Counted from the first letter of the stretch, positions 1 to 64,000 are shown. The stretch: 64,000 nt of DNA from Melioribacteraceae bacterium (GCA_041674625.1 JBAYVI010000001.1:11421-75420), one strand, 5' to 3'. Translations and numbers: made by a program. The notes: generated by a model not told the origin, from the letters alone.

Positions 1-61
1 TTCAAAAGATTGTTGACTTCTTTTTTAAGCTCATAAGTTATGGGAGAAAAATAGTGTTTAG

Positions 62-202
62 TTAGCGGGTAAAGTTAATTTTCCAGTACTCGTGTGAGGT
101 AAACCGGCACGGTATAAAGGCGTGTGCCAGGTGCCAAAGGCAAGCGTTTAAACTTTTAAGAGCAACCATGGCATTGGCTTTAAAATGAGTCCAGTAGTTC
201 AT
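62..202 (-). CDS. hypothetical small protein (46 aa)
   Basis: Hand-translated ORF MNYWTHFKANAMVALKSLNACLWHLAHAFIPCRFTSHEYWKINFTR. ATG at 202 is preceded by a GGAGGG SD. Below the 60-aa cutoff of the ORF track; no motif recognised. Confidence 0.3.
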   Translation of the reverse strand: MNYWTHFKANAMVALKSLNACLWHLAHAFIPCRFTSHEYWKINFTR

Positions 203-234
203 TTACCCTCCAAAAATCGCTAACAAAGCAATTA

Positions 235-292
235 AGGCGGAGCCGCCGAGTCCGCCCGTTCAGTTTTCTGGAGCCTCTCGGCGGCTCCGCTT
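235..292 (-). terminator. GC-rich stem-loop downstream of ORF 332..487
   Basis: Perfect 14-bp inverted repeat GCGGAGCCGCCGAG (237-250) / CTCGGCGGCTCCGC (277-290), with a moderately T-rich tail on the minus strand. The track ORF 232..414 overlaps it and is probably spurious. Confidence 0.55.
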
Positions 293-331
293 ATTGCAAC
301 CGTTATACCCTCATAGAACCGGCAATCAGTT

Positions 332-487
332 TTACTTACAATTAAACGCCATTCCAGTCTTGTTACGCCACTTGCTTGCCTGACGCTTTGTGGGTTTAAT
401 ACCGGCCTTTTCACATGCCGCCTGAAAGGATTTAACCGTATTGCTGAAGGTCTTGTTGTTCATTGCGAGAATCTCTTTGATTGTCAT
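332..487 (-). CDS. hypothetical small protein (51 aa)
   Basis: Hand-translated MTIKEILAMNNKTFSNTVKSFQAACEKAGIKPTKRQASKWRNKTGMAFNCK. An SD-like GGGAGA lies upstream and the hairpin at 235-292 follows it. Confidence 0.4.
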   Translation of the reverse strand: MTIKEILAMNNKTFSNTVKSFQAACEKAGIKPTKRQASKWRNKTGMAFNCK

Positions 488-518
488 TTGTTTCTCCCTT
501 TTGGTTTTGGTTATTTAT

Positions 519-701
519 TTACACAGTTAAACACATATCCGCTAATTCATCAGCGAAATAAATTTCTTTTTCTTTTCCTACTCTACAAAGAAAACAATCC
601 TTTATGGGGTTATACTTAACCAATTTAATCCATTTAGATTCGCCCTTGATTCTAGCCTGATAATACTTGGAATGTTCCCAGGTGTCAATATTTGTTTGCA
701 T
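519..701 (-). CDS. hypothetical protein (60 aa)
   Basis: Track ORF. AAGGAG SD about 8 nt upstream of ATG 701. Confidence 0.5.
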   Translation of the reverse strand: MQTNIDTWEHSKYYQARIKGESKWIKLVKYNPIKDCFLCRVGKEKEIYFADELADMCLTV

Positions 702-913
702 TGGTAGTCTCCTTATTTAAAAGAGTTTAAAACAATTTGCCGTTTTCCGTAAACTCATATTCATTAGCAATTATAGTTTCTTCAATCGCTCCTTTTAATT
801 ATTTAATTCAACGTATCCAACTAAATCCTTTTTCTTATATTATCAACTTGAACAAGTATGTCAAGTATATTTTAAAGTTTTTTATAATTCTTTTTGTACT
901 TAAGCAAATAATA

Positions 914-943
914 TTAAAGTTTTCTCTTGACTAATCCGATAAG
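914..943 (+). promoter_or_regulatory. sigma-28/FliA-type promoter-like motif facing an ORF-free region
   Basis: TTAAAGTTTT-N11-TCCGATAAG, with the same spacing as the copies at 12443 and 13863. It points into the ORF-free stretch 944-1350. Confidence 0.4.
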
Positions 944-1350
944 GTGCTTAATGTAACGGATTAGTCTTTTACAGAAACGGTTTCTTATCCAGCGTTCTTT
1001 ACTCCGTGACCCGCCATGAGGTCTAAAAAGTAGCCTGAGCAGGTTTTATTCATGGCAATAAATTTTTATCCGCCCTTATGTGTACGGACCGGGGATGTTA
1101 ATTATTAATAAGCAAATAGCTGAAAGTAATTGACGAAAACAAGTAGAGTGAAATGGGACTCGTAAGAGTATTAGGAATATTTGTTCCTCCCCTGGGGTCT
1201 GACCAGCCTTAAATTGGTACTTGATAAAGGATACAAAGTTTTCTTAACCGTTTACATATTATTGTTTTCTGTTAAGTTTTATTTAGTAAGGGTGAAAAGT
1301 ATAGGAGCTTGATTCTATACTCCCCTGAAAACTACGGTCCCGAAAAAGGT

Positions 1351-1683
1351 TTAAAATAAAACACCCCTCCTAATTGCTTCCGCCCCTGCGAATCTATTCA
1401 ACCATTTAATCCCTACTGCAATATATCTTGGCTCACTGTAATAAACCATATTGCTAAACCCTCTTTTCATATACGCTGAGGGATGCGCTATTGCTTCGCC
1501 CGATTTTGTGTAATATCCCCTTAGCCTTTCCGCTCCGACAATATGAGGTTTCTTACTCCCGTTGACCGCAATCACGTTTAAATGATTAATATTATCGCCT
1601 GCAACCCGCACCATCCGTTTTATTTCTTTTCTTACTATCTCAGCATCATGTTTGTTTAAGTACTGCTCAATTGTAATATTCAT
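1351..1683 (-). CDS. hypothetical protein (110 aa)
   Basis: Track ORF with an AGGAAACAGGAAA SD-like region upstream. No motif recognised. Confidence 0.6.
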   Translation of the reverse strand: MNITIEQYLNKHDAEIVRKEIKRMVRVAGDNINHLNVIAVNGSKKPHIVGAERLRGYYTKSGEAIAHPSAYMKRGFSNMVYYSEPRYIAVGIKWLNRFAGAEAIRRGVLF

Positions 1684-1841
1684 TTTTCCTGTTTCCTTTA
1701 TTTATAAGGGTTTAAAAGGTATATCAATTTTAAACTATCATAAAGGCCCAGTACAGCCGTTTTCAATGCTTACCATCCTACCCTATTACCTAGTACCTAA
1801 TCGTGGCGTGGCGGTCATCCTATACCACTAAATTTCGCATC

Positions 1842-3209
1842 CTAGAGATTCAGCTTCCTTGTAATCTCTTTTCCAGAATCTGAAGTACTAGCATTCCTGT
1901 AGTGCTTCGCTTGTTCCATAGTGCGCTTAATATCATCCTTTCGGGTTTTTTGCATTGTGGGCATGCTTGCAATAATTTCCTCTATCTCTTCAAAGTGTGA
2001 ATCCTTCGCAAGTTGTTCAATTTCCGCCCCGGTCCATTGTTCCAGTTTTGAAGCAATACTGCAATCTAATTTTGAATTGTGCTTTTTGTTCATAATCTCG
2101 ATGATTGCTTTTCTCTCTTGAAGATTAGGAAAGCCAACAAAGAAAATTGCATCCCAACGCCCAGGACGTAGAAATTCAGGCGGCAAAGAAGATAGATCAT
2201 TGCTTGTCGCTACAATGACGCTATCACTTGCCCGGTCATTAAACCATGAAAGGAAATGTCCCACTTGTCCCTTGCTTGTTCCTGAATCCCCAGAACCCAT
2301 AGAAAGCATTTTCTCTATTTCATCAAGCAAGACGACACACTTACCAATAGAGTCAACGGTTTTTGTGAATAGCCGGGTTTTCTTTTCGGTCTCTCCGACA
2401 AGTCCGCCCTTCATTGCTCCAGCATCCGCTTGGATAAGGTCCGCCTGCATGATGTTAGCCAACGCCTTTGCAAAGAGGCTTTTTCCGCATCCTGGTACTC
2501 CTACCAGCAGAATAGAACGCAAGCGCGGCATGTGTTCATTGCCTGGATCAAACGCTTTCATTCTAGCCGACAAGAAACGTTTTGCTTCTTCCATGCCGCC
2601 AACGCTTTCCATATTTTCAGGACGTGCAATACTCATAAAACCAGTTTTCTCGATCAGGGCTTTACGGGCAGACAAAACGCCCTGCCTTGTAATTTCTTTT
2701 GTCTCGATTGCCTGGAGAGCAAGACTGTTTTCGGTTTCCTCATATCCTAAACCTAGACAAGAGCAAGCAATATCGTTTTCTATCGGTAAACCGTATTGCT
2801 TGAAATTCTCTACCATTCCCTGAAATGCAGACAAAGACGGCAAAGAATAATCAATATGGTGGAAAATCTTTTTCAGAGTATCCGGCAATTCTGCATCCGT
2901 GCCAACACAAACAATGCAGACTTGTTTATTCTTCAATGCCTGATAGGTGTTAAGGATCATTTGTTGTATTTCTTTTTTCTCGAAAAACCAGTTAATATTT
3001 TCGCAGATGATAACAGTCTGGGAAAGAGTTTTGGCGTATTCGAGAAGCTCCGCAATGTCCTTGTATTCGCCTTGTATACCTTCCAGCGGGTTCCACTTCA
3101 GAATGGGGAAAGAATCGCCCGTAGTAATGTCTTGAACGGCTCTTTTAATTTCGAGCGTTTCAATACAGACAAGAGGGACACCTGCTTTTATGTAGTTTGT
3201 GAGATTCAT
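1842..3209 (-). CDS. AAA+ ATPase (CDC48/FtsH-like ATPase module)
   Basis: Walker A GVPGCGKS, Walker B VVLLDEIE, and ATSNDLSSLPPEFLRPGRWD (sensor/Arg-finger region). I moved the start to ATG 3209 (MNLTNYIK), which overlaps the stop of 3206..3418 as ATGA. The track ORF runs to 3332. Confidence 0.85.
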   Translation of the reverse strand: MNLTNYIKAGVPLVCIETLEIKRAVQDITTGDSFPILKWNPLEGIQGEYKDIAELLEYAKTLSQTVIICENINWFFEKKEIQQMILNTYQALKNKQVCIVCVGTDAELPDTLKKIFHHIDYSLPSLSAFQGMVENFKQYGLPIENDIACSCLGLGYEETENSLALQAIETKEITRQGVLSARKALIEKTGFMSIARPENMESVGGMEEAKRFLSARMKAFDPGNEHMPRLRSILLVGVPGCGKSLFAKALANIMQADLIQADAGAMKGGLVGETEKKTRLFTKTVDSIGKCVVLLDEIEKMLSMGSGDSGTSKGQVGHFLSWFNDRASDSVIVATSNDLSSLPPEFLRPGRWDAIFFVGFPNLQERKAIIEIMNKKHNSKLDCSIASKLEQWTGAEIEQLAKDSHFEEIEEIIASMPTMQKTRKDDIKRTMEQAKHYRNASTSDSGKEITRKLNL

Positions 3210-3418
3210 TTTGTAGCCTCTTTGTCTAAATGATGTTTGACTAATTTCCAGATATAACCATGCTTGCCTTCTGGGGTACATGTTTTCCCCGTACAACAGT
3301 GAGAACAAACAAGCATTGAACAACCTTTGCAAGCATGGTTTGCGGGATGATATGGAGTGTCATCCCTTACCAGCTCAAAACAATTCCCATCTATATCTAT
3401 GTATGCTGTATCACTCAT
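3206..3418 (-). CDS. Cys-rich small protein (70 aa)
   Basis: Track ORF with a cysteine cluster CKGCSMLVCSHCCTGKTC. Translationally coupled to the AAA+ gene. Confidence 0.5.
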   Translation of the reverse strand: MSDTAYIDIDGNCFELVRDDTPYHPANHACKGCSMLVCSHCCTGKTCTPEGKHGYIWKLVKHHLDKEATK

Positions 3419-3498
3419 TTTGTTCCCCTTTCTTTGTTTTAATTATAAACTCCACAAAGGGGATGTTTCTCAATTCATCCCCTCAAGCAATCTACAAT

Positions 3499-4473
3499 TT
3501 AATTCAGGGACAATACCCTGTTCCCAATTTCCTCAATTACAGAATCCGGGGTACTGCCCAAAATCAAGTCAAATGCTTTTTCTGCAAACTTCTGACTTGT
3601 CCCAAACAAAGAAGACTCCATTCTATCCGTATTCTTTCTCAGGCTGTTTTCATGTGTAGTGAGGTACGTCACTCCATTGAACAGATCCCAACCCGTGCCG
3701 CGCTGCCCTGGCGGGATTTTGGAAGCATTGTCGCCGATGATCTGCGCGAGCTTTTCCATATTGTTTTTCGATCTGGTACTTTCCTTTTCGCCGTACAGCT
3801 TGGAAATGATAGCGGCCTGAGATTCAGGACTAAAACGCATCTTGGCAAGCGTCTTGAATTTGTCTTGCAACGTCTGGTTTGCTTCCCGCATTTCGTTGAA
3901 TGCTTTTACCCACAATCCAAGACGGTCCCCGGCCTTTGCCGTCTGTTTCGTGCTGAAAACCTCGTCAGCGTTCAAGCTCTTTTTCCATTGGGTAAACGTG
4001 TTTGCGCATTCAACGCGAATGATAGACAATCCAAGCGTCAATTTCATTGTTCCATCATGGGGCAGCGCGGCCACAATGTGTGTCTGCATGGTGTTGCCTT
4101 CACCCACGTTGTAGCCGTCACTGCTCATATTAAAAAACACCTTTTCACCATTACCGATTGCGCCGCAACTTTCCATTTCCCCAAGCTGATCAAGGATAGA
4201 AAAAATCGCTTCGCTTTGGTTCGGCACAAAACGCCCTTTACAAACGCGCAAGGTGGCCCCGTTGTTGTCGTTCACAAGGTGGCTATAGTCCTGTATGGTG
4301 TCGCCGTTGCGGTCATATACAGGATGCAAAGATACGTTAAAATCAGCCTTGCTTGCAGAAAACAATTCCCGATTAGTTGCATCAGGGAAGCTGTAATTTT
4401 CCTCTTCTTTTGCCCACCACGGTTGTTTCTCGGATTTTGTTGCAAACATCTTGTTTTCCATATTAGCGGCCAT
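3499..4473 (-). CDS. DUF932 / phage-plasmid-like protein (TIGR03299-like)
   Basis: 324-aa ORF. The motifs IIRVECANTF and WDLFNGVTYLTTHE resemble the DUF932 family; this is from memory, not searched. Confidence 0.7.
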   Translation of the reverse strand: MAANMENKMFATKSEKQPWWAKEEENYSFPDATNRELFSASKADFNVSLHPVYDRNGDTIQDYSHLVNDNNGATLRVCKGRFVPNQSEAIFSILDQLGEMESCGAIGNGEKVFFNMSSDGYNVGEGNTMQTHIVAALPHDGTMKLTLGLSIIRVECANTFTQWKKSLNADEVFSTKQTAKAGDRLGLWVKAFNEMREANQTLQDKFKTLAKMRFSPESQAAIISKLYGEKESTRSKNNMEKLAQIIGDNASKIPPGQRGTGWDLFNGVTYLTTHENSLRKNTDRMESSLFGTSQKFAEKAFDLILGSTPDSVIEEIGNRVLSLN

Positions 4474-4515
4474 GATCTTTCCCCTTTAAAATTGATTAGT
4501 TAAATAATAAATAAA

Positions 4516-4800
4516 CTACATTCTTTCGTTGCATACAATGCGGGAAACATATTCCTTTCCGTCATTATAAAAAGTTTCAAGGTCCGAAATTAACTCTTGT
4601 AAGTTTTCGTCAAAAGAAAAACAATTATCAATTTCCATATAGCCAGATTCTAATAAACCTACATTGCAATTGCCGCCGAAAACAATCCGGCTATCTGTTT
4701 TTAATATCTCGAAATTATGATACTCTCCCTCATTGTCTTGAAATTCGATGATTCCAACGTACTCCGCTTTGTCTGTATTGGTTGCTTCCCATTGTTTCAT
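4516..4800 (-). CDS. hypothetical protein (94 aa)
   Basis: Track ORF with a GGGGAAA SD-like region upstream. Confidence 0.55.
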   Translation of the reverse strand: MKQWEATNTDKAEYVGIIEFQDNEGEYHNFEILKTDSRIVFGGNCNVGLLESGYMEIDNCFSFDENLQELISDLETFYNDGKEYVSRIVCNERM

Positions 4801-4887
4801 ATCGTTTCCCCTTTAAAATTGATTAGGTTTAAAAACTCTTAAATACCTTATAATTCTTTTAAACAAATAAAACAAAAAATAATTCAT

Positions 4888-5028
4888 TTAATAAAGAATC
4901 CATCTACCACATGACCGAACCCCGTTTTTATAATCCAGCCAACTCTGGAAGCATTCAGCAAAATAAAGCATCATATCCAGAGAGACAAAGGCCAGAATGA
5001 TTATCAATACGGAAATTGCTGTTCTCAT
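4888..5028 (-). CDS. small hydrophobic protein (46 aa)
   Basis: Hand-translated MRTAISVLIIILAFVSLDMMLYFAECFQSWLDYKNGVRSCGRWILY. Strong AAAGGAGG SD 8 nt upstream of ATG 5028. Confidence 0.35.
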   Translation of the reverse strand: MRTAISVLIIILAFVSLDMMLYFAECFQSWLDYKNGVRSCGRWILY

Positions 5029-5043
5029 TTCTCAAACCTCCTT

Positions 5044-5148
5044 TCAAAACCAGATTATTCTAACGACAACAAAGAGACCCCATACAAAGAGAGTTGAACC
5101 AATTGCCCAAACAATCATAAAGCACAAAACCTTTATCCAATATCGCAT
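5044..5148 (-). CDS. small hydrophobic protein (34 aa)
   Basis: Hand-translated MRYWIKVLCFMIVWAIGSTLFVWGLFVVVRIIWF. Its ATG abuts the stop of 5149..5412 (TAAATG). Confidence 0.3.
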   Translation of the reverse strand: MRYWIKVLCFMIVWAIGSTLFVWGLFVVVRIIWF

Positions 5149-5412
5149 TTATCTTTTCCTCCTATGTTGTGAAGCAATGCGCTTTGTCCGCTCTCTTATA
5201 TTCTCCGCCATCCCAAGGGCAACCCCATAATCAAGCGTATTAAAATCATCTTGCGGCCTGTACTTGCCATCAACAAAGAGCTGCACCGTGTACCCTTCCT
5301 GGCCCTCTACAATCTTTGTTTTAACTTTCATAGCAATCAATCCTGATAGTAAGGAATTGTCAGACATAAGGCTACACTTGCCCGTGTTACAAGATATGAT
5401 ACACTTTGCCAT
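5149..5412 (-). CDS. hypothetical protein (87 aa)
   Basis: Track ORF in a co-oriented gene string. Confidence 0.5.
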   Translation of the reverse strand: MAKCIISCNTGKCSLMSDNSLLSGLIAMKVKTKIVEGQEGYTVQLFVDGKYRPQDDFNTLDYGVALGMAENIRERTKRIASQHRRKR

Positions 5413-5492
5413 ATTCTACCATTAAGGCAGTAGATGACAAGACTTTGTGTGTGGTTCTGGAAAAGGATTGTGGTTGTCATGGCGTGGTCTCC

Positions 5493-5696
5493 TTACTCTT
5501 GACCCATATCAATACAGTCAGGGCAAAAAATCCCTTCTGACTCTCCGATGATGCAATCTTCCCAGCCGCCCAGGTTTAAGGCCTCTGTTAACTCTTCTAT
5601 AGTTTCGGCCTCTTCAAATTTGAACCCTCCGCATAAATGGCATTCAAACCTAAATAATCTTGTCGCCCCTGATTTCACGTCTGCTTCTTTAATCAT
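5493..5696 (-). CDS. hypothetical zinc-ribbon-like protein (67 aa)
   Basis: Track ORF with CHLCGG ... CPDC cysteine pairs. Confidence 0.5.
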   Translation of the reverse strand: MIKEADVKSGATRLFRFECHLCGGFKFEEAETIEELTEALNLGGWEDCIIGESEGIFCPDCIDMGQE

Positions 5697-5698
5697 AT

Positions 5699-5887
5699 TC
5701 AGCTCCTTTTTAAATCAGTAAATCCAAGGGCGATTAATTTCTCTCTTGCCTCTTCTTTACTGGTAAAGCATTTGTGCGCCTCTTCCGTGTTTTCTTCCTG
5801 GCTCGCCTTTGTTTCCATATACGTCCAAACAACCATGGAGTTGATAAGGCTGGAGACTTCCTTATTTAATTTATTGCTGATTTTCAT
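5699..5887 (-). CDS. hypothetical protein (62 aa)
   Basis: Track ORF with a GGAGGGCGGGACA SD-like region upstream. First gene of the leftward string. Confidence 0.5.
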   Translation of the reverse strand: MKISNKLNKEVSSLINSMVVWTYMETKASQEENTEEAHKCFTSKEEAREKLIALGFTDLKRS

Positions 5888-6249
5888 TGTCCCGCCCTCC
5901 TGAATAAAGATTAAATAAACTGTATGACTATTCTTACCATAAACAAATAAACTTTGTCACGAAAATAATGCATACAAGTTAAATAATTCTTTTAGCTCAA
6001 ACAAATACTTTAATGTATAAATAGCAAGTACTATGCCATAAGTATTAAAGATAATACTACACAAGATACCCGCAAACATGCATGGTTATAGGGAAAACGC
6101 TGTAGCAAAGCGATAAAAACTTTATAAGGCATAGACATACCAAACAACATAAACCCCTCTGCAAGCGTTTAAACGCATAATAAAGGTATGTCAATACGTT
6201 GACACTGTATGCTATGTAAAGAAAGTTTATAAGGGATAACAGAGAAGAT

Positions 6250-6640
6250 AAGGGAAGGTGGATAGTGTACTATAGCAATGAAGATTGTTAGGTACAATTA
6301 ACTATGATAGGTATGGTTAAAGAGTTAAGCATAGTACAATGTAGTACAGATATGCGGACATAGTACGTCGATGCGTCAAGTGTTAGGTACGTTAAAGAGT
6401 GTATGTACTATGTTAGATAGTACAAGAGGTACAATGATGTTAGAGGACTGTGATATAGTTAGGTATATGGTGCATGTGTTAGGTAAGGCTAACAAGGTAT
6501 GTTTTGCAGTAGAAGATGCGACGTGGTGTAGTGTGTTAGTGGCGCTTGATGGAGTGGGTAATGGTTGATAGAGTTATATAGTGTGTAGATTGTTAGAGGA
6601 GCATGACATAGTAAGGGAGGTGGATAGTGTTAGGGGTATG
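6250..6640. repeat. iteron-like degenerate direct repeats in a C-poor ORF-free region
   Basis: GTTAGGTA occurs at 6287, 6382, 6458 and 6478, with GTTAGGGGTA at 6629. TAAGGGA(A)GGTGGATAGTGT occurs at 6250-6268 and 6612-6630. CATAGTAC/ATAGTAC recurs several times, all on one strand. Confidence 0.5.
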
Positions 6641-6762
6641 GCATCGGAAATACGGGCATGGTACCCACCACTTCCGGCTGCCCGGTGTCATTTACAAGAT
6701 TTTATATTTTTGAACCAGTATTTTACACTATGATATATTTTCACATTATATTACATTATTTG

Positions 6763-6791
6763 TTAAAGTTATCTGAAATTATGCCGATAAG
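6763..6791 (+). promoter_or_regulatory. sigma-28/FliA-type promoter-like motif
   Basis: TTAAAGTTA-N11-GCCGATAAG, 30 nt upstream of ATG 6821. Confidence 0.5.
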
Positions 6792-6820
6792 GTATTATAA
6801 CTAATTTAACCGGAGGTAAT

Positions 6821-6997
6821 ATGAACAAAGAAGAATTTGATACAAAGAGAAAAGAACTTGGTTGGTCAAAGAGAGAATTAGCAAATCGTCTTGGGATTAC
6901 GGAGAGAACGATTCATGGGTACATGGCTGGAAACAAGATTCCCCAAACCGTTGAATATCTTTTCAATATGTTATATTTAAAACATGGAGGTCAATAA
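6821..6997 (+). CDS. XRE-family helix-turn-helix regulator (58 aa)
   Basis: Hand-translated MNKEEFDTKRKELGWSKRELANRLGITERTIHGYMAGNKIPQTVEYLFNMLYLKHGGQ. GGAGG SD present. Its stop overlaps the next ATG (TAATG). Confidence 0.7.
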   Translation: MNKEEFDTKRKELGWSKRELANRLGITERTIHGYMAGNKIPQTVEYLFNMLYLKHGGQ

Positions 6998-7815
6998 TGG
7001 AACAAATACCAGAGGCTTATTTAATATCAGCGGGTATATCTAAACTAACCGGAGAATCAAAATATCACGGACAAAAGAAACACCCACTATATGGAAGATG
7101 GATGAGAATGAAGAGAAGATGTTACGATACAAACAATAAAAGCTATAAGAGTTACGGAGCGAAGGGCGTCTATGTTTGTAATGAATGGTTACATGATTTT
7201 AAACCATTTTACGATTGGTGCATGGATAATGGGTATTCTCAAGAATTAGATATTGATAGAATTAATCCATGTGGCCCGTACTCACCATGTAATTGTCGGT
7301 TCATAACTAAATTTGAAAATTCTCAGAATAAAAGAAAGAAAACTGATTATAGAGGAGTTTCGTTTAATAAAACTAAAAATATATATTCTGGAACATTAAC
7401 ATTAAACCGAAGCGTTATTTTTAGAAGAAACTTTAAAGACGAATTAAGAGCGGCGATTATGAGAGATAAATTTATTGCACAGAATAATCTCCCGCACGAA
7501 ATGAATTTTCCAGAAAGAAGAGATGAATTTGTAGTAGGACCAAAAGTTAAAGCGTTTAGTACTAGAAAATCATCTGGGTTTACAATTCATGGATTATCAA
7601 AGTCCCCTATACACAAAAGATGGGATCTGATTAAAAAGAGACGCAACGAAACTAAAGGACGAATAACTATCTGTGAAGAATGGGATAAAAATTTTATGTC
7701 ATTTTATAATTGGTCAATAGAAAATGGGTTCGACGAAAAATTAGCACTATTTAGAAAAGATATAAGTTTAGGATATTCACCGGATAATTGTGAATATAAA
7801 GAAATGGTATATTAA
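6997..7815 (+). CDS. AP2-domain, homing-endonuclease-like DNA-binding protein
   Basis: YRGVSFNKTKNIYSGTL is AP2-like. The module HPLYGRWMRMKRRC...CNEW...DIDRINP..Y.P.NCRF is duplicated internally and is paralogous to 28665..29366. The HNH-like His positions are not evident. Confidence 0.6.
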   Translation: MEQIPEAYLISAGISKLTGESKYHGQKKHPLYGRWMRMKRRCYDTNNKSYKSYGAKGVYVCNEWLHDFKPFYDWCMDNGYSQELDIDRINPCGPYSPCNCRFITKFENSQNKRKKTDYRGVSFNKTKNIYSGTLTLNRSVIFRRNFKDELRAAIMRDKFIAQNNLPHEMNFPERRDEFVVGPKVKAFSTRKSSGFTIHGLSKSPIHKRWDLIKKRRNETKGRITICEEWDKNFMSFYNWSIENGFDEKLALFRKDISLGYSPDNCEYKEMVY

Positions 7816-8027
7816 GTTAGTGAGGAGTAGTCTAGGTATAAATAATATGATCTATGACACTTTAACTTATTTCTTGACAAGGGATAGGCATTACATTTAC
7901 AAAAATAATCTAAACCAAAATACCTTAATAAAAATATTATATAATTTTACAAATACTAAATATTCTGTTTTAATCTTTGATAACTATTTTAACTTTTCCA
8001 TATCTCCTTATACTGTATTTATAAATA

Positions 8028-8165
8028 TTATCTTATCCGTGGGCAAAATTCTGGAGCCTTGTAATATTTATCATAATTAGTTCCCTTTCTACCTACAACA
8101 GGGTGAGAGCAAACATTACTATCTTCTGAAGCGAATTTACACTTATCGCATCTTATTTTTATCAC
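8028..8165 (-). CDS. small zinc-ribbon-like protein (45 aa)
   Basis: Hand-translated (GTG start) MIKIRCDKCKFASEDSNVCSHPVVGRKGTNYDKYYKAPEFCPRIR. It overlaps the end of 8143..8370. Confidence 0.3.
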   Translation of the reverse strand: MIKIRCDKCKFASEDSNVCSHPVVGRKGTNYDKYYKAPEFCPRIR

Positions 8166-8370
8166 TCTTTACAATCTCCCCATCAACTCTAATACTATCT
8201 ACCTGATATGCCCAATGAACTGTAAGGTAATCTTGTAAAGCCTCTTCCCCTGAAGTATAACTATTCCCCTTTGTCCTTGCTAAGTCTTTCATAACTTGAA
8301 TAGCTTTTTCTTCTGAAATAATATGGACTCTATTTTCATCTAAATAATTAGGTGTTTCATAAACTATCAT
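8143..8370 (-). CDS. hypothetical protein (75 aa)
   Basis: Track ORF with an SD-like AGGAGAA upstream. Confidence 0.55.
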   Translation of the reverse strand: MIVYETPNYLDENRVHIISEEKAIQVMKDLARTKGNSYTSGEEALQDYLTVHWAYQVDSIRVDGEIVKSDKNKMR

Positions 8371-8472
8371 TTATTCTCCTATGGAGTATGGGTACCTTTA
8401 TTCAAAAGTTTTTTGATTAGAAAAGTGAATCCAAAAATATTATAATATATTTTCTGGACTAAATATTCTGTT

Positions 8473-8922
8473 TTATTTAACTTTCCTTGTCGGCCCATTT
8501 AATAGAGAACTTCTAATTTCCATAATCATTTTACCAAGATTGTTTTGGCCTTGTCCAGTTTTAAGGCAAATGCCCCAAATTTTATCGTTCCAATTATTTC
8601 CTTCTTCTATAGCTAAATTAGCTGTATTTATCAACTTTGATTTGTATGGTTCTTGTCTGAATTTCTGTTCTAAACATTTTCTCATTACATTGAATTTTTC
8701 TTTATTCCAATTGTCAATTAGTTTTATACTCCTTGACTGCTTTTTAACAGTTCCTGCAAATTTAGTATCTTGACAAAACGCTTTCCATTCTATATTGTCT
8801 GATTTGGCTGACATATACGCATGTTCTACGCTTTCATAAATAATCCCATCTAATTTAACCTTACATGGAGCAAAATTCGACAACCATCTATATTCACCTT
8901 GGAACTCTTTGATCTTTTTCAT
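8473..8922 (-). CDS. NADAR (YbiA/DUF1768) family protein
   Basis: YRWLSNFAPCKVKLDGIIYESVEHAYMSAKS and WGICLKTGQGQNNLGK match the NADAR-domain pattern (from memory). Confidence 0.75.
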   Translation of the reverse strand: MKKIKEFQGEYRWLSNFAPCKVKLDGIIYESVEHAYMSAKSDNIEWKAFCQDTKFAGTVKKQSRSIKLIDNWNKEKFNVMRKCLEQKFRQEPYKSKLINTANLAIEEGNNWNDKIWGICLKTGQGQNNLGKMIMEIRSSLLNGPTRKVK

Positions 8923-8923
8923 T

Positions 8924-9295
8924 TTAATCTCCCTTAAACCAATGCTTAGATTTTGACACTTTAAAATTTCCTCGAATAATTATTCCATTCTCAAATAAAA
9001 TGTATCCTTCCTCGAATCCATGGCCGCAACATGCGTAGCGCACACCAGGAAGGTTTCTAATGCATGGATCATGTCCTTCTATGGTCTCTTTATCGCCGCA
9101 TTTAGGACAAGGTCTATTATGCTCGTATATTGATTCGTCATTATCTATAAATTTATAATTATCGAATTCGTATTTTCCATCTGGCTCGTCACAATAAGAT
9201 TCGTATCCAAAGTGCCTGCCTCTTCCGTTCATATACTTCTCTTGATCTTTCATTTCTTTCCTAAAATTTGAATTTAAATAAAATACATCCGCCAA
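8924..9295 (-). CDS. hypothetical Cys/His-rich protein (123 aa)
   Basis: Track ORF with CPKCGD...HDPC...CCGHG. The start may instead be an internal Met (MKDQEKY). Confidence 0.5.
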   Translation of the reverse strand: MADVFYLNSNFRKEMKDQEKYMNGRGRHFGYESYCDEPDGKYEFDNYKFIDNDESIYEHNRPCPKCGDKETIEGHDPCIRNLPGVRYACCGHGFEEGYILFENGIIIRGNFKVSKSKHWFKGD

Positions 9296-9530
9296 TTAAT
9301 TCTTTGTTCTCGATTTCTATTCCTTTAATCACAATAGGTATATTTATTTTGGTATAGTACTCTTTCTTTTCGAGAATGTCAATCCATTGTGTTTGTATTA
9401 GGTACGGTAATATTAGTATGATTAAGAGGTGCTTAATCGTTCGTCCTTCATGTAATTTTCTGAGTCCGTTGAAAAAATCATCCGCATCAATCGGTTGTTT
9501 AGTAATCCATTTCTTAAATTGTTTATACAT
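9261..9530 (-). CDS. hypothetical protein (89 aa)
   Basis: Track ORF. Its ATG overlaps the stop of the SLOG-like ORF (ATGTATAA). Confidence 0.45.
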   Translation of the reverse strand: MYKQFKKWITKQPIDADDFFNGLRKLHEGRTIKHLLIILILPYLIQTQWIDILEKKEYYTKINIPIVIKGIEIENKELIGGCILFKFKF

Positions 9531-9903
9531 AATATACGAATACCTTTAGATTCAATTCTTTAGCTGTGTTAATCATATTATGAGTTCCTTTACTTTTACC
9601 ATCCCATAAAGCGATCAATGCCTCTGCATTTTCCGCCATTTGTCTATTTCTTCGATGTCCAGCCTTAGCATCATAAGGTTTACCATTTCTTCCTATTTTT
9701 ATAACAGCATCGGGGTGAGATAAATCCTCCCAATCTGCTGGGTATGGATCTATTGTAATTTTATGTCTATTTGCATAAAATTCACCTAATTTATCTGCTC
9801 CTCTAGCTCTACCGCTTATTACTGTAGATATAGTAAAACCTGACTCTTTAACTGCTTTTATGAGATTTATATAATTTGTTGCGTCTCTCGATCCAGCTAT
9901 GAT
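9523..9903 (-). CDS. SLOG-superfamily DUF2493-like protein (no canonical start codon)
   Basis: I hand-translated an uninterrupted frame over 9526..9918: LTVKTIIAGSRDATNYINLIKAVKESGFTISTVISGRARGADKLGEFYANRHKITIDPYPADWEDLSHPDAVIKIGRNGKPYDAKAGHRRNRQMAENAEALIALWDGKSKGTHNMINTAKELNLKVFVYYV. The motifs IIAGSRD, SGRARGAD, PADW, RRNRQM and WDGKSKGT fit DUF2493. It is absent from the ORF track because there is no ATG/GTG/TTG near the 5' end. ATC at 9903 is taken as a provisional start. Confidence 0.6.
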   Translation of the reverse strand: MIAGSRDATNYINLIKAVKESGFTISTVISGRARGADKLGEFYANRHKITIDPYPADWEDLSHPDAVIKIGRNGKPYDAKAGHRRNRQMAENAEALIALWDGKSKGTHNMINTAKELNLKVFVYYV

Positions 9904-9933
9904 TGTTTTAACAGTTAACCCTTAATTTGATAT

Positions 9934-10242
9934 TCAACTCATAAATACAACTTCTTTGATTCCATATTTATCCATTACCTTCTTACAATTATCACAGCAA
10001 TATGTGTGACCGAATAAATATAGCGTTAATCCTTTAGCAAATTCTCCGGCATTTACACAAGCATTAACTTCCGCATGATTTGTTTGCTGACAAATATCTT
10101 TACACAATTCATATCCTGTACCGGATTCCATGTTTTGTCTTGGGCATACTTCTTGTGGGGTTAGGCAATTATTCGTGCCATAAAATATTTTATCTTTATT
10201 TACGATAACGGCTAGGACTGTTTGTTTATCGCATTTACCCAT
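9934..10242 (-). CDS. CMP/dCMP deaminase zinc-binding family protein (short)
   Basis: HAEVNA motif plus a downstream CCDNC zinc ligand pair. 102 aa. Confidence 0.7.
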   Translation of the reverse strand: MGKCDKQTVLAVIVNKDKIFYGTNNCLTPQEVCPRQNMESGTGYELCKDICQQTNHAEVNACVNAGEFAKGLTLYLFGHTYCCDNCKKVMDKYGIKEVVFMS

Positions 10243-11486
10243 TATTTAATGCCTTTGAAAATATGAGCAATTACATCAACTGTCCATCCGTTACCTAGCA
10301 TTTTATATCTTTGTGAATTACTAACACAGTCTGTATAATTATCTGGAACAGTTTGTAGCCTTTCGCATTCTATTGGGGTTAGTTTCCTCCAACCAATAGA
10401 ATTATCATTAACCCACATATTGCCATTTGAATAATTAGTCCTTATAGTTGTTGACTTATCCCCCTTCAATTGTTTTTTATTATACGGATCACAAAATAAT
10501 GAGTCTGTGTTGGCTACATACTTTTCAATACTACCTTCTGAAATTTTATATTTTATAATATCTTCTGATATTAATACGTTACCTACTCCGGCAGTACCTC
10601 CACTATTGGAAGATAGAGTTGGAGATTTCCCTAAAACAGAATAAATTCTTTCTCCTTGTGAGAAATTGCGTTGAAGATTCTTCCCGTCATCTAACCACTT
10701 TTTATTCTTATTTAATCCTCCAATACAAATCAACCCATCATTAGATTTATGATTTTCTATCTTGGTAACACCATTGTCATATATGGCATAATTACCGGAT
10801 GTACATTCTCTTAAAGAATCAAATTTATCTTTCTCTTTGATACCACCTTTATTCCAACCATGCGGCTTCTCAAAAACTAATTGTCTCCTACTATCTGAAA
10901 AGTAACTTTTCAGATTTCCGCCCTTGAAGTAATTAGCATCTACACAATAACTTTTATCTCTATCAACCAATCCATGCTCTATAATATCTTTTAAGAAAAT
11001 CCATTTATCTTCTGGTTGATCTATATCAGGAATATTTGTCCAATAAAGTCTTTTTCTATTCTGGGCAGATACTAAAGAAGAATTTATCATAATTGGCTCA
11101 ACACCTAGTAACTCTGAAATTACATCTTGATATTCTTTCTTCATTTTAACATTTTCTAGAAGGAAATACTTAGGATTTAATTCATTTTTCAACCTTACGA
11201 ATTCAAAGAAAAGTTTACTTCTTGGGTCTTCAAAATTTAATTGTTTTCCAGCAAAGCTAAATCCCTGGCATGGACTACCACCAATAAGCAAATCAATTTT
11301 AGGTAAGTCTTCTACTTTAACATCAACTACAGAGCCAATGTGTTTAGTATTAGGATAATTTTTCTGAGTTACTTTAATTGCATACTTATCAATTTCGGAA
11401 GCATAATAATTATCTACTTTTATACCTGTTCGTTCCAAAGCAATTTGACCACAAGACATTCCATCGAAGACGGATAATACATTCAT
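10242..11486 (-). CDS. DNA (cytosine-5)-methyltransferase
   Basis: Motif I LSVFDGMSCG, motif IV GGSPCQGFS, motif VI LLENV, motif X QRYKMLGNGWTV. Confidence 0.9.
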   Translation of the reverse strand: MNVLSVFDGMSCGQIALERTGIKVDNYYASEIDKYAIKVTQKNYPNTKHIGSVVDVKVEDLPKIDLLIGGSPCQGFSFAGKQLNFEDPRSKLFFEFVRLKNELNPKYFLLENVKMKKEYQDVISELLGVEPIMINSSLVSAQNRKRLYWTNIPDIDQPEDKWIFLKDIIEHGLVDRDKSYCVDANYFKGGNLKSYFSDSRRQLVFEKPHGWNKGGIKEKDKFDSLRECTSGNYAIYDNGVTKIENHKSNDGLICIGGLNKNKKWLDDGKNLQRNFSQGERIYSVLGKSPTLSSNSGGTAGVGNVLISEDIIKYKISEGSIEKYVANTDSLFCDPYNKKQLKGDKSTTIRTNYSNGNMWVNDNSIGWRKLTPIECERLQTVPDNYTDCVSNSQRYKMLGNGWTVDVIAHIFKGIK

Positions 11487-11716
11487 TCGTAAATTCTCCT
11501 GTTCTCAATTGAAGCTAATTGTTCATATCCACATCTATCAATTATATTTAAATTTTTCATATTTCTACTTCTGCTTATAAGAGGCATACATTTTGATCTG
11601 CCAATAGCACAACCAACACCAATAAAAGAACCATTACCAATATGCCATTCCACCATTTGCATCTGAATTTCTGTTAAATCTTCACAATATTTACTAATAA
11701 AATCTAATTCATTCAC
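11483..11716 (-). CDS. hypothetical protein (77 aa)
   Basis: Track ORF, overlapping the start of the methyltransferase gene. Confidence 0.5.
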   Translation of the reverse strand: MNELDFISKYCEDLTEIQMQMVEWHIGNGSFIGVGCAIGRSKCMPLISRSRNMKNLNIIDRCGYEQLASIENRRIYE

Positions 11717-11719
11717 TGA

Positions 11720-12127
11720 TCAATGCTCCTCATATTTAATTTTAGCGTTTAGAAAATACTCTTCGGCACTTCTTATATCTTCCTTTAATTTATTACTTGA
11801 TTTTCTTAATTTATATACATCATGTGCCGCTTCAGTGTATAATTCAATAATATCTTTATTTATGTAAATTTTTCTATTTTTCTGTTTCTTATTTTTTATA
11901 ATAATATAATGCCATTCCTCTAAAATAGCGAGTAGTCTTGAAACCGTCCTCTCATCCACAAAGAGTAGTTTAGAAAAATATTGGTTCCCGGCAAAACATC
12001 CATCTTTATTGCTGCTAAAATAATATATAATACTATACAACTTCTTAGCCATTTCTTGTATATTAATATTATAAACTATCCATTCGTGATAAGTATAGTG
12101 TGGTATTTTTGATTTCTGTTCTTTCAT
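11720..12127 (-). CDS. putative winged-helix/HTH DNA-binding protein
   Basis: FAGNQYFSKLLFVDERTVSRLLAILEEWHYI is HTH-like. The start is set at ATG 12127 with an AGAGGA SD; the track uses TTG 12151. Confidence 0.5.
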   Translation of the reverse strand: MKEQKSKIPHYTYHEWIVYNINIQEMAKKLYSIIYYFSSNKDGCFAGNQYFSKLLFVDERTVSRLLAILEEWHYIIIKNKKQKNRKIYINKDIIELYTEAAHDVYKLRKSSNKLKEDIRSAEEYFLNAKIKYEEH

Positions 12128-12211
12128 TTTATCCTCTTTAGTTAAGAGCAAATTATAATCACGATGTTTTGAAATGTCAAGGCTAAATAGTAGACATTTG
12201 TGTCATTTGAG

Positions 12212-12262
12212 ACGGACATTTCGGTCAGATGCTAGTGAAAATAAAATGACCGAAATGTCCGT
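12212..12262. repeat. 16-bp perfect inverted repeat (operator or 5' structure candidate)
   Basis: ACGGACATTTCGGTCA (12212-12227) / TGACCGAAATGTCCGT (12247-12262) with a 19-nt loop. It lies in the divergent intergenic region upstream of the leftward operon. Confidence 0.6.
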
Positions 12263-12353
12263 ATAATAGAAGAGTATAATAATGTACTAATAAATACATT
12301 AATAGTATTTTCTAAAGAAAATACAAGAAGCGTTTTTAATTTAACACATATCG

Positions 12354-12398
12354 TTAGTTGCTGGCGCAACTAATTAACGGGCCAAAGGCCCGTTAATT
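12354..12398 (+). terminator. tandem hairpins followed by a T-rich tract
   Basis: TTAGTTGC-tggc-GCAACTAA is immediately followed by (AA)TTAACGGGCC-aaa-GGCCCGTTAA(TT), then CCAATTCTATTTATTTTTG. Confidence 0.5.
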
Positions 12399-12442
12399 CC
12401 AATTCTATTTATTTTTGTTCCAATTGTTTATTGCGTAATTTA

Positions 12443-12472
12443 TTAAAGTTTTATATTAATTATGCCGATAAG
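12443..12472 (+). promoter_or_regulatory. sigma-28/FliA-type promoter-like motif
   Basis: TTAAAGTTTT-N11-TGCCGATAAG. It is identical over 32 nt to the 13861-13892 copy. TATAAT follows 3 nt downstream. Confidence 0.55.
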
Positions 12473-12600
12473 GACTATAATTGACACATTAAATTGATTA
12501 AGAGTTAATTAATGGCATATAACACTCTAATTACTTTGATATACTTGACAAATATACGTATCATGATTATTATATAGCAAATAACACTAAAGAGGAATTT

Positions 12601-12846
12601 ATGGGTCAAGAAGACATTAAAATTGATGAAATACCATTTGGCGAATATTGTTATGAAATTCAAGATATTGATTTAAAAACAATGATAGCAAAAATTAGAA
12701 TATGCCCATTTTGGAGTAAAGACGAAACGAAGACAGAGCAAGAAAATGGATATTGTTCATATTTAGATCAAGGAGATTGGGATGGATTCGGCCTTTTATG
12801 GGATCAAGTGAAAGAATGTAGTATTAATTTATCTGAAGATATTTGA
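12601..12846 (+). CDS. hypothetical protein (81 aa)
   Basis: Track ORF with an AGAGGA SD. Confidence 0.6.
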   Translation: MGQEDIKIDEIPFGEYCYEIQDIDLKTMIAKIRICPFWSKDETKTEQENGYCSYLDQGDWDGFGLLWDQVKECSINLSEDI

Positions 12847-12855
12847 GGAATAAAT

Positions 12856-13173
12856 ATGTTAATTAGGGATACAAAAGAAGTATACCGTTTTAAAGTTGAA
12901 AACGCCGTTGGTAAAAATGCGACAGCTAAAAATGTCTTAGATTATTTATTCGGGGAATATCTTGACGAAAGAGGCAAGGCTAATTTCGTATTACGAGAGT
13001 GGAGCACAGATCATAAGACCGCTCTAAATAGAATTAATATGTTTTGGGCTATTCCATTCACGTTGATATGTTCTCCATATCGGTATATTACTAAAGGCTT
13101 TATTGGCTGGGATACTAAAACTGTGCTCGGTAGATTTATTTTAAGAGTAACTGGACATTTGCGAGAAACTTAA
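12856..13173 (+). CDS. hypothetical protein (105 aa)
   Basis: Track ORF with a GAGGAA SD. Confidence 0.6.
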   Translation: MLIRDTKEVYRFKVENAVGKNATAKNVLDYLFGEYLDERGKANFVLREWSTDHKTALNRINMFWAIPFTLICSPYRYITKGFIGWDTKTVLGRFILRVTGHLRET

Positions 13174-13184
13174 GGAGGGATATT

Positions 13185-13292
13185 ATGTTTCAATATCTTT
13201 GCAGGACTTGTAATCATATCTTTTGTAATTCTGATGGGTGTTTGTCTTATCCATGTGAGAAATGTGGTTGTGAAGCTAAGAGAATTAATTAG
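13185..13292 (+). CDS. small zinc-ribbon protein (35 aa)
   Basis: Hand-translated MFQYLCRTCNHIFCNSDGCLSYPCEKCGCEAKRIN. AAGGAGGG SD upstream. Confidence 0.4.
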   Translation: MFQYLCRTCNHIFCNSDGCLSYPCEKCGCEAKRIN

Positions 13293-13314
13293 TATATTTT
13301 AGTTGGTATTCATT

Positions 13315-13665
13315 ATGAAAGAATTATTATCTTCAATCACGAAGAAAGATTTCAAAATTGACTTTTTCTCCGGTACAGGGGCAGGAGGTCAACACAGAAA
13401 TAAACACCAGAATTGTGTAAGATTAACTCACATTGATTCTGGTGTAATGTCTACGGGACAATCAAGTAGAGATAGGATTGCTAACCAAAGAGAAGTATTT
13501 GAATCATTAGTAAATAATCCTAAATTCAAATTATGGCACAATCAAAAATGTATAGAATTAATGACGGGCAAAACAATCGAACAAAAAGTTGATGAATCTA
13601 TGGTAGAAGAAAATCTTAAATTTGAATGTAGAGACGCCGAAAGCGGAATATGGATAAATTTTTAA
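13315..13665 (+). CDS. GGQ-motif RF-1-domain protein (ArfB/peptidyl-tRNA-hydrolase-like)
   Basis: SGTGAGGQHRNKHQNCVRLTHIDSGV is the class I release-factor GGQ domain signature. There is no codon-recognition domain (116 aa). ATG 13315 is preferred over the track's TTG 13303. Confidence 0.75.
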   Translation: MKELLSSITKKDFKIDFFSGTGAGGQHRNKHQNCVRLTHIDSGVMSTGQSSRDRIANQREVFESLVNNPKFKLWHNQKCIELMTGKTIEQKVDESMVEENLKFECRDAESGIWINF

Positions 13666-13675
13666 AGGAACCAAA

Positions 13676-13849
13676 ATGTTAGATGATTTTGACGAAGAAA
13701 GAGAAAAAAGAAATCACAAAAATAAAGGAAAGAAAAAATCTAAAGAATTGAGAGACAGATTTAATAAAATGCAAAAATATAAAAAAGAAGAAGACGAATC
13801 TAAAGAAAATCTAAATAAATGGATCAGAGGAATTGACGATTCCGATTAA
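13676..13849 (+). CDS. small highly charged protein (57 aa)
   Basis: Hand-translated MLDDFDEEREKRNHKNKGKKKSKELRDRFNKMQKYKKEEDESKENLNKWIRGIDDSD. AAGGAA SD. Confidence 0.4.
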   Translation: MLDDFDEEREKRNHKNKGKKKSKELRDRFNKMQKYKKEEDESKENLNKWIRGIDDSD

Positions 13850-13862
13850 ATATTAAAAAGTA

Positions 13863-13892
13863 TTAAAGTTTTATATTAATTATGCCGATAAG
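13863..13892 (+). promoter_or_regulatory. sigma-28/FliA-type promoter-like motif upstream of the packaging/structural block
   Basis: TTAAAGTTTT-N11-TGCCGATAAG, 35 nt upstream of ATG 13927. Confidence 0.55.
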
Positions 13893-13926
13893 TACAATTA
13901 GTAAATAGGAGGTTTTAAAAAATGTA

Positions 13927-14133
13927 ATGAAAAATTCATTCGAAGATGATTCAAAATTTAAAGACATTCTAGAAAGACTAGAAACTGAAGTCAATTCATT
14001 TCAAGAAGAGATTATAAAACTAGACGAATTAGTTGATTATTTTCCAGAATTAGCCGTAGAAGCTACAGTAAAAAAAGACCAGCTTGAAGAAATAATTGAA
14101 AAAATTCAAGAGATAATTGAAGATTATTCATGA
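13927..14133 (+). CDS. hypothetical acidic coiled-coil protein (68 aa)
   Basis: Track ORF with an AGGAGG SD. Overlaps the TerS start. Confidence 0.55.
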   Translation: MKNSFEDDSKFKDILERLETEVNSFQEEIIKLDELVDYFPELAVEATVKKDQLEEIIEKIQEIIEDYS

Positions 14134-14849
14134 AAACCAAAAAAGTAAAAGTTATCACGACTGATTTAAGCACGGACTTAGATACCGAACAACCACAAAA
14201 TCCAGCAACATATTCTGACTATATTCAAGAAACAGAAGATATGATAAATAGCACTGATTATAGTGCTGACGAATTTAACCAAGCAATAAAAATTATTCAA
14301 TCAATAACCGATGCAGATGAATTGCCTTGGAAGGTTCAAAGATTCTGCTCTGAATATGTTGTCCACTACGATGGACAGAAATCAGCTATAAAGGCTGGAT
14401 GGCCAGAATGGAATGCTAATACATTTGCAAAAAGGTTATTATCTCATCCAAGAGTCCGAGCAGAAATTGAACGCCTTCAAAAAAATGTAGCGACTAAACT
14501 TCAGATTACTCAAGAACGAGTCCTAGAAGAAATTGCACATATGGCCTACGGGAACGTTGCAAATTTTTATGATGAAGAAGGTGTATTAATTCCTGTTCAT
14601 AAATTAGAGAAACATATTAGTGCCAGTATTCAGGATATGGTCTATGATAGAGGCGGAAGATTACTAGGTTATAAACTAGCGGCGAAGAGTGTTGCCCTTG
14701 ATGCCCTTTCTAAGACACTTGGTATATTCGATAAAGGTTCAGATAGAACTCTCCCAGTTGATTTAAAACAATTCCTCTCCATGTTGCCACAAGAATTGCA
14801 AGAAACCATCCGCGTGGGATTAGCCAAACGCATTTCAAATAAGAAATAA
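14130..14849 (+). CDS. terS: terminase small subunit
   Basis: QRFCSEYVVHYDGQKSAIKAGWPEWNANTFAKRLLSHPRVRAEIERL is a Terminase_2-like pattern. Position is immediately upstream of TerL. Confidence 0.75.
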   Translation: MKTKKVKVITTDLSTDLDTEQPQNPATYSDYIQETEDMINSTDYSADEFNQAIKIIQSITDADELPWKVQRFCSEYVVHYDGQKSAIKAGWPEWNANTFAKRLLSHPRVRAEIERLQKNVATKLQITQERVLEEIAHMAYGNVANFYDEEGVLIPVHKLEKHISASIQDMVYDRGGRLLGYKLAAKSVALDALSKTLGIFDKGSDRTLPVDLKQFLSMLPQELQETIRVGLAKRISNKK

Positions 14850-14850
14850 T

Positions 14851-15042
14851 ATGCTAGATTATTTAATTCATGTATCTAAAATAGAATACGGTAGTACGGC
14901 TTATTACAGGTCATTCTTTATTTCTGAAAATAAAATAGAACCACTTTGTAATTGTAAAAATGGACATCAAGACCATTCTGATGCTTTGTACTGTAAAAAA
15001 GCAGTTAAGAAAGGTATAGAATATGTTGTGAATTGTGTATGA
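14851..15042 (+). CDS. hypothetical protein (63 aa)
   Basis: Track ORF between TerS and TerL. Confidence 0.4.
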   Translation: MLDYLIHVSKIEYGSTAYYRSFFISENKIEPLCNCKNGHQDHSDALYCKKAVKKGIEYVVNCV

Positions 15043-16760
15043 TTGATTTCGATGATGATATTTTAGATAATTTAGCGAGTATATTTGGCGAAGATCAGAT
15101 AAAAGAAGTGGTCGAGGGTAACTTAACTAGATATCAGAATGACCCTGTAGGATTCATGAAGAATGTTCTAAAAATAGAACACATAAGCGATGATTTAATT
15201 AGTGCTTGTGAAAGCGTTTTAAAAAATAAAATTACTATTGCTCAATCTGCAAATGCAACAGGTAAAACATGGCTCCTTGGACATCTAGCGATTTGGTTTT
15301 ATTTATGTTTCGAAGAATCGCAGGTAATAATGATTGCATCCCCTCCAGAGAGTAACCTTAAGGAGAAGAGCTTTGCTGAGGTTCTAAAGGTATTTTATAA
15401 GAATAAACATCTCTTTGACGGTAAGCATGTAGTAACAACTCTTAAAATAGCAGAAAGTGGCAAGGGAACTGATGCCAACCCGAAGCATTTTATTATTGGG
15501 AAAGCAATCCCTTCTTCTGGCTCTCCCGAAGAAAGGACTGCTAAGTTCTCTGGGAGCCACTCTCCCCAGATGCTCGTCTTAGTCGATGAGGCAAATGGGT
15601 GTCCCGATGAGATTTTCGTAGCACTCGAAGGTGTTTTGTCTGGGTCTTGGAATAAAATGTTTTGTACATTAAATCCAAGACAAAAATCTGGAGCTTGCTA
15701 CCAGATGACAAAAACTGATAAAGCAAATACATTAGTGCTATCGGCATTTTCTCATCCGAATGTCGTGACTGGGGAAGATATTGTTCCAGGAGCTGTAAGC
15801 CGTGAGAAAACGGTACAACGGATTACTGAGTGGACCCAACCATTACCGGATGGTGAAGAACCCACGAGAGATTGTTTTGAAGTACCAGAATATTTAGTCG
15901 GATGTTCTGCAATATCTGGCTCAGGAAAACAACTAGAAACATTAGCGGCTGGATGGAGAAGGATAACATATCCACCCTTTTCGACAATAGTATTAGGCCA
16001 GTACCCATCAACAGATGCTAATACATTAATTGATGAGACATGGATTGATGCGGCGGTGTCAAGATGGAAACTATACACAGCACAATATGGGAAAGATAGT
16101 ACAAAGGGGATAAATTGTGTGCTAGGCTGTGATATAGCGGATCAAGGTATGGACTTCTGCTGTGTAGCAAAAAGATATGGGAGTTATATTTCTGGATTTG
16201 AAAGATGGCGTGGATTAGACTTAGATATATCTAGCGATAAAATATCTCAAATATATATATCTGCTAATGCTTATCAGTGTAACGTAGAGGCGGACGGTAT
16301 AGGTGCTGCAATTCCCCCTAAAGTGTCAAGACAAGGATTTTGGAAGTGTGAGAATAAAGAATGCGAAGGGTATGACACTAATTATATTGACGATAATGTA
16401 TTTAAGTGCCCCATTTGTCAAAAAGAAATGTCTAGGAAACATATTAACGTAAGAAAAGTATATGTTTCCTCCCCTTCTAATAAAAAATGTGATCTGGGTA
16501 AGTTTGGGTTAGTTAGGGATGAGTTGTACTGGCTAGTTGCGGATTGGCTTAAAAGAGATCCATCGGCCATGATTCCAGATATTCCAGAATTGAGAGAGGA
16601 GATGTTAGCCTTCGAGTATTTTGAAGATCAAAGTTCTGGGAAAATTAAGGTTTCTGATAAAAAATCAGTAGTTAAAAAAATACAGAGAAGTCCTGACTAT
16701 TTCGCATCACTAATTCAATGTTTTTTCGAACCAAAAATTCCAAGCATTAGGGTAATATGA
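15033..16760 (+). CDS. terL: terminase large subunit
   Basis: P-loop-like SANATGKTW and Walker B LVLVDEANG, with a C-terminal nuclease-type region. It contains an inserted CxxC...CxxC ribbon (WKCENKECEG...FKCPICQKE). Confidence 0.9.
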   Translation: MCMIDFDDDILDNLASIFGEDQIKEVVEGNLTRYQNDPVGFMKNVLKIEHISDDLISACESVLKNKITIAQSANATGKTWLLGHLAIWFYLCFEESQVIMIASPPESNLKEKSFAEVLKVFYKNKHLFDGKHVVTTLKIAESGKGTDANPKHFIIGKAIPSSGSPEERTAKFSGSHSPQMLVLVDEANGCPDEIFVALEGVLSGSWNKMFCTLNPRQKSGACYQMTKTDKANTLVLSAFSHPNVVTGEDIVPGAVSREKTVQRITEWTQPLPDGEEPTRDCFEVPEYLVGCSAISGSGKQLETLAAGWRRITYPPFSTIVLGQYPSTDANTLIDETWIDAAVSRWKLYTAQYGKDSTKGINCVLGCDIADQGMDFCCVAKRYGSYISGFERWRGLDLDISSDKISQIYISANAYQCNVEADGIGAAIPPKVSRQGFWKCENKECEGYDTNYIDDNVFKCPICQKEMSRKHINVRKVYVSSPSNKKCDLGKFGLVRDELYWLVADWLKRDPSAMIPDIPELREEMLAFEYFEDQSSGKIKVSDKKSVVKKIQRSPDYFASLIQCFFEPKIPSIRVI

Positions 16761-17080
16761 AAATTAAAGAAATGTTCCAAAAACTATTAACATTTATTAA
16801 ATTACTTCTCGCAGATAAAGAGGAAATTTATTACTTCCTTGAATGCAAATTAACAACCGAGTTTCCAAGAAGTATGATGATTCCGTATAACGGAATTGAA
16901 TTTTATGTAAAAGATTATTCAAGTAATGAGTTCTTTATTAAAAAAGAATTAAAATACTTTGAGCACCAATTATTTATTATATGTGAATATTTTGATTTTG
17001 ATAAAAAGGAATTCTTAGAAAAGACATTCCATGAAGACTTTCTGAGAAATAGAATAAAAGTTTTGAGAATGATGGAGTAA
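16757..17080 (+). CDS. hypothetical protein (107 aa)
   Basis: Track ORF, overlapping the TerL stop (ATGA). Confidence 0.5.
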   Translation: MKIKEMFQKLLTFIKLLLADKEEIYYFLECKLTTEFPRSMMIPYNGIEFYVKDYSSNEFFIKKELKYFEHQLFIICEYFDFDKKEFLEKTFHEDFLRNRIKVLRMME

Positions 17081-17088
17081 CTTAATAT

Positions 17089-18468
17089 ATGGCGACACCA
17101 TTTGATTTAGAAATAAAAGCTAGGCGGTCAAGTAATGCATCGACTAGAAAGACTTCTCTACCTTGGCTGAATCAATATCAGTACGGTAGAGAATTGTATA
17201 GTGATGATAATTTTTACGCAATGATAAATGCGTATAAGAGTTGGGTATATGTGGCGGCTAGTAAAAATGCTACAACGTGTGCGAGTACACCCCTGAGACT
17301 CTATGTTGCTAAAAATAACAAAGGTAGTCTAAAGGGGTATCCGACAAGGAAAGTAACGAAGCAAGCTGAAAGGTATTTAAGGGAAAATTCTTCGTTAGAG
17401 AATATTCCGGCGTTTAGGAAGGCGGTGGAGATTGAAGAGGTGCTTCAGCATCCGTTTTTGGATTTAAAAACTAATGTAAACCCCTTTCTTAATTCATTTG
17501 ATCTTATGGAAATGACTCAATTAAACCAGGAGCTTACAGGAAATGCGTACTGGCAAATCATCACAGATCGTATGGGGGTTCCAAAAGAAATTTGGATTAT
17601 TCCAACTACCGACTGCAAAATAATCCCGCATCCCACAAAATTTATCTCTGGGTATAAATATATCAAAGGGTCAACAGAAATAGATTTATCCGAAAAAGAG
17701 GTGATTCATTTCAAAATGCCAAATCCAAAATCTCAATATTATGGATTTGCACCTTTTTCATCTGTAGGTGATATATATAATTTAGATCGTTCTATCAACG
17801 AATATGAGGAATCGATCTTTAGAAATGGTGGTACACTAAGTGGCATATTTGAGACGGAGGAGGCCCTTGGTGATCACGAGTATCAGAGATTGAAGGAAGA
17901 AATTAAAGAGAACTTCACTGGCAAAGCAAATGTTGGCAAAATGCCCCTCCTTGATAATGGGCTAAAATATAAACAATTAGGTACTTCCCCCAAGGAGATG
18001 TCCCATTTGGGTGGCAGAGAGTATGTCAAAGAATCTATCCTCAATGCTTTTGGCATCAGTTTGGGTATGTTTTCAAAAGACTCGAATAGGGCCAACGTCC
18101 AAGGTGCAATAAAACAGTACACGGAATTCACGATTAAACCGAGACTAATAAGATTTCAAGAAAAACTTAATGAAAAACTCATTCCAATGTATGACGAAAA
18201 GCTTTTTGTAGCCTTTAATTCTCCAGTTCCTGAGGATGAGGAGTTTGCTCTTAATCAGAGAGTCAAGCACGTTAATTTTGGAATAGAAACGATAAATGAA
18301 GTGAGGAGAGAACTAGGGAAAGAACCATTTGATTCACGTTTTGACGAGCCGATTATTCCGGTAAATATGACCCATATTGATAATATTCTTGCTAGTATTG
18401 CTAACGGCACAGGAGAAGGGAACATTGTCGATTCTCCTGGCAAAATGCTTAAATTATTAAATAGATAG
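17089..18468 (+). CDS. portal protein (HK97-family type)
   Basis: 459 aa. The ELTGNAYWQI and FRNGG motifs and the position after TerL support the call. Confidence 0.85.
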   Translation: MATPFDLEIKARRSSNASTRKTSLPWLNQYQYGRELYSDDNFYAMINAYKSWVYVAASKNATTCASTPLRLYVAKNNKGSLKGYPTRKVTKQAERYLRENSSLENIPAFRKAVEIEEVLQHPFLDLKTNVNPFLNSFDLMEMTQLNQELTGNAYWQIITDRMGVPKEIWIIPTTDCKIIPHPTKFISGYKYIKGSTEIDLSEKEVIHFKMPNPKSQYYGFAPFSSVGDIYNLDRSINEYEESIFRNGGTLSGIFETEEALGDHEYQRLKEEIKENFTGKANVGKMPLLDNGLKYKQLGTSPKEMSHLGGREYVKESILNAFGISLGMFSKDSNRANVQGAIKQYTEFTIKPRLIRFQEKLNEKLIPMYDEKLFVAFNSPVPEDEEFALNQRVKHVNFGIETINEVRRELGKEPFDSRFDEPIIPVNMTHIDNILASIANGTGEGNIVDSPGKMLKLLNR

Positions 18469-18471
18469 CTA

Positions 18472-18528
18472 TTAAGCGGATAGGCTGACGGGCCGATAAA
18501 TTAGCATTCCGAACTAATTTCCGCTTAA
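18472..18528 (+). promoter_or_regulatory. Y-shaped structured element, copy 1 (upstream of an HNH gene)
   Basis: P1 TTAAGCGGA/TCCGCTTAA, then TA, P2 GGC-tgacgg-GCC, GATAAA, P3 ATTAG-cattccgaa-CTAAT, then T and a T-run. It ends 35 nt before ATG 18564. Confidence 0.6.
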
Positions 18529-18625
18529 TTTTTAAAATCGGAATAAATGCTACGGAGGTATTTATGAAAAAACTAAAATATGTAAAGAGTGTAAAACTGA
18601 GAAAAATTCATCCGAATTTTATAAT

Positions 18626-19630
18626 ATGAAAAATACAAAGGATGGGTTACACATAAACTGTAAAGATTGTTGTTGTAAAATATCGAGAGATAAAAGAAAG
18701 GAATATAGGAATAATTTAATTATAAGAGATCTTAAAGAAAATAAAAAATGTAGGATATGTGGAATAATAAAAGATATTGCGGAATTTCATAAAAACAAAT
18801 CGTCGTTTGATGGTCGTGCATATATTTGTTCAGATTGCGCTTGTAACGAGAGTAAAAGATATAGAGGTATGTATAAAGAAATTAATGAGATAGGGAATAT
18901 CTGCCATGATGTGAAAAGATGTAGCCATTGTAAGGAAGAAAAAGAGATAGAAAATTTTAATTCAGATATTTCAAGTTTTGGAGGATTTGACAAATATTGT
19001 AAAGAATGTCGTTCTATCATGAATAAAGAATATTCTGAGAAAAATAAAGATAGGATTTCTGAATTTAGGAAAATAAATTATATAAAAAATAGAGATTTAA
19101 TTTTAGATAGACAGAGAAAATCTATGGAGGATATTGCGACATTTGCTAGATTTGGGCATAGATTGACTTCTGAAGAAGAGGCAATAGAAGGGGAAAATGG
19201 GGCTTTGTTGATTAAATGTACACATTGTAAAAAATATCATGTACAGAAAAACAAAGTAGTCCTGAATAGAATTGCTGCATTAAATACCCCAGGCGGTAGC
19301 GAATCGAGGATTTATTGTTCTGACCAATGTAAACAAGATTGCGACATTTATTGGGCAAAGCTAATCCCCAAATCGCTTAGGAATATTGCAAGCAAATCTC
19401 GCTGTAACCAGAATAGAGTAAGAGAAATTTTACTAGATATTCAATTTGACGAAATGGGATGTAACTGGTGCGACAAATGCGGTGATATATTTGGACCAGA
19501 AGATTTATTCTTCCACCACAATATCCCGATTGGTGATGACCCAACAGAATACGATAACGCAGCTCATTATATGCTTGTTTGTAAAGATCATCACGAACAT
19601 AAAGGTTGTCTTGGAAATAAATATGAATAA
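18626..19630 (+). CDS. HNH endonuclease with N-terminal zinc-ribbon repeats (5' end probably at ATG 18564 across an A6 run)
   Basis: HNH region FFHHNIPIGDDPTEYDNAAHYMLVCKDHHEHK. Repeats follow the pattern CxxC-x(n)-F-x(n)-CxxC. The first repeat (ICKECKTEKNSSEFYN) lies upstream of the track start in the same frame. Confidence 0.75.
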   Translation: MKNTKDGLHINCKDCCCKISRDKRKEYRNNLIIRDLKENKKCRICGIIKDIAEFHKNKSSFDGRAYICSDCACNESKRYRGMYKEINEIGNICHDVKRCSHCKEEKEIENFNSDISSFGGFDKYCKECRSIMNKEYSEKNKDRISEFRKINYIKNRDLILDRQRKSMEDIATFARFGHRLTSEEEAIEGENGALLIKCTHCKKYHVQKNKVVLNRIAALNTPGGSESRIYCSDQCKQDCDIYWAKLIPKSLRNIASKSRCNQNRVREILLDIQFDEMGCNWCDKCGDIFGPEDLFFHHNIPIGDDPTEYDNAAHYMLVCKDHHEHKGCLGNKYE

Positions 19631-19717
19631 TTCTCTACCACTAGAGAATCTATAAAGGCAACTCTGAGCCAGTCTGACGAATCAGAGATTCTTTTAATCA
19701 AAACGGGAGAAGAAACT

Positions 19718-20950
19718 TTGCAAGAAAATCAACCAAACGATTTAGAACTTACAATCCAAACTTACCTTGACTTAGGTAAAAATGCAAGAGCTACAGCTAA
19801 AGCATTAAACCTTCCAAGAAGTACAGTCCGCAATCGTTTGAAGAAAGCAAAAAATAATCCTAAATATAAAGCATTATTAAACATATCAGAAGATTTTAAA
19901 GTAACAGATACAAATATTTTAAATCAACAAATCCAAGAATTAAGAAGGCAGTTAAATTCTGCTCAAAAGAGTACTTTATTCACAGAACAGATTAAGAAAT
20001 TTGTACTTAAATTAAAAGATTCAGACCCTATTTATCCTGAGTGGTTGGATAATTGCTTTGGTATTAAAAAAGACGATATAATTGGTGTTCCTACTTTAAT
20101 ACTAAGCGATTGGCATTACGGGGAGGTAGTAGATCCAAATCAGATATTCGGCGTAAATGAATACAATATGGAGATTGCAAAGGAAAGGTCAAAAATTGTA
20201 GTTGATAAATGTATTGACCTTGCTTTTAATCATATCGCTAATCCAAAATATCCTGGAATTATTGTGGCATTGCTTGGAGATATGACTACTGGACTTATCC
20301 ATGATGAATTAAAAATTACTGGCGAAAAGGAAGTTCTCCAAGTTACATTAGAACTTCTTGGGGTAATGATTGAAGCTATTAATAAATTAGCAGATGCTTT
20401 CGGAAAGGTATTCTTGCCTTGTGTTGCTGGTAATCATGGAAGACTGACTCTCAAGCCAAGGGCAAAGGGTTATGCATACGACTCCACCGATTGGCTATTA
20501 TTTCAACTACTTGCGAAGTTCTTTGAAAATGATAAACGAGTAAAGTTTTTAATTTCGGATGGTGAAGATGCACAATATAAAGTTTACGATTTTACTTATA
20601 GGATTTCACACGGATCGCAGTTTAAAACGGGAGATGCAATCATAGGCAGCGCGGGAAGTATTATCAGAGGAGATATTCGGAAGCGTTCTTCTGCTCGTTC
20701 AATGGATGCGGAATATGATGTGCTGTTAATAGGCCATTTTCACCAATCAATGACAATTGCCCAAAGGTGTATTTGTAATGGATCGTTGGTTGGTTATAGT
20801 GAATATGCTGCTAAATGCAACTTTCCGTTTGAACCACCTACACAAAATTTCTTTATTACCCATCCAATTCATGGGGTGACATTTAACTTACCAATTAGAA
20901 TAGAGAACAAGGTACAAGAAAAGAAAGAATGGGTTTCCTGGGAGGAATAA
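19718..20950 (+). CDS. calcineurin-like metallophosphoesterase with N-terminal HTH
   Basis: Phosphoesterase motifs are SDWHYG, LLGDMTTG, GNHGR and GHFHQ. The N-terminus LGKNARATAKALNLPRSTVRNRLKKA is HTH-like. TTG start. Confidence 0.7.
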   Translation: MQENQPNDLELTIQTYLDLGKNARATAKALNLPRSTVRNRLKKAKNNPKYKALLNISEDFKVTDTNILNQQIQELRRQLNSAQKSTLFTEQIKKFVLKLKDSDPIYPEWLDNCFGIKKDDIIGVPTLILSDWHYGEVVDPNQIFGVNEYNMEIAKERSKIVVDKCIDLAFNHIANPKYPGIIVALLGDMTTGLIHDELKITGEKEVLQVTLELLGVMIEAINKLADAFGKVFLPCVAGNHGRLTLKPRAKGYAYDSTDWLLFQLLAKFFENDKRVKFLISDGEDAQYKVYDFTYRISHGSQFKTGDAIIGSAGSIIRGDIRKRSSARSMDAEYDVLLIGHFHQSMTIAQRCICNGSLVGYSEYAAKCNFPFEPPTQNFFITHPIHGVTFNLPIRIENKVQEKKEWVSWEE

Positions 20951-20951
20951 A

Positions 20952-21131
20952 ATGAGAGCTTGTAATTGTACACTACCTTATATAAATCCAGATGCTTGTA
21001 GTAATTGTCAAAACAGATCTACATTTGATGAGTATAAATTTTTAAATGATTTTATAGAGCAGCAAGAGCCATTACCACCCGAATTTCAGAAAGTACTGGA
21101 TGACAACTTTTGGGAATTACTAGAAGAATGA
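20952..21131 (+). CDS. small Cys-containing protein (59 aa)
   Basis: Hand-translated MRACNCTLPYINPDACSNCQNRSTFDEYKFLNDFIEQQEPLPPEFQKVLDDNFWELLEE. GGAGGAA SD. Confidence 0.4.
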   Translation: MRACNCTLPYINPDACSNCQNRSTFDEYKFLNDFIEQQEPLPPEFQKVLDDNFWELLEE

Positions 21132-21228
21132 ACGCCATAAAATATTATATACTAAAATACCACCATTATATCTTTAATGAATACCTACAAGTTCTAGGAT
21201 TCGTAATATTTTTCAAGGTTAAAAACAT

Positions 21229-21468
21229 ATGGCTTTAATTTATCATTTAGTCCGTATAAAGCAGAATACACATGGACAATTAGAACCTGTAAATAGAGAT
21301 TATTGCCCTTTATATAAGGATAAAAACGAAATATCAGTATGTCAAGATGGAGATAATTATTGTGTAGGTATTGAACAAGGAAATGTTATAAAACAACTAG
21401 ACAGTATTACATATTTAATTCAATGTAATTATTTTAATACAAAAAGAAGTAAAGCAATAGATAAATAA
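21229..21468 (+). CDS. hypothetical protein (79 aa)
   Basis: Track ORF. Confidence 0.4.
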   Translation: MALIYHLVRIKQNTHGQLEPVNRDYCPLYKDKNEISVCQDGDNYCVGIEQGNVIKQLDSITYLIQCNYFNTKRSKAIDK

Positions 21469-21483
21469 GATAGGAGGAATATA

Positions 21484-24132
21484 ATGACTGTAAATAAAGC
21501 ATTTGCGTATATTAAAAAAGATGATTCTTTGGATTCTGAGCGTAGTATTATTTGCTATGCTTCTACTAATAGCGTTGATCGTCATGGAGATATGATCTTG
21601 CCTACGGCATGGTCCGAAAAAGGCATGAAGAATTACCGTAAGAATCCGGTAATTTTGCTTAATCATGACTACCATAATACATTGCCTGTTGGTAAATCTT
21701 TATGGCAGAAGACTGATGATAAAGGGTTAAAATTTAAAATCCAGTTTGCCGATACGGATCTAGGAAGGGAATTATATTACCTATATTCTGGTGGCTATAT
21801 GTCAAGCTTCAGCGTGGGTTTTCGTCCAGTGAAAACGTATGATAATGAAGATACTAAAAAATATAAGGATGAAGATGGTAATATTCCCCATACAGTTTAT
21901 GAAGAATGTGAACTATTAGAATTATCAGCCGTAAATTTGCCTGCAAATGCCGATGCTAACATGATTAGAACCGTAAAAGGGTTAGTAGAACAAGAAAAAG
22001 GTGGGTTTGTAAAATCTAAAGAATTGATTGATTTTATTGGCGGTATCAAGAGTTCAAAAGAATATATTGAATTAATTTCTGAGGACGAAGCAAAAGAAGC
22101 TCCACAAGAAAAAGCGAAAATTGTAGGGCATATCGATTTAGATTTTGACAATAAATATGTGAATGAAGATGAAATGATGATTATTCCACTTAAAAAGAAA
22201 TATGAAGATTGTGAAAATAAATGCGATAGTTGTAAAGATTGTAATAACGAAGAATTAACTGGAATTGTTGAAGAACCCGTTGAAGAAAAGTCACAAGATG
22301 ATACTGATATCCAAGAGAAGGCTGAAGAGAAAGCAAAGAAACCATGTAAGAAAGAAGACGGCTGTGATGGTGAGTGCATTGGCGATGAATGTGATGAGTA
22401 TGATTCATGTGATGAAGAAATGAAGAAACAATTCGTTGAGGTTTCTATTAATAAAGAAGTTATAGAGGAGATTACCGAAGAAAAACAAATTGAAGAAGTT
22501 GTTGAAACGGAAATCAAATCAGAATTGGATGAAATTATTGAAGATTCAATTAAAGAATTAGAAGAGGAAAATATAGAAATAAAAGACACTTCTTACATTC
22601 AAAAAACGATTGATTTGTTTAATTCTTTAAATATTAAAAATATTACTCCAGAAATGAAAGAACAAATCAAAAAACAATACGGAGAAGAGTTTGATATTTC
22701 AAGTGTAAAAGTAGAACCATATGGTTTTGAATATAAAATTTTCTGTAAGTTCCTTGGTTGTAAAGTAAAAGAAATTTTTACTAATGACTTTTTTATTCCT
22801 ACTGTAGAAAGAGGGAATTACCTTTCTGCCATTAAGACTGTGTTAAAAGATGCAACTCTCCTTGATCAAAGGGCATTTACTCAAAATGGTTGCGAAGTTC
22901 CGCTTAAATATAGCACTATTAAATTAAATTCAAAAAGATCAGATGAATTTTTAATTACCGGGACTCAATTTTATAAATCCACTGATGGTGAATCATTCAT
23001 CCTTCAATTCTACCCTGTCTGGGGAGGAATGATAGCAGATATCTATTGTTCAAAAGACAAAAATAAAATAGCAAAATCATTATTTGTTGATTCTGTTAAG
23101 TGGGTAGAAAAAAATAATTTTCTTAGAGGTGAAAAATTTTCCGTTAGCGGTGAATTTTTAGAAAGAAAATTATTTGAATGGGATGATGTAATTTATTCAA
23201 GTGATAAAGATAAAGAGACTATCAAGAAGAATGTTGAGAAGTTGTCAGAAACCTCTCCTAGTCGGGGGATGATGCTTGTTGGCCCTCCAGGAAACGGCAA
23301 AACTACCCTCGGCAAAGTTATGATGAATAAAATGGATTCAACATTTATTTGGGCTAGTTCAAAAGATTTTGAATGGGGTGCGGATTATACATTAGGTATT
23401 GGCTTTGAGATGGCTAGAAAATTAGCCCCCGCTGTATTTTTTATTGAGGATATTGATGGTTGGTTAAATGCTTATACTGTTGATCTTCTCAAGACAGAAA
23501 TGGATGGTATTAGAGACAATAAAGGCGTTCTTACTATCTTAACAAGTAATTTCCCCGAAAATATGCCAGATGCATTGATTGATCGCCCAGGCAGATTCCA
23601 TCATATTATAAATTTTTCTTTACCAAATAAAGAAAATAGAATAAAATTATTAAAGTTTTTTACTGAAAATGCCGATAAGGAAAGTATAGAAAAATTTGCA
23701 GATATGACAGAAGGATATAGTGGTTCACATCTAAGAGAATTAGTAGATTTTGCAAAAATGATTTCCGAAGATGAAGAAATTTCAATAGACGAAGCATTAA
23801 TGAAATCGTTTGAACAAATGAAAGAGCAAAGACAATTAATCCATGATATTAAAAATGAACCGAAGAAGAAAGAATTTATTGATATCGAAACTGTAGAAGT
23901 TAAAGATTCTAGTATTGATTTTGAAATTAAAAATACTGAAGAGGAAACGGTAATTAAAGAAACGATTGATTTTGAGATTAAAGAAACTAAACAAAGTGTA
24001 GATTTTAATATTACTAAAGAAGAGGCTCAAGAGATAATTAAAAATTCAATTATTAATGTAGCACAAGAAATGCAATCGATTGAAGACTTAGTTGATGAAA
24101 GAATTAAAAGAGCAAAGGGTATTATTTTTTAA
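21484..24132 (+). CDS. prohead protease (S78/HK97 type) - acidic/Cys-rich linker - AAA+ ATPase fusion protein
   Basis: The N-terminus has LLNHDYH, GYMSSFSVGF and ELSAVNLPANADA. The middle is an acidic Glu/Lys-rich region with a Cys cluster. The C-terminal part has Walker A GPPGNGKT (23281-23304), Walker B FFIEDID and DALIDRPGRFHH. TAGGAGGAAT SD. Confidence 0.85.
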   Translation: MTVNKAFAYIKKDDSLDSERSIICYASTNSVDRHGDMILPTAWSEKGMKNYRKNPVILLNHDYHNTLPVGKSLWQKTDDKGLKFKIQFADTDLGRELYYLYSGGYMSSFSVGFRPVKTYDNEDTKKYKDEDGNIPHTVYEECELLELSAVNLPANADANMIRTVKGLVEQEKGGFVKSKELIDFIGGIKSSKEYIELISEDEAKEAPQEKAKIVGHIDLDFDNKYVNEDEMMIIPLKKKYEDCENKCDSCKDCNNEELTGIVEEPVEEKSQDDTDIQEKAEEKAKKPCKKEDGCDGECIGDECDEYDSCDEEMKKQFVEVSINKEVIEEITEEKQIEEVVETEIKSELDEIIEDSIKELEEENIEIKDTSYIQKTIDLFNSLNIKNITPEMKEQIKKQYGEEFDISSVKVEPYGFEYKIFCKFLGCKVKEIFTNDFFIPTVERGNYLSAIKTVLKDATLLDQRAFTQNGCEVPLKYSTIKLNSKRSDEFLITGTQFYKSTDGESFILQFYPVWGGMIADIYCSKDKNKIAKSLFVDSVKWVEKNNFLRGEKFSVSGEFLERKLFEWDDVIYSSDKDKETIKKNVEKLSETSPSRGMMLVGPPGNGKTTLGKVMMNKMDSTFIWASSKDFEWGADYTLGIGFEMARKLAPAVFFIEDIDGWLNAYTVDLLKTEMDGIRDNKGVLTILTSNFPENMPDALIDRPGRFHHIINFSLPNKENRIKLLKFFTENADKESIEKFADMTEGYSGSHLRELVDFAKMISEDEEISIDEALMKSFEQMKEQRQLIHDIKNEPKKKEFIDIETVEVKDSSIDFEIKNTEEETVIKETIDFEIKETKQSVDFNITKEEAQEIIKNSIINVAQEMQSIEDLVDERIKRAKGIIF
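23650..23679 (+). promoter_or_regulatory. sigma-28/FliA-type motif embedded in coding sequence
   Basis: TTAAAGTTTT-N11-TGCCGATAAG read in frame as LKFFTENADK. It lies about 0.9 kb upstream of the MCP gene. Confidence 0.35.
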
Positions 24133-24141
24133 AGGATATTT

Positions 24142-24417
24142 ATGAATAAATATTATGGTCGTAGATGTATGGGACATTATGTAAAATGTGATGATATTCC
24201 TAGTTTATTCAAACCAACAACTGTTGGTCGTTCAATTAAAATAGTACATGGCATTCCTGATGATTCGCAATTGATTGATCTAGTAATTCAAGATGGATAT
24301 GATGGGAAAGAGTGCATGTTTGTGTTTGAAAGTGAAGAATTCGACGTATTTGAATATGGGGCAAAATCACTTCCTGGTATTTCGGTTAGATATAGTTATT
24401 ATACAATTAAAGAGTGA
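24142..24417 (+). CDS. hypothetical protein (91 aa)
   Basis: Track ORF between the protease fusion and the MCP. Confidence 0.5.
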   Translation: MNKYYGRRCMGHYVKCDDIPSLFKPTTVGRSIKIVHGIPDDSQLIDLVIQDGYDGKECMFVFESEEFDVFEYGAKSLPGISVRYSYYTIKE

Positions 24418-24559
24418 TTTTTTAAATAAAACATAAATTATGGTTATACATCCTCAGTATAAAATATACCAAAAATCACTAAGGATGTCAAGAAAATTGC
24501 TGGAGATACTTTAGAGGTATTAGGCGATTATTAAAATAAAATATTTGGAGGAATTAAAT

Positions 24560-25807
24560 ATGGAAAAAAGTGAATTTGAAGCACTTGTAAAGGACACTAC
24601 TACTGAAGCCGTTAAGGGTATTATGGATGCTAATAACGAGAAGCTTGCGGACGTTATTGATGCTAAGATCAAGGAAGCGGTAGTTGATGTAGAGAAGCGG
24701 ATTGTGGTAGGGAAGGAAGAAATGGAAAAGGATAAGAAAGCTGGGTTTAAATCATTTACTCATTTTTGTGTAGACATCGCAAAGGCCTCTGCGTCTGGTT
24801 TTCGTAAAGTAAGTTCTGAACTCGAGAAATGGGAAACTCATTGCACTAAAGCTGCTGGGTCTCCTTCTCAGAATGTTTCTGATGGTGAAGCTGGTGGTTA
24901 TCTTGTTCCTGAAGAGTTTCGTCAGAACCTCCTAGTTGCGACTAGAGAAAAAAATGAGTTCATGTCCCGTTGTACTCAGATTCCCATGCAGAGTAATGTA
25001 GTTAAAATCCCCTATGTAAATGGCTTCGATAAATCAGGGAATCTTGTATATGGTAATGTAGCTTGGCAGTGGACCCAAGAAGAAGAAGATTTCACCGCTA
25101 AAAACGTGAAGTTCGGTTATATTAACCTTGCTCTTCATAAGGTAACTGGTATGGCTTACGTTTCTGATGAGATTCTTCGGTTCTCTCCTATGAGTATGGA
25201 GAACATCCTTCAAGAAGGATTTATTGATGGATTTAATTATGAAATGAACCGGGTTATTCTTAAAGGAACAGGAGCTGGCCAACCGCAGGGCATTCTTTCG
25301 GCCCCTGCAACTATTAGTATTGCTGCCGAATCTGGGCAAACGTCCACTCAGATTCTTTGGGAAAACGTGATTAAGATGTACGCTCGTTGTATCAATCCCG
25401 CAAATGCAATTTGGATTGCTAATCCAAATACCCTTCCTCAATTAGCTTCTATGAGCCTTGCTATAGGAACAGGCGGAATTCCTGTATTTATGCCTGCTGG
25501 GGGAGCTGCCGGTCAGCCTTATGCAACTCTATTTGGTCTTCCCCTTGTATTTAGCCATCATGCTAAGTCTTTGGGTACTGCTGGAGATTTAGTCCTTGCT
25601 GATATGAAACAGTATCTCTTGGGTATGCTTGCTGGCGATGAAGGTATGAGATTTGATACTTCTATGCATATTAAATTTGAAACGGACCAGCAGGCTTTCC
25701 GTTTTGCGTTCTATGTGGCCGGACAGAGTTGGATGCCAACATACCTTACTCCTCCTGAAGCTACGTCTGACACTCTTTCTCCGTTTATTATGATTGCCAC
25801 TCGGTAA
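24560..25807 (+). CDS. major capsid protein, HK97 family
   Basis: GGYLVPEEF motif, an N-terminal coiled delta-like region, and 415 aa following the protease. ATG 24560 with a GGAGGAA SD is preferred over the track's TTG 24545. Confidence 0.9.
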   Translation: MEKSEFEALVKDTTTEAVKGIMDANNEKLADVIDAKIKEAVVDVEKRIVVGKEEMEKDKKAGFKSFTHFCVDIAKASASGFRKVSSELEKWETHCTKAAGSPSQNVSDGEAGGYLVPEEFRQNLLVATREKNEFMSRCTQIPMQSNVVKIPYVNGFDKSGNLVYGNVAWQWTQEEEDFTAKNVKFGYINLALHKVTGMAYVSDEILRFSPMSMENILQEGFIDGFNYEMNRVILKGTGAGQPQGILSAPATISIAAESGQTSTQILWENVIKMYARCINPANAIWIANPNTLPQLASMSLAIGTGGIPVFMPAGGAAGQPYATLFGLPLVFSHHAKSLGTAGDLVLADMKQYLLGMLAGDEGMRFDTSMHIKFETDQQAFRFAFYVAGQSWMPTYLTPPEATSDTLSPFIMIATR

Positions 25808-25848
25808 TTGATTTATTTGATAAATGATTATAATATAATGCTATGTGT

Positions 25849-25904
25849 TTTGGGATAGGACGGCCATCCGACAAGTTGAGAATTCTCCCGCTCAATTTCC
25901 CAAA
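25849..25904 (+). promoter_or_regulatory. Y-shaped structured element, copy 2
   Basis: P1 TTTGGGA/TCCCAAA, then TA, P2 GGA-cggcca-TCC, GACAAG, P3 TTGAG-aattctcccg-CTCAA, then TT and a T-run. It ends 34 nt before ATG 25939. Confidence 0.6.
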
Positions 25905-25938
25905 TTTAAAATTTACGGGAACATATGGGGATATGTAA

Positions 25939-27036
25939 ATGGCAAGAAAAGCAAATAAAGTAGAAGTAAAATGTGAAACGTGTGGCATCCAAAAGATTAT
26001 CACTGAAAGAGCATATAACGACAATAAAACAAAGAGGTTTTATTGTAATTCTGAATGTAGAAGTAAAGATAGATTTAAACAAATAGATGTTAGTTGTCCT
26101 AATTGTGGGAAAGAATTTTGGGTTCCAGAATCGCAATTTAATCGGACAAAATCTAAAAAGTTTTATTGTAGTGTAAAATGTAGGAGTGAACATTCTAATA
26201 TTTTATCTATTTGCTCCGGTTGCGGAAAAGAGTTTATAAAGAAATCTTATGACAAAGGCGGTCTATTTTGCAGTAATGAATGTTACTTTAAAAGCATAAG
26301 AAACAGGGTTAAAACAAATTGCGCTTTTTGTGGGAAAGAAATAGAAAAATCTAGACATCAATTTGATACTCAAGATAATTGTTTTTGCTCAAGGGAGTGT
26401 TTGTTTAGCTGGCAACGTGAAAATTGGCAAGGAGAGAGCCATCCTAATTATTCCCAAATTGAAATATCTTGTGGTTTTTGTGGTAAACAGATATCGAGAA
26501 ATAAATGGCAGGTAGAGAATAGAAAATATCTCTTTTGTGATTCTTCTTGTCTTCACGATTTTATGAAAAGTGACAAGTCATGGGGAAGAAAAGATAAACA
26601 TTTAGTACCGTGTTCGAATTGTGGCAAAGAATTACTGGTTTCACCTGCTGAAGTGGATCGATATTGTAAACATTTTTGTGATTCTTCTTGTAAGAGTGAA
26701 TTTAATGTCGGAGAGAATAATCCTAACTGGAGAGGTGGATTATCATTCCAAGATTATGGGATGGAATTCAATGAAACACTAAAAGGGGTTGTTAGAAACA
26801 GGGATAATAGGACTTGTCAGTTATGTGGAGAGGTGGAAACGGATAGAAAGCATGACTGTCACCACATTGATTATTGCAAGGAAAATAATGTAGAAGAAAA
26901 TCTTATTTCTTTATGTAGAGCGAATGGATGCCACTCAAAAACAAATGGGAATAGGAAGTATTGGGAAAAATATTTTAAGGAATTAATAGAACAAAAGTAT
27001 AATAATCTTTTGGATGCTGCACGTTCAACAACATAA
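25939..27036 (+). CDS. HNH endonuclease with six tandem FCS-type zinc fingers
   Basis: Six repeats of CxxCG-x(15-19)-(F/Y/L)FC(S/N/D)xxC. The C-terminal HNH region is CQLCG...HDCHHIDY...NLISLCRANGCHSK. Confidence 0.8.
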   Translation: MARKANKVEVKCETCGIQKIITERAYNDNKTKRFYCNSECRSKDRFKQIDVSCPNCGKEFWVPESQFNRTKSKKFYCSVKCRSEHSNILSICSGCGKEFIKKSYDKGGLFCSNECYFKSIRNRVKTNCAFCGKEIEKSRHQFDTQDNCFCSRECLFSWQRENWQGESHPNYSQIEISCGFCGKQISRNKWQVENRKYLFCDSSCLHDFMKSDKSWGRKDKHLVPCSNCGKELLVSPAEVDRYCKHFCDSSCKSEFNVGENNPNWRGGLSFQDYGMEFNETLKGVVRNRDNRTCQLCGEVETDRKHDCHHIDYCKENNVEENLISLCRANGCHSKTNGNRKYWEKYFKELIEQKYNNLLDAARSTT

Positions 27037-27065
27037 AACGTATAAAAATTTAGGAGGAATAAATT

Positions 27066-27551
27066 ATGAGTGGAAGACTTTTTCAAGAAGTTCATGTAGT
27101 AAATGCTATGCCTGCCGCTAATCAGGCGGCTTATGAAGATATTTTTAATGGTAGCCCAAGTACTGATATCGTTAACCTTGGTAAATATGAAAAATGTCTT
27201 TGGATTCTTCAGAAAGCTGCTGGTGCAACTGGTAGCGCTGTAATCACAGTTGGTTCTTGCGATACTGTTGTCCCAGGTACTGCTACCGCAGTTGCCTTCA
27301 ATTATTGGACTTGTACAAGTGGTGATACTTGGTCTGATATGCAGACCGCGACTTCCGCAGGTTTTACAACCACTGTAGGGACTGACCAAGCATATGCGAT
27401 TGAAATTAATAGTTCTGAACTTTATAGCACCGATAAGTATGCTAGAATGACCATGACAGAATCCGTTAACGATCCTGTAGACGGTACTGTAGTCTGTATT
27501 ATGGGTGGTGGTCGTTCTGTTCACGAAGTTTCTGACACCGCAATCGTTTAA
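27066..27551 (+). CDS. probable abundant virion protein (161 aa; decoration/auxiliary capsid candidate)
   Basis: The translation-initiation context TAGGAGGAATAAATTATG is identical to that of 28241. It is located in the capsid block. No motif recognised. Confidence 0.55.
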   Translation: MSGRLFQEVHVVNAMPAANQAAYEDIFNGSPSTDIVNLGKYEKCLWILQKAAGATGSAVITVGSCDTVVPGTATAVAFNYWTCTSGDTWSDMQTATSAGFTTTVGTDQAYAIEINSSELYSTDKYARMTMTESVNDPVDGTVVCIMGGGRSVHEVSDTAIV

Positions 27552-27578
27552 ACATAGCGGTAACCAGTAATAATCAAC

Positions 27579-27621
27579 ACCCACTTACCTCTGATTATTT
27601 TAAATTGAGAGGTAAGTGGGT
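27579..27621 (+). terminator. 13-bp stem-loop after 27066..27551
   Basis: ACCCACTTACCTC / GAGGTAAGTGGGT with a 17-nt loop. The U-tract is weak. Confidence 0.45.
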
Positions 27622-27628
27622 TAATTGT

Positions 27629-27703
27629 AGCGGGTTGGAGAAGTAGGAACTCGTCAGGCTCATATCCTGAAGATCATAGGTGCAAATCCTATACCCGCTA
27701 CCA
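27629..27703 (+). tRNA. tRNA with CAT anticodon (Met or Ile2; not initiator-like)
   Basis: Hand-folded. Acceptor AGCGGGT/ACCCGCT, anticodon stem TCAGG/CCTGA with loop CTCATAT, T arm ATAGG-TGCAAAT-CCTAT, encoded CCA. The T-loop has G where U55 is expected. Confidence 0.7.
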
Positions 27704-27725
27704 ATATCAATAGAGGATTTAAAAT

Positions 27726-27992
27726 TTGGGAAACGAATACGTTAAAGTCAAATTCCTTTCAGATTGGATGGGTCATCCCGAAGGTTCCACCCTAACAATC
27801 ATGAAGGTAAAAGCGAATGAATTAAAGGCGAGGAATATTATTAAACTAGTTGATACAGTTGATTCTAAATCTTTGATTGATTTAAATAATAAGATTAAAG
27901 AAGAAATTAAAAACCTTGATTCTCCGCCTATGAATAAAATGATAGATTCCCCTCAAATTAAAAAATCTAGTGGTAGACCGAAAAAGAAGTGA
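27726..27992 (+). CDS. hypothetical protein (88 aa) with basic C-terminal tail
   Basis: Track ORF with a TTG start and a GAGGA SD. The C-terminus is KKSSGRPKKK. Confidence 0.4.
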   Translation: MGNEYVKVKFLSDWMGHPEGSTLTIMKVKANELKARNIIKLVDTVDSKSLIDLNNKIKEEIKNLDSPPMNKMIDSPQIKKSSGRPKKK

Positions 27993-28001
27993 ATTGATTA
28001 T

Positions 28002-28079
28002 CTGTGTGTAGCTCAGTCTTAGTAGAGTAACCGCCTTGGACGCGGGAAGTCGGAGGTTCGAATCCTCCCACCCAGACCA
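28002..28079 (+). tRNA. tRNA-Pro (TGG)
   Basis: Hand-folded. Acceptor CTGTGTG/CACCCAG (one U-C mismatch), anticodon loop CTTGGAC, T arm GGAGG-TTCGAAT-CCTCC, encoded CCA. Confidence 0.75.
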
Positions 28080-28100
28080 TAATAGAATAGATTTTTAACG

Positions 28101-28176
28101 GCTGGATTAGCTCAGTTGGTAGAGCATCTGCCTTGTAAGCAGGCGGTCACGGGTTCGATGCCTGTATCCAGCTCCA
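28101..28176 (+). tRNA. tRNA-Thr (TGT)
   Basis: Hand-folded. Acceptor GCTGGAT/ATCCAGC, D arm GCTC-AGTTGGTA-GAGC, anticodon loop CTTGTAA, T arm ACGGG-TTCGATG-CCTGT, encoded CCA. Confidence 0.85.
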
Positions 28177-28240
28177 CAAATAGGCGGAACTGCCGCCAAG
28201 AAACGCAATAATATTTGCGTACAGATAGGAGGAATAAATT

Positions 28241-28558
28241 ATGCCTGTAACACTCGTAAAAAGTTCATGGGAAAGTGGGAATTTAGTATTTAAGAAAGTA
28301 GGTACTTGGGCTACTACTGGGATTACTCTCGGTGAAGATGCAACCGGGTTAGATTTTAAATGTTTTGGCGATACTACTGGCAAATACATGCTTTGGGACC
28401 AGTCAGCCGACAAACTTATCATAATTGGGACAAGTGACTTGGGAACAAGCGCGGAGGCAGATGCATACACAGTCGGGGGCACGGCGGGGGTAGATTTTGC
28501 TTCTGGCGCAATTACCAGCTTGCAGGTAATCAAGGGAATCGTGACATATGCCGCGTAA
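28241..28558 (+). CDS. probable abundant virion protein (105 aa)
   Basis: It has the same 18-nt initiation context as 27066 and is followed by copy 3 of the structured element. Confidence 0.55.
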   Translation: MPVTLVKSSWESGNLVFKKVGTWATTGITLGEDATGLDFKCFGDTTGKYMLWDQSADKLIIIGTSDLGTSAEADAYTVGGTAGVDFASGAITSLQVIKGIVTYAA

Positions 28559-28579
28559 ATAGTTGACCTAATTACATAT

Positions 28580-28633
28580 TTGGGGATAGGGCTGTACACC
28601 TGACAAGAAGACTTAATCCATCTTCTTCCCCAA
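28580..28633 (+). promoter_or_regulatory. Y-shaped structured element, copy 3
   Basis: P1 TTGGGGA/TCCCCAA, then T, P2 AGG-gctgtaca-CCT, GACAAG, P3 AAGA-cttaatcca-TCTT, then CT and a T-run. It ends 31 nt before ATG 28665. Confidence 0.55.
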
Positions 28634-28664
28634 TTTTATTTTAAGGACCATAGGAGGAATAACT

Positions 28665-29366
28665 ATGGAAAATGTATTAGGTAATAGGTACGGAAGATGG
28701 ATTGTAATAAACAACAATCCGAGTATCAGGACGAAGAAAAGAAGATCGGTCATTTGTCAATGTTCATGTAAAAAGAAAACCGTTAGGGAAGTAACTATTG
28801 TAGATTTGAAAATGGGTAAATCTAATTCTTGCGGATGTCTCCAAAGAGAAAGGGCAGCAGAATCGAATAGTACTCATGGGCTTTATAGGCACCCTTTGTA
28901 TAATATCTGGGGTTTAATGATGGGAAGATGCTATAACAAAAATGGAGTTCAATATAAGGATTGGGGCGGTAGAGGAATAATAGTTTGCGATGAGTGGAAA
29001 TATAATCCCGAATTATTTATAGAATGGTGTTTAGAAAACGGATGGGTTCAGGGATTAGAAATTGATAGAGAAAACAATGACGGGAATTATGAACCAAATA
29101 ATTGTAGATTTGTAACATCTCAGATAAATATAATAAACATGAGATTAATTCAATCAAACAACACATCTGGATATAGGGGCGTTTATTATAATAAACGCAA
29201 AAGAAGTTATTGTTGCCAAATTGGATATAACAAGAAATATATTTTAAGTGAATCTGGCTTCAAAACACCAGAACAGGCGGCGAAAGCACGGGATATATTT
29301 ATTATAAAAAACGATTTGCCTCATAAATTAAATTTCCCAGAACTAGCAATTAACGGGCCGCTATGA
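28665..29366 (+). CDS. AP2-domain, homing-endonuclease-like protein (paralog of 6997..7815)
   Basis: HPLYNIWGLMMGRC...CDEW...EIDRENNDGNYEPNNCRF plus the AP2-like YRGVYYNKRKRSYCCQI. Confidence 0.6.
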   Translation: MENVLGNRYGRWIVINNNPSIRTKKRRSVICQCSCKKKTVREVTIVDLKMGKSNSCGCLQRERAAESNSTHGLYRHPLYNIWGLMMGRCYNKNGVQYKDWGGRGIIVCDEWKYNPELFIEWCLENGWVQGLEIDRENNDGNYEPNNCRFVTSQINIINMRLIQSNNTSGYRGVYYNKRKRSYCCQIGYNKKYILSESGFKTPEQAAKARDIFIIKNDLPHKLNFPELAINGPL

Positions 29367-29974
29367 AAAATATTAATATAGCAATCGTTTTGCCTGTAAG
29401 CTGGGAATATTTACCAATACAATTTTTCAAATCCTGGATAACTTTAAAGAAACCAGAGCACTCTGTCATTATCCCAACGAGAGGAAGAATTGATGACATG
29501 CGGAATGCAGCAATAAACTCTGTGCTTAAAGATGGTAGTTTTAGCCACATTTTATTTTTAGATACAGACCACTTTCATCATCCAGACACAATACCAAAAT
29601 TGCTTTCTCACAATAAACACATTGTATCTGGATTAAGTTTTAGAAGGTCAGAACCGTATGACCCTATAATGTTCGTTAAGGATTACAAAAAATTTAAAAA
29701 CATTACAGAGTGGAAAGATGGTGAGTTATTAGAGGTAGATGTAATAGGAGCGGCCTCATTACTCGTAGATGTAGAAGTTTTTAATAGAATGAAAGCTCCA
29801 TATTTTGAAATGAACTACCCATATATGGATGGTGTTATTTCAGAAGATTTTGCGTTTTGTTTAAAAGCACAAGAACTTGGGTATGAAGTCTATTGTGATA
29901 CAAGTTGCACGAATGATCATATTGGCACTTTGAATATCAATAAAAAAGTTTGGGAGAAATTTTGTGGAAAATAA
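29363..29974 (+). CDS. GT-A fold glycosyltransferase (paralog of 36657 and 45032)
   Basis: DxD-type LFLDTDH, SEDFAFCLKAQELGYEVYCDTS and HIG. It aligns by eye along its full length with the two other paralogs. Confidence 0.7.
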   Translation: MKNINIAIVLPVSWEYLPIQFFKSWITLKKPEHSVIIPTRGRIDDMRNAAINSVLKDGSFSHILFLDTDHFHHPDTIPKLLSHNKHIVSGLSFRRSEPYDPIMFVKDYKKFKNITEWKDGELLEVDVIGAASLLVDVEVFNRMKAPYFEMNYPYMDGVISEDFAFCLKAQELGYEVYCDTSCTNDHIGTLNINKKVWEKFCGK

Positions 29975-30287
29975 AAAATTAAGTGTATTTGATAGAATTA
30001 TACTTTTGAATATTTTACCTAATATTGAAGAAGTAGATAGAACGATGTTTGGACTTTATCATGATTTTTTAAAAGAGCTTTCGTTTACACAAGAAGAGCA
30101 TGATAAGTTTCAAATCACCCACGATGAAAATGGACAAGTGAAATGGACAAACAATGAAGAAAAAGAATTTATCATTTGTAATAAAGTACAAAATATAATT
30201 GTTGGTAGATTAAAAGCTTGCAAAGAAAAAGAATTGCTCCAAGAAGAACATTTGGAATTATATAATAAATTTGTTAATGAGGATTAA
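29964..30287 (+). CDS. hypothetical protein (107 aa)
   Basis: Track ORF with a GTG start. Confidence 0.45.
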   Translation: MENKKLSVFDRIILLNILPNIEEVDRTMFGLYHDFLKELSFTQEEHDKFQITHDENGQVKWTNNEEKEFIICNKVQNIIVGRLKACKEKELLQEEHLELYNKFVNED

Positions 30288-31856
30288 ATGATAACAATAA
30301 ATGGGTTAGATAGCGATGTGTTTAATGATCGAACTCCGGTAGATTTTACGAGTTTGCCATCTGCTGCCAGTAATAACGGTGTAGTCCGTAGGTGCAACCC
30401 ACTTGTTGCAGGCCAGGAGGATTTCTATGTGGTCAGCAACGGAACATCATGGCTGCCATATCACACTAAAAACCGGCCATTTATGGATTTGACGTATGCT
30501 CGGAAGGTGCAGGCCGCGCCTGTTACAATCACATCAAATGCCACAAACACCTCTGCGACTGCTCCCCTGCTGTGGCCAGCAACAAACTTTGCTAGCGGAA
30601 CAAGCAATGTTTTAACCGGTGGAAATTTTACATACACCAGATGCGGTAAAAATGTCAGACCATACTCTGCAACCGGAACTACTCTGGTCACTGCCGATAC
30701 CATTCAGTGGACTACAACCCCTACATATAACCGCTTGGAATTTGGTGTGAGGTTTTATCACACCGGCAGGTATTTGGACATTAAAACTGCGAATGGCTTG
30801 ATGATGGTTAAAGTTGATGGAGAATATACATCGCTAACGCCAATCGCAATCACTGGCATACTGTATAACTACATCGATTTTGGGTCTGTAGCCACCAGGC
30901 TTGTTGAGGTAGTTCTTACATCTGGGCTGTTCGGCGGCGTGTATACGGGGGCCACCGATACTATTTCATCAGCCCCAGCAAAGGGGCCGAAAACTGTAAT
31001 AGTTGGCGATTCGTTTTCTGGTGGAACGGGCACATCAGCCGAGATGGGGCTGCGGGGGGCGTTCCCGGCATGGTTTGCTGATCTGATTGGATGGGATGAC
31101 GTAATCGTTTCAGGCATTGGATCAACCGGATATTTGGCGGATGCGTCAGGCGTTGCAACCACATACCGCCAAAGAGTGCAACATGACGTGATTGATAACG
31201 CCCCAGACGTGATTGTTTTCACAGGTGGATACAATGACAGAGCACAGACAGGGGCGGCTATTTATGCAGAGGCCTGCTTGCTTTTTAAACAGGTACGTGA
31301 TGCCCTCCCGTTTGCTGAAGTAATTGTTTTCTCACCATTCTGGTACAAGGGATGCACGTCGTTTAAATCAGCGGCTGCTGACATTATACCAATACGTGAT
31401 GCCCTGAGAGATGCGGCAGCATTGTATAGCTGCCATTTCTGTGACATGCTCGAAATGGATCTGCCTATAGGTACGCCACTGGCTGCTGCTGGGTTGCTGA
31501 CCTCGAATATCACGGCTGGAGCAACCACGTTTGTTGCTGATACACTTTTCGCAGTGCCTGGAACAGTAACCATCGGTACTGACCGCGTGCGTTATTCATC
31601 TGTAAGCGGGACCGGTCCGTTCACCTACACATTACAGAGTGCTGGCACTATTTACCAGGCGCACAGTATCGGCGATGCCGTGACTCCGGTTGGCAACTCA
31701 TTTTGGACCGGGACCGGAAATGCCGCTGTGCCTACCGGGATAGGCAACTGCGATCTGATTACCACCTCTGCTGTGGATATTCATCCTACCGACACCGGCC
31801 ACAGGATGATCGGAGAGTATGTGGCGAAGAGGTTGCATGAGATATTGTCACAGTAG
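30288..31856 (+). CDS. SGNH/GDSL-type hydrolase domain protein (putative glycan esterase; fibre-like N-terminus)
   Basis: Block I VIVGDSFSGG, block III FTGGYNDR, block V DIHPTDTGH. It lies in a locally G+C-rich segment. Confidence 0.65.
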   Translation: MITINGLDSDVFNDRTPVDFTSLPSAASNNGVVRRCNPLVAGQEDFYVVSNGTSWLPYHTKNRPFMDLTYARKVQAAPVTITSNATNTSATAPLLWPATNFASGTSNVLTGGNFTYTRCGKNVRPYSATGTTLVTADTIQWTTTPTYNRLEFGVRFYHTGRYLDIKTANGLMMVKVDGEYTSLTPIAITGILYNYIDFGSVATRLVEVVLTSGLFGGVYTGATDTISSAPAKGPKTVIVGDSFSGGTGTSAEMGLRGAFPAWFADLIGWDDVIVSGIGSTGYLADASGVATTYRQRVQHDVIDNAPDVIVFTGGYNDRAQTGAAIYAEACLLFKQVRDALPFAEVIVFSPFWYKGCTSFKSAAADIIPIRDALRDAAALYSCHFCDMLEMDLPIGTPLAAAGLLTSNITAGATTFVADTLFAVPGTVTIGTDRVRYSSVSGTGPFTYTLQSAGTIYQAHSIGDAVTPVGNSFWTGTGNAAVPTGIGNCDLITTSAVDIHPTDTGHRMIGEYVAKRLHEILSQ

Positions 31857-31985
31857 TTGTGGACGGTATACGAGGATGGCGACGAGCTACCGTATGTGCC
31901 GCAATATATAGACCAAACTATGTGACGGTAGATGATTTATGATATTTTGTCAGATTAAATAATTAAATTATAAGAGGGACAATAT

Positions 31986-32309
31986 ATGAGAGTGAGTAGA
32001 GAGACAGCAGCATCCGGGGCAATATCACTAACAGTTGATCCTGGTATTCCATTTAGGTTAATAGCCATTAAAGTGCATTTGAGCGCAGTCGGTGGGGCTG
32101 GCAATTTAACCGCAACGACAGATTCAATTATCGGGGCTACTTATGACGCAGTATTAACTCTTCAAGATATGACCGCCGTAACAGATTATATTTATGTACC
32201 AGACAACCCGATCCCATTTGTAGATGGTGATAAAGTTGTAATTGCATGGGCTAATGCAAGTAATGTTACTTATGGGATAGAAGCGTTTTGGGTTCCAGAC
32301 AATATATAA
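31986..32309 (+). CDS. hypothetical protein (107 aa)
   Basis: Track ORF with an AGAGGGA SD. Confidence 0.5.
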   Translation: MRVSRETAASGAISLTVDPGIPFRLIAIKVHLSAVGGAGNLTATTDSIIGATYDAVLTLQDMTAVTDYIYVPDNPIPFVDGDKVVIAWANASNVTYGIEAFWVPDNI

Positions 32310-32312
32310 TCC

Positions 32313-34103
32313 ATGATACTTGAATCTTCCATAAAAAGATTTTCTGGGATATCTTCTGATTCCAAGCCAGATACCGATGTTCCATCTGGTTCTGAATTTT
32401 TTGAATTAGACACAGGAAATACTTTTAAATTCCATGATTCATCATGGTACCCATTTGGGATATCGATTAATGATGGTAATGGATTTAATATTGGTATAAA
32501 TAGCCCATTGCCTACTAATGGAGATTCTGTTTATTATAAAGATATTGATTTAGATAGGTGTAATATAACTGGATGGACAGGGACAGTACTTGATTTATTC
32601 ACTGGTGTTCATTCTGGTATAGAAAATACAGGTTCTAGTAATCCTAAAACAATTATTATTCATTTTGAAAGAACGATTGAGTTTGGTTCAGTCACCATAG
32701 GTAGTGCAGATGGAGGTAATTTTAGTAATGTCAAAGTGACTGTTAGAAATCCAGGTATAATTGAAACGATAGTTGTAGATGAGTCTAGCGATTCCACTAA
32801 TCTAACAAATAAAACGTATAACTTTGAAGATATACACAGGGTAGAATCATTAAAAATAGAATTTTATACCGCTGATATAGTTGAAGTAACACAAATATTT
32901 ATTCCAAAAATTAAAACTGTAAAAATTGACCCAAATAATAAAAGTCACCCTATACATTTTATAGATACTGATCATTCTGGAAGAGCTGCTCAGAATTCAA
33001 TTTTTGGAGATAGGATAGTAGGATGGAAAAAAACTTCAATGGCATTCCAATTTAATTATGGCTTTAGAACAAGAGATTTTACATTAACACAAACAAATGG
33101 AGGAACTGTAACTTCTTCTGATAGTGTTATTATATTATCTACAAGTACGAATGTTGGTGGAGTTGCTGCTGCTGAAACAGTAGATTCTTTAAGGTATGTC
33201 CCAGGTAATGAAGCGTACGCATTTTTTACAGCTATATTTTCTACTCCAAAGGTAAATTCATATCAAAGAGCCGGGATATTTGACTCTAAAAATGGATTTT
33301 TTATCGGGTATGAATGTACTGATTTTAAAATTACTAGAAGAATAAATCAAATTGACTACCCACAAACTATTGATGTTTCAAAAGTTCTACCATTAGAAGC
33401 ATTTGATCCAACAAAAGGTAATGTATATAAAATAAGTTTCGGATATCTCGGATTTGCAACAATAAATTTTGAAATAATGAATCCAGAGGGAGAATGGAAT
33501 TCAATTGGGCAGATTGAATTCCCAAATGCATATACTGAGACTAGCATTGCAAGTACAAATCTTCCAATGAGGGGAGAAGTAGGCAATACAGGTAATAATA
33601 CAGATATTGTAGTTAAAAGTGGAAGCATTACTGCTGGTATTATTGATGGCGGTGATGATGACCCAAGCGCAAGAAGTTATACATATAGCAGGGGAACTGC
33701 CACAATATCTGCTGGAGATAACATGTTGGTTGCTTTTAGAAATATAACTACATTTGCAGGTAGAACGAATAGGGTAAAGGCAATAGCGCAACTATTGACT
33801 TCTGCGACGGAAGGAACAAAGCCAGTTAGGTGGAAGATTGTTTTCAATCCAACATTTACAAATACCCCAACATGGGCAGCAATAAATTCAGACTCAATAA
33901 TTGAGTATTCAACAAATGCAACTATAACATTTGGGACTGGAGAAATAGGGACAGAATGGAATATGGCAAAAGCAGATTCATTTTTTGAAGATGTAGAATC
34001 TCTTGGAGGGCATATGTATCCTGGTCAAACTGCTGTAGTTGTCGTCAATTCTGCTGGATCAAACGATACTGAATTTTCTATTAGATGGAAGGAGCTATTT
34101 TAA
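32313..34103 (+). CDS. large structural-type protein (596 aa; beta-rich, fibre/decoration candidate)
   Basis: Track ORF. The composition is Ser/Thr/Asn/Gly-rich and beta-like. No catalytic motif recognised. Confidence 0.55.
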   Translation: MILESSIKRFSGISSDSKPDTDVPSGSEFFELDTGNTFKFHDSSWYPFGISINDGNGFNIGINSPLPTNGDSVYYKDIDLDRCNITGWTGTVLDLFTGVHSGIENTGSSNPKTIIIHFERTIEFGSVTIGSADGGNFSNVKVTVRNPGIIETIVVDESSDSTNLTNKTYNFEDIHRVESLKIEFYTADIVEVTQIFIPKIKTVKIDPNNKSHPIHFIDTDHSGRAAQNSIFGDRIVGWKKTSMAFQFNYGFRTRDFTLTQTNGGTVTSSDSVIILSTSTNVGGVAAAETVDSLRYVPGNEAYAFFTAIFSTPKVNSYQRAGIFDSKNGFFIGYECTDFKITRRINQIDYPQTIDVSKVLPLEAFDPTKGNVYKISFGYLGFATINFEIMNPEGEWNSIGQIEFPNAYTETSIASTNLPMRGEVGNTGNNTDIVVKSGSITAGIIDGGDDDPSARSYTYSRGTATISAGDNMLVAFRNITTFAGRTNRVKAIAQLLTSATEGTKPVRWKIVFNPTFTNTPTWAAINSDSIIEYSTNATITFGTGEIGTEWNMAKADSFFEDVESLGGHMYPGQTAVVVVNSAGSNDTEFSIRWKELF

Positions 34104-34253
34104 ATGAAATTAGGATATAGAATTTCTGGGTTACACGTAGAAAATGTTATAGGTAGTATAATTAAATTTTCTATATTTTCTTTACCATTCGCGATTTGGA
34201 AAATGTCTGAAGTGTTTATTGTATTTGTTAATATTATAAATTCTTTGAAGTAA
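34104..34253 (+). CDS. small hydrophobic protein (49 aa)
   Basis: Hand-translated MKLGYRISGLHVENVIGSIIKFSIFSLPFAIWKMSEVFIVFVNIINSLK. It exactly fills the gap (TAAATG start), and its stop abuts the next gene. Confidence 0.35.
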   Translation: MKLGYRISGLHVENVIGSIIKFSIFSLPFAIWKMSEVFIVFVNIINSLK

Positions 34254-35417
34254 GTGAATGATATGGCGATAACTACACTAGATGATATTTTAGAGTTTCT
34301 GGATCTGGATACGGCATATTTTGTTATTACGCCATCAAATAATGTATTAAATTTTACTTCATCTTCGGGTGGCCCTGTCGATATCACATTGACAGATGGT
34401 AATTATGATGGGGTAACATTGGCCTCTCATTTACAAACGCAAATGAACGCCAATACGACATTAACTGGGACAGGAACAATAACATTTGCTATATCATATA
34501 GCACTACAACAAGAAAATTCACAATCAATTCTGGAACTGGCAAAACTGTTGCGTACACTCATACATCTTCTGATGCTGGTTTAACGTTTGGTTTTACAGC
34601 AAATAAAACCGCTGCGCAAACCATAGTATCTGACATAGAAGCTGGAGATCCTAGTCAAATTGTATCTAGTATCAAGGATTCTACTGAAACACTCGTTTCG
34701 GAATATTGTAATAGGATATTTGAAGAAACATCTTATACTTGTGAGAGATATGACGGAAATAATAAAGGTATTTTAACTCTTAAAAATTTCCCGGTTACAG
34801 CGGTAGATAAAGTTTCAATTGGGACTTTAGATGTTATTCAGATTAGCAATTCCAACCAGACTTCTACAGCTTCCGTTTCTGCTACTACTACGGGTCTCAG
34901 GCTTGTTTTAGACGGCACGGCGGATACCAGTATTACTTATGCCGCAAACGCGACTATGACGGCTGTAGTAAACGCTGTGAACGCGTTAGGAAATGGATGG
35001 GCGGCTAGACTTAATTCTAGTATTTACGGTAATTTTAAATCAACCGAAATTATCCCAAGGTATGGATTGAATGCGATTGATACAAATTGGGTAGATCTGT
35101 CGATGGTTGATGACCCATTAGATGATATTGATGTTTACCTTGAAAGAGGGCAAATATTAAAATATGGAGGGTGGCCTAAAGGAACTAGAAATATTTATAT
35201 AGATTATACTGCTGGATTTACATCTGACAATATGCCGAATGATTTAAAATTAGCTGTAAAAATTCTAGTAAAATTTTTCTATAATAAAATGGATGATGAT
35301 AGCTATGGAGTGGAAGAGTACAGAGCGCATAATTTATGGGCTTCGTTTAACAAAGAAGAAACAATTCCAAAAGAAGCTAAAATGATATTAATGAGATATA
35401 AAAGGTTTCATACATAA
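34254..35417 (+). CDS. head-tail connector (gp6-like) with extended middle domain
   Basis: N-terminus ITTLDDILEFLDLD and C-terminus LKLAVKILVKFFYNKMDD are typical of gp6-like connectors. The start is GTG 34254 or ATG 34263. Confidence 0.6.
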   Translation: MNDMAITTLDDILEFLDLDTAYFVITPSNNVLNFTSSSGGPVDITLTDGNYDGVTLASHLQTQMNANTTLTGTGTITFAISYSTTTRKFTINSGTGKTVAYTHTSSDAGLTFGFTANKTAAQTIVSDIEAGDPSQIVSSIKDSTETLVSEYCNRIFEETSYTCERYDGNNKGILTLKNFPVTAVDKVSIGTLDVIQISNSNQTSTASVSATTTGLRLVLDGTADTSITYAANATMTAVVNAVNALGNGWAARLNSSIYGNFKSTEIIPRYGLNAIDTNWVDLSMVDDPLDDIDVYLERGQILKYGGWPKGTRNIYIDYTAGFTSDNMPNDLKLAVKILVKFFYNKMDDDSYGVEEYRAHNLWASFNKEETIPKEAKMILMRYKRFHT

Positions 35418-35734
35418 TGCCTGGACCAAAAGCTACTTTAGAGTTGCAGAGGAAAACTGATGTTAGTGATGGAATGGGTGGTTTTACTTCTGTATGGTAT
35501 GGTAAGGCAAGCCTAAAGGGTACATTTACTTCAGTTGATAAATGGGAAAAATTTATTGCTGATTCTACTAAGGTGAAATCTACGCATTGGTTCCATGTGA
35601 GATACCAGGAAGGAATTGTACCAACTTCAAAAGATAGGTTTAGAAATGGTTCTGAAATTTATGAAATTATTTTAGTTGATAATGTTGCTTTAAAAAATAG
35701 ATTTTGGGAATTCTTTCTAGCTAAGATAGAATAG
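35417..35734 (+). CDS. head-tail adaptor / head-closure protein
   Basis: DGMGGFTSVWYGKASLKGTF...THWFHVRY matches the head-tail joining family pattern. Gene order supports the call. Confidence 0.65.
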   Translation: MPGPKATLELQRKTDVSDGMGGFTSVWYGKASLKGTFTSVDKWEKFIADSTKVKSTHWFHVRYQEGIVPTSKDRFRNGSEIYEIILVDNVALKNRFWEFFLAKIE

Positions 35735-35741
35735 GTGGATA

Positions 35742-36206
35742 ATGGCAAGAGTTACCTGGAATAGTAAACAAGTTATAGATTCTATAAAAGCAACTCAATC
35801 ACAGTCGATGAATGACGCTTGTGAATTTTTAAGTGATAAAATAAAGGATTCCATGAAGCCTGGAACTGGTAGATGGTGGCCTTCTAAAAAGGGCGATGGC
35901 TCTTTACACCAAGCTTCGATCCCTAATACAGCACCAGCCCCAGATACGGAAGAATTGAAAAATTCAATTTCTTGGGCGGCATCAACTGGTAGTAGCGGTG
36001 GGGGAGAAGGTAGTGAAAAAGTAACCGCACCTTTTTACGGCGCGAATACCAATATCATTGCTGGGAAAATAGGAACAACTAACGGAAAAGGTATTCTCCA
36101 TGAGATGGCTTGGACGATTGACGGAGCTAAAAGACCGTTTATAAGACCAGCATTCACTGAAAGCGAAGATGAATTAATCAGAATACTTGGGAAAAATAAA
36201 ATATGA
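35742..36206 (+). CDS. HK97 gp10-like tail-proximal protein
   Basis: Size, position and the ELKNSISW motif. Confidence 0.55.
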   Translation: MARVTWNSKQVIDSIKATQSQSMNDACEFLSDKIKDSMKPGTGRWWPSKKGDGSLHQASIPNTAPAPDTEELKNSISWAASTGSSGGGEGSEKVTAPFYGANTNIIAGKIGTTNGKGILHEMAWTIDGAKRPFIRPAFTESEDELIRILGKNKI

Positions 36207-36625
36207 GTATAAGCGAATTAGCAACAGGGGTATATAATTATTCACAAGTAGCGAGTAATTTTAAAACGAGTATCAATGGTAGGGTTTATCAAGTTCGTGC
36301 TCCTCAAAATCCTACATATCCATTTGTTATATTCTTCTTCCCTGTCGATACCATTACGCATTTTATGAACGAACAAGCTGTAGCGGCAAATGCAGTATTA
36401 AATATTAGTTTACAGTTTAATATTTATTCTCAAAATCAGTCCACAAGTGAAATTAATACCATAGATGGATATTTAACGGATAGATTTGATTTCGCTAACT
36501 TAACTGTATCTGGATATTATTGCTTTGATTTGTATAGAACTCATAAAATCCCCCCTATGTGGGTAGAAGACATCCAAGGTTATATTTCTTCCGTAATTTA
36601 TCAAGTGCAATTACAAAAAAATTAA
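36203..36625 (+). CDS. tail completion/terminator protein (DUF3168-like)
   Basis: VYQVRAPQNPTYPFVIF pattern and position. Confidence 0.55.
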   Translation: MSISELATGVYNYSQVASNFKTSINGRVYQVRAPQNPTYPFVIFFFPVDTITHFMNEQAVAANAVLNISLQFNIYSQNQSTSEINTIDGYLTDRFDFANLTVSGYYCFDLYRTHKIPPMWVEDIQGYISSVIYQVQLQKN

Positions 36626-36650
36626 AGTTTCTGCAATTTTTACCGATAAG
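36622..36650 (+). promoter_or_regulatory. sigma-28/FliA-type promoter-like motif directly upstream of the glycan island
   Basis: TTAAAGTTT-N12-ACCGATAAG. The -10-like element ends only 6 nt before ATG 36657. Confidence 0.35.
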
Positions 36651-36656
36651 CAATTC

Positions 36657-37283
36657 ATGAAAAATATTAAACTTGCAATAGCAGTCCCATTAAGTCATAA
36701 CAGCGTTCCATTACAGTTCTTCGAGTCATATGTAGCGATGTTGAAGCCATGTAGACATATGTTCATTCATGCTAGTAGCTATCAAGGTGTCGATCATATG
36801 CGCAATCAGTTAATTGAAGGAGCAATAGTATACAATTGTTCACATATATTATTCCTTGATGTAGACCATCGGCATCATCCAGAAACAATTACAAAACTAT
36901 TATCTCATAAATTGCCCATTGTCTCAGGTCTTTCATATATGCGCAATGCTGATTATGAACCATGTATGTTTCGTGGGATGATAAATAAATATGAAACGAT
37001 TACAGAGTGGGAAGAAAATTCTTTGGTTGAAGTAGATAGTGTTGGCGCTGCCTGTTTATTAGTTGATATGAAAGTATTTAACGACATACAAAGGCCATAT
37101 TTCAAATTTATGGAAAATCCCGACCCAACTGCAAAATATGGAATAGGAGAAGACGTAGTATTCTGCAATAAGGCAAAACAAGCAGGATATAAAATTTATG
37201 TAGACACAAGCTGTACTAATAAACACATTGGACAAATTGAAGTAGATGGAGATATTTATAAAAAATGGAATGGTGCTAATTAA
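36657..37283 (+). CDS. GT-A fold glycosyltransferase (paralog 2)
   Basis: LFLDVDHRHHPETITKLLSH, GEDVVFCNKAKQAGYKIYVDTS and HIG. Confidence 0.7.
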   Translation: MKNIKLAIAVPLSHNSVPLQFFESYVAMLKPCRHMFIHASSYQGVDHMRNQLIEGAIVYNCSHILFLDVDHRHHPETITKLLSHKLPIVSGLSYMRNADYEPCMFRGMINKYETITEWEENSLVEVDSVGAACLLVDMKVFNDIQRPYFKFMENPDPTAKYGIGEDVVFCNKAKQAGYKIYVDTSCTNKHIGQIEVDGDIYKKWNGAN

Positions 37284-37855
37284 TGTTAAACTATAAAGAT
37301 GTATACAATAAAGTTTATTCTGAAAAAGATGATTATGGAGACATAAAGCATTCAAGGCCAGATTTAAAAGAAAAAGTTATTTTGGACTTTATCGATAACA
37401 AAGATGGGACGGTATTGGATATCGGTTCTGGTTCTGGTTATTATTTATCCTCATTGATTAATCATGGAATACACGCCTTCGGTATAGAAGTTAGTGATAT
37501 TTGCTGTGAAAAATATCTAACAAGCTTACCACATAAATGTACAGATATAATTAAATATTCTAAATTCAATACCACTCCTAAATTTGATTATGCAATATGC
37601 AACGATTTTATTGAACATATTTATATTGAAGATTTAGACAGCGTGTTAAAATCAATTGTTAAATTAAGTGGCGATTGTTTATTTGGAATTGCTAATCACA
37701 ATGAATTTTTGTGCGGTATGCAAATTCACCAGATAGTCCAAGGTGTTAACTTTTGGATTGAAAAACTAAATGAATACTATAAAAATGTAGAATTGGTTTC
37801 TATTTTAATGGATTCTAGGTTCTTTTTTGTAAAATGTTCTAACAAAAAAAGATGA
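37283..37855 (+). CDS. class I SAM-dependent methyltransferase
   Basis: Motif I VLDIGSGSGYY with a downstream acidic loop. Confidence 0.7.
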   Translation: MLNYKDVYNKVYSEKDDYGDIKHSRPDLKEKVILDFIDNKDGTVLDIGSGSGYYLSSLINHGIHAFGIEVSDICCEKYLTSLPHKCTDIIKYSKFNTTPKFDYAICNDFIEHIYIEDLDSVLKSIVKLSGDCLFGIANHNEFLCGMQIHQIVQGVNFWIEKLNEYYKNVELVSILMDSRFFFVKCSNKKR

Positions 37856-37942
37856 TATTTCAGAAACTAATGAAGGATTTTATGACGCTATCAAATCAAC
37901 TAATACTGATGAGACTAATAATTTATCGGGTGAGTTAATTAA

Positions 37943-38800
37943 ATGAAAATTTTGGTCTTAGGTGCTAGTGGGATGCTTGGCAGTTCTATGCTAAATGTAA
38001 TGAGCGAAAATAAAAAATTAGATGTATTCGGAACAGTAAGGGGAAAATCAGATAAGAAATTTTTTACCCAACAAATCCAAGATAAAGTTCTCCATAACGT
38101 AAATATAGAAAATGAAAATACATTAAATGGATTGTTCGTTTCTTTAAAGCCAGACGTAGTTATTAATTGTGTTGGGATAGTAAAGCAAATTGATGACGCG
38201 AATAGTCCGTTAAAATCTATAGCTATAAATTCTTTGTTCCCCCATAAATTGAAATCATTATGCGATTCTTTTGATTCTAGGTTAATACATATCAGTACAG
38301 ATTGTGTATTCTCTGGTAAATATGGGATGTATAAAGAAGAAGATGTCTCTGACTGTACAGATTTTTATGGCAAGACTAAATATTTAGGAGAGGTTATTTC
38401 AGATAGATCGTTAACGATAAGAACCTCTATAATTGGCCCAGAGTTAAAAACGAACCATGGATTACTTAACTGGTTTTTAAGTCAAGGAAAAGAATGCAAT
38501 GGGTATAGCAATGCGGTTTTTAGTGGTTTCCCAACTGTAGTATTGTCCCAGATATTAAGAGATATCATTATTCACGATGAGTCGATTAGTGGGTTATATA
38601 ACATTGCTTCTGAAAAAATTTCAAAATTTGATTTACTGAGATTAATAGCTGATATTTATAAAAAAGATATTAAAATTAATGACTATAAAGATTTTACAAT
38701 CGATAGGTCTTTAGATGGTTCTAAATTTAATTTAAAGTCTGGGTACATAACTCCTAATTGGGAAAGCATGATTAATACAATGAGAGGTATTAATGTTTAG
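37943..38800 (+). CDS. RmlD-like NAD(P)-dependent sugar 4-reductase
   Basis: MKILVLGASGMLGS Rossmann motif and a YGKTK catalytic-type motif. 285 aa. Confidence 0.75.
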   Translation: MKILVLGASGMLGSSMLNVMSENKKLDVFGTVRGKSDKKFFTQQIQDKVLHNVNIENENTLNGLFVSLKPDVVINCVGIVKQIDDANSPLKSIAINSLFPHKLKSLCDSFDSRLIHISTDCVFSGKYGMYKEEDVSDCTDFYGKTKYLGEVISDRSLTIRTSIIGPELKTNHGLLNWFLSQGKECNGYSNAVFSGFPTVVLSQILRDIIIHDESISGLYNIASEKISKFDLLRLIADIYKKDIKINDYKDFTIDRSLDGSKFNLKSGYITPNWESMINTMRGINV

Positions 38801-39803
38801 TAACAAAACGGTATTAATAACAGGTGGAACGGGATCATTTGGGAGCGTTGTCGCGAAACGGTTACTGACTAACAACGTAAAAGAAGTTCGGATATTTAGC
38901 CGCGACGAAAAGAAACAAGAAGATATGAGAATCTCGGTGAACGATGCGAGATTGAAATTCTATATTGGTGATGTCAGAGATTACGGTAGTGTTGATTCTG
39001 CGATGATAGGGGTCAATTATGTATTCAATGCCGCCGCACTTAAGCAAGTACCTTCATGCGAATTTTTCCCAATGGAGGCGATAAAAACCAATGTTATTGG
39101 TGCCGATAATGTGATGAGTTCTGCAATAAAGAATAATGTAGAGCGGGTTGTTATTTTAAGTACTGATAAATCTGTTTATCCAATTAATGCAATGGGCATG
39201 ACGAAAGCTATTTCTGAAAAGGTAATGGTCTCAAAGGCGATGAAACAACGTGCTGGAGAAACGGTATTATGTGCTACTAGATATGGTAATGTAATGGCTT
39301 CCCGTGGATCTGTAATTCCCTTGTTTGTATCTCAATTAAAAAATAATGAGGAATTAACGGTAACAGACCCAGATATGACAAGATTTCTTATGTCCTTAGA
39401 CGATTCAATAGATTTGGTATTTTATGCTTTGATAAATGGTGGACAAGGTGATATTTTTGTTCAAAAGTCTCCAGCATCGACCGTGGGTGTTTTGGCCCAA
39501 GCATTAAAAGAAATGTTTGCAAAAGATAATAATATAAAAATTATTGGAACTCGACACGGAGAAAAATTATTTGAATCACTTATTTCAAGGGAAGAGATGG
39601 TAAGAGCCGTTGATCATGGGGATTATTATTGTATTAATCCGGATAATAGGGATTTAAATTATAATAAGTATTTCGATTCAGGAAATACGAATATTGATAA
39701 GATACAAGATTACACTTCACATAATACTACTAGATTGAGCATTGAAGAAACTAAAGAATTGTTGTTTTCATTGGATTATATTAAGGAAGAGTTGAATGCT
39801 TAA
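38793..39803 (+). CDS. UDP-GlcNAc 4,6-dehydratase/5-epimerase (CapE/FnlA/WbvB family)
   Basis: LITGGTGSFGS, IFSRDEKKQ, AAALKQVPSCEFFP, INAMGMTK (MxxxK), YGNVMASRGSVIPLF and IIGTRHGEK. It closely resembles S. aureus CapE as I remember it. Confidence 0.85.
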   Translation: MFSNKTVLITGGTGSFGSVVAKRLLTNNVKEVRIFSRDEKKQEDMRISVNDARLKFYIGDVRDYGSVDSAMIGVNYVFNAAALKQVPSCEFFPMEAIKTNVIGADNVMSSAIKNNVERVVILSTDKSVYPINAMGMTKAISEKVMVSKAMKQRAGETVLCATRYGNVMASRGSVIPLFVSQLKNNEELTVTDPDMTRFLMSLDDSIDLVFYALINGGQGDIFVQKSPASTVGVLAQALKEMFAKDNNIKIIGTRHGEKLFESLISREEMVRAVDHGDYYCINPDNRDLNYNKYFDSGNTNIDKIQDYTSHNTTRLSIEETKELLFSLDYIKEELNA

Positions 39804-40902
39804 GGTGATGACAATTGTTGGGACTAGGCCCGAATTAATAAAAATGTCTAGGGTTATAGATAAATTAGATAAAAATACAAATCATATTTTAGTACATACT
39901 GGTCAGAATTATGACTATGAGTTGAATCAGATTTTTTTCGACGAACTTAAAATAAGAAAACCAGATTATTTTTTAGAAGTTGCTGGTGAAAATACAGCAC
40001 AAACGATAGCAAACATTATCGAAAGAACAGATAAGGTAATAGAGGCAGAAAGTCCAGATGCTTTTGTAATATACGGAGATACCAATTCGTGTCTTTCTGT
40101 AATTTCAGCCAAAAGGAGAAAAGTGCCTGTATTCCATATGGAAGCAGGCAATAGGTGTTTTGATCAAAGAGTTCCAGAAGAATTAAATAGAAAGATAATA
40201 GACCAGTTATCTGATATTAATATTGTTTTATCTGATAGAGCTAGAGAAAATCTTGTACTAGAAGGAATAAGACCAGAAACTATATTTAAGTCTGGTTCTC
40301 ATATGAAAGAAGTTTTAGATTACTACATGTCTGATGTGTATAGGTCAGACGTACTAAATAGATTAAAATTAAAAAGTTCAAGTTATTTTGTGTTTAGTTT
40401 TCATAGGGAAGAAAATATTGACGACATAGATAATTTAAAAACTATAATTAAATCGATAAAGGCAGTATCTGCAACATATAACCTCCCTGTTATAGTATCC
40501 ACTCACCCTAGAACAAAGAAAGCATTAGATGATTTAAATATTAGTACAGATGAAAAGATTATTTTTAGTAAGCCGTTTGGGTTATTTGATTACATAAAGT
40601 TGCAAATCAATGCAAAATGTGTTGTCTCAGATAGCGGTACAATAACAGAAGAGAGTTCTCTACTCGGTTTTCCTGCTGTTACTATTAGGAATACTCATGA
40701 AAGGCCAGAGGGAATGGATAATGGTGTTTTAATCATGTCTGGTGTAGATACTGGGTCAATAATGGATTCGGTAGATGTTGCTATAAAATGCGGCAAGCCA
40801 CATGCGATTGATGAATACAATAAACAAGATGTATCTACCCATATATTAAAATTGATATATAGTCATACTGGATACATTAATAGAACCGTATGGCATAAAT
40901 AA
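39796..40902 (+). CDS. non-hydrolysing UDP-HexNAc 2-epimerase (WecB/FnlC/CapG family)
   Basis: TIVGTRPELIKMS, YGDTNS, HMEAGNR and VSDSGTITEES. Confidence 0.85.
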   Translation: MLKVMTIVGTRPELIKMSRVIDKLDKNTNHILVHTGQNYDYELNQIFFDELKIRKPDYFLEVAGENTAQTIANIIERTDKVIEAESPDAFVIYGDTNSCLSVISAKRRKVPVFHMEAGNRCFDQRVPEELNRKIIDQLSDINIVLSDRARENLVLEGIRPETIFKSGSHMKEVLDYYMSDVYRSDVLNRLKLKSSSYFVFSFHREENIDDIDNLKTIIKSIKAVSATYNLPVIVSTHPRTKKALDDLNISTDEKIIFSKPFGLFDYIKLQINAKCVVSDSGTITEESSLLGFPAVTIRNTHERPEGMDNGVLIMSGVDTGSIMDSVDVAIKCGKPHAIDEYNKQDVSTHILKLIYSHTGYINRTVWHK

Positions 40903-40933
40903 TGATAACGGTTAATGTGTTATTAGTGAAGCA

Positions 40934-41758
40934 ATGAAAAGAATACCTAAGATAGTTCATATGTATTGGGACGGAACACCTATGTCTAAACTACAGACTT
41001 TTACTGTAACTTCTTTTTGTAGGTTAAATCCAGATTGGAAAGTAATAGTACATCTTGATAAATTAAGGTATCGTGGGAACAATAAATATATACCTTCCTA
41101 TGTACGAGAAGATTATTTCCATATAGTGAAGGATAATAAACAAGTTAATATAGATGAAGTAAATCTTTCTGATTATGGCGTCAGTGGAGATTTACATCCG
41201 ATATTAAGATCAGATATATTGAGGTATCATTGGCTATATAATGAGGGAGGTGTTTGGTCAGATTTTGATGTTATTTGGTTAAAACCTATTCATTATTTAA
41301 GCACTATAGCTGGAACTGATTCATTTGGGGTTACTTTATGCATGTACGATGGGAAAAAGAAACATCATAATGTAAGTGTATTGGTCAGTTCCAAAGGCCA
41401 CGAATTTTATAGGTATGCCATATATTTATGCAATGAAATAAAAAATAAAATAACAGAAAACCCGGACCATCAGGAGTTCGGGAATTCAATTTTTAATAAA
41501 GCATTCCCTAAGCCTGAAGACGCCTTGAGTAAATTCCCAGATATGATTAATTTAAAATATGAAACATTTTTCCCGTATTCTATTTTTAATATGGACGCGC
41601 TGTATTTAAGTACGGACTTAACGTATATAACAGACTCGGTTATTGGTGTACATTGGTTTAACGGCCACAAGTATAGTAAGGACTACGTAAATAACAATGG
41701 TTTCAGTAGAGATTGTAGTATGACAGAAATCATTAAAAATGAGGGTTATAATGACTAA
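40934..41758 (+). CDS. glycosyltransferase with DXD sugar-binding motif (Gly_transf_sug-like)
   Basis: IPKIVHMYW, RSDILRYHWLYNEGGVWSDFDV. Confidence 0.7.
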   Translation: MKRIPKIVHMYWDGTPMSKLQTFTVTSFCRLNPDWKVIVHLDKLRYRGNNKYIPSYVREDYFHIVKDNKQVNIDEVNLSDYGVSGDLHPILRSDILRYHWLYNEGGVWSDFDVIWLKPIHYLSTIAGTDSFGVTLCMYDGKKKHHNVSVLVSSKGHEFYRYAIYLCNEIKNKITENPDHQEFGNSIFNKAFPKPEDALSKFPDMINLKYETFFPYSIFNMDALYLSTDLTYITDSVIGVHWFNGHKYSKDYVNNNGFSRDCSMTEIIKNEGYND

Positions 41759-42584
41759 AAGAAATATTTTTTTATTTAAGGCAGAAGGAAAAGAAAATTT
41801 CGGAGAATACTTATGTAAGAGTGTTATACAAAAGATGGGGTTTGGACTTAATAATTATTCTAATGTTAACCAGATAACAGAACCAATTGATTATATAATG
41901 ACTGGGATAGGTGGATTTCTAAACAATGAAATCCATTCTTTATATTTAACTAAAGCCAAGAAGTGGTATGTGTGGGGTAGCGGAGTTCATTGCATTCCTT
42001 TACCTTGGCATAAATTATCGGAAGACATCATAAAGAACAAATGTATTATAACTGCTTTAAGAGGTCCGATGACCAGGGATTATTACGGGATCAAAGATGA
42101 TATTACACTAGGTGATGCTGGCTACTTAGCTTCTTATTTTTTTAAATTCCCAGTAAATGAGAAGAAGAAGAATGTACTCATTAATCATCATTATGATAAT
42201 GTTAAAAAACCGATGAAAGGAATAGATATTCATATATCGTCTTTGATGGACTCAGACATTAATGGTTCTTTTGACAATCAGTTTAAATACATATTGAATA
42301 GTATATGTAACGCAAATATAGTAATGACTAGCTCTATGCACGTAGCTATAGTTGCTTATTCTTATGGTATTCCCTTTGCAATGGTAGCCAAGAGAGAGAC
42401 TGATTTAGTTAAAGAGTGGAAGTGGCATGATACATTATTGAATATGGGCATAACAAAGAAAATAGTATTGTGTGAGAGTATAGAAGATGGTTGGGCTTGG
42501 TGGAACAGTGTTCAGAAAGATATACGTCCAATTACTAAAGAATATCAGGGAACAATAATAAAGGCATTTCCCGTAATACTATGA
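41739..42584 (+). CDS. polysaccharide pyruvyl transferase family protein
   Basis: The C-terminal VMTSSMHVAIVAYSYGIPFAMV is typical of PS_pyruv_trans. Confidence 0.65.
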   Translation: MRVIMTKRNIFLFKAEGKENFGEYLCKSVIQKMGFGLNNYSNVNQITEPIDYIMTGIGGFLNNEIHSLYLTKAKKWYVWGSGVHCIPLPWHKLSEDIIKNKCIITALRGPMTRDYYGIKDDITLGDAGYLASYFFKFPVNEKKKNVLINHHYDNVKKPMKGIDIHISSLMDSDINGSFDNQFKYILNSICNANIVMTSSMHVAIVAYSYGIPFAMVAKRETDLVKEWKWHDTLLNMGITKKIVLCESIEDGWAWWNSVQKDIRPITKEYQGTIIKAFPVIL

Positions 42585-43402
42585 AGTGTTATTTAGCATA
42601 TTCAGCAAATCCAGATGTAAGACATAAAGCGTCAACTGGGGGATTTTGCAAAGAATTTTTACGTTTTTGCATAGAGGGGAAAATAATAGATAAGTCAATA
42701 CTAACAATTCTTGGAGAAGGAGAAGAAGCTTTAATCCCAAGAACTATAATTACTGATGATATAGAGAAGATAATGTCTACGAAGAGTAATTCTATATATG
42801 ATAAAACTAATCCATTATCCATTTTATCTAGTTTGAATAAAAACGAAAGTTATATTTTTGTAGGTTTGCCATGTCATATTTACTCAGTTAAAAAATATTG
42901 CAGCAAACACAATATCCGAATTATAACAATATCTTTATTCTGCAATCATACATCAGACAATAAATATTATAAAAGTGTTTTAGATAAAGCAAACCTGAGT
43001 GAAATAGATGTAAAACATTTCGAATATAGAGGATCTGGATGGCCTGGGTTTGAAAAAATAATTACCAATGAAGACCAGGAAATTAAGATTGACCATATAG
43101 AGGGATGGGATAATTATGTAAAAAAATATATGCAAATGCTACCAAAATGCAAGGTGTGCACCAGAATGATTTCGGAAGAAGCAGACATATGTGTTGGCGA
43201 TGCATGGATGCAAAAAGTATTAAATAACGATAGCAATGGAACTAATATGGTTGTGGCGATGACCACAACAGCGGATAAACTTGTAATGGATTGTTGTAAA
43301 AGTGGATATATTCATATTGAACATTTAGATATATCTGAATTTGAGGCCCAGAATAATAGGTCTGTTAAAATTAAGAAAGATAGAAGAGAGGCTTATGAAT
43401 AG
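42581..43402 (+). CDS. F420-hydrogenase beta-subunit C-terminal-like (FrhB/FdhB-C) protein
   Basis: VGLPCHIYSVKK, RGSGWPG, CxxC and GDAW. This family is commonly paired with pyruvyl transferases in polysaccharide loci. Confidence 0.6.
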   Translation: MKCYLAYSANPDVRHKASTGGFCKEFLRFCIEGKIIDKSILTILGEGEEALIPRTIITDDIEKIMSTKSNSIYDKTNPLSILSSLNKNESYIFVGLPCHIYSVKKYCSKHNIRIITISLFCNHTSDNKYYKSVLDKANLSEIDVKHFEYRGSGWPGFEKIITNEDQEIKIDHIEGWDNYVKKYMQMLPKCKVCTRMISEEADICVGDAWMQKVLNNDSNGTNMVVAMTTTADKLVMDCCKSGYIHIEHLDISEFEAQNNRSVKIKKDRREAYE

Positions 43403-44255
43403 CTGGAGTATGTCGATCCCTAAGGTTCTCAATTTGTATTGGGGTAAAAATAAACCATTATCTTTTATGAAGTACCTGACCGCTTTATCTTTTGTGAAAC
43501 ATAACCCAGATTGGGAGATAATAGTTTATTACCCATCTGTGGTAGAAAGTAAAATATTGTGGGATAGCAATGAACAAAAAGAATATAATTATGATGACAT
43601 TGATTATTTTGATAGATTAAGTAATATTAAAAATTTATCTTTAAGGAAAACCGAGTTTGGTGAATTTTCAAACTTATCAGAAGTACATAAATCAGATCTC
43701 ATTAGGCTTAAAATATTATCAACATCAGGTGGGGTTTGGTCAGATTTTGATATTTTTTATACAAAATCGATTAATGAATTCGATCTAAATAATACTGACA
43801 ATAAATTAAAAGATACATTTGTTTGCTTCACTAGTTATCATAGTATCGGGTTTTTAATGAGTTCTGGGAATAATAAATTCTTTGAAGAACTATATAAAAT
43901 GGCAATATATAATATAAAAAATGCTGAAAATCTACAATACCAAAATTTAGGTAGGGATTTATATAATTATTTTTTTAAATATAATGATTATAAAGCGATT
44001 AATTATTCAATTAAATTCAATTGTAACATTGCAAACATTACATTTGAAACGGTATATCCACTACAATGGAACCAGATAGATTTAATATTTGGCGATAACA
44101 AACAGCGATTACCAGAAAATACAGTTGGCGTACATTGGTTTGCTGGATCTCCAATAACATCTAGTGTAGAGAATAAAATTACAGAAGAAAATATCCACCT
44201 TAATAAAGATAAATTCCTTCTAAAACTAATGTGTGAATTACTTGAAGAAATATAG
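43395..44255 (+). CDS. glycosyltransferase with DXD sugar-binding motif (second copy)
   Basis: IPKVLNLYW, KSDLIRLKILSTSGGVWSDFDI. ATG 43395 is preferred over the track's TTG 43341. Confidence 0.7.
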   Translation: MNSWSMSIPKVLNLYWGKNKPLSFMKYLTALSFVKHNPDWEIIVYYPSVVESKILWDSNEQKEYNYDDIDYFDRLSNIKNLSLRKTEFGEFSNLSEVHKSDLIRLKILSTSGGVWSDFDIFYTKSINEFDLNNTDNKLKDTFVCFTSYHSIGFLMSSGNNKFFEELYKMAIYNIKNAENLQYQNLGRDLYNYFFKYNDYKAINYSIKFNCNIANITFETVYPLQWNQIDLIFGDNKQRLPENTVGVHWFAGSPITSSVENKITEENIHLNKDKFLLKLMCELLEEI

Positions 44256-45042
44256 TATTGTGTTTCCTTATTATAAAAGATCTAGTCAACTCCATAATTC
44301 ACTTATTTCGTTCCAACATCACTATAAAGATAGAAATGATTATGAAGTAATTGTCGTTGAAGATATTAAAAACTATAATAATGCAGAAGAACACGAAAAA
44401 CTATTAAAAGTATTAAAGTTTTATACACAAAATGCCGATAAGGTAGTTAATATAAAACTGATAAAATCGAGCTTTGAGAATTGTTATAATCCAGCTCCTT
44501 TATTTAATTTAGGAGTGAAAAACGCTAGTGGCGAATATTTAATTATAACAAATCCAGAGATATTCCATAAAGATAATATATTGAGTGCATGTGATGATAT
44601 ATTGTCTAAATACGATGACCATTATATAGTATTTTCTTGCCTTAATGTTGATGAGTATCCTAAAAGTGTATCTGATTTTGATGAATTTACTTTTAAACCA
44701 AAAATGTGGTATCAACATTTAAAATATAGAAATGCTTTATTCCATTTCTGTTCCTGCTTGTCGAAGAGACAGTATGAAGAAATTGGGGGATTTGATGAAA
44801 TATATTCATTAGGTATTGCATACGATGATGACGATTTCAGAGAAACAATAAATAAAGCAGGGATTCAATTCATAGCAACTGATTCATTTTTAACATTGCA
44901 TCAAGATCATGGAAGTGTGTTTGATAAATTGCCTGATTATGAAAAGAGATTGAATAGAAATAAAGCGTTGTATTATTTGAAGAAGCAAAATAAGTCAAGT
45001 GAGTATATTAACCAATTTTTAGGAGAGAATTTTGGTGGATAA
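44233..45042 (+). CDS. family 2 glycosyltransferase
   Basis: SIVFPYYKR, VVEDIKNYN, and a later DDDD acidic motif (AYDDDDF). Confidence 0.65.
   Translation: MNYLKKYSIVFPYYKRSSQLHNSLISFQHHYKDRNDYEVIVVEDIKNYNNAEEHEKLLKVLKFYTQNADKVVNIKLIKSSFENCYNPAPLFNLGVKNASGEYLIITNPEIFHKDNILSACDDILSKYDDHYIVFSCLNVDEYPKSVSDFDEFTFKPKMWYQHLKYRNALFHFCSCLSKRQYEEIGGFDEIYSLGIAYDDDDFRETINKAGIQFIATDSFLTLHQDHGSVFDKLPDYEKRLNRNKALYYLKKQNKSSEYINQFLGENFGG
44413..44442 (+). promoter_or_regulatory. sigma-28/FliA-type motif embedded in coding sequence
   Basis: TTAAAGTTTT-N11-TGCCGATAAG read in frame as LKFYTQNADK. It shares the 23-nt ATTAAAAGTATTAAAGTTTTATA with the intergenic copy at 13863. Confidence 0.4.
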
Positions 45043-45715
45043 AGAGAACATCCGTTTGGGAATTGGGCTTCCATTGGTAGACGACAAGGTACACACTGCA
45101 TTTTTAGATTCCTTTGTGATGATGAAGAAGCCAAATTTCGTATATATTAGGCCAACATTCCCATCAATGCAGATTGATGTAATTAGAAATCAATTGGTTA
45201 AGCAAGCATTAGAATCTGGTTGTACTCATTTGTTGATGCTAGATACGGATCAGGTATACCATGACCCAGATATGATTAGTAAAATGCTGGAACACGATAA
45301 AGATGTTGTATCAGCTATCGTACATAGGCGCTATCCTGGCTTTGATCCCATCACTCTAAGGGGTGAACCTGGGAAGTACTTAATGGTTCCAGATGAAGAA
45401 ATTTTAGCAGCAAGAGAATTAGATAACCACCTAATTGAAATAGACGCGACAGGTGGAGGTTGTTTACTTTACAAGACTGAAGTATTTTTAAAAATCCCGC
45501 CAGCTTGGTTTGAATTTTCAAGAACTGAAGGCGGCGATGTCATAGGAGAGGATGTAAATTTTTGTTATAAATTGAAGCAAAATGGATATAAGATATATTG
45601 TGATACGTCTATTGATATTGGGCATTTAAGCAATTTAGAAATAAATTGGGCGACATATCGGCTTTACGGCCACTTAAAGAAACTACAAAAAGAAGATGAA
45701 AATAAGAAATTATAA
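45032..45715 (+). CDS. GT-A fold glycosyltransferase (paralog 3)
   Basis: LMLDTDQVYHDPDMISKMLEH, GEDVNFCYKLKQNGYKIYCDTS and GHL. TTG/GTG start after an AGGAGA SD. Confidence 0.7.
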   Translation: MVDKENIRLGIGLPLVDDKVHTAFLDSFVMMKKPNFVYIRPTFPSMQIDVIRNQLVKQALESGCTHLLMLDTDQVYHDPDMISKMLEHDKDVVSAIVHRRYPGFDPITLRGEPGKYLMVPDEEILAARELDNHLIEIDATGGGCLLYKTEVFLKIPPAWFEFSRTEGGDVIGEDVNFCYKLKQNGYKIYCDTSIDIGHLSNLEINWATYRLYGHLKKLQKEDENKKL

Positions 45716-45748
45716 ATAAGCAATTATAAATAAGCAGGAGGTATAAAT

Positions 45749-46165
45749 ATGGCACAAGCATATGCTGGACGTGAAACACAGGTAACATTGAATGGTGGCA
45801 CAATTAGTCTTTTAGGGTCTTGGACTCTTAATGGGCAGGAAGTTGAGCTTTTGGAGCAAACTGCTTTCGGAGACACCTATCGTCAGTTTTTGCCCGGTTT
45901 GAAGAGCGGAGGCACTATTTCTTTTAACGGTTTGTACGATGGCACCGATACTGCGGGCCAAACCGCCCTTCGGAATTATAACGCTAACAATACTAGCGTG
46001 ACTGACATTAAGTTATACGTGGATGATACCAGCTATTATACGCCGAGTACCACAAATCCATTATCATATTGCTGGGTGACTGGCTTTGATGTTGGCTCTG
46101 AGGTCGGTGGCTTAGTCACTGCTACATTTTCACTCGCCGTGTCTGGCAAGATGGTACTCGTATAA
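45749..46165 (+). CDS. major tail (tube) protein
   Basis: 138 aa with a strong GGAGG SD. The Gly/Thr-rich beta-type sequence is typical of siphovirus tube proteins. It is followed by chaperones and the tape measure gene. Confidence 0.7.
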   Translation: MAQAYAGRETQVTLNGGTISLLGSWTLNGQEVELLEQTAFGDTYRQFLPGLKSGGTISFNGLYDGTDTAGQTALRNYNANNTSVTDIKLYVDDTSYYTPSTTNPLSYCWVTGFDVGSEVGGLVTATFSLAVSGKMVLV

Positions 46166-46179
46166 TAAATTAAATAATT

Positions 46180-46229
46180 GTGGGATAGGACGGCCATCCG
46201 ATAAGCATAGACCTAGCTATGTTTCCCAC
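46180..46229 (+). promoter_or_regulatory. Y-shaped structured element, copy 4
   Basis: P1 GTGGGA/TCCCAC, then TA, P2 GGA-cggcca-TCC, GATAAG, P3 CATAG-acctag-CTATG, then TT. It ends 35 nt before ATG 46265. Confidence 0.6.
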
Positions 46230-46264
46230 TCTTTACAATTTCTAGGTTTCTGCTAGGAGAAAAT

Positions 46265-47131
46265 ATGGAAGAATTAAGGTTTTGTGAATGCAATTGTGGT
46301 GAGAGAGTTAAAAATAATAGGTATCGATTTTTATCGGGTCATGCTAAGAATCTAGCTAACCAAGAACCTCCGTTGTGTGCTTGTAATTGTGGGCAGAGAG
46401 TTGAATTTGATCATTGGAAAAATCGGTGGAATAAATTTGTAAATAATCATTACGTCCCTACAGAACAAGCAGTAAAAAATATTTCAAAAGCGAAAATTAA
46501 AAGTAACGAAACCAAAAGAATGAATAGGATAAAGGAATTGGGCCATCCTCCTGATTGCGCCTGTGGTTGTGGTGGAAAAGTATCGATGAATAGGAATCAT
46601 TCAAAGTGGAACGATTATTTAGTTGGTCATTTCCCAAAGGTTAGAAAAGTATCAGAAATTACTAAACAAAAGTTATCTGATATTGGGAAAGAGTTGGTCG
46701 GAGAGAAAAATCCATTTTACGGGAAATGTCATTCAAAAGAAACTAAAGAAAAATTAAGTCTATTAGCTATTGCGATGGGAAAGACAGGAGAAAAAGCTAA
46801 TAATTGGAAAGGTGGAATACACCCGATCTACCAGACAATAAGAAATTGTGAAAAATATCAATATTGGAGACTTAAAACATTCACCAGAGACGGGTTCGCT
46901 TGCCAAGAATGTGGAGACACAAAATCCAGGTTTAATGCTCACCACATATATCAATTTAAGCAAATTTTAGATGATTATAATATTACCACTCTTGAACAAG
47001 CCATAGCATGTGACGCTTTATGGGATATAGATAATGGAATCACACTTTGTAAGGAATGTCATAAAGAATTGCATAAAGCCATGAATAAGGCACTACGTAG
47101 AAAACAAAAGTTGCTTAAGACTATCAATTAA
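46265..47131 (+). CDS. HNH endonuclease with CxCxCG repeats and a NUMOD3-like motif
   Basis: Three C-x-C-x-CG-x-x-V repeats. GEKNPFYGKCHSKETKEKLS is NUMOD3-like. The HNH region is CQECG...AHHIYQF...NGITLCKECHKELH. Confidence 0.8.
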   Translation: MEELRFCECNCGERVKNNRYRFLSGHAKNLANQEPPLCACNCGQRVEFDHWKNRWNKFVNNHYVPTEQAVKNISKAKIKSNETKRMNRIKELGHPPDCACGCGGKVSMNRNHSKWNDYLVGHFPKVRKVSEITKQKLSDIGKELVGEKNPFYGKCHSKETKEKLSLLAIAMGKTGEKANNWKGGIHPIYQTIRNCEKYQYWRLKTFTRDGFACQECGDTKSRFNAHHIYQFKQILDDYNITTLEQAIACDALWDIDNGITLCKECHKELHKAMNKALRRKQKLLKTIN

Positions 47132-47235
47132 AAATTTTACCAAGTATTTAAGTATTCAGTTAAGAAACTATCTAACCAAATATCTAAACATCGTTAATAA
47201 GTACCTAAAGAGTAACCACAACTTAGGAGACCGCC

Positions 47236-47481
47236 TTGCATAATGTAAAAATTACATTAAAAAACGGTTCTAGTACTACTGGAATCGTAGAAGTAGATGG
47301 TAAAATTATGAAATGCAAGAGGGTAGAGTTCAAGGCTGATATTAATGATACTCCTACTGTAATACTAACCATAGTACCAAACATTGTTGAAATCAAAGCA
47401 GATGCTTTTGTTTTAGAAGACACTACATCTATGGGAGATGAGTGGCGTAGTTTTAAAAAATATGATGGAGGTAATGAATAA
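47236..47481 (+). CDS. hypothetical protein (81 aa)
   Basis: Track ORF with a TTG start after an AGGAGA SD. Confidence 0.45.
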   Translation: MHNVKITLKNGSSTTGIVEVDGKIMKCKRVEFKADINDTPTVILTIVPNIVEIKADAFVLEDTTSMGDEWRSFKKYDGGNE

Positions 47482-47892
47482 ATGACATGGGATCTCGAAA
47501 ATATTAATCCAAGCGTCAGGCACAACTTCAACGACGATGAGTACGTAGATTTTAGATTGGTTAGTGATGAGAAGATGCAGGAAATCCGCAAAGAAGTTGG
47601 CCTGAAAACAAAGCAGCGTTATATTCCTAATCCGAATACCAAACGCATGGATGTAGTACAGGATATGGACTTCAACGATGATCTAATGACTAAGTTCAAT
47701 GATGCCATTATTTGTTACCAGATTGATAATTGGAATCTTAAACAACCTACTGGATTAGAAATTCCATGTACCGATGAGAACAAGAAGAAGTTGTACTATG
47801 GCTCTCCGGTTTTCTCTAAATGGGCGAATAATTGTTTAGCTAAGATGCAGTCAAAGGTTGATGAAATTGAGGAAGTAGAAGTAAAAAACTAA
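47482..47892 (+). CDS. tail assembly chaperone (G-like)
   Basis: It lies between the tube and tape-measure genes and ends with the slippery A_AAA_AAC followed by TAA. Confidence 0.7.
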   Translation: MTWDLENINPSVRHNFNDDEYVDFRLVSDEKMQEIRKEVGLKTKQRYIPNPNTKRMDVVQDMDFNDDLMTKFNDAIICYQIDNWNLKQPTGLEIPCTDENKKKLYYGSPVFSKWANNCLAKMQSKVDEIEEVEVKN

Positions 47893-48236
47893 TCAGCTAC
47901 ATGGAGAGGATTGAGAAAAAGCCTAGATGTAGTACTTGCAGGAAATTGAAACAGCATCGGAACTCTCCTCCACCGTGTAGCGAATGTGTGCCAGAATTAT
48001 ATGAAAGTAACCGAGACGCAGCTAAGATTTGGAATCTAGTGCAAGATCAACGGATTTGGGTTGGTGGCGGGATGGGGGAACCAATTTCTGTAGCTCTTGA
48101 GCAAGCAGCGTTGTGGAAACTTTTAGATGAATTCAAAGTACAAGATAGAATAAAAACGTTTATTAAAGTCCTGAAAGTGTTTGAACATTTTCATGGAATA
48201 GAGATGAGGCAAAGAGCTATGAGGAATTCTAAGTAG
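47482..48236 (+). CDS. tail assembly chaperone G-T fusion (via -1 frameshift at 47883-47889)
   Basis: Frame arithmetic: 47482 is frame 1 and 47901 is frame 0. There is no stop in frame 0 between 47889 and 47901. The arrangement is conserved in siphoviruses. Confidence 0.6.
47883..47889 (+). promoter_or_regulatory. -1 programmed frameshift slippery heptamer
   Basis: A AAA AAC is in the zero frame immediately before stop 47890-47892. The -1 frame is open and continuous with ORF 47901..48236. Confidence 0.65.
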
Positions 48237-48258
48237 TGATTAAGTTTGGTGAGTTTCC

Positions 48259-51200
48259 ATGATTAAATTAGGTGAGATTTTTGTCTCTCTAAAGCTGGAC
48301 TATTCTCAGTATGCTTCTGATTTAAAAAAACAGGAGCAAGCGGCGCTGACTTCCGCCCAGAGGATTGAGAAAGCGAATGTTTCCTCTAATCAAAAAATTG
48401 TTCAATCGCAAGTTGATTCCGGCTCTAAACAACTATCGGCATACGATAAATTCATCGCAGATAAAGATAGATTAACTCAAAGGTCTGCTGCTGCTATGAT
48501 AGCGACTCAAGACAAAGCTGCCGCTGCAATAATGAGCAATAATGTAAGGCAAGATGCATTGTTGCGAAAGGTGTCAGACGATTATACTTCTTATGATGCC
48601 AAAGCTCAATATACCAGGACGCAGTTGGCACAAAAAGCTGCTGCTGCACAGCTACAAATAGATGAAAAACTAAATGCTTCTATTCTGGCTTCAAAAAAAG
48701 CATTAAATCAACAGAGATTAAAAGAAGAATCTGCCGCAGCAAAGGGAGACGAAACCAGCTTTTTTGCGAAAAACGTTGAGGCGTTAACAAAACGTATTCT
48801 AGTGACATCTGCCGCATTGACTATTTTTTATGGCTCTATGAGGGCTATTCGTGCTGAGTTTATGGCTGGATTGGCAGCAGTAGAAGACTATGAATTAAAA
48901 GTCGCATCAATGTCTGCTTTCTTGACTACCTTTAGTAAAAATCTCACAAAGACAAATGCATCTGAAGTCTATCGACAATCTAATGCCGAAGCGCAAAAAC
49001 TTGTCCAAACTATGGAAATATTGGACGCTAGGACTATTGCATCTGGTAAAGATTTAACCACAATGGCCGAGCAGTTTATTAAGGGCGGAATCAAGATTGA
49101 TACCCAAAATAAAGCCGCCATGGACGGATTTGTAAATATTGCTAACGCCTTAAAATTATTAACAAAGGGGCAGAACCAAGAAATCCAAATGCGCCAAGAA
49201 ATCAGGGCGCTGTCTCAAGGGCAAGTAAGAGACCAAAATATTCTTGTTCAGACATTGAAAGGGATTGATCCGCAAATTAAAGAACATATAAAACTGTGGA
49301 AACAACAAGGAACCGTTCTGGAAAATGTTGGCATTCTATTGAAGGGTTTCGGCCCTGCTGCAAAAGACTTAGGCAATACTTGGGCCGTTGTTGGTAGTAC
49401 GATGGAAACGATCCACAATAGAGTTTTAAGGGATGCTTTTAGACCGACCTACGAATCTCTAATCGAATCCGCCAAGGCATGGAATGCTATGTTGATGAAT
49501 GTAGACGGGACATTGACGAACTTTGCGAAAACACTAAGTTTTGTTATCGGGTTTATTTCAAAGTTCGTGGAGAATTTTGTCACAATGGTTGCTATAATTA
49601 CCCCAATAGCTGCAATAGTTGGTCTTATTGCAGCGGCATTCGGAGTGTTGAACTTTGCGATAAGTGCCTTGACTATAACTATGTTGGCGAATCCGTTGAC
49701 TGCTGGTTTGGTTGTGGTGACAATGGCATTAACCGCTAAAACCGTATATGATTTGGCAAAATCACAAGATTCCCTTAATGATAAAACAAAAGAGCTTACG
49801 AATTCAACTTATGGATTAAACCAAGAAATAAATAAAACTGGATCGTCTAGTAAAAATAATGGACTGCTTGCCTTCTTGGATGAAGCGACAAAGAAGGCAA
49901 GCACATTATACACTGAACTAAATAAATTGAAAGGCATAGACGTTAGAGGAATTGGAGGTATGGATAAACCACAAGTACCTCTCATAAGTAGAGACGTAAG
50001 TTTGACTTCTGGCACACAAACTGCTCAATTGGCAACAGCTAGGGGCGAAGTGGATAAAGAAGAATTAGACAATGGTATAGAATCACTCAAAAAATTAAAG
50101 TTGCAATTATCAGACCAAAATGCGCTATATGAGAAAAATAATGAATCCTCAATGAAATATAGGTTGTCGCTTGGGGATTTAGCAAAAACAATTAGGGATT
50201 TAGAATCTACGGGGCAAAAAACTACGGCTGATGCATGGAAACGTTCTCTTTTAATGGAGGCAAGGACTAAAGATGAATTAGAAGCAAGAACTAAAGCCAA
50301 TAAAGACGCAGTTTCTGCCCAAGAAAAAGCAGACCGAGATAGAATACAATCATTAGAAAGGTATGAAGATTTAAAAAGAAGTCTTTACAAAGAAGAAAAA
50401 GATAGATTAGAAAAATCTTCCAAAACAGCAGACGATTATTTCGGTAAGCTTCAGAATAAATTAGAATCGCTAGAAGCATCACCAGGAGAGACCGAACAAT
50501 TATTAAATTGGGAAGATAAATTTACGGAAGCAATGTTTGCTGCTGGTAATTCTGTTTCAATAACTTCGGAAGAGCTTGATAAATTATATGAAAAAATGGC
50601 AAAATTTGATGAAACGATGGGCAAAACAAAAGCAAAGTTAGGCCAAAAAGAAGTAAAAGATTCAAATATCAGAACAGATAAATTAATGGAGCAAATCTTT
50701 CCTAATCAAAAGAGAGAATTAAAGGGAGAGACATTAAAAGATAAATTAGATAAAGAAAAAGCGTTATGGAACACATATACTGAAGAGCAAAAGAAACTCT
50801 CTGAAATGACGGAAGAAGATTGGACAAAAGCATATGATGGTATAGCTGCTCAACAAGATACTTTTTTTAATGGAGCAAGAGATGGATTCGATAAATATGC
50901 AACAAACACAACTTCTGCTTTTAAAACTGCGTCAGATTCTGTTCAACGAGCCTTTAAGGGTATGGAAGACGCATTAGTCGAATTTGTAAAAACTGGTAAA
51001 ATTAGCTTTACCGATATGGTTGATAGTATGGTGAATGATCTAATTAGATATCAAGTTCAACAAAGCATTACTACCCCATTAGCAGAAGGTTCTAGTTCGT
51101 TGTTAGGATTGGCAGGAGCCGCGATAGCTAGTTATTTCGGGGGGGGCGGAGGTGGCACGCCAGAAGCATTTTCCCAAGTAAGTTCCTATGATTCGATGGT

Positions 51201-51630
51201 CGGCACTTCACAACCATTTTCTATGGGATCAGCAAATGGCAATATCTTCAACCAAAGTGGATTCCAAAAATTCGCTAATGGAGGAGCATTTACTAATTCA
51301 GTGGTCTCTAAGCCTACCATTTTCCCATTCGCCAATGGAGTAGGCTTAATGGGCGAAGCTGGTCCAGAAGCGATTATGCCACTAAAGAGAACCTCCAGTG
51401 GGGCGTTAGGTGTAGTCTCTGAAGGTGGTGGAGCTGTTACAAATGTAATTATAAATAATAATACCTCTGCAACAGCAACCACTTCTGAAACACAGAATTC
51501 TTCCGGGGGAAAAGATATAACAGTAATGATTGATGAAGTAGTTGGCAACTTGATAATGTCTGGAAGGGGTAAGACTAATAAAGCTATGCGCTCTACATTT
51601 GGCGCTAATCCGATATTGGCTGGGAGATAA
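48259..51630 (+). CDS. tape measure protein
   Basis: 1123 aa with an Ala/Gln/Lys-rich coiled-coil, central hydrophobic segments and a Gly-rich C-terminus, located after the chaperones. Confidence 0.9.
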   Translation: MIKLGEIFVSLKLDYSQYASDLKKQEQAALTSAQRIEKANVSSNQKIVQSQVDSGSKQLSAYDKFIADKDRLTQRSAAAMIATQDKAAAAIMSNNVRQDALLRKVSDDYTSYDAKAQYTRTQLAQKAAAAQLQIDEKLNASILASKKALNQQRLKEESAAAKGDETSFFAKNVEALTKRILVTSAALTIFYGSMRAIRAEFMAGLAAVEDYELKVASMSAFLTTFSKNLTKTNASEVYRQSNAEAQKLVQTMEILDARTIASGKDLTTMAEQFIKGGIKIDTQNKAAMDGFVNIANALKLLTKGQNQEIQMRQEIRALSQGQVRDQNILVQTLKGIDPQIKEHIKLWKQQGTVLENVGILLKGFGPAAKDLGNTWAVVGSTMETIHNRVLRDAFRPTYESLIESAKAWNAMLMNVDGTLTNFAKTLSFVIGFISKFVENFVTMVAIITPIAAIVGLIAAAFGVLNFAISALTITMLANPLTAGLVVVTMALTAKTVYDLAKSQDSLNDKTKELTNSTYGLNQEINKTGSSSKNNGLLAFLDEATKKASTLYTELNKLKGIDVRGIGGMDKPQVPLISRDVSLTSGTQTAQLATARGEVDKEELDNGIESLKKLKLQLSDQNALYEKNNESSMKYRLSLGDLAKTIRDLESTGQKTTADAWKRSLLMEARTKDELEARTKANKDAVSAQEKADRDRIQSLERYEDLKRSLYKEEKDRLEKSSKTADDYFGKLQNKLESLEASPGETEQLLNWEDKFTEAMFAAGNSVSITSEELDKLYEKMAKFDETMGKTKAKLGQKEVKDSNIRTDKLMEQIFPNQKRELKGETLKDKLDKEKALWNTYTEEQKKLSEMTEEDWTKAYDGIAAQQDTFFNGARDGFDKYATNTTSAFKTASDSVQRAFKGMEDALVEFVKTGKISFTDMVDSMVNDLIRYQVQQSITTPLAEGSSSLLGLAGAAIASYFGGGGGGTPEAFSQVSSYDSMVGTSQPFSMGSANGNIFNQSGFQKFANGGAFTNSVVSKPTIFPFANGVGLMGEAGPEAIMPLKRTSSGALGVVSEGGGAVTNVIINNNTSATATTSETQNSSGGKDITVMIDEVVGNLIMSGRGKTNKAMRSTFGANPILAGR

Positions 51631-51633
51631 AAT

Positions 51634-51981
51634 ATGGCTACTTGGCCTGCAACATTACCACAATTACCTTTAGAAGCAGGGTATTCTGAGAGCACAATAG
51701 ATACGTCCATTAGAACATCTATGGACGTTGGCCCAGCTAAAGTTAGGCGTAGGATTTCTGCCGGGACTAGAGATCACCAAATGCAATTTATCATGACATC
51801 TGCCCAATTGTCAGATTTTAAAACATTCTACGAAACTACCTTATTATCTGGCTCATTATCTTATACTTGGGATCATCCAAGATCAGGGACAAATTATTCA
51901 TGGAGGATAAAAAAAGCGCCTCAATGGTCTAAACAAGGAGCGTATTATATTGTTCCTCTTGAATTAGAGCAGATACCATGA
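51634..51981 (+). CDS. minor tail protein (lambda M-position)
   Basis: 115 aa. Gene order and the WPATLPQLP...VGPAKVRRR pattern. Confidence 0.55.
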   Translation: MATWPATLPQLPLEAGYSESTIDTSIRTSMDVGPAKVRRRISAGTRDHQMQFIMTSAQLSDFKTFYETTLLSGSLSYTWDHPRSGTNYSWRIKKAPQWSKQGAYYIVPLELEQIP

Positions 51982-52484
51982 GTCGTTCTACATCTGCTAC
52001 GTTTAGGGACGCTGTATATCGCCCAGAGACTGGTGAGGTTTATGTTTTATTATTAACTGTTAATCACGATGATTTAACAACGCCGATTAGAGTTTCTACT
52101 GATAATAATGATACATTTACTGTAGATAGCACAACGGTAAGGGGTACTATATCAAATGGAAATAATTTTATTTATCTTCCAATGGAGATAACATTGCCTG
52201 ATGATAGTGATGAGTCTATATCACAGGCAAAAATATCTATAGATAATATAGATAGAGATATTTTAAGAAGTATAAGGTCACTTGAATCTCCTCCTACTGT
52301 TTCAATTCAGGTTGTGTTGGCATCTTCTCCAAATACATACGAAGCTCAATTCAATAACTTTGTTTTGAGAGACGTAACTGCTGATTCTTTAGTAATAAGC
52401 GGAACCCTATCATTGAGTAATTTTCTTAATGAGCCTTTTCCAGGTGGGACAATACTTCCATCAAACTTTCCTGGTATTTTCTAA
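51978..52484 (+). CDS. minor tail protein (lambda L-position; DUF1833-like)
   Basis: 168 aa. EVYVLLLTVNHDDLTTPIRVSTDN pattern and gene order. Confidence 0.55.
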   Translation: MSRSTSATFRDAVYRPETGEVYVLLLTVNHDDLTTPIRVSTDNNDTFTVDSTTVRGTISNGNNFIYLPMEITLPDDSDESISQAKISIDNIDRDILRSIRSLESPPTVSIQVVLASSPNTYEAQFNNFVLRDVTADSLVISGTLSLSNFLNEPFPGGTILPSNFPGIF

Positions 52485-52882
52485 TGATTGAAATAGATGT
52501 TAGCGAATATTGTGATGTGCCATTTTTAGAGAAAGGTCGGTCTATAGAAGGTTGGGATTGTTGGGGGCCTGCATATATCATTTATAAAAACAGACTAGGG
52601 ATAGAGCTTCCTTTATATACAGATAGATATAAAAACACTGAAGATGAGAAAGAACTTGGGCGTTTAATAGGAAAAGAAAAATTGATGTGGGAGGAGGTTG
52701 ATAACCCCGAGCCATATGATTTAGTTAATTTGAGACTAAAGAACCAGCCAATGCACGTTGGTGTTTGTATTGGGAATGGTAAATTTTTGCACTGTATGGA
52801 AAACGTAGGAACAACGGTAGAGAAATTAAAATCATTAACTTGGAGAGACAGAATAATTGGATTCTATCGTTACTCAAAATAA
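52484..52882 (+). CDS. NlpC/P60-family tail tip protein (lambda K-position)
   Basis: GWDCWGP (catalytic Cys context) and a downstream MHVGVCIG...H, plus gene order. Confidence 0.65.
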   Translation: MIEIDVSEYCDVPFLEKGRSIEGWDCWGPAYIIYKNRLGIELPLYTDRYKNTEDEKELGRLIGKEKLMWEEVDNPEPYDLVNLRLKNQPMHVGVCIGNGKFLHCMENVGTTVEKLKSLTWRDRIIGFYRYSK

Positions 52883-55800
52883 AGTATCCGTAATTGCGTG
52901 TAAAAATCCGCTTACTATGCAAAAAACTGATTACGTTTTTTGCGAAGGGTTGACTATTGCCCAAATGCTGGAAGTAGTCAATATCCCATATTATGTTAGT
53001 GTATTGGTTTCTATTGACGGAGTTCCCGCCCCAGCAGATCAGTATAAACATATTATCCCGGCAAAAGGTTCTTTGGTTACAATGAGGACTGTTCCTACTG
53101 GTGGCGGTGGGAGTAAAAGCCCATTGAGAACGATTTTAACTATTGTTGTTATTGCCTTGGCGACTATAACCCAACAACATTGGGTCACTGCTGGATATAT
53201 AGGTGGTGCTGCCGGGGCCTACGTCGCTGCCGGGGTCGTGATGACGGTAGGCATGTTGATAGTCAACGCCATCGCACCTCCCCCAATTCCTTCATCTCTT
53301 TCAGGTTCTCAACAAACATATAAAGATTCTCCTTCTTATGCTTTGTCTGGTGCAAGAAATACAATATCTCCATATGGTGTAATCCCTATGTTATTAGGGA
53401 GACATAGAATTACACCCCCATATGGTGCATTGCCATATACAGAAAATTTAGGAGATGATCAGTTTCTAAGATGCCTATTTTGTAACGGATATGGGAGGCT
53501 AGTATATTCAGATCATAAACTTGGTGAGACACCAATAGCCTCATTTTCCGATGTGGAGATAGAAACAAGAGATGGTAGCGACAGCACGAACACATCATTG
53601 TATCCAGGCGATGTTTTTCAGCAGGATTTAGCAGTTACATTGGTACAATCAGAAAGTTGGAGCGTAAGGACAACGCAGCCGGATACAACGAGAATATCAG
53701 TTGACGTAACCTATCCTAGGGGTTTAGTGAGTTTTAATGATGATGGTTCAAGAGCAACTGTTACATCTCAGCTAGAATTTCAATATGCAGTCAAAGATTC
53801 AGGAGTATGGCATGGTAGCGTTAGTGGTGTGTCGTTCGTAAGCCGTAATATATCTGGGTCTTATTATACAGATCCATTACAAGAAAGGAAAGATATCCTT
53901 ATAATGGATAAAATATCTGGGACGTTATCCATTATAAGTGGTCAGGTAGGGTATCCTGGTTCGTATTGGCCAGCTTTGTCGCCAACAATACCAAGCTGGG
54001 CCGAAGGACTTGCAAGCTGGGATGTTGGCGAGTCGGCTATTTCCGCATTTACAGATATAAGAAAGACATCATTTGTAACTGCGGGGTATTTTGTCCCATC
54101 TCATATTTCTGGATTAGCTTTTTCTGTAGGAGCTGGTGTTTTAGTTTCCGATTTCTTTAATATCTCTGGAGCAACAACATCAATTATAAGGAGAACTCTG
54201 TCTATCCCAGTTTCGGCTGGACAATATGATGTAAGGATGAGAAGGGTTTCTGCCGACACAAGTTCCGATAGGATTTTGGATGATGTTCAATGGACAGCTC
54301 TAAGATCATTTCAAACTGGTAGTCCGATTCTAGAACAAAATATGGCTAGGACCGCTTTAAGGATAAGGGCTACTGATCAATTAAATGGAGCTATTGATAA
54401 TTATAATTGCATAGCACAGTTGATTTGCCCTGATTATGATGTGACCACAGATACATGGATAACTCGCCCAACATCAAACCCTGCATCTTTATATAGATAT
54501 GTATTGCAAGGTCCAGCAAATAAGAGACCATTGGTGGATTCCGAAGTTGATCTGGACATATTGGCGGAATGGCATGGTGTTTGCGAAAGCAATGGATTTT
54601 CTTTCAATCACTATTTCGATTATAGGACAAGTGTTGATGCCGTTTTGCAAATGGTTGCTGCCGCCGGAAGAGCCGCTCCTGGCTATGTGGACGGGAAATA
54701 TGCTGTAGTAATGGATAGGATACAATCAAATATTGCACAACATTTTACCCCTAGGAACTCTTGGGGGTATTCTTATAATAAAGCATTTTTAGACAGACCG
54801 CACGCTTTTAGAGTCAAATTTTGGAACAAAGACGCTGATTGGAGAGAAGACGAAAGAATAGTTTATGATGATGGATATTCTGAGGCTAATGCTACTTTAT
54901 TTGAAGAAATGTCTCTGCCTGGAATAAATACTTCCGCATTAGCTTGGAAACACGGTAGATATCATATAGCCACTGCTAGGCTTAGACCAGAAAGACATAC
55001 ATTTAATTCTGATTTCGAATATCTTACATGTACTAGGGGAGACAGAATAAAATTTACAAATGATGTTATTTCTGTCGGTCTGGGTTACGGGAGAGTAAAA
55101 AGCTATACTGATGATGGGACGAATGTAACTACCGTCACGGTTGATGAAGAATTATCAATGGAATCTGGGAAAACATACCAATTCAGAATAAGACAACATG
55201 ATGGTGATTCATTAGAAATACCATTAGTCACTTCAGTCGGAACAAGTGATACATTCACTGTTAATATGACCCTCCCGATTGCAAATGCTCCTGATATAGG
55301 AGCCATTATGATGTATGGAGAAACGGAATCAGAATCAATTGATCTTATAGTAAAAGATATATCTCCCCAATCAGATTATACTGCTCAATTAACGTGTTTG
55401 TCTTATGCACCAGAAGTTCATAGTTCAGATACTGGGACTATTCCTTCATTTTCTACGAATATAACTATCCCAGTAGACAGGGCATCTGTTTATATTCCTC
55501 AATTCACATTAAGGTCAGATGAATCTACACTAATAATTATCGGGAATACTTTCGTTCCGAGGATAGTGGCGACATTTCAGAGTCAAGTAGTTCCACCTGG
55601 ACTTATAGACAGTATAGAAGTCCAGTATAGATTGAAGGGAACTCAAAACCCTTGTATTTCTGTATTTTCTATAAATAATGATATTTCTCTTGAAGACGAA
55701 ATATTCCAGGGGAAAACTTATACTATCCAAGCTAGATATCATATAGACGGGAAGGCTGGACTTTGGAGTCCATGCCAAACACATACGGTTGTGGGGTTGT

Positions 55801-56867
55801 CCACAAATCCATCAGATGTTGAAAATTTTAATGTAAATATTTTAGGGCAAACTGCTTATTTGTCTTGGGATGCGGTGACAGACTCTGATTTGTCGCATTA
55901 TATTATAAAATTTTCAACCGCTGTGGCTGGCGCTACTTGGGGTAGTTCAGTTTCTTTGGTTGAAAAAATAGGAAAACCAAACACAAGTATTTCTGTCCCT
56001 GCAATGACTGGGAGTTATTTAATTAAGGCTGTCGATTTTTCTACTCCAGCTATAGAAAGTATTAACGCTACGGTTATTTCTACAACTGTTCCAGGATTGG
56101 AAAATTTAAATGTGGTTAGTACACTTACAGAACACTCTTCATTTTTAGGTACAAAAACTAATTGTGAAGTTGTAGGATCAAACTTAAGATTATCATCTGT
56201 AGATACATTATCTGATTGGACAACACTATCTTCGGTTAGAAATTTGTATTTTGGAGTAAATGGGATTAATACTTCAGGAATGTACGAGTTTTATAACTCA
56301 CAAGACTTAGGAGACGTTTATTCTAGTAGATTATCAGCAACAATGTTAGTAAGTGGAAATAATATAGCAAATTTTATGTCTGGTTGGCTAGCTCTTTCTT
56401 CTGTCGAGAGTTTGTCTGGGACAGATCCTTCAATGTGGGCTGCTTATTTAGAATTGAGGACTACTAATGATGACCCATCCGCCACTCCTACGTGGAGTGG
56501 GTGGCAACCATTTATAGTAGGAGACTATTTAGCTAGGGCGTATGAATTTAGGTTGAATTTAATTTCTACGTCTTCATCAATAACGCCAGACGTGTCATCA
56601 TTATCGGTCAGAATAGATATGCCAGACAGGGTATATGGAGATGATGATGTTGTTTGTCTGAACACTGGACTTTCTGTATTATTCTCTCCGGCATTTAAAG
56701 AAAAACCAGCCATCGCTGTTTCTGGGCAAAATATGGGAACAGGTGATTATTATGTTATATCAAATCAGTCTGCTTCTGGATTTGATATAACTTTTTATAA
56801 TTCTTCGGCAGTTGGGATAGAAAAAACATTTGATTTTGTTGCTAAGGGTTTTGGGTACGTTAATTAA
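52857..56867 (+). CDS. central tail fibre / host-specificity protein (lambda I-J-like fusion)
   Basis: 1336 aa. The N-terminal about 130 aa carries a GGGGSKSP motif plus hydrophobic segments (I-like); the remainder is J-like and large, with FN3-type regions. The start is uncertain (TTG 52857 or a downstream ATG). Confidence 0.75.
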   Translation: MDSIVTQNKVSVIACKNPLTMQKTDYVFCEGLTIAQMLEVVNIPYYVSVLVSIDGVPAPADQYKHIIPAKGSLVTMRTVPTGGGGSKSPLRTILTIVVIALATITQQHWVTAGYIGGAAGAYVAAGVVMTVGMLIVNAIAPPPIPSSLSGSQQTYKDSPSYALSGARNTISPYGVIPMLLGRHRITPPYGALPYTENLGDDQFLRCLFCNGYGRLVYSDHKLGETPIASFSDVEIETRDGSDSTNTSLYPGDVFQQDLAVTLVQSESWSVRTTQPDTTRISVDVTYPRGLVSFNDDGSRATVTSQLEFQYAVKDSGVWHGSVSGVSFVSRNISGSYYTDPLQERKDILIMDKISGTLSIISGQVGYPGSYWPALSPTIPSWAEGLASWDVGESAISAFTDIRKTSFVTAGYFVPSHISGLAFSVGAGVLVSDFFNISGATTSIIRRTLSIPVSAGQYDVRMRRVSADTSSDRILDDVQWTALRSFQTGSPILEQNMARTALRIRATDQLNGAIDNYNCIAQLICPDYDVTTDTWITRPTSNPASLYRYVLQGPANKRPLVDSEVDLDILAEWHGVCESNGFSFNHYFDYRTSVDAVLQMVAAAGRAAPGYVDGKYAVVMDRIQSNIAQHFTPRNSWGYSYNKAFLDRPHAFRVKFWNKDADWREDERIVYDDGYSEANATLFEEMSLPGINTSALAWKHGRYHIATARLRPERHTFNSDFEYLTCTRGDRIKFTNDVISVGLGYGRVKSYTDDGTNVTTVTVDEELSMESGKTYQFRIRQHDGDSLEIPLVTSVGTSDTFTVNMTLPIANAPDIGAIMMYGETESESIDLIVKDISPQSDYTAQLTCLSYAPEVHSSDTGTIPSFSTNITIPVDRASVYIPQFTLRSDESTLIIIGNTFVPRIVATFQSQVVPPGLIDSIEVQYRLKGTQNPCISVFSINNDISLEDEIFQGKTYTIQARYHIDGKAGLWSPCQTHTVVGLSTNPSDVENFNVNILGQTAYLSWDAVTDSDLSHYIIKFSTAVAGATWGSSVSLVEKIGKPNTSISVPAMTGSYLIKAVDFSTPAIESINATVISTTVPGLENLNVVSTLTEHSSFLGTKTNCEVVGSNLRLSSVDTLSDWTTLSSVRNLYFGVNGINTSGMYEFYNSQDLGDVYSSRLSATMLVSGNNIANFMSGWLALSSVESLSGTDPSMWAAYLELRTTNDDPSATPTWSGWQPFIVGDYLARAYEFRLNLISTSSSITPDVSSLSVRIDMPDRVYGDDDVVCLNTGLSVLFSPAFKEKPAIAVSGQNMGTGDYYVISNQSASGFDITFYNSSAVGIEKTFDFVAKGFGYVN

Positions 56868-56879
56868 AGGAGGTTTTGA

Positions 56880-57779
56880 ATGAGTCAATTCACACATGGG
56901 GTAATCAATCCAGATACAGAGACTGGGACCCAATTAGCACTTGATTTAGCAAGTGAAGAGTCGTCGCAAAATACAAATCATAGTGGTGCTTCTAGGCCAT
57001 CTTATGCTGTAACAGGTATGATTTGGATTAAGACAGTTTCGGGAACGCTGCATGAAATATACTATTTTGATGGGACTGATGATATACTTGTTGGGTCAAT
57101 AAATCCTACGACTAATACGTGGGGGCAAACATTTACAGGCCTCGTTAATTTAGCTGCTGGGGCAGACATAGCCTCCGCTGCCACTATTGACCTCACGGCT
57201 GCCACCGGCAACTCCCCACGGATCACCGGGACAACGCCTACAAGTGCCGTGACAATGAACACCGGCCAACAGATGGTTGTCGTGGCCGATGGAGCATGGC
57301 CATTGACTTATCATGCGACAATGAATAAACTTAACACCGGGTCGGATTACACTTGCACCGCTGGCGATATAATTTCTTACTCAAAGGATTTATCCGGCGT
57401 TATTCACGGGATAATTCATAGGGTGACGTGGGCCGAAAGCATTCACTTCACGCGAGACTTAGCGGCGGCATCGGGAAATGTTAGTTATACCGGTTTTACT
57501 TTTACTCCGAAAAGTATACTAATCACAGGAATCAAAGCTGGGGCCACACTAAGCTCTAGGGGTATTGGCAAGGTTGGGACTAATTATTGCGATTACCACG
57601 ACGGAACAAATTGGTGGTCAGGAACAAATTATGCCGTAATAGTATCTACCGACAGCGGAGTTACTAATGCCCAAGCTGGTGTTGTGGCGTCTAGTAGCCC
57701 AGGAGAAGTGACTATTGCCTGGACCAAATCTGGTACGCCGACCGGCACAATAAATTTGCAAATAACTGCATTTGCATAA
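56880..57779 (+). CDS. putative tail fibre / receptor-binding protein
   Basis: It follows the J-like gene with an AGGAGG SD. It is Gly/Thr/Ala-rich and lies in a locally G+C-rich segment. Confidence 0.45.
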   Translation: MSQFTHGVINPDTETGTQLALDLASEESSQNTNHSGASRPSYAVTGMIWIKTVSGTLHEIYYFDGTDDILVGSINPTTNTWGQTFTGLVNLAAGADIASAATIDLTAATGNSPRITGTTPTSAVTMNTGQQMVVVADGAWPLTYHATMNKLNTGSDYTCTAGDIISYSKDLSGVIHGIIHRVTWAESIHFTRDLAAASGNVSYTGFTFTPKSILITGIKAGATLSSRGIGKVGTNYCDYHDGTNWWSGTNYAVIVSTDSGVTNAQAGVVASSSPGEVTIAWTKSGTPTGTINLQITAFA

Positions 57780-57791
57780 TAGGGGGAACAC

Positions 57792-58334
57792 GTGAAAATA
57801 TATCGGAGAACCTCAGATGGACTGGAAATTCAGGATGCACTTGACCGCGACTTGGCGTGGGTTACGCTGACGTATGGGGTGGGGTTTGTAGAAATTATCC
57901 CTCCAACCCCCACGGCGGCGGAACTATGCTCTACTGCTTGTTTATCAAGATGCAAAGAAGTAGACATGCTTTACTCCTCTAAGATATTCACGGATGTCGC
58001 GGTGACATTTCCGGCTGGTGATAAAGTAATCCAGTTCCGGGATAATACCGACAGATCAAACTTGGAGAGTGTCTGCGCCGGTGCCACTGCTCTTGTTGCG
58101 TTGGGTCAAGGTGAAACGCAAATGGTATATCGCACCATTGATGATGTGAATCAGGCTGTAACAGCGGCGCAAATGGCCGCTATAGGGCTTTCGGTGTTGT
58201 CTATGAAACAGGCCATTACAAATCAGCGGTGGGCGCACAAAGATGCGATATGTGCGATTTATGAGGACTTGCTAAAGTCTGATGAGCAGAAATTAATCGA
58301 CCTTGCTGGATATGATATTCAGGTTGGATGGTAA
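57792..58334 (+). CDS. hypothetical protein (fibre-associated/assembly candidate)
   Basis: Track ORF (GTG start) directly after the fibre candidate, in the same G+C-rich segment. Confidence 0.4.
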   Translation: MKIYRRTSDGLEIQDALDRDLAWVTLTYGVGFVEIIPPTPTAAELCSTACLSRCKEVDMLYSSKIFTDVAVTFPAGDKVIQFRDNTDRSNLESVCAGATALVALGQGETQMVYRTIDDVNQAVTAAQMAAIGLSVLSMKQAITNQRWAHKDAICAIYEDLLKSDEQKLIDLAGYDIQVGW

Positions 58335-58357
58335 ACTCATAACAAAAGGAGGAAGTC

Positions 58358-58441
58358 ATGCCTGGATCACCAAAGCCGAAAGGCAAGCCGCAGAGCAGAG
58401 ACCCGAGGACAAGGCGTTCCAATAGACGTTCTGCAAATTAA
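58358..58441 (+). CDS. very basic small peptide (27 aa)
   Basis: Hand-translated MPGSPKPKGKPQSRDPRTRRSNRRSAN. AAGGAGG SD 5 nt upstream. Confidence 0.3.
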   Translation: MPGSPKPKGKPQSRDPRTRRSNRRSAN

Positions 58442-58445
58442 TCTT

Positions 58446-58658
58446 ATGAGACTAAAGTACTTAATGCCAATAATAAAAAGAAATACTAAATTATGTGTTG
58501 GTTGCGGAAATTGTGAATATATTTTAGGAAAAGATATAATAAAAAGATTAGAAATCAATAAATTAGAATTAAATAAAGAGGAATATGATTTAAATAAAGG
58601 TAAAATATTAAAAGCCCTAGACAAATGTTATTTGGAGGCGTTAACAATGGAGGAATAA
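58446..58658 (+). CDS. hypothetical protein (70 aa)
   Basis: Track ORF with a CVGCGNC motif. Confidence 0.4.
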   Translation: MRLKYLMPIIKRNTKLCVGCGNCEYILGKDIIKRLEINKLELNKEEYDLNKGKILKALDKCYLEALTMEE

Positions 58659-58660
58659 AA

Positions 58661-58960
58661 ATGGTAATAACACCGGAAATTGTATCAACCGTAATCGTTT
58701 TAATGAAGATATTTGGAACTGTAATTGTATTTTTGTTATCTGTAATTTGTGTATTGGGCGGTGTTATTTGGAAGGATTTAAGGGCTGAAATAAAAATGAT
58801 AAAAAACGATTCTTTAAATTTATTGAATAATTTTAAAATAGAAGATGAAAAGAAATGCAACTCATGTTCCTCAAGGATTAAAGACGAACGTGATTCTTTA
58901 ATAAAAGAATGTGACGATTTATGGAGTGCCATTGAAGTTTGTTGCCCCAGAGTAAAATAA
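58661..58960 (+). CDS. holin-like membrane protein
   Basis: It has a hydrophobic N-terminal stretch IVSTVIVLMKIFGTVIVFLLSVICVLGGVIW followed by a charged tail. GGAGGA SD. Its stop overlaps the endolysin ATG (TAATG). Confidence 0.5.
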   Translation: MVITPEIVSTVIVLMKIFGTVIVFLLSVICVLGGVIWKDLRAEIKMIKNDSLNLLNNFKIEDEKKCNSCSSRIKDERDSLIKECDDLWSAIEVCCPRVK

Positions 58961-59514
58961 TGGCTGATTTTAAAGATTCGATAAAAATACTGATGGAATT
59001 AGAGTTCAATAATCCAGGAAATGCACTACATAAAAACAAGACAGAATCTGGGTATACTTATATGGGAATATATCAGAAAGCTCATCCTAAATGGGAAGGG
59101 TGGAAGATTGTTTTAGAGTATTTAGAAAAATATAAAAATATTAAAATTGCTTCTAAAAATTTATATATAAATGAACCATTAACCTTCTTGGTTAATTTGT
59201 TTTATAAAAAGACGTTTTGGGATAAAGCAAATCTTGATTTAATTAACTCTCAAAAAATATCAAATGAGATTTTTATATTTGGGGTTAACTCAGGGATGCC
59301 AGTGGCTATTAAAACAGCACAAAAATTAGTAGGAATTAGTCCAGATGGTGACGTAAGAGCAAAGACAATAAAGACATTGAATAATTTTGATGAGAAAGTA
59401 TTTGATGCAGAATATGATTTACTCGAACAAAAACATTATGCTATGTTAATTGAAAGGAATCCAAAATTAAAGATTTACGCGAATGGTTGGAGAAATAGAA
59501 GTATAGCTGTGTAG
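58960..59514 (+). CDS. putative endolysin (GH108-like)
   Basis: LMELEFNNPGNALHKNKTESGYTYMGIYQKAHPKW resembles a GH108 N-terminus, and the gene sits in the lysis block. The motif match is loose. Confidence 0.5.
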   Translation: MADFKDSIKILMELEFNNPGNALHKNKTESGYTYMGIYQKAHPKWEGWKIVLEYLEKYKNIKIASKNLYINEPLTFLVNLFYKKTFWDKANLDLINSQKISNEIFIFGVNSGMPVAIKTAQKLVGISPDGDVRAKTIKTLNNFDEKVFDAEYDLLEQKHYAMLIERNPKLKIYANGWRNRSIAV

Positions 59515-59535
59515 AGTATAATATGGAGGGTTGAT

Positions 59536-59694
59536 ATGAATAAAAATATTTGTTTAATTTACTTAGTTATGTTCCTATTTTGCACAAGCTGCACAGTTAA
59601 TTATGTTTGCCAGTCATCAAATGTAGATATAGATGCTAGAAAAGATATACAGGTAACTGATCCTTCTACCACTATAGGATTACCTGTATTATGA
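59536..59694 (+). CDS. small secreted/lipoprotein-like protein (spanin candidate)
   Basis: Hand-translated MNKNICLIYLVMFLFCTSCTVNYVCQSS... has a signal-like N-terminus with Cys residues. GGAGGG SD. It overlaps the next ATG. Confidence 0.35.
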   Translation: MNKNICLIYLVMFLFCTSCTVNYVCQSSNVDIDARKDIQVTDPSTTIGLPVL

Positions 59695-60095
59695 TACAAT
59701 ATAAAAGTGGCTTTAAGTACCAACTACACAATACTTATACTATAAACTTTCCATGGTTGACGGAACATCTTAATTACGAAGCAGACTTTCTTAAAATAAG
59801 TGGGGCAATGCTTATTATAGAAGCTGGATATGCTTGGGATGGGCCTAGCGGTCCAACTTGGGATAGTAAAAGTTCTATGAGGGCAAGCCTCATTCATGAT
59901 GCACTATATCAATTAATGCGTATAGGTATTTTACCAGAAAAATGCAGAGAACAAGCAGATGATGTTTTGTATGATATTTGCATTGAAGATGGGATGTTCA
60001 AGCCTAGGGCCTGGATTTGGTATAAGGCTGTTAGACTGATGGCAAGTGATATGGCTAAGAATGGTACGGAAAGAGAAATTCATATAGCACCATAG
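59691..60095 (+). CDS. DUF1353-like protein
   Basis: GYAWDGPSGPTWDSKSSMRASLIHDALYQLMR pattern. Confidence 0.6.
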   Translation: MIQYKSGFKYQLHNTYTINFPWLTEHLNYEADFLKISGAMLIIEAGYAWDGPSGPTWDSKSSMRASLIHDALYQLMRIGILPEKCREQADDVLYDICIEDGMFKPRAWIWYKAVRLMASDMAKNGTEREIHIAP

Positions 60096-60111
60096 AAACA
60101 CATTAATTTAT

Positions 60112-60154
60112 AAAAATACCCCTATTAATTACTTAAATTAATAGGGGTATTTTT
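60112..60154. terminator. bidirectional intrinsic terminator between convergent genes
   Basis: Perfect 19-bp stem AAAAATACCCCTATTAATT / AATTAATAGGGGTATTTTT with a 5-nt loop and A/T runs on both sides. Confidence 0.75.
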
Positions 60155-60416
60155 ATTCTTCGACTATTGCTACTCCATTAACATGTTCATCTATCTCAAT
60201 CGGGATGTCTCCCCATAGTGGTAATTTGTTTTCATCGTATTTAATAGGAACTTGCTTCCCCCAAATATATGCCTCCCTATTTTTAATTATTCCCTTATTT
60301 TCTTCTAATATTTCAAGATACATTTGCGGAGATAAAAATATCTTCTTTACTCCTCCGTCTTCTCTATATCTTTCAATAATTTTACGAATCCATTGTGTGT
60401 TATTTTCTTCCCGCAT
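60153..60416 (-). CDS. hypothetical protein (87 aa)
   Basis: Track ORF. It overlaps the upstream gene by 70 nt, so the true start may be internal. Confidence 0.45.
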   Translation of the reverse strand: MREENNTQWIRKIIERYREDGGVKKIFLSPQMYLEILEENKGIIKNREAYIWGKQVPIKYDENKLPLWGDIPIEIDEHVNGVAIVEE

Positions 60417-61015
60417 TCTTTAAAACTCGCTCTCATTATACATCTAATTATAAAAGAAACATCATTAGATTTTATTTTTAATTTCTTACACTTTCTGATT
60501 GTCTTTATAAATAATTCTCTTGCCTCTGGGTCTTGAAAATCATAGATCCTATCTACAGAGAAGATTATTTTCTTAATTTCCCTGTCTCTATCTGCTACTC
60601 TTGTCTTCTCCTTTTTTAATTTTCTATATAATTGAACTTTTGTAATCTTCTTTCTTATTTTATTTGCTTTCTTTTCAGAATCCCTCCTTATGGACTCTAA
60701 ATTTCTTGGTCTGTTTTTAATTGTTGGCCTTGTAAAATCGATAATATCAGCAAGAATTTCCTTATTCACCAGTGCTTGAATCCAATCATCAATGTCTTCC
60801 TGCGAAGAGAGGATGATCACTCCAGCATATACAACAGGAAACCCGTATATTGTTATTAGCCTTTTTCTTTGGTTCATCTGGTTGAAATGAATTGAATATT
60901 TTTCAACCAAGTATTCGTGTATTTGTTTAATTCCTTTTAATATATGTTTTCTAGGTTTTTCTATTACTTCTTCCGTTTGTTCTTGCATTTTGTTACCCAC
61001 ATTTAGAAATGCCAC
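60347..61015 (-). CDS. hypothetical basic protein (222 aa)
   Basis: Track ORF (GTG 61015). An alternative ATG at 60988 lies just 3' of the RNR stop. Confidence 0.5.
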   Translation of the reverse strand: MAFLNVGNKMQEQTEEVIEKPRKHILKGIKQIHEYLVEKYSIHFNQMNQRKRLITIYGFPVVYAGVIILSSQEDIDDWIQALVNKEILADIIDFTRPTIKNRPRNLESIRRDSEKKANKIRKKITKVQLYRKLKKEKTRVADRDREIKKIIFSVDRIYDFQDPEARELFIKTIRKCKKLKIKSNDVSFIIRCIMRASFKECGKKITHNGFVKLLKDIEKTEE

Positions 61016-64000
61016 AAGAAGAACACTTTTCGCACCCTTCTACCTTGATTATTTTACCACCGCACTCATGGCAAGGTTTTTCATGTTCATATAGATATTG
61101 TTTAATATAAGTTTTCAACACTCTATTCACAACTGCTGCAAAATCTGTAATATCCCCGCTTGACTTTTTTAATTGCTTAACAATAAATTCGTAATGAACT
61201 CCATGGCGCAATGCTAACGAAACCATTCTAGTCAAAGCCCGTTGATCCGAATCCATTAATGTGTGGGCTATATCGTCAAATTTAACCTTAGAATTCCTGA
61301 TTTGAATAGTTAAGGAATATAAACCATTCTTTTCCTTTGCGATCACCCCAGACTTGCAAGTTTTGGGAATGTATAGATCGTTCAATTCCCCAGCAAATAA
61401 TTCATATGGCATGTTGTTAAACAATCCTACAGCGACAACCCATGGGACTCCCTTAATTGTACAATGATGGATATCTGCTTCTAATTCTTTTGGTCTTTTC
61501 GGAGAAAGGTTAAATTTTACCCCATCTGGTCTTTCTTCATTCATTTTTGTTTTTGCCGCTGAATTGTAGAGAACCTGTTCGTCTCTTGATCCGTCACGAT
61601 AAACAGTAACACCCTTACAACCTAATTCCCATGCCATGCGATAAACACGGTCTACATCTTCCACTGTTGCTGTAGACGGCATATTAATCGTCTTTGAGAT
61701 AGACGAGTCCACATATTTTTGCATTTCTGCTTGCATTAAAATATGGTCTTCTGGGGAAATATCATTAGCCCCTTTGAAGATGTTTTTTAAGCTATCCGGT
61801 ACTTCTGGGATATTGATTGTTCCGGCTTCTTTCACTTTATTAATGATTGCAGATGCTTCTTCTGTGGTATAAGATTCCAATAGTTTTTTCTCAAACCATT
61901 TATTTACTAATACAAGTTTTTTGCCATCTAATACATGTTTCATTGTGATAACTGAGTAGTAAGGTTCGACCCCACTGGAACAGTCGCATATCATTGATAG
62001 AGTGTTGTGGCTAATGAATGAATTTGCGACATATGTGTTATTTTGTGGAACTTCTATATCTAATGTCATAGATGCGGAATCTTCTATGGACATTATTTCG
62101 TCAAAAAACAAATCCATCCCTATTGTATCACAAAATTCCTTTTTAAGTCTGTCATTCCCCTTGATGTATCTATATTTATCTTTTCCAAAGCCCACCGACC
62201 CAAACCCCTTTTTATACACCCTATACATTATTCTGTCGCCAAAACTGGAAGGATCAGATTCCTTATCATAAGGTTTAATATATGTATTAGTTCCCAATGC
62301 CCTCAGGCATATTGCTAAATCGAGAGCCATATTCTTTGAACAAGTATCTATGTATTCTGTATTTCCAGTTTTTGATCCGTCTCCTAACCAATATCCATGG
62401 ATAAACGATTCAATGCTTTTAACAGAAGACATTCTCACTTTTAAAGGTATTGATACTAAATGGGCCTTGGGTTTCAGAATTTCATTCATCTCTAAAAACT
62501 TAACAAATGGGATAGAATTAATGCATATACTCATGCAAGTTCCAGAATCATCATCTGTAGCATCAATGTTTATCGTATTCTTTATCAGCAGTTTGATTTC
62601 TGAAATTAGTTTTGATTCTTTTCTATCAATGTGTATCCTTATCCCCTTACCATGGACACTTCCATCGGCATAGATCAACCCTAGAAGGGTGGCGAATTCA
62701 GGAGTTATCTCATTGGGGAAAGATATCTCTTTATTCGCGCTAGTGTTGAATTTAATCCCATCACTCGTAAGTTGCTCGTTGGCTGTTTTGGCATACCCCC
62801 CTATTTTTGAGGCTAAAAAGTCTCCGGCCTTTAAATTATCTGCTCTTTCCCAATAGTATGTCTTTTCCTCAAAGTCATATATCCTATATTGATGATTAAA
62901 TGTGCTTTCAAGTTCCATGCCCGTTTTTGTTAATATTTTTTTTGTCGGTTGCTCTCCATTGACATACCCCTTTGTTGCTTTAGTTTTTATATTTTCTTGG
63001 GGTACTTCATATTCTATTGGTTGCCATTTTTCTCCTTTTTCATTTACAATTTCGCCTAATTTAAGAATCCCTTTGTCTGTTATCACTAATGTAGATGGAG
63101 ATTGGCAACCAGTAGGCGCAATTGTAGTAAGGTTGGCGTTTCTCCGCTTGGGACATCCTTCAACCCATCCTTTGTAAACACCTTCTTTTTCACCTAATTC
63201 AACGCTCATTTCATTGCTTTTTTCTGCAATGAATCTCATAACGCCCCCAGCGAATTCTCTCCCGTCTTCTGAATCATAACATAAACCCATTTGGATAAGA
63301 AGGTCATGCAATCCCATAAGCCCGATGCCGATTTTTCTGGTTCTTTCTAACGCTTCTTGGCATTCAGGGATGGGCATTAATGTCATGTCTAATACTCTAT
63401 TCTTGAACAAAGTTGCAATTTTTATAACTTTTTCAAGCCTATCCAAATCTACTTTCCCATTTTTTATAAAATTTCCGACATTAATCGAACCTAAAGAACA
63501 CGATTCGTAAAATAAAAGCCACTGTTCGCCGCAAGGATTTGTTGTCTTTAATCTGCCAAGGTGTGGGACTGTATTTGCTCTTTCTGCTGTATCTCCAAAT
63601 AAAACTCCAGGTTCCGCACTTTTCCATGCTTTCTGGCACAACAAATCCCATAGTTCTTTTTCCTTCCCGTCTTCGTCAATCTTATTCATGAAATCATCTG
63701 ATAGCAGAACGGATAAATTGTAATTGGTCAGCTTGTCTTTTTGTTCTTTGTAACGAATAAAATCAAGGATGTCTGCATGGGAAGCATCCAAAATCCCCAT
63801 ATTCGCACCCTTGCGCCTCCCGCCTTGTTTGATGGTATTAGTGCTGGTATCTTGCACCTCCATAAAGGACAATGGCCCAGAAGCCACTCCTTTAGTTGAA
63901 TTTACGCTTGCGTTCTTCGCTCTGAGATTTGAGTAGTTAGCCCCTACCCCCCCACCACTTTTAGAAATCTTAGCAGCATCAGCATAGAACTTGTAGATTG
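60993..64000 (-). CDS. nrdJ: class II (B12-dependent) ribonucleotide reductase, 5'-truncated by the window, intein-containing
   Basis: The frame is open to position 64000 (IYKFYADAAKISKSGGGVGANYSNLRAKNASVNSTKGVASGPLSFMEV...). Motifs are NPCGEQ, TIAPTG|intein|TLSMI and a C-terminal CxxC..CxxC ribbon. The track start at 63887 is an internal GTG. Confidence 0.9.
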   Translation of the reverse strand, partial: IYKFYADAAKISKSGGGVGANYSNLRAKNASVNSTKGVASGPLSFMEVQDTSTNTIKQGGRRKGANMGILDASHADILDFIRYKEQKDKLTNYNLSVLLSDDFMNKIDEDGKEKELWDLLCQKAWKSAEPGVLFGDTAERANTVPHLGRLKTTNPCGEQWLLFYESCSLGSINVGNFIKNGKVDLDRLEKVIKIATLFKNRVLDMTLMPIPECQEALERTRKIGIGLMGLHDLLIQMGLCYDSEDGREFAGGVMRFIAEKSNEMSVELGEKEGVYKGWVEGCPKRRNANLTTIAPTGCQSPSTLVITDKGILKLGEIVNEKGEKWQPIEYEVPQENIKTKATKGYVNGEQPTKKILTKTGMELESTFNHQYRIYDFEEKTYYWERADNLKAGDFLASKIGGYAKTANEQLTSDGIKFNTSANKEISFPNEITPEFATLLGLIYADGSVHGKGIRIHIDRKESKLISEIKLLIKNTINIDATDDDSGTCMSICINSIPFVKFLEMNEILKPKAHLVSIPLKVRMSSVKSIESFIHGYWLGDGSKTGNTEYIDTCSKNMALDLAICLRALGTNTYIKPYDKESDPSSFGDRIMYRVYKKGFGSVGFGKDKYRYIKGNDRLKKEFCDTIGMDLFFDEIMSIEDSASMTLDIEVPQNNTYVANSFISHNTLSMICDCSSGVEPYYSVITMKHVLDGKKLVLVNKWFEKKLLESYTTEEASAIINKVKEAGTINIPEVPDSLKNIFKGANDISPEDHILMQAEMQKYVDSSISKTINMPSTATVEDVDRVYRMAWELGCKGVTVYRDGSRDEQVLYNSAAKTKMNEERPDGVKFNLSPKRPKELEADIHHCTIKGVPWVVAVGLFNNMPYELFAGELNDLYIPKTCKSGVIAKEKNGLYSLTIQIRNSKVKFDDIAHTLMDSDQRALTRMVSLALRHGVHYEFIVKQLKKSSGDITDFAAVVNRVLKTYIKQYLYEHEKPCHECGGKIIKVEGCEKCSSCGISKCG
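62004..63107 (-). mobile_element. intein (368 aa) with LAGLIDADG homing-endonuclease domain
   Basis: It begins with Cys directly after TIAPTG (TGC at 63107-63105) and ends ...FISHN before Thr+1 (AAC at 62006-62004). Block B is TFNHQY. LAGLIDADG motifs are LLGLIYADGS and IHGYWLGDGS. Removing it restores the conserved APTGT(L/I)S. Confidence 0.85.

Follow-up and report, generated by a model that had tools for sequence, protein, structure and literature searches.

The window analysed here, a 64,000-nt stretch of the 144,548-bp (roughly 145 kb) genome of an uncultivated tailed siphophage, carries a short two-box element repeatedly, which raises the question of whether this element is a promoter and which sigma factor would read it. 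The window has seven copies of the element, TTAAAGTTT-N11/12-(G)CCGATAAG, all on the + strand, as the initial annotation had described; six are exact and the one at 6763 has one mismatch. CTTATCGG was absent from the window, in agreement with the reported lack of a minus-strand copy. Enrichment over shuffled sequence, which had been proposed as a check, was assessed by exact-match counting: TAAAGTTT-N(10–14)-CCGATAA matched exactly at six positions (915, 12444, 13864, 23651, 36623, and 44414, all +), as against none in 100 dinucleotide shuffles of the window. Meanwhile, CCGATAAG alone was found nine times in the window, all on the + strand, against 1.27 expected, and a scan of 1.46 Mb of unrelated viral loci yielded one exact site. 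When 78.7 kb of the phage were scanned, 11 copies with at most one mismatch were recovered, 10 of which were co-oriented with the local genes. The copies at 12441–12472 and 13861–13892 are identical over 32 nt, exactly as first noted. The sharing reported between the copies near 13852 and 44404 was correct in kind and overstated in length: a 20-nt stretch, AAAAGTATTAAAGTTTTATA, is common to 13856 and 44406, while the 23-nt string ATTAAAAGTATTAAAGTTTTATA occurs only at 44404 in the window, since an additional A is present in the copy at 13852.

The E. coli sigma-28 consensus is TAAAGTTT-n11-GCCGATAA (PMC2859248), and both boxes of the motif are identical to it, which upholds the consensus match originally claimed. 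The same scan recovered the E. coli fliC and fliD promoters as a positive control. Among 28 distinct sites of the lineage, both boxes were invariant, and at syntenic positions in relatives with about 60–80% protein identity they stood out as invariant islands (phylogenetic footprints) on either side of a spacer that was free in sequence and 11 or 12 nt long. The -35 sequence TAAAGTTT was exact in six of the seven window copies and held 1.5–2.0 bits per position over the 28 sites; CCGATAA was present in 28/28, preceded by G in 16, T in 6, and A in 6. The T before TAAAGTTT and the G after CCGATAA were also invariant, whereas fliC and fliD have C at those places (C after CGATAA), and the spacer was N11 in 13 sites and N12 in 15, unlike the N11 of fliC and fliD. 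One extra spacer base is within the usual tolerance of a sigma factor, though not canonical, and these differences could reflect a sigma factor with a slightly different taste. Like the class 3 flagellar promoters read by sigma-28/FliA in E. coli and Salmonella (fliC, fliD, tar, and aer), the phage sites match in both boxes and have a predicted start 7–9 nt after the -10 box; unlike them, they lie in a lytic-type genome before structural, nucleotide-metabolism, and mobile-element genes, and they are nearly all perfect, whereas the host promoters deviate from the consensus. The promoters of Bacillus SigD and Chlamydia sigma-28 (hctB), TAAA-N15-GCCGATAT, are of the same sigma family, with their boxes at the same positions; in contrast to these, the phage -10 box ends in AAG rather than TAT, and the -35 box, a full TAAAGTTT, has the proteobacterial form. 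Judged from sequence, the repeated element is very probably a promoter of the sigma-28 (FliA/SigD) class.

Four of the copies stand before gene starts; the next start codon follows CCGATAAG at 29, 128, 34, and 6 nt, within 1 nt of the values first given (30, 129, 35, and 6 nt). The copy at 6763..6791 (+), which contains TTAAAGTTA with one mismatch and an N11 spacer, lies 29 nt before an XRE gene (6821–6997, HTH_3 domain), which is followed by an HNH endonuclease gene (6997–7815; PHROG HNH families, E = 3e−54). Near-identical promoter-plus-XRE cassettes were found at L007 19673+, L011 19668-, and L082 10650+. The exact copy at 12443..12472 (+) lies 128 nt before the block starting at 12601, with a sigma-70-like site (12545–12573) between it and the 12601 gene, and has syntenic copies at L003 5641 and L040 7832. 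The exact copy at 13863..13892 (+), 34 nt before a 68-aa gene at 13927, heads the packaging and structural operon (small terminase subunit, 14130–14849); its syntenic copies are at L003 6499, L040 8560, L035 7200, and L014 145-. At the glycan island, an exact copy with an N11 spacer (36622..36650, +) overlaps the end of ORF 36203–36625. The A of the ATG (36657) of the first island gene, a glycosyltransferase gene, is the 8th nt after CCGATAA; sigma-28 transcription would be expected to start there, giving a leaderless mRNA. The same 8-nt geometry was found in L059 and L015, that is, in three lineages, so the near-leaderless mRNA proposed at the outset gains support from conservation; in the L051 counterpart, ATG falls at nt 10 or TTG at nt 7 after CCGATAA. 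An ATG this close in three lineages fits CCGATAA as the -10 box, and there is no space for a further -10 box downstream of it. At other phage copies, the leaders are short and contain Shine–Dalgarno sites.

The three remaining copies have no gene start immediately downstream. Two are exact and intragenic: that at 23650..23679 (+) lies inside a protease-AAA ORF (21484–24132), about 490 nt before a 91-aa gene at 24142 and the major capsid gene, and is kept at L003 15451 although the flanking codons diverge; that at 44413..44442 (+) lies inside a 260-aa ORF (44261–45043), about 590 nt before an Anp1-like glycosyltransferase gene at 45032, and is matched in synteny at L059 8717, where the homologue of the 45032 gene follows after 72 nt, and at L051 3495-. 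The third, at 914..943 (+), is an exact match of the form TTAAAGTTT-N13-CCGATAAG, with T replacing G before CCGATAAG. It is an orphan in that it faces about 400 nt without a convincing ORF and is convergent with a leftward gene (1351–1683) according to the gene calls. A search for structured RNA downstream of this copy gave no Rfam family and a folding z-score of −0.23, no better than shuffles.

The copies at 13863, 23650, 36622, and 44413 would serve a rightward late arm (13927..60095, +) defined by Pfam and tRNA calls, with genes for terminase, portal, protease, capsid, three tRNAs, head completion, the glycan island, tail, and lysis. The initial annotation had confined the motif to rightward units and stated that no leftward gene shows it; neither statement survives inspection of the flanking sequence. 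The same phage has a copy on the other strand before the dUTPase of a dUTPase-RNR unit (L011 15122-, window coordinate ~64812, 812 nt past the window end), and further copies before HTH_3/HNH cassettes outside the window (L011 19668- and L007 19673+). Because the motif precedes the dUTPase-RNR unit, the leftward RNR gene with an intein and the two small genes that follow it at the right end of the window (60153..64000, -), which form the distal end of this unit, belong to a motif-bearing unit. The dUTPase promoter is conserved, with the same TAAAGATT variant, at L082 13916 and L083 12532. Meanwhile, the leftward early genes use strong sigma-70-type promoters, indicating that the phage has two promoter classes. 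A perfect TTGACA-17-TATAAT (12152..12180, -) stands at the head of the leftward arm, before a replication-initiator-like gene (11720–12151), and TTGACA-17-TATTAT (660..688, -) precedes leftward early small ORFs; others of the sigma-70 type are located to the left of the window. Ten sigma-70-type sites reached a score of 11/12 or more, as against 4.2 in shuffles, and most of them were before leftward early genes. The motif itself has neither hexamer of TTGACA-N17-TATAAT correctly placed, and that arrangement belongs to these separate early-region sites.

Clues to the host come from the phage genes. A lambda-type tail tip, a GH108 endolysin, and best matches of an FnlA-like protein in Beta- and Gammaproteobacteria, together with canonical sigma-70 promoters and Shine–Dalgarno sites, point to a Gram-negative, probably proteobacterial host, unlike that of Bacillus SigD. 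The matches to the FnlA-like protein at 70% are spread over Proteobacteria, Leptospira, and Legionella, and the glycan-gene matches suggest the host phylum at best; the pyruvyl transferase among these genes had no genome match. Close cultured relatives were absent by megablast of 12 kb, and tblastn with the portal and large terminase gave at most 31% identity, so no host was inferred from relatives. A metagenome scan with a RecA alignment gave only a 27% relative, and a RecA scan of IMG/VR gave no match. The PolA of an unrelated motif-bearing contig is 39% identical to that of phage immuto; a Flavobacterium host for that contig was considered and dropped because the first 50 kb of immuto lack the motif.

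The initial annotation had also raised the prospect of a phage-encoded sigma factor. A search of 78.7 of the 144.5 kb, comprising the window and 14.7 kb of flanks and including about 21 kb of early genes, found no sigma-70-family gene (Pfam on called genes). Nor was a sigma-70-family domain found in relatives that jointly cover the leftward arm, collinearity with the phage being assumed, in 68 kb of the relative IMGVR_UViG_3300032018_000004, or in Logan relatives running from PolIII through RecA and SbcCD to RNR. Six sigma queries, run by HMM and phmmer with the E. coli sigma factors as positive controls, likewise revealed no such domain in the lineage DNA (391 kb) or in other motif-bearing loci (545 kb). 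Weak phmmer matches of FliA and SigA proved to be AAA ATPases and a terminase HTH. In other motif-bearing phages, two to four sigma genes were expected and none was seen, a weak statistical argument. A 410-aa ORF (19718–20950) with a PucR-type HTH was considered as a hidden regulator or sigma factor and rejected, since PHROGs assign it as an exonuclease. Because no phage sigma gene was found in the sequence covered, a FliA-family sigma factor of the host is the most likely reader, to which we assign a probability of about one half.

The following scheme would account for these features. Leftward early genes would be transcribed from the strong TTGACA-N17-TAnAAT promoters, and the packaging, head, glycan, tail, and lysis arm, together with the dUTPase-RNR unit, from promoters with a TTAAAGTTT -35 box, a spacer of 11–12 nt, a (G)CCGATAAG -10 box, and a start about 8 nt after CCGATAA. 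The XRE/HNH mobile cassettes (in one relative, TnpB) would also be read from promoters of this type. The reader would be host RNA polymerase with the host's own FliA-family sigma, and to switch from early to late genes the phage would require no more than an early function able to release core polymerase or FliA, which inhibition of sigma-70 or neutralisation of FlgM could achieve. Promoter activity, start site, and reading sigma are here predictions from DNA sequence.

In most of the well-studied phages whose late promoters form a class apart (T4, SPO1, and phiEco32), the factor comes from the phage itself, and a phage-encoded FliA-family sigma, with its gene in the remaining 66 kb behind an early sigma-70-type promoter, is a possible though less likely reader. 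It would follow the usual temporal switch logic of phages (SPO1 gp28/gp34, T4 gp55, and phiEco32 gp36), nearly half of the genome remains for such a gene beyond the 78.7 kb covered, and the invariant flanking T and G and the N12 spacer could reflect a private specificity. FliA-family genes can indeed be phage-borne: FliA-like genes occur in the records of Microcystis phage MaAM05 ("fliA"), Bacillus phages (SigF/G-like), some jumbo phages, and a gut phage group of IMG/VR. However, these phages are unrelated to this one, and the motif was absent within 10 kb of the FliA-like genes in 22 IMG/VR loci, none of which is a motif-bearing contig, as well as from MT835480.1, which has a FliA-like gene; the negative searches of the phage, its early genes, and its relatives also argue against this reader. 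The resemblance to SPO1 (gp28 and gp33/34), T4, and phiEco32 lies in a separate middle/late class that comes after sigma-70-type early promoters. Those three phages have their own sigma gene and promoters not known to resemble a host alternative-sigma consensus, whereas here the covered sequence yielded no sigma gene and the motif is the host-type sigma-28 consensus.

An unrecognisable phage protein, either a very divergent sigma or a MotA/AsiA-like appropriation pair, appears improbable as the reader. Family assignments are lacking for many of the lineage's early and middle ORFs, and in appropriation of the T4 type phage factors can replace -35 recognition; however, the sigma-28 likeness would then be convergent, and convergence on all 15 consensus positions at canonical spacing is very unlikely. 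Furthermore, CCGATAA is not a sigma-70 -10 box, because T-12 and T-7 are absent, and the 36622 site has no space for a different one downstream. Very improbable indeed is that the element is not a promoter and instead a repeated binding or recognition site for XRE-type proteins, homing endonucleases, or packaging. Such a role would suit the four copies that adjoin XRE/HNH-type mobile cassettes, the copy that adjoins a TnpB gene in one relative, and the two intragenic copies and the orphan; it does not suit a bipartite element with a free spacer sequence whose length varies by 1 nt, the nearly uniform co-orientation with genes, or the short and regular distances to Shine–Dalgarno sites and start codons. 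Unrelated phages, moreover, carry the motif two to eight times per few kb before helicase, polymerase, and other genes.

With host FliA as the reader, a wider pattern may be tentatively proposed. Whole lineages of large virulent phages, as well as several unrelated uncultivated ones that carry two to eight copies per few kb, might lack a sigma factor of their own and place their middle and late genes, and even selfish nuclease cassettes, under the host flagellar sigma, so that virions would be made only in cells in which FliA is active (motile and exporting FlgM), unless the phage frees FliA. Sigma-28 promoters and phage sigma switches are textbook material; in the literature (full text), we found no report of a phage late programme on flagellar-sigma-type promoters. 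Should host FliA read these promoters, the development of the phage would be coupled to host motility, and bacteria could become phage-tolerant through loss or repression of fliA, which is common in biofilm and in host-adapted bacteria. A phage sigma as reader would instead amount to a FliA carried by a phage and fully host-like in its specificity. With either reader, the motif could be used to annotate transcription units in this uncultivated phage group, would help to predict leaderless genes, and would narrow host prediction to bacteria with a FliA-family sigma.

A pattern scan of the window for TAAAGTTT-N(10-14)-CCGATAA, the two boxes of a putative sigma-28 (FliA/SigD)-type promoter element, returned six exact matches at positions 915, 12444, 13864, 23651, 36623, and 44414, all on the + strand; a seventh + strand copy, at 6763, reads TTAAAGTTA, with one mismatch. 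The seven copies described in the initial annotation, + strand throughout the window, were thus recovered. The exact two-box pattern, present six times in the window, was absent from all 100 dinucleotide-preserving shuffles, and a set of unrelated viral loci collected for other reasons, 1.46 Mb in total, contained it only once. Furthermore, CCGATAAG occurred nine times in the window, always on the + strand, versus 1.27 expected. The reported identity of 12441–12472 and 13861–13892 is exact over 32 nt, and the distances from the motif to the next start codon, measured as 29, 128, 34, and 6 nt, also held to within 1 nt. The 23-nt string claimed to be common to two copies is present only at 44404; the true common stretch is 20 nt long and lies at 13856 and 44406.

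The claim that the motif always points rightward and never leftward fails beyond the window, since the flanks of the same phage carry opposite-strand copies. In the right flank (L011), one copy at 15122 (window coordinate ~64812, − strand) lies before the dUTPase gene that heads a leftward dUTPase-RNR unit, and another at 19668 (− strand) before an HTH_3 gene. In the left flank (L007), the copy at 19673, on the + strand of the locus and thus the minus strand of the window, precedes an HTH_3 gene followed by an HNH gene, and that at 12556 (− strand of the locus) precedes a 70-aa gene that by eye resembles a small HTH regulator. The rightward-only rule is therefore an accident of the window cut; in the 78.7 kb of phage sequence read, 10 of 11 copies are co-oriented with the surrounding genes.

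The copy at 914 points into approximately 400 nt (944–1350) that hold no convincing ORF, have no Rfam match, and fold no better than shuffles; it converges on a leftward gene (1351–1683), and its transcript could have an antisense or interference role. Proteins identical to ones of the window are encoded on two ENA contigs, one of 120,690 bp starting at window position 12456 and one of 23,906 bp covering the left part of the window and ending at ~12472; both break inside the repeated promoter at 12441–12472, which seems to have split the assembly. At 13908–13930, a Shine-Dalgarno AGGAGG lies 9 nt upstream of an ATG-TAA that overlaps the ATG of a 68-aa gene (ATGTAATG), forming a start-stop mini-ORF immediately ahead of the first late gene.

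An IMG/VR scan with the pattern TTAAAGTTT-N11/12-CCGATAAG returned 68 stretches, 12 of which, from 10 contigs, were treated as the lineage of the window phage. Nine of these 12 loci have proteins in common with the window by BLASTP (major capsid protein, 80% identity; portal, 63–67%; large terminase, 55–56%). Their motif copies are syntenic with those of the window: two lie ahead of the small terminase gene, one ahead of the Anp1-like glycosyltransferase gene, one ahead of the homologue of the gene at 45032, and one within the protease-AAA gene. The motif also precedes a small ORF directly upstream of the DnaB gene in relatives. In alignments, both boxes are invariant islands, whereas the flanks and spacers diverge, and the consensus over 28 distinct lineage sites is aaAaattaTTAAAGTTT-N11/12-(t)(G)CCGATAAGgta, the spacer being 11 nt long in 13 of them and 12 nt long in the other 15. 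In the relative IMGVR_UViG_3300032018_000004, a TnpB gene (L089 17291–18473; 385 aa, with a Cas12f1-like TNB domain) lies directly behind a perfect promoter copy, inserted opposite to the orientation of its neighbors. About 20 stretches of unrelated contigs (25–47% G+C) contain two to five copies each within 3–15 kb, preceding genes such as helicases, and one unrelated 161-kb contig has eight copies in 12 kb over two adjoining stretches. Five contigs of ~15 kb from sample 3300045988 (L018, L024, L038, L045, and L072; 14,997–16,409 bp) have one perfect copy each in the same sequence context, and L024 encodes a phi29-type connector.

We predict, with a probability of roughly 85%, that the element is a promoter of the sigma-28 class. 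The boxes match the published E. coli consensus, TAAAGTTT-n11-GCCGATAA (PMC2859248), as the initial annotation had proposed, and the same scan also detects the promoters of E. coli fliC and fliD, in the same geometry. Its two boxes are separated by a spacer of unconstrained sequence whose length differs by a single base between copies, the arrangement expected if a sigma factor recognizes them as −35 and −10 boxes; that it is not a promoter at all appears very improbable. Ahead of the glycosyltransferase gene at the start of the glycan island, the ATG begins at the eighth nucleotide after CCGATAA in the window phage and in the relatives' loci L059 and L015, the position expected for a sigma-28 start site. 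Because there is no room for another −10 box before this ATG, CCGATAA would have to serve as the −10 element and the transcript would have to be leaderless, in agreement with the near-leaderless transcript suggested earlier; elsewhere, a Shine-Dalgarno site lies within a few bases downstream. Full-text literature searches found no description of phage promoters of sigma-28 type.

The initial annotation had left the reader of the motif as either the host flagellar sigma factor or a phage-encoded one. The genome size of ~144.5 kb was taken from a 144,548-bp JGI contig encoding a protein identical to ORF L011 19710–20312, which lies beyond the window on the 120,690-bp ENA contig. In the 78.7 kb of it that were read (window, L007, and L011), the Sigma70 domain was absent from the precomputed Pfam matches of all called genes. 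Among relatives, the analysis covered the 11.5–79.6 kb interval of IMGVR_UViG_3300032018_000004, and Logan contigs cover DnaB, primase, PolIII alpha, ligase, NAMPT, RecA, flap endonuclease, SbcCD, ThyX, dUTPase, RNR, and lysis genes; if collinear, these pieces jointly tile the leftward arm, and neither precomputed nor further Pfam runs found a sigma-70-family gene in them. A sigma HMM and six phmmer queries likewise found none in 391 kb of DNA from the lineage or in 545 kb from other loci with the motif, in a search that recovered E. coli RpoD, RpoS, RpoH, and FliA at E<1e−88 and was, for the HMM, blind to ECF sigma factors (RpoE, 0.064).

Some phages do have FliA-like genes, but the motif is absent within 10 kb in all 22 IMG/VR loci that encode such a protein, and none of these loci belongs to a contig with the motif. 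Together with the absence of a sigma gene from the sequence read, this favors host FliA, to which we give about an even chance of reading the motif. A phage FliA-like sigma, encoded in the unread ~66 kb of this genome, is a weaker candidate, at perhaps half that probability, and recognition via an unrecognizable phage factor is less probable still.

Judged by its gene content, the window comes from a large tailed phage, for which no close cultured phage was found. It encodes a small terminase, portal, prohead protease fused to an AAA ATPase, HK97-type capsid protein, and head-completion proteins; a lambda-type tape measure and tail tip (DUF1833, NlpC/P60, and gpJ); and a GH108 endolysin, class II ribonucleotide reductase with an intein, C5 methylase, and three tRNAs. 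A Gram-negative host is suggested by two of these features, the lambda-type tail tip and the GH108 endolysin. The protease fusion is a single 882-aa ORF (21484–24132; S78 protease and AAA+ ATPase with lid domain) with an internal sigma-28-type site. The first rightward unit includes a 120-aa RF-1-domain protein (13303–13665) of the ArfB-like peptidyl-tRNA hydrolase type. The glycan island (36657–46165) lies within the structural arm and contains an FnlA/B/C-like trio (Polysacc_synt_2, RmlD-type reductase, and UDP-GlcNAc 2-epimerase), two Gly_transf_sug glycosyltransferases, a pyruvyl transferase with an FrhB-like partner, and a methyltransferase. The best genome matches of the FnlA-like protein (64–70%) are mostly Beta-/Gammaproteobacteria, with Leptospira and Legionella among the matches. 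Three Anp1-like paralogues lie at 29363–29974, 36657–37283, and 45032–45715.

Many nuclease genes are dispersed over the genome, the structural arm included; in the window they lie at 6821–7815, 18626–19630, 19718–20950, 28665–29366, and 46265–47131. Among them are an XRE+HNH cassette, an endonuclease VII/HNH-like gene that has paralogues elsewhere, an exonuclease-like gene whose N-terminus is a PucR-type HTH, and a gene for a NUMOD3 protein. These genes resemble homing elements, some of them equipped with a promoter of the type that the phage itself uses. An intein that carries a LAGLIDADG endonuclease splits the ribonucleotide reductase (60993–64000, running off the window end), and in relatives an HNH gene interrupts the PolIII alpha gene. 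In relatives, loci L085, L086, and L087 encode a small protein matching the chlamydial histone-like Hc1 family (7846–8016, 7564–7740, and 19975–20148, respectively); DnaE-type PolIII alpha, NAMPT, CCA-adding enzyme, RlaP, and RNA ligase are also encoded in relatives.

The phage also has putative promoters of a second type. A perfect sigma-70-type site, TTGACA-17-TATAAT, heads the leftward arm (12180–12152, leftward), and the leftward small-ORF region contains other strong sites, such as TTGACA-17-TACAAT, TTGACA-17-TAGAAT, and TTGACA-17-TATTAT. Ten sites scored at least 11/12, versus 4.2 (maximum 8) in shuffles. Together with the strong Shine-Dalgarno sequences of the phage, these sites point to a host that uses canonical sigma-70 promoters, and to two temporal classes, in which sigma-70-type promoters would act early and sigma-28-type promoters later.

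Follow-up and report, generated by a model that had tools for sequence, protein, structure and literature searches.

The 64,000-nucleotide stretch of DNA that was analyzed (the window) carries four structured elements, located 3′ of the genes for a portal, a major capsid protein, a 105-aa protein and a tail tube, respectively, and each followed by an endonuclease gene. Loops are given in square brackets.

18471..18529, + strand: copy 1, three-way junction (62.1 bits, covariance model); P1 18471-18480/18520-18529, ATTAAGCGGA/TCCGCTTAAT; P2 18483-18494, GGCT[GACG]GGCC; P3 18500-18518, ATTAG[CATTCCGAA]CTAAT
18564..19630, + strand: endonuclease VII/HNH-like gene 1, behind copy 1
25849..25904, + strand: copy 2, three-way junction (51.0 bits, covariance model); P1 25849-25855/25898-25904, TTTGGGA/TCCCAAA; P2 25858-25869, GGA[CGGCCA]TCC; P3 25875-25896, GTTGAG[AATTCTCCCG]CTCAAT
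25939..27036, + strand: HNH endonuclease gene 2 (zf-FCS, PHROG 1271), behind copy 2
28580..28633, + strand: copy 3, three-way junction (37.9 bits, covariance model); P1 28580-28586/28627-28633, TTGGGGA/TCCCCAA; P2 28589-28600, GG[GCTGTACA]CC, plus an extra U (T in the DNA) at 28601; P3 28607-28625, GAAGA[CTTAATCCA]TCTTC
28665..29366, + strand: AP2/HNH endonuclease gene 3, behind copy 3
46180..46229, + strand: copy 4, three-way junction (48.0 bits, covariance model); P1 46180-46185/46224-46229, GTGGGA/TCCCAC; P2 46188-46199, GGA[CGGCCA]TCC; P3 46205-46222, GCATAG[ACCTAG]CTATGT
46265..47131, + strand: NUMOD3-HNH endonuclease gene 4, behind copy 4

The gap between P1 and the downstream ATG is 34-35, 34, 31 and 35 nt for copies 1 to 4, and this gene context agrees with a preliminary description of the locus, which had placed the elements 3′ of morphogenesis genes and 31 to 35 nt ahead of endonuclease starts. 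For copy 1, the spacing stands, but an in-frame start does not: ATG 18564 lies in another reading frame than the long endonuclease ORF, whose first ATG is at 18626 and whose homology begins at about 18575, and joining the two needs a −1 shift in the A6 run at 18567-18572. No such element was found at a fifth endonuclease-like gene (6997-7815). In an Rfam scan of the window, the tRNA model matches only 27629-27700, 28002-28076 and 28101-28173, and none of the elements.

All four copies share the layout P1-UA-P2-GAYAA-P3-U-P1′. Both inspection of the sequences and a covariance model support the four elements and the common architecture reported in the preliminary description, and the minimum-free-energy fold is a Y shape in every copy, with modest fold z-scores (−2.6, −0.7, −1.7 and −1.7 for copies 1 to 4). 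Run over the whole window with filters off, the covariance model gave four matches, all on the + strand, and the next best match scored 9.3 bits (E = 3). Given the distance between the four top scores and this next match, there are exactly four copies in the window, far beyond chance.

Across 68 distinct homologues, 98.5% of the helix positions are paired (69.0% in shuffled sequences; 40 to 58% in slid control helices), and 271 double-sided changes were observed, compared with 68.7 after shuffling. RNAalifold independently yields the same three-way junction. This supports the three-way-junction RNA and the compensatory changes that the preliminary description had read from four copies. At the first P3 pair, 43 sequences have G-U and 23 have G-C, which agrees with an RNA read from the + strand and disagrees with a symmetrical DNA structure. 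The junction core (GGA-UA-GG...CC-GAYA) is nearly invariant, and the last A of GAYAA pairs with the U before P1′. Short palindromes (4 to 6 nt) are enriched in the P2 loops and vary from copy to copy.

The preliminary description had recognized no described RNA family in these elements, a claim that is refuted by the Rfam model of the int-alpA RNA motif (RF02996; Weinberg et al. 2017, PMC5737381). Copy 1 (18473-18541) matches RF02996 with 38.1 bits (E = 7.9e−7), above the gathering threshold of 35.8, and this match is missed in a whole-window Rfam scan with fast filters; copies 2, 3 and 4 gave no match to RF02996 at E ≤ 10 in 161-nt scans around each. The models link the two groups in both directions. 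A model built from phage copies (R2) scores 54.5, 54.2, 51.5 and 41.1 bits on the window copies and 40.8 and 28.7 bits on Escherichia coli int-alpA loci, for which the Rfam model gives 64.2 and 69.5 bits, and the Rfam model scores 33 to 47 bits on other phage copies. By sequence and model comparison, the four elements are homologous structured RNAs and divergent members of int-alpA, copies 2 to 4 lying below Rfam detection.

The likeness to int-alpA comprises the three-stem junction, the UA after P1, the G-A-N-A-A between P2 and P3, the U before P1′ and a tail complementary to the P3 loop. The closing pair of P1, however, is A-U in the phage copies and C-G in int-alpA, and the junction reads GAYAA/U in the former and GAAAA/CU in the latter. 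The genomic context also differs: int-alpA is named after an integrase-alpA interval, whereas the window copies are putative homing-endonuclease leaders in a virulent-looking phage. The integrase-alpA context is absent in the window, where the neighbors are virion and endonuclease genes, and the integrase context holds for the bacterial homologues. Rfam types RF02996 as “Gene; sRNA” and states no function. In the literature that could be searched, we found neither a second site at the ribosome-binding region nor an association with endonucleases.

In viral contigs, about 60% of the genes downstream of the element encode homing endonucleases of unrelated families, and at least 41 of 68 downstream proteins fall into three clusters of HNH, GIY-YIG, AP2/NUMOD and endonuclease VII proteins. 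About one-third of the downstream genes are not endonucleases; among them are glycosyltransferases, a helicase and uncharacterized island genes that follow integrases. At precisely the position of an empty 15-nt intergenic site in the window, a related phage (L002) carries both an element and an endonuclease gene. This joint presence and absence, together with the excess of endonucleases, backs the second reading offered in the preliminary description, a cis element that travels with endonuclease cassettes. We found no excess of sigma-70-like promoters near the elements, which is consistent with promoter-less cassettes, although this consensus may not be the phage's own promoter type. In two relatives (L001 and L004), the element is retained after the capsid gene and the endonuclease gene is lost, and the element may therefore also serve the upstream gene.

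The most informative feature of the elements, absent from the preliminary description, is that the P3 loop matches two downstream sites, one of which is the ribosome-binding region. Site 1 lies in the linker, some 8 nt past P1 with a spread of about 5 to 13 nt, and site 2 coincides with the Shine-Dalgarno/start region, where a small hairpin (P4) often displays it in its loop. In the window, these features are as follows.

18538..18544, + strand: copy 1, site 1 (TCGGAAT), complementary to the P3 loop ATTCCGA
18545..18563, + strand: copy 1, predicted hairpin P4 (AAATGC[TACGGAG]GTATTT), adjoining the junction, directly before ATG 18564
18553-18557, + strand: copy 1, site 2/Shine-Dalgarno (CGGAG), in the P4 loop
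25916..25936, + strand: copy 2, region of site 1 and P4
25916-25920, + strand: copy 2, site 1 (CGGGA), complementary to the P3 loop
25921-25936, + strand: copy 2, predicted P4 (ACATAT[GGGG]ATATGT), its loop being the Shine-Dalgarno/site 2; ATG 25939
28641..28670, + strand: copy 3, region of site 1 and P4
28641-28647, + strand: copy 3, site 1 (TTAAGGA), degenerate
28648-28668, + strand: copy 3, predicted P4 (CCATAG[GAGGAATAA]CTATGG), the stem containing ATG 28665
46242..46259, + strand: copy 4, region with sites 1 and 2
46242-46247, + strand: copy 4, site 1 (CTAGGT), complementary to the P3 loop
46253-46257, + strand: copy 4, site 2 (CTAGG), overlapping the Shine-Dalgarno AGGAG at 46255-46259; ATG 46265

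Copies 1, 2 and 4 have a site 1 of 5 to 7 bp, located 8 to 12 nt past P1. Site 1 of copy 3 is weak, and in the same copy the P4 loop (GGAATAA) fits the P3 loop except at one position; a strong site 1 is kept in two relatives (9 bp in L042 and 7 bp in L003).

Complementarity to both sites was evaluated in 59 elements, with loops permuted among elements as the control. Of these elements, 86% have a linker site of at least 5 bp (16% permuted; z = 15), 59% have a site within −14 to +3 of the start codon (17% permuted; z = 9), and 58% have both (11% permuted). The 3′ end of site 2 lies at a median of 6 nt ahead of the start codon, and in at least 27 of 49 cases hairpin prediction places this site in a loop. 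Site 1 is better conserved than site 2 and slightly longer on average (5.98 versus 5.72). The sites covary with the loop even where they do not resemble a Shine-Dalgarno sequence, for example in L059, in which the loop CCAAGAC pairs with two occurrences of GTCTTGG, in L086 (GAATAC/GTATTC and TTGAATA/TATTCAA) and in L054. The E. coli int-alpA RNAs show the same arrangement of a loop and two sites, and in the Rfam int-alpA consensus the P3 loop CCuU is complementary to the 3′ tail AgGG. Because the two pairings use the same bases of the P3 loop, they are mutually exclusive, and where site 2 is displayed in the P4 loop, pairing there would be a loop-loop contact.

Reading the sequences together, we propose, with a probability of roughly 0.55, that the element is a portable leader acting in cis to gate the translation of mobile endonuclease cassettes that lack a promoter. 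The late structural operon would house freestanding homing-endonuclease cassettes, each promoter-less and with one copy as its 5′ leader, and the three-way junction with its almost invariant core would act as a scaffold that displays the apical loop of P3. Pairing of this loop with site 1 would form a pseudoknot, and pairing with site 2 would mask the ribosome-binding region on a late polycistronic mRNA that is abundant. Site 1 would be a built-in competitor that sets or switches the share of translatable molecules. We infer the effect on translation, its direction and any trigger of a switch. If site 1 always wins, the Shine-Dalgarno sequence would stay accessible and repression might be absent altogether. 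Counting against gated translation are the weak site 1 and mismatched site 2 of copy 3, the roughly one-third of downstream genes that do not encode endonucleases, and the retention of the element in L001 and L004 after loss of the endonuclease gene.

Alternatively, the junction could be a co-transcribed antisense or small RNA that is released by termination at P1 (where a U-run is present) or by processing, leaving a stable Y-shaped RNA whose P3 loop acts in trans on sites 1 and 2 of read-through mRNAs. The Rfam typing of int-alpA as an sRNA, the U-run after P1 in the E. coli copies and the Rfam consensus, and a closed P1 stem, which would shield the RNA ends, are in line with this possibility, as is the precedent of c4 of phage P1, which is encoded just 5′ of its own target and has two sets of target boxes (PMC8198154). 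However, the U-run is missing in most homologues, the window elements have no C4 match, and the sites are only 5 to 35 nt away on the same transcript, which strongly favors pairing in cis. Each window copy also has its own loop-site “address,” as a local device but not a diffusible regulator would need. We therefore consider action in trans rather unlikely.

The main idea of the preliminary description, a branched intrinsic terminator or attenuator shielding the structural mRNA from the endonuclease gene that follows, is quite unlikely. The elements do lie at a median of 16 nt past the upstream stop codon, U-rich runs follow copies 1 and 3 (U4) as well as those of E. coli, and seven U come after P1 in the Rfam consensus. 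Yet a T-rich run after P1, which the preliminary description had listed as a shared feature, proved not to be one: at least 5 U in the 8 nt past P1 occur in only 11 of 66 homologues, a run of at least 4 in only 8 of 66, and a U-run in no GC-rich homologue. Because the U-run is not conserved, termination is not the function of the family. Moreover, a scan for terminators found none at the elements, virion-essential genes are located 3′ of each copy, so that transcription must continue past it, and neither the conserved junction bases nor the match of the loop to the start region downstream would be required for termination.

Of a comparably low probability is a sensor RNA, riboswitch-like or protein-dependent, in which the junction core would bind a small ligand or a protein, and this binding would direct the P3 loop to site 1 or to site 2. 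The junction bases are nearly invariant in hosts as different as E. coli islands and AT-rich phages, and the two exclusive pairings resemble an expression platform. This conservation exceeds the apparent need of a passive scaffold and hints at a bound factor, which our preferred model of a translation-gating leader does not name. Against a sensor, the core is small and the heterogeneous downstream genes suggest no ligand.

The element could instead belong to the gene upstream, as a 3′ stabilizer or a retro-regulator comparable to lambda sib, which retro-regulates int. Its tight placement behind integrase genes in bacteria (7 to 14 nt), its location behind abundant virion genes in the window and its retention after the capsid gene where the endonuclease gene is lost would suit such a role. 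We regard it as very unlikely, since the element keeps a constant distance from the downstream start codon, its loop is complementary to the ribosome-binding region that follows, the upstream genes are mutually unrelated, and at the site that is empty in the window and occupied in L002 the element tracks the endonuclease gene and not the upstream gene.

An element that acts at the DNA level in the way of integron attC sites, be it for recombination, as a cassette boundary or as the target of a nuclease, is highly improbable despite the position at the 5′ edge of a mobile cassette and the palindromes in the P2 loops, because G-U pairs are frequent and strand-specific, every copy is oriented as its downstream gene, the complementarity is placed at the ribosome-binding site, and palindromes that vary between copies imply no single protein site.

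The proposed translation-gating leader has counterparts among known systems. In T-even phages, RNA structures that sequester the ribosome-binding site repress I-TevI, I-TevII, I-TevIII, segB and mobE on long polycistronic transcripts (PMC2988022). Here, an RNA structure just 5′ of the gene may pair with the endonuclease Shine-Dalgarno region in a comparable way, and across the family its complementarity to, and covariation with, the start region are strong. Each T-even structure, however, is a simple hairpin of its own kind, and a late promoter within it relieves the repression, whereas the window elements belong to a conserved three-way-junction family in which two sites would compete for contact with a loop. 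A search with a sigma-70-like consensus, which may not be the phage's type, detected no internal promoter of the T-even kind.

The c4 RNA of phages P1 and P7 (RF01695; a1b1 boxes, RF03163), which in P1 acts as an antisense RNA on the icd-ant message encoded just downstream of it (PMC8198154), is likewise a structured RNA in the operon of its target and just 5′ of it, with loops that complement the ribosome-binding region of the gene behind it and with two complementary box sets (a1b1 and a2b2), and it occurs in the same E. coli islands as int-alpA. It differs in having two recognition loops, in having one target set 5′ of the c4 RNA and in acting in trans after processing. There is no sequence or model similarity between c4 and the window elements: the C4 covariance model (RF01695) has no match at them and matches elsewhere in E. 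coli islands.

In the IS10 and IS50 transposase mRNAs, fold-back inhibition arises when upstream RNA pairs with the message's own ribosome-binding site on read-through transcripts. Although the fold-back structure is a simple long-range duplex, and not a conserved structured family with a competing second site, the point of likeness is the protection that it gives a mobile element and its host from read-through.

Four elements with the layout P1 - UA - P2 - GAYAA - P3 - U - P1' are present in the window. Inspection of their sequences confirmed the places and architecture given in the preliminary description, and the genes on either side were classified with Pfam and PHROGs.

Y-shaped elements of the window and their flanking genes
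18471..18529, + strand: copy 1, 3' of the portal gene and 5' of an endonuclease VII/HNH-like gene
25849..25904, + strand: copy 2, 3' of the major capsid protein gene and 5' of an HNH gene with zf-FCS
28580..28633, + strand: copy 3, 3' of the gene for a 105-aa protein and 5' of an AP2-HNH gene
46180..46229, + strand: copy 4, 3' of the tail tube gene and 5' of a NUMOD3-HNH gene

The minimum free energy fold of each copy alone is the Y shape in all four cases, with modest z-scores (−2.6 to −0.7). Since a MAFFT alignment of 57 copies put the 3' half out of register, the covariance model was seeded instead with five family members of equal length, one of them from the window. In a scan of the whole window with filters off, the four copies scored 62.1, 51.0, 48.0 and 37.9 bits (in descending order). 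Because the next best match reached only 9.3 bits (E = 3), the window contains exactly four copies, all on the + strand. That the four-copy feature is real has strong support.

Megablast of 13 kb of the window found no match to cultured phages, and a protein search with the capsid protein retrieved only distant relatives among them (<40% identity). Related uncultured phages, whose capsid proteins are 74 to 80% identical, carry further copies. The core pattern GGATAGG-N4-10-CCGAYAAG was matched in 118 viral contigs, a descriptor that added a requirement for P1 and P3 kept 67 distinct elements, and a covariance model made in this analysis (R1) gave 77 matches in 100 sources. In the R1 alignment (68 distinct rows), which was fitted to the model and so favors structure, the margin is large all the same: standard pairs fill 98.5% of cells versus 69.0% in shuffled alignments, double-sided changes number 271 versus 68.7, compensatory change occurs at 12 of 14 pairs, and pairing drops to 40 to 58% of cells when partners are slid by 1 to 3 columns. 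RNAalifold on its own predicts the same three-way junction and adds one invariant A-U pair, formed by the final A of GAYAA with the U that precedes P1'. The proposal of a three-way-junction RNA with compensatory changes is therefore upheld. At the first position of P3, 43 sequences pair G with U and 23 pair G with C, a mixture that fits an RNA read from the element's own strand.

The apical loops of P2 are rich in GC-rich palindromes of 4 to 6 nt (GGCC, GCGC, UGUACA, CUGCAG, UCGA and others), which occur in 26 of 40 distinct homologues versus 10.2 ± 2.4 after shuffling. These palindromes might serve RNA dimerization or reflect a DNA-level symmetry.

Palindromic P2 loops in the window
25861-25866, + strand: copy 2
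28591-28598, + strand: copy 3
46191-46196, + strand: copy 4

The RNA had been taken not to belong to any described family. In a short-region Rfam scan, however, copy 1 matched int-alpA RNA (RF02996) at 38.1 bits, above the gathering threshold of 35.8 (E = 8e−7). Copies 2, 3 and 4 had no RF02996 match in such scans, and a whole-window scan at gathering thresholds reported three tRNAs alone, without the copy 1 match. The RF02996 model scored other phage copies at 46.7, 44.0, 42.3, 36.3, 35.7, 34.1 and 33.3 bits and two Escherichia coli copies at 69.5 and 64.2 bits. A second model, R2, built from a phage-type alignment only, scored these two E. coli copies at 28.7 and 40.8 bits, respectively, and the window copies at 41 to 55 bits. 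Because the Rfam and phage models recognize each other's members, the window elements are divergent int-alpA members that straddle the Rfam cut-off. Most phage copies fall below the current threshold, so annotation would improve. In the literature searched, no function is assigned to int-alpA, and apart from the defining 2017 paper a single paper names the motif, in a listing. Hammerhead and other known small ribozymes were rejected by eye from junction strand lengths and sequences, as was a tRNA-like fold, there being no T-loop and a variable P3 loop.

In almost all copies the P3 loop is complementary to two stretches, a feature absent from the preliminary description: site 1, in the linker soon after P1, and site 2, just before the start codon. 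Both pairings draw on the same loop bases.

Examples of P3 loops and their complementary sites
Copy 1: loop AUUCCGA; site 1 UCGGAAU; site 2 CGGAG
Copy 4: loop ACCUAG; site 1 CUAGGU; site 2 CUAGG
L059 (element on another contig): loop CCAAGAC; sites 1 and 2 both GUCUUGG
L086 (element on another contig): loop/site pairs GAAUAC/GUAUUC and UUGAAUA/UAUUCAA

With loops permuted among 59 elements as the control, a linker site of at least 5 bp was found in 86% of elements versus 16% (z = 15), a site between −14 and +3 of the start in 59% versus 17% (z = 9), and both sites in 58% versus 11%. At the median, site 1 starts 7.5 nt 3' of P1 and site 2 ends 6 nt 5' of the start codon, the usual place of a Shine-Dalgarno. 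In at least 27 of 49 cases site 2 lies inside the loop of a predicted small hairpin, P4; for copies 1, 2 and 3 the prediction places P4 next to the junction. Copy 3 is the weakest: compared with the related phages L042 and L003 its site 1 has decayed, and one mismatch interrupts the match of its P4 loop to the P3 loop. This arrangement of one loop and two sites is shared by the E. coli int-alpA RNAs, and the Rfam consensus ends in AgGG, complementary to its own P3 loop, CCuU. A correlation of P1 length with site 1 offset was set aside, since a constant distance from the junction to site 1 would trivially produce it.

Although the pattern scan used no gene information, at least 41 of 68 downstream proteins fall in three BLAST clusters of homing-endonuclease types (Pfam counts: HNH_3, 14; NUMOD4, 8; GIY-YIG, 5; NUMOD1, 5; AP2, 4; endonuclease VII, 1). 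The protein downstream in contig L098 is an additional HNH, and among the remainder are two glycosyltransferases, one helicase and a number of unknown proteins. Among cultured phages, the element precedes an annotated HNH gene in Salmonella phage Seszw_1 and is also present in Enterobacter phage Tyrion and Vibrio phage phiV208. In bacterial genomes, 18 of 120 matches to the core DNA pattern pass the descriptor and about 15 are convincing, the rest being mostly chance matches. Five of the eight bacterial copies checked lie 7 to 14 nt past a tyrosine integrase gene, with unrelated hypothetical proteins next; the order in E. coli is int - RNA - unknown gene - alpA. No relationship links the cargo proteins of the bacterial copies to one another. 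Cargo proteins scanned behind non-endonuclease copies (E. coli and others) gave three family matches only: L058 matched an RNA polymerase alpha CTD-like domain, L029 a PHROG of unknown function and L098 HNH families, none informative on a shared function.

Besides int-alpA, the E. coli islands L134 (5555-6273) and L135 (7140-7365) carry C4 antisense RNA, a1b1 target boxes and isrK, a set that adjoins Icd-like and antirepressor genes and forms a P1 immI-like module in a satellite-like island. Two other contigs with the element have a group I intron (L039, 1703-1913, 67.1 bits) and a RAGATH-18 RNA (L030, 2344-2415, 69.5 bits).

Comparison with related phages bears on the suggestion that the element travels with endonuclease cassettes. 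In phage L002, the interval between homologues of the window's 79-aa gene and gene 21484 is occupied by about 18 nt, the three-way junction with both sites, and a gene for a 396-aa endonuclease, the 3' end of which provides the Shine-Dalgarno of the following gene, while the window has 15 nt only, without RNA or endonuclease gene. At the site behind the capsid gene, every relative has the RNA; as for the endonuclease gene, the window and L042 carry an intact copy, L002 a frameshifted one, and L001 and L004 none. Joint presence thus speaks for shared travel, but L001 and L004 keep the RNA without the gene. This pattern fits the invasion, decay and loss through which homing endonucleases cycle, the leader having persisted longer than the gene. 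In the post-capsid copy of L004 (7265-7332), an 8-bp G-U-rich P2 (GGCUUUGG/CUAAAGUU) replaces the conserved GG/CC. The 161-aa structural gene comes immediately after this copy, and TATAAT-like boxes lie in the stretch from site 1 to the Shine-Dalgarno.

The best-supported reading of these sequence patterns is that the element would act in cis as a leader of the endonuclease gene. The junction would display the P3 antisense loop, which could occupy either the decoy, site 1, or the ribosome-binding region, site 2, and this choice would limit or gate translation of a potentially harmful nuclease on abundant late mRNA. We infer every functional step from sequence, including the effect on translation, its direction and what chooses between the sites. 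Conservation of the junction core is strong, suggesting that the core binds a factor or adopts a precise tertiary fold. A promoter scan detected no excess of sigma-70-like sites at the elements, and the cassettes therefore look promoter-less, although this consensus may not be the phage's own type. Several T4 seg and mob genes are likewise promoter-less, and in T-even phages hairpins limit the translation of homing endonucleases (PMC2988022), the same job as proposed here, but those hairpins are ad hoc. An antisense RNA that is encoded in an operon and has two sets of target boxes has a precedent in the P1 c4 RNA (PMC8198154). The literature search found no homing-endonuclease leader with a three-way junction.

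Other functions appear less probable than a cis-acting leader. Rfam types int-alpA as an sRNA; release of the junction as a trans-acting sRNA is, in our estimate, unlikely. A terminator or attenuator is improbable: a run of at least four U's follows P1 in only 8 of 66 copies and in none of the GC-rich homologues, at least five U's in 8 nt occur in 11 of 66, and a terminator scan found none above chance at the elements. Consequently, neither the closing T-rich run as a shared trait nor the branched terminator as family function, both put forward earlier, holds for the family. We give a ligand or protein sensor the same low standing as a terminator. Retention of the RNA after the capsid gene where the endonuclease gene is gone (L001 and L004) favors a 3' element of the upstream gene, a reading we nevertheless hold to be highly doubtful. 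The strand-specific G-U pairs and the tie to the ribosome-binding site make a DNA-level site the least likely reading.

Extending the cis-acting leader to the whole family, we tentatively propose (probability about 0.3) that the int-alpA fold is a widespread portable translational switch of selfish or accessory cassettes, namely phage homing endonucleases and the first cargo gene behind the integrase in islands. Its three parts would be an antisense loop, an identical decoy site and the true ribosome-binding site. The invariant junction core would sense a cellular or phage signal, be it a protein, a ligand or the ribosome, and thereby pick the loop's site; palindromic P2 loops may add RNA-RNA dimerization. 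To our knowledge, this scaffolded three-part logic has not been described for other leaders. The RNA family itself is already catalogued; the endonuclease association and the loop/decoy/ribosome-site architecture appear new. Freestanding homing endonucleases are common in phage genomes, and as far as we know, it is only for individual cases in T-even phages that their harmless residence in heavily expressed essential operons is understood. In the present family, a single conserved fold lies 5' of endonuclease genes from unrelated catalytic families, in phages of very different base composition, and 5' of unrelated cargo genes behind integrases in bacterial islands. If translation is gated, this would be a general mechanism by which mobile cassettes bring their own expression control. 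It also gives a testable function to an Rfam family that has been without one since 2017, and the loop/decoy/target design is open to direct test by compensatory mutations. The element might find use as a compact, context-insulated part for expression tuning.

The ATG at 18564, proposed as the start of the gene 3' of copy 1, is present, yet it does not share the frame of the long endonuclease ORF. If the frame moves by −1 in the A6 run at 18567-18572, the product reads MKKTKICKEC..., in agreement with the intact homologue in L001. An assembly error, a pseudogene, or slippage of a programmed or transcriptional kind could account for the frame break (18564-18629). The in-frame ATG at 18626 is immediately preceded by a sigma-70-like site (18597-18625).

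The start region of the second endonuclease gene (25921-25941, ACATATGGGGATATGTAAATG) resembles that of the 161-aa gene in L001 (7340-7372, ATATATGGAGGAATAAATTATG), a relative that has no endonuclease gene there. Insertion at that start region, or its duplication, would be consistent with this; the resemblance, being weak and AT-rich, may be due to chance. A fifth homing-endonuclease-like gene (6997-7815, 272 aa), kin of the AP2-HNH gene at 28665-29366, lies in the non-structural region, outside the structural operon, and overlaps the stop of a small HTH gene; no junction element is present at it. Three tRNA genes (27629-28173; Rfam 62.1, 54.1 and 65.1 bits) lie inside the structural operon, between the 161-aa and 105-aa genes and between copies 2 and 3, and the related phage L004 has no tRNA insert between the homologous genes.

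Follow-up and report, generated by a model that had tools for sequence, protein, structure and literature searches.

A glycan-synthesis gene island in the tail module of an uncultured large phage, a candidate system for virion glycosylation

The sequence analysed here, a 64-kb stretch (64,000 nucleotides) referred to below as the window, belongs to an uncultured large phage and carries 11 glycan-synthesis ORFs between two tail genes, which raises the question of what acceptor the encoded enzymes decorate. A first-pass annotation had described these ORFs as a tightly packed, co-oriented island and had proposed that their products glycosylate virion proteins. Coordinates, orientation and packing were verified: the 11 ORFs (36657..45715, all on the + strand) are intact, are spaced by -62 to +87 nt, and form an island of 9.1 kb whose GC content (0.317) is slightly lower than that of its flanks (0.36-0.39). 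Each of the earlier enzyme assignments was backed by profile searches (Pfam, TIGRFAM, PHROG, PDB), as was the further glycosyltransferase (GT) paralog noted outside the island.

29363..29974, + strand: capsid-proximal Anp1-like GT-A paralog, outside the island (phrog_1574, 2.8e-14; weak Anp1/GT2 matches)
36203..36625, + strand: left flank, tail-terminator-like gene (by position only)
36657..37283, + strand: GT-A paralog 1, Anp1-like, DxD motif LDVDH (Pfam Anp1, 29.7 bits against a cut-off of 28.8; phrog_1574)
37283..37855, + strand: SAM-dependent methyltransferase (Methyltransf_12, Methyltransf_23)
37838..43427, + strand: window-specific replacement cassette of 5.6 kb and six genes (break in DNA colinearity with the related locus L049)
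37943..38800, + strand: RmlD-like C4 reductase, WbvR-type (RmlD_sub_bind, 6.5e-25; TIGR01214, 6e-26, below its cut-off)
38793..39803, + strand: UDP-GlcNAc 4,6-dehydratase/5-epimerase of the FnlA/CapE/WbvB class (Polysacc_synt_2, 1e-98; TIGR04130, 497 bits)
39796..40902, + strand: non-hydrolysing 2-epimerase of the CapG/FnlC/WbvD class (Epimerase_2, 8e-85; TIGR00236, 227.6 bits against a cut-off of 210)
40934..41758, + strand: DXD glycosyltransferase 1, Gly_transf_sug (Pfam, 1e-8)
41739..42584, + strand: polysaccharide pyruvyltransferase (PS_pyruv_trans, 34.6 bits against a cut-off of 25.3)
42581..43402, + strand: short FrhB/FdhB-like flavin/Fe-S protein (FrhB_FdhB_C, 2e-27; FrhB_FdhB_N)
43341..44255, + strand: DXD glycosyltransferase 2, Gly_transf_sug/Caps_synth (Pfam matches)
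44233..45042, + strand: GT2-family glycosyltransferase (weak Pfam GT2 match, E = 0.0016; EpsD, 2e-6)
45032..45715, + strand: GT-A paralog 3, the core tube-adjacent GT (Anp1, 42.2 bits against a cut-off of 28.8; phrog_1574, 1.9e-15)
45749..46165, + strand: right flank, major tail (tube) protein (phrog_158, 1.6e-12; fold)

Public gene calls start slightly later than the longest ORFs in three cases (41751, 43395 and 44260), and place the start of the last GT-A gene at 45035 instead of 45032.

The left border, 36203..36625, had been taken for a tail-completion gene, but the PHROG 'tail completion/Neck1' match belongs to the ORF directly before it (35742..36206), and PHROG and Pfam searches with 36203..36625 itself gave no match; its homologs form the left island border in 36 dereplicated IMG/VR loci. 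The tube assignment of the right border was upheld by the PHROG major tail protein match and by Foldseek matches to the tube proteins of GTA, monocin and lambda. A strong ribosome-binding site, AGGAGG, precedes the tube gene, whose GC content is 0.46.

The association between the glycan genes and the tail was examined by comparing the synteny of related loci, as the first-pass annotation had suggested. In every one of the 75 IMG/VR loci retrieved by the tube protein, the tube gene is preceded by an Anp1-like GT-A gene (phrog_1574), which lies within 1.5 kb in 74 of them; the exception has an endonuclease inserted between the two genes. Conversely, among 76 loci retrieved by the GT-A, the next downstream ORF is a tube homolog in 70 (72 with a profile), and the upstream ORF is a tube homolog in none. 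The GT-A/tube pairing is thus kept in every locus examined of a large uncultured clade. The interval between the terminator and tube genes ranges among relatives from 0.77 kb, where the GT-A alone forms a minimal island (L111), to 5.2 kb, and the 9.1 kb of the window is the largest seen. The cargo of the 36 dereplicated loci (99 ORFs) includes 29 Anp1-like GTs, 28 GT2 enzymes, 27 methyltransferases and six radical-SAM proteins; islands of GTs and methyltransferases at this site are the rule in this clade.

DNA colinearity with the closest relative, L049 (74-78% identity), stops at 37837 and restarts at 43428, and L049 has in place of the cassette 1.8 kb encoding a radical-SAM/SPASM protein and a methyltransferase. 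The swapped segment of the window contains the sugar pathway, a DXD GT, the pyruvyltransferase and the FrhB-like protein, and sequence comparison suggests that it behaves as an exchangeable cassette which would alter glycan chemistry between related phages. Outside it, the counterparts in L049 are 76% identical for the 37283 methyltransferase, which is probably a sugar O-methyltransferase, 85% for the GT2 enzyme, and 74% for DXD GT 2, which is also conserved in L004 (55%) and L001 (46%). Orthologs of GT-A paralog 1 (65-78% identical) lie directly 3' of the terminator gene in L004, L016 and L049, and those of the capsid-proximal paralog (67-87%) keep its position in L004, L018 and L049, with a weaker one in L047.

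The cassette encodes what appears to be a complete nucleotide-sugar pathway. The product of 38793 contains STDK and MGMTK (MxxxK) motifs, and its best PDB matches were FnlA (4j2o, 467 bits) and CapE (445 bits), against only 239 bits for a FlaA1-type dehydratase (2gn4); its TIGR04130 FnlA score is lower than the 730-bit equivalog cut-off. The product of 39796 best matched 4hwg (463 bits) and CapG (388 bits), whereas PDB chains deposited as UDP-GlcNAc 2-epimerase mostly scored about 86-131 bits, with 4neq reaching 201. By sequence, therefore, the two fall clearly into the FnlA/CapE and CapG/FnlC classes, respectively. The best PDB matches of 37943 were dTDP-4-dehydrorhamnose reductases. The three-enzyme route to a 6-deoxy-L-HexNAc sugar that had been proposed is supported by these results, but its L-FucNAc option is disfavoured, because an RmlD-like 4-reductase favours L-RhaNAc/L-QuiNAc. 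An RmlD-like reductase corresponds to the WbvR arrangement, which gives L-RhaNAc and then L-QuiNAc, and the cassette pathway is accordingly predicted to be of the WbvB/WbvR/WbvD type, with UDP-L-RhaNAc/L-QuiNAc as its putative products.

No sequence relative of the pyruvyltransferase was found in the PDB search. Its gene adjoins the FrhB-like gene also in L133, L135 and L136, the adjacency occurring in two further gene contexts (L133/L134 and L135/L136), and the three-gene module of DXD GT 1, pyruvyltransferase and FrhB-like protein is kept in L133 (44%, 58% and 57% identity, respectively). The FrhB-like protein belongs to a subfamily of about 250-280 aa, most matches being 53-70% identical, and may be a partner of the pyruvyltransferase that reduces a pyruvyl to a lactyl group. 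The family profile of the GT2 enzyme (A3) matched the GT2 structures of chondroitin synthase (1e-12), a probable beta-1,3-N-acetylglucosaminyltransferase (6h1j), GalT1 and SpsA.

Of the Anp1-like paralogs, 36657 and 45032 match both Pfam Anp1 and phrog_1574, and 29363 matches Anp1/GT2 more weakly; all three retain catalytic residues, and for 45032 the residues D71, D73, E173, D174 and H198 are invariant. An AF2 model of 45032 (pLDDT 95.5) had STIV A197 as its best structural match (E = 2.9e-10, TMt 0.70), with COLGALT1, LH3, Mimivirus R699, Mnn9 and ppGalNAc-T2 as the other nearest folds. Those neighbours that are cellular enzymes act on proteins or protein-linked glycans, and the modelled GT-A is closest to protein-acting GT-As, although GT-A structural similarity is broad (TM 0.5-0.7). 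Homologs in phrog_1574 from unrelated small phages and a Methanobacteriales virus lie inside the structural gene block (the context being partial for some); in two Manatee Spring phages the homolog is flanked by the MCP gene on one side and by tail genes on the other.

The absence of Wzx, Wzy and initiating phosphoglycosyltransferase (PGT) genes had been noted earlier, and a Kyte-Doolittle scan agreed, finding no transmembrane segment in any of the 11 island ORFs. No Wzx, Wzy, PGT, ABC-type or acyltransferase membrane gene was found in the window, where the only multi-TM ORF on the coding strand is a holin-like gene (58625..58960). The public contigs carrying this sequence are 120-145 kb, so that the window covers about half or less; in a further ~8.6 kb beyond its left end, no glycan-related gene was called. 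Intergenic terminator-like sites were absent between 34 and 48.5 kb, such sites being not commoner overall than in shuffles (7 versus 5.9), and we infer that the island is co-transcribed and expressed together with the late morphogenesis genes.

We consider that there is somewhat better than an even chance that the island carries out a cytoplasmic, membrane-independent glycosylation of virion proteins, most likely of the tube, which remains a putative acceptor. In this scheme 38793 followed by 37943 would convert host UDP-GlcNAc into UDP-L-RhaNAc, which 39796 would 2-epimerise to UDP-L-QuiNAc, all three enzymes being soluble. Six soluble GT-A-type transferases (the three Anp1-like paralogs, two DXD GTs and one GT2) would then start and extend a glycan on cytoplasmic protein acceptors; the methyltransferase would O-methylate it, and the pyruvyltransferase would transfer pyruvate from PEP, which the FrhB-like partner may turn into a lactyl group. 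The tube-adjacent GT-A would be the conserved core enzyme, with the tail tube protein as its most likely acceptor, and the capsid-proximal paralog may serve a head protein. In the tube protein, an invariant S95 and a position 102 that is always S or T belong to the motif D-x-T-S-Y-Y-x-P-x-x-T, which adjoins a variable-length insertion; this motif is a candidate site whose surface exposure is putative, the tube model being of only medium quality (pLDDT 67). The proposal of virion glycosylation is partly supported: the conserved gene pair gives it a firmer link to the tail, and the fold of the GT-A is closest to protein-modifying enzymes. Against it, adjacency in a vertically inherited structural module can mean shared ancestry and not functional coupling, and genes of unrelated kinds also occur at this site.

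The strongest competing explanation, which we regard as unlikely but of appreciable weight, is that the target is a glycan of the host envelope (O-antigen, capsule or S-layer), remodelled during infection, with phage enzymes building or altering a lipid-linked repeat unit on the host undecaprenyl carrier and the host initiating transferase, flippase, polymerase and ligase completing it, so that superinfection is blocked or progeny are kept off cell debris. The gene set is that of a typical O-antigen/CPS locus minus the membrane steps, and the endolysin type (GH108 and PG_binding_3) suggests a Gram-negative host and hence LPS. Most O-antigen/CPS glycosyltransferases are soluble too, and because soluble GTs normally act on lipid-linked acceptors, a host PGT, flippase and ligase could finish a surface-glycan pathway. 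However, the window lacks the corresponding membrane genes, and the island, which shows no transcription signals of its own, belongs to the late tail module, a poor timing for surface rebuilding. Seroconversion genes are usually accessory and lysogeny-associated, unlike the core GT-A with its invariable tube pairing; minimal islands contain a single GT, and the fold neighbours act on proteins. Envelope remodelling is also how the GT and sugar genes of marine myophages are usually interpreted (PMC7029224).

It is also conceivable, but we think quite improbable, that the target is a non-structural phage or host protein, a small peptide or a metabolite. At the cassette position, L004, L016, L049 and others encode methyltransferases and radical-SAM/SPASM proteins, the latter as in RiPP maturation; GT2-type enzymes also occur in relatives, the GT2 family includes peptide S/O-glycosyltransferases, and the acceptor of the island enzymes is putative. 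The window itself, however, has no radical-SAM gene, and in the island neither a small ORF resembling a precursor peptide nor a transporter was noticed; the combination of six GTs, a nucleotide-sugar pathway and pyruvylation points to an oligo- or polysaccharide, and the strict pairing with the tube gene would be left unexplained.

There is little to recommend the idea that the terminator/tube site is a permissive insertion hot spot, whose glycan genes came as passive cargo from a polysaccharide locus of a host and have no joint role in the phage: an EcoRI restriction-modification pair (L018) and HNH endonuclease genes (L016, L169) do occur there, and the island has the slightly lower GC content, but the cargo over 36 loci is overwhelmingly GTs and methyltransferases and non-random, the ORFs are intact and tightly packed, the conserved GT-A paralogs keep their catalytic residues, and other phage-like contigs contain the pyruvyltransferase/FrhB and pathway modules too. 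Least credible is hypermodification of phage DNA for restriction evasion, for example as glycosylated hydroxymethyl-pyrimidines. In its favour, phage GTs are classically DNA-modifying, diverse DNA glycans appear in work cited in PMC12619734, and the window genes include ones for a dCMP deaminase-like protein and a C5 DNA methylase. Against it, no hydroxymethylase or base-hypermodification gene was seen in the window, the island lies away from replication and nucleotide genes, known DNA glycosylation does not resemble its combination of pyruvylation, methylation and six GTs, and ordinary metagenomic reads yielded the contig in several data sets.

The nearest systems share some features with the island and differ in others. 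Mycobacteriophage virion glycosylation was reportedly shown experimentally by Freeman et al. (2023, Cell Host Microbe), and to our knowledge those systems include no nucleotide-sugar pathway or pyruvylation. They likewise combine phage GTs and methyltransferases, but glycosylation by the island enzymes is a prediction, they belong to actinobacteriophages, and their GTs share only the fold with 45032 (BFVD match to Mycobacterium phage Ardmore Gp87, E = 1e-5, TM ~0.45). According to work cited in PMC12619734 and PMC13313380, siphovirus capsid and tail tube subunits are modified in the cytoplasm by phage-encoded GTs with methyltransferases. [quoted passage not shown] GT genes lie by tail/MCP genes in Velanvirus and Aoguangviridae, metagenomic archaeal viruses whose authors speculate on tail/capsid glycosylation (PMC11706807), and pelagimyophages have GT-rich host-recognition clusters, for which O-chain modification was speculated (PMC7029224); these reports concern single GTs or scattered LPS-type genes, with no experiments, and unlike the island lack a conserved GT/tube pair, cassette structure or full sugar pathway. 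The WbvB/WbvR/WbvD pathway of V. cholerae O37 (cited in PMC10117803) and FnlABC/CapEFG follow the same three-enzyme logic, but lie in O-antigen/capsule clusters with PGT, Wzx and Wzy, which the tail module of the window lacks.

The closest known analogue is the fibril glycosylation cluster mg534-mg539 of Megavirus chilensis (Megavirinae C-clade), a virus-encoded system that does not rely on the glycosylation machinery of the host and is linked to L-RhaNAc/L-QuiNAc on capsid fibrils (PMC10117803). It comprises a 4,6-dehydratase/5-epimerase, a ~270-aa 4-reductase, a ~370-aa 2-epimerase, a GT, a ~280-aa pyruvyltransferase and further GTs, and 38793 has detectable homology to Mg534 (PDB 4TQG; 180 bits), although the window enzymes are nearer to bacterial FnlA/CapE/CapG (445-467 bits). 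It differs in belonging to a eukaryote-infecting giant virus with capsid-fibril acceptors and in having no tail module or Anp1-like GT-A/tube pairing, and the window adds the FrhB-like protein and the methyltransferase. The first-pass annotation had regarded a sugar pathway with pyruvylation in a tail module as undescribed; this novelty is tempered by the near-identical giant-virus gene set, by the clade-wide GT/methyltransferase islands, and by the same sugar pathway or DXD-GT/pyruvyltransferase/FrhB module in other phage-like contigs (L037, L133).

In conclusion, comparative genomics strengthens the link of the glycan genes to the tail, and the phage probably decorates its virions with a tailored glycan, made by enzymes that are encoded between its tail genes.

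All 11 ORFs that the first-pass annotation had described between 36657 and 45715 were found in place, all on the forward strand and spaced from -62 to +87 nt apart, and the enzyme family proposed for each was backed by Pfam and NCBIfam profile searches. By start position, the genes of this island are:

36657, + strand: Anp1-like GT-A glycosyltransferase
37283, + strand: SAM methyltransferase
37943, + strand: RmlD-like reductase
38793, + strand: Polysacc_synt_2 dehydratase
39796, + strand: non-hydrolysing 2-epimerase, above the TIGR00236 cut-off
40934, + strand: DXD 'Gly_transf_sug' glycosyltransferase
41739, + strand: polysaccharide pyruvyltransferase
42581, + strand: FrhB/FdhB-like protein
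43341, + strand: DXD 'Gly_transf_sug' glycosyltransferase
44233, + strand: GT2-like protein (weak Pfam match; its family profile matches GT2 structures)
45032, + strand: Anp1-like GT-A glycosyltransferase, phrog_1574 match

Public gene calls start four of the ORFs a few codons later, at 41751, 43395, 44260 and 45035. A profile built from seven homologs of 44233 matched chondroitin synthase, 6h1j (a probable beta-1,3-N-acetylglucosaminyltransferase), GalT1 and SpsA with E-values of up to 1e-12, and no sequence relatives of the pyruvyltransferase 41739 were found in the PDB. The further GT-A gene suspected at 29363, in the capsid-proximal region outside the island, proved to be a third Anp1-like copy and also matched phrog_1574, a PHROG labelled 'unknown function'.

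The gene at 45749..46165 was recognized as the tail tube gene both by its PHROG match (major tail protein) and by its fold, which resembles the GTA, monocin and lambda tubes. The assignment of a tail-completion gene to 36203..36625 did not hold, as the PHROG 'tail completion/Neck1' match falls on 35742..36206 instead; 36203..36625 had no match in the profile searches and is called a putative tail terminator from its position. Six glycosyltransferases and one methyltransferase, all free of transmembrane (TM) segments, lie within what is, from its position, a late structural gene block. Phage-encoded soluble glycosyltransferases, with or without methyltransferases, are the gene set looked for in a virion glycosylation system of the mycobacteriophage type.

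A GT-A profile (alignment A1) detected 334 relatives in IMG/VR, and gene adjacency was scored in the best 80 of these 334 loci. The ORF directly 3' of the GT-A gene was a tube homolog in 70 of 76 cases (72 of 76 when a profile was used), and the ORF 5' of it was a tube homolog in none of these loci. In the reciprocal analysis, loci were collected with the tube profile (34-61% identity), and 74 of the 75 that had enough upstream sequence carried a GT-A domain no more than 1.5 kb upstream of the tube gene; in the sole exception an endonuclease gene was inserted between the two. The interval between the terminator-like and tube genes measured 0.77-5.2 kb in 36 dereplicated loci, the smallest containing the GT-A gene alone (locus L111), and the 9.1 kb of the window is the largest seen. 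A Pfam census of 99 interval ORFs counted 29 Anp1-like GT-A proteins, 28 GT2 proteins, 27 SAM methyltransferases, six radical-SAM proteins, five DXD glycosyltransferases and a single NDP-sugar dehydratase/epimerase, and therefore the site serves specifically as a glycosylation locus and is not a general point of insertion; nucleotide-sugar pathways are rare in it.

Relatives of the window in IMG/VR include loci with 74-80% identical MCPs (L001, L004, L005, L007 and L009) and loci with 58% identical terminator-like proteins (L016-L019). All of these have GT-A paralogs in the same three places, namely capsid-proximal, just 3' of the terminator-like gene and just 5' of the tube gene, and the intervening genes differ. 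The cargo consists of radical-SAM/SPASM genes, methyltransferases, a DXD glycosyltransferase and a GT2-like gene in L001, L004 and L049, and of GT2, radical-SAM, methyltransferase and GT-B genes in L016 and L018; in L047, a more remote phage that was binned with a Lutibacter MAG, only two glycosyltransferases precede the tube gene. L018 (IMGVR_UViG_3300025030_001165) additionally has, as an insertion separating its terminator-like gene from its first GT-A gene, a complete EcoRI-type restriction-modification pair (4285..6222; EcoRI 2e-147, EcoRI methylase 2e-133).

Of the relatives, L049 is closest; its sample name, Hain_H41, hints at Hainich groundwater as the source, and its tube-adjacent GT-A is ~80-83% identical to that of the window. 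The two DNAs are colinear, with 74% identity up to 37837 and 78% identity again from 43428. Between these breakpoints the window has 5.6 kb encoding the reductase, the dehydratase/epimerase, the 2-epimerase, the first DXD glycosyltransferase, the pyruvyltransferase and the FrhB-like protein, whereas L049 has 1.8 kb encoding a radical-SAM/SPASM protein and a methyltransferase. The cassette has been replaced cleanly, and the flanks are conserved. In most close relatives the place of the cassette is taken by radical-SAM/SPASM genes (L004 17742..18803, L016 12550..13515, L049 6543..7604), which adjoin methyltransferase genes; none of the readings offered here explains these enzymes.

Another group of genes appears to be a second window-specific acquisition, as it includes two genes that are absent from L049 and L004:

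30288..31856, + strand: 522-aa protein with a GDSL/SGNH hydrolase domain, in a region with a GC content of ~0.50 versus ~0.35 elsewhere
31986..32309: gene grouped with the GDSL/SGNH gene
32313..34103: 596-aa protein, phrog_1645 'virion structural protein'

The genes absent from both relatives are the first and the last of these, and the region possibly encodes a glycan esterase or an acyl-modifying virion protein.

PDB and profile searches agreed with the earlier placement of the dehydratase 38793 in the CapE/FnlA/WbvB class. It matched FnlA (PDB 4j2o) with 467 bits and CapE with 445 bits, versus 239 bits for 2gn4, a FlaA1-type dehydratase, and it scored 497 bits against TIGR04130 (FnlA), under the 730-bit equivalog cut-off. 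STDK and MGMTK motifs are readable in its sequence, the latter being the MxxxK that typically takes the place of YxxxK in CapE-type enzymes. The 2-epimerase call for 39796 was likewise upheld (TIGR00236, 227.6 bits versus a cut-off of 210); the best PDB matches of this protein were 4hwg, with 463 bits, and CapG, with 388 bits. Of the chains that the PDB lists as UDP-GlcNAc 2-epimerase, most reached ~86-131 bits and one, 4neq, reached 201. The protein falls in the CapG/FnlC/WbvD class. The reductase 37943 matched RmlD_sub_bind (6.5e-25), scored 91 bits against TIGR01214, far under the cut-off of 224, and had dTDP-4-dehydrorhamnose reductases as its top PDB matches. Its family is consistent with that of the RmlD-type C4 reductases, and its substrate is putative. 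A dehydratase/epimerase, an RmlD-like reductase and a 2-epimerase together appear to correspond to WbvB, WbvR and WbvD of V. cholerae O37. The WbvB/WbvR/WbvD route leads to UDP-L-RhaNAc and then to UDP-L-QuiNAc, and by analogy these two nucleotide sugars are the predicted products in the window.

The first-pass annotation had regarded a complete sugar pathway within a tail module as new. No other case between a terminator-like gene and a tube gene was found, but the chemistry itself recurs elsewhere, in L037 and L133. Related modules were found on four contigs representing three distinct contexts (L133/L134, L135/L136 and L037). The module of DXD glycosyltransferase, pyruvyltransferase and FrhB-like protein recurs in L133/L134 (44%, 58% and 57% identity), a 69-kb AT-rich contig that also carries a 2-epimerase, FnlA-like, RmlD-like and HNH-like genes. 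In L133 (ENA ERZ26872897 NODE_23, 69 kb) positions 1..16756 form a large AT-rich, all-soluble glycan cluster with two sulfotransferases, three methyltransferases, a GATase-type amidotransferase and a GFO/IDH/MocA oxidoreductase, and no membrane protein is among its called genes. The pair of pyruvyltransferase and FrhB-like genes recurs in L135/L136, another phage-like contig; a fusion of the two was sought among FrhB homologs as Rosetta-stone evidence and none was found, so that their link is one of conserved adjacency only. L037 (IMGVR_UViG_3300013120_000030, 140 kb) is a large viral contig unrelated to the window, with a glycan cluster (3090..16944) that is flanked by a helicase/terminase-like gene on one side and a head-protease gene on the other. 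This cluster includes a 2-epimerase, a reductase, a DXD glycosyltransferase, a GT2-like gene, GT-B genes (several with large inserts) and a FnlA homolog interrupted in frame by a LAGLIDADG-type insert resembling an intein. Among GenBank phages, FnlA-like matches were confined to unannotated Staphylococcus (60%) and Listeria (33%) records, which are suspected to be host DNA, unannotated metagenomic records (32-39%) and distant cyanophage epimerases (~25% identity).

In an AF2 model of pLDDT 95.5 the tube-adjacent GT-A (45032) adopts a Rossmann-like fold; the protein has a DxD motif and, towards its C terminus, a metal or acceptor His, and D71, D73 (the DxD motif), E173, D174 and H198 are invariant across 27 diverse homologs. 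Its best fold neighbours in the PDB were STIV A197, human COLGALT1, the LH3 glycosyltransferase domain, Mimivirus R699, yeast Mnn9 and ppGalNAc-T2. The cellular enzymes among these act on proteins or protein-linked glycans, and A197 is an essential, minimal viral GT-A proposed to glycosylate the coat protein (PMC10551542). Because GT-A folds resemble each other generally, the ranking is no more than suggestive. The nearest BFVD matches are many uncharacterised glycosyltransferases of uncultured Caudovirales. An exhaustive profile search defined 923 clusters (50% identity) at E <= 1e-30, in many of which the GT-A is the C-terminal domain of a 400-960-aa fusion protein. In unrelated small phages from Manatee Spring the GT-A homolog has the MCP gene on one side and tail genes on the other, and in a Methanobacteriales virus with no annotated MCP it is flanked by a prohead protease gene and tail genes; the homolog in cyanophage S-TIM5 is not in such a position.

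An alignment of 42 tube homologs showed that S95 is invariant and that position 102 is always S or T, within the motif D-x-T-S-Y-Y-x-P-x-x-T, which is followed by an insertion of 0 to ~16 residues. These residues are a candidate glycosylation site, nothing more, in a protein whose AF2 model is of medium quality (pLDDT only 67).

The best-supported reading, which we hold to be slightly more likely than not, is that virion proteins are glycosylated in the cytoplasm, the tube being the likeliest acceptor and the cassette supplying L-RhaNAc/L-QuiNAc and pyruvyl or lactyl decoration. Indirect support for glycans on the tube comes from the pairing of GT-A and tube genes and from the conserved S/T positions of the tube protein. 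The main rival, remodelling of the host envelope glycan through the initiating phosphoglycosyltransferase (PGT) and export machinery of the host, is in keeping with the soluble glycosyltransferases that are normal in envelope-glycan pathways and with the standard reading of phage 'LPS genes' in the literature as O-chain modification (PMC7029224). As first noted, the island has no Wzx-, Wzy- or PGT-like products: a Kyte-Doolittle scan, a crude method, found zero TM segments in the island when all ORFs of at least 60 aa were scanned. By the same method, polytopic proteins on the coding strands of the 64-kb window were absent except for a two-TM holin-like gene (58625), and ~8.6 kb of a locus extending past the left end of the window (L131) held small ORFs of unknown function only. 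No PGT, flippase or ABC transporter and polymerase of a Wzx/Wzy- or ABC-dependent locus were found in the window and these ~8.6 kb, beyond which about half of the genome or more lies. A promoter and terminator scan, which does not extend to Bacteroidota-type promoters, showed no enrichment and nothing intergenic. Envelope remodelling appears unlikely. Lesser alternatives are that the acceptor is a peptide, a metabolite or a non-structural protein, an idea prompted by the radical-SAM/SPASM enzymes of the relatives, and that the genes are passive cargo. Hypermodification or glycosylation of DNA is given low weight because no hydroxymethylase was seen, the genes lie in the tail module and not among the replication and nucleotide genes, and the decorations are those of a polysaccharide.

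The closest analogue of the island by gene content is mg534-539 of Megavirus chilensis, which encodes a dehydratase/epimerase, a 4-reductase, a 2-epimerase, a glycosyltransferase, a pyruvyltransferase and a glycosyltransferase and is associated with L-RhaNAc/L-QuiNAc on the capsid fibrils (PMC10117803). As in the Megavirinae, the island unites a virus-encoded sugar pathway, glycosyltransferases and a pyruvyltransferase in one cluster. Mg534 (4TQG) and 38793 are homologous, with a score of 180 bits versus 467 bits for bacterial FnlA; independent acquisition from bacteria seems more likely than descent from a common cluster. Glycosyltransferase genes near tail or MCP genes were noted, without tests, in metagenomic archaeal viruses (PMC11706807).

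The closest analogue in biology is the glycosylation of mycobacteriophage capsids and tubes, reportedly described by Freeman in 2023. The characterised mycobacteriophage enzymes showed no sequence homology to the island glycosyltransferases and share only the fold with the GT-A (Ardmore Gp87, E = 1.3e-5, TM 0.42-0.48), and a tblastn search of 50,697 phage records with 45032 returned no actinobacteriophage. To our knowledge, phage virion glycosylation has been demonstrated only for some actinobacteriophages and has been considered rare elsewhere; a literature search found no report of tail-tube O-glycosylation in phages other than these.

The window is part of a siphovirus, and no integrase or other lysogeny gene is among its annotated ORFs. 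TerS, portal, protease-AAA fusion and MCP (24545..25807) genes were identified, and gene order points to 15033..16760, which has no terminase profile match, as the place of TerL. Several HNH endonucleases, a tape measure, a GpJ-like tip protein, a holin-like gene, a GH108 endolysin, an intein-containing ribonucleotide reductase and a C5 DNA methylase are also encoded. The sequence recurs in ENA contig ERZ27247358 k141_1400584 (120,690 bp), in the Logan assembly of SRR6484325 and, as a third public record, on a contig of 144,548 bp from an NCBI MAG that bears the label Melioribacteraceae. When 50,697 GenBank phages were searched for near-identical DNA with 30-50 kb, there was no match, and an MCP search found distant phages only. 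Because a tblastn search of the same 50,697 phages with the tube protein returned no homolog, there is no cultured relative for comparison. A single-protein search of genome contigs returned only two Woesearchaeota-binned contigs (~30% identity), which is uninformative on the host. Other features of the window are:

6997..7815, 25939..27036, 28665..29366 and 46265..47131: HNH/NUMOD-type homing endonucleases, at least four in the structural module, the last directly 3' of the tube gene; positions vary among relatives
8473..8922, 9934..10242 and 10242..11486, all - strand: NADAR-domain protein, dCMP deaminase-like protein and C5 cytosine DNA methylase
13303..13665, + strand: RF-1-domain peptide release factor-like gene, just 5' of the terminase genes
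21484..24132, + strand: 882-aa fusion in which a long acidic linker joins an N-terminal head-maturation protease (phrog_80) to a C-terminal AAA+/clamp-loader-like ATPase domain; prohead proteases are not usually built in this way
59691..60095, + strand: phrog_1158 'tail assembly chaperone' homolog, 3' of the endolysin gene and away from the tail genes
60993..63887, - strand: large subunit of ribonucleotide reductase, split by an intein that contains a LAGLIDADG homing endonuclease

In the proposed mechanism of virion glycosylation, the tube-coupled GT-A (phrog_1574) would glycosylate the tail tube and probably the head too, and an exchangeable glycan cassette between two conserved GT-A genes would be to the virion what serotype loci are to the O-antigen. 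The cassette of the window, the most elaborate of the clade, would make its own UDP-L-RhaNAc/L-QuiNAc and add pyruvyl or lactyl decoration. More broadly, we tentatively propose that a large siphovirus clade, wholly uncultured and with apparently Gram-negative hosts, may glycosylate its own tube, and probably its head, through a core GT-A and exchangeable cassettes, a giant-virus-type autonomy in a bacteriophage. The concept of virion glycosylation is already known; the novelty lies in the clade, in the pairing of GT-A and tube genes at all loci examined, in the arrangement as cassettes and in the sugar pathway embedded there. If this proposal is true, a widespread environmental phage clade has a glycosyltransferase as a core gene of its tail module, and phrog_1574, a large family of unknown function (~900 clusters at 50% identity, E <= 1e-30), gains a testable function. 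Its soluble protein-glycosylating enzymes would be of use for glycoengineering, and the reading of 'LPS-like auxiliary genes' in viromes could change. Phage particles would then be able to bear variable, cassette-encoded glycans, rare bacterial sugars included, which could affect their stability, adsorption and recognition by hosts or grazers.
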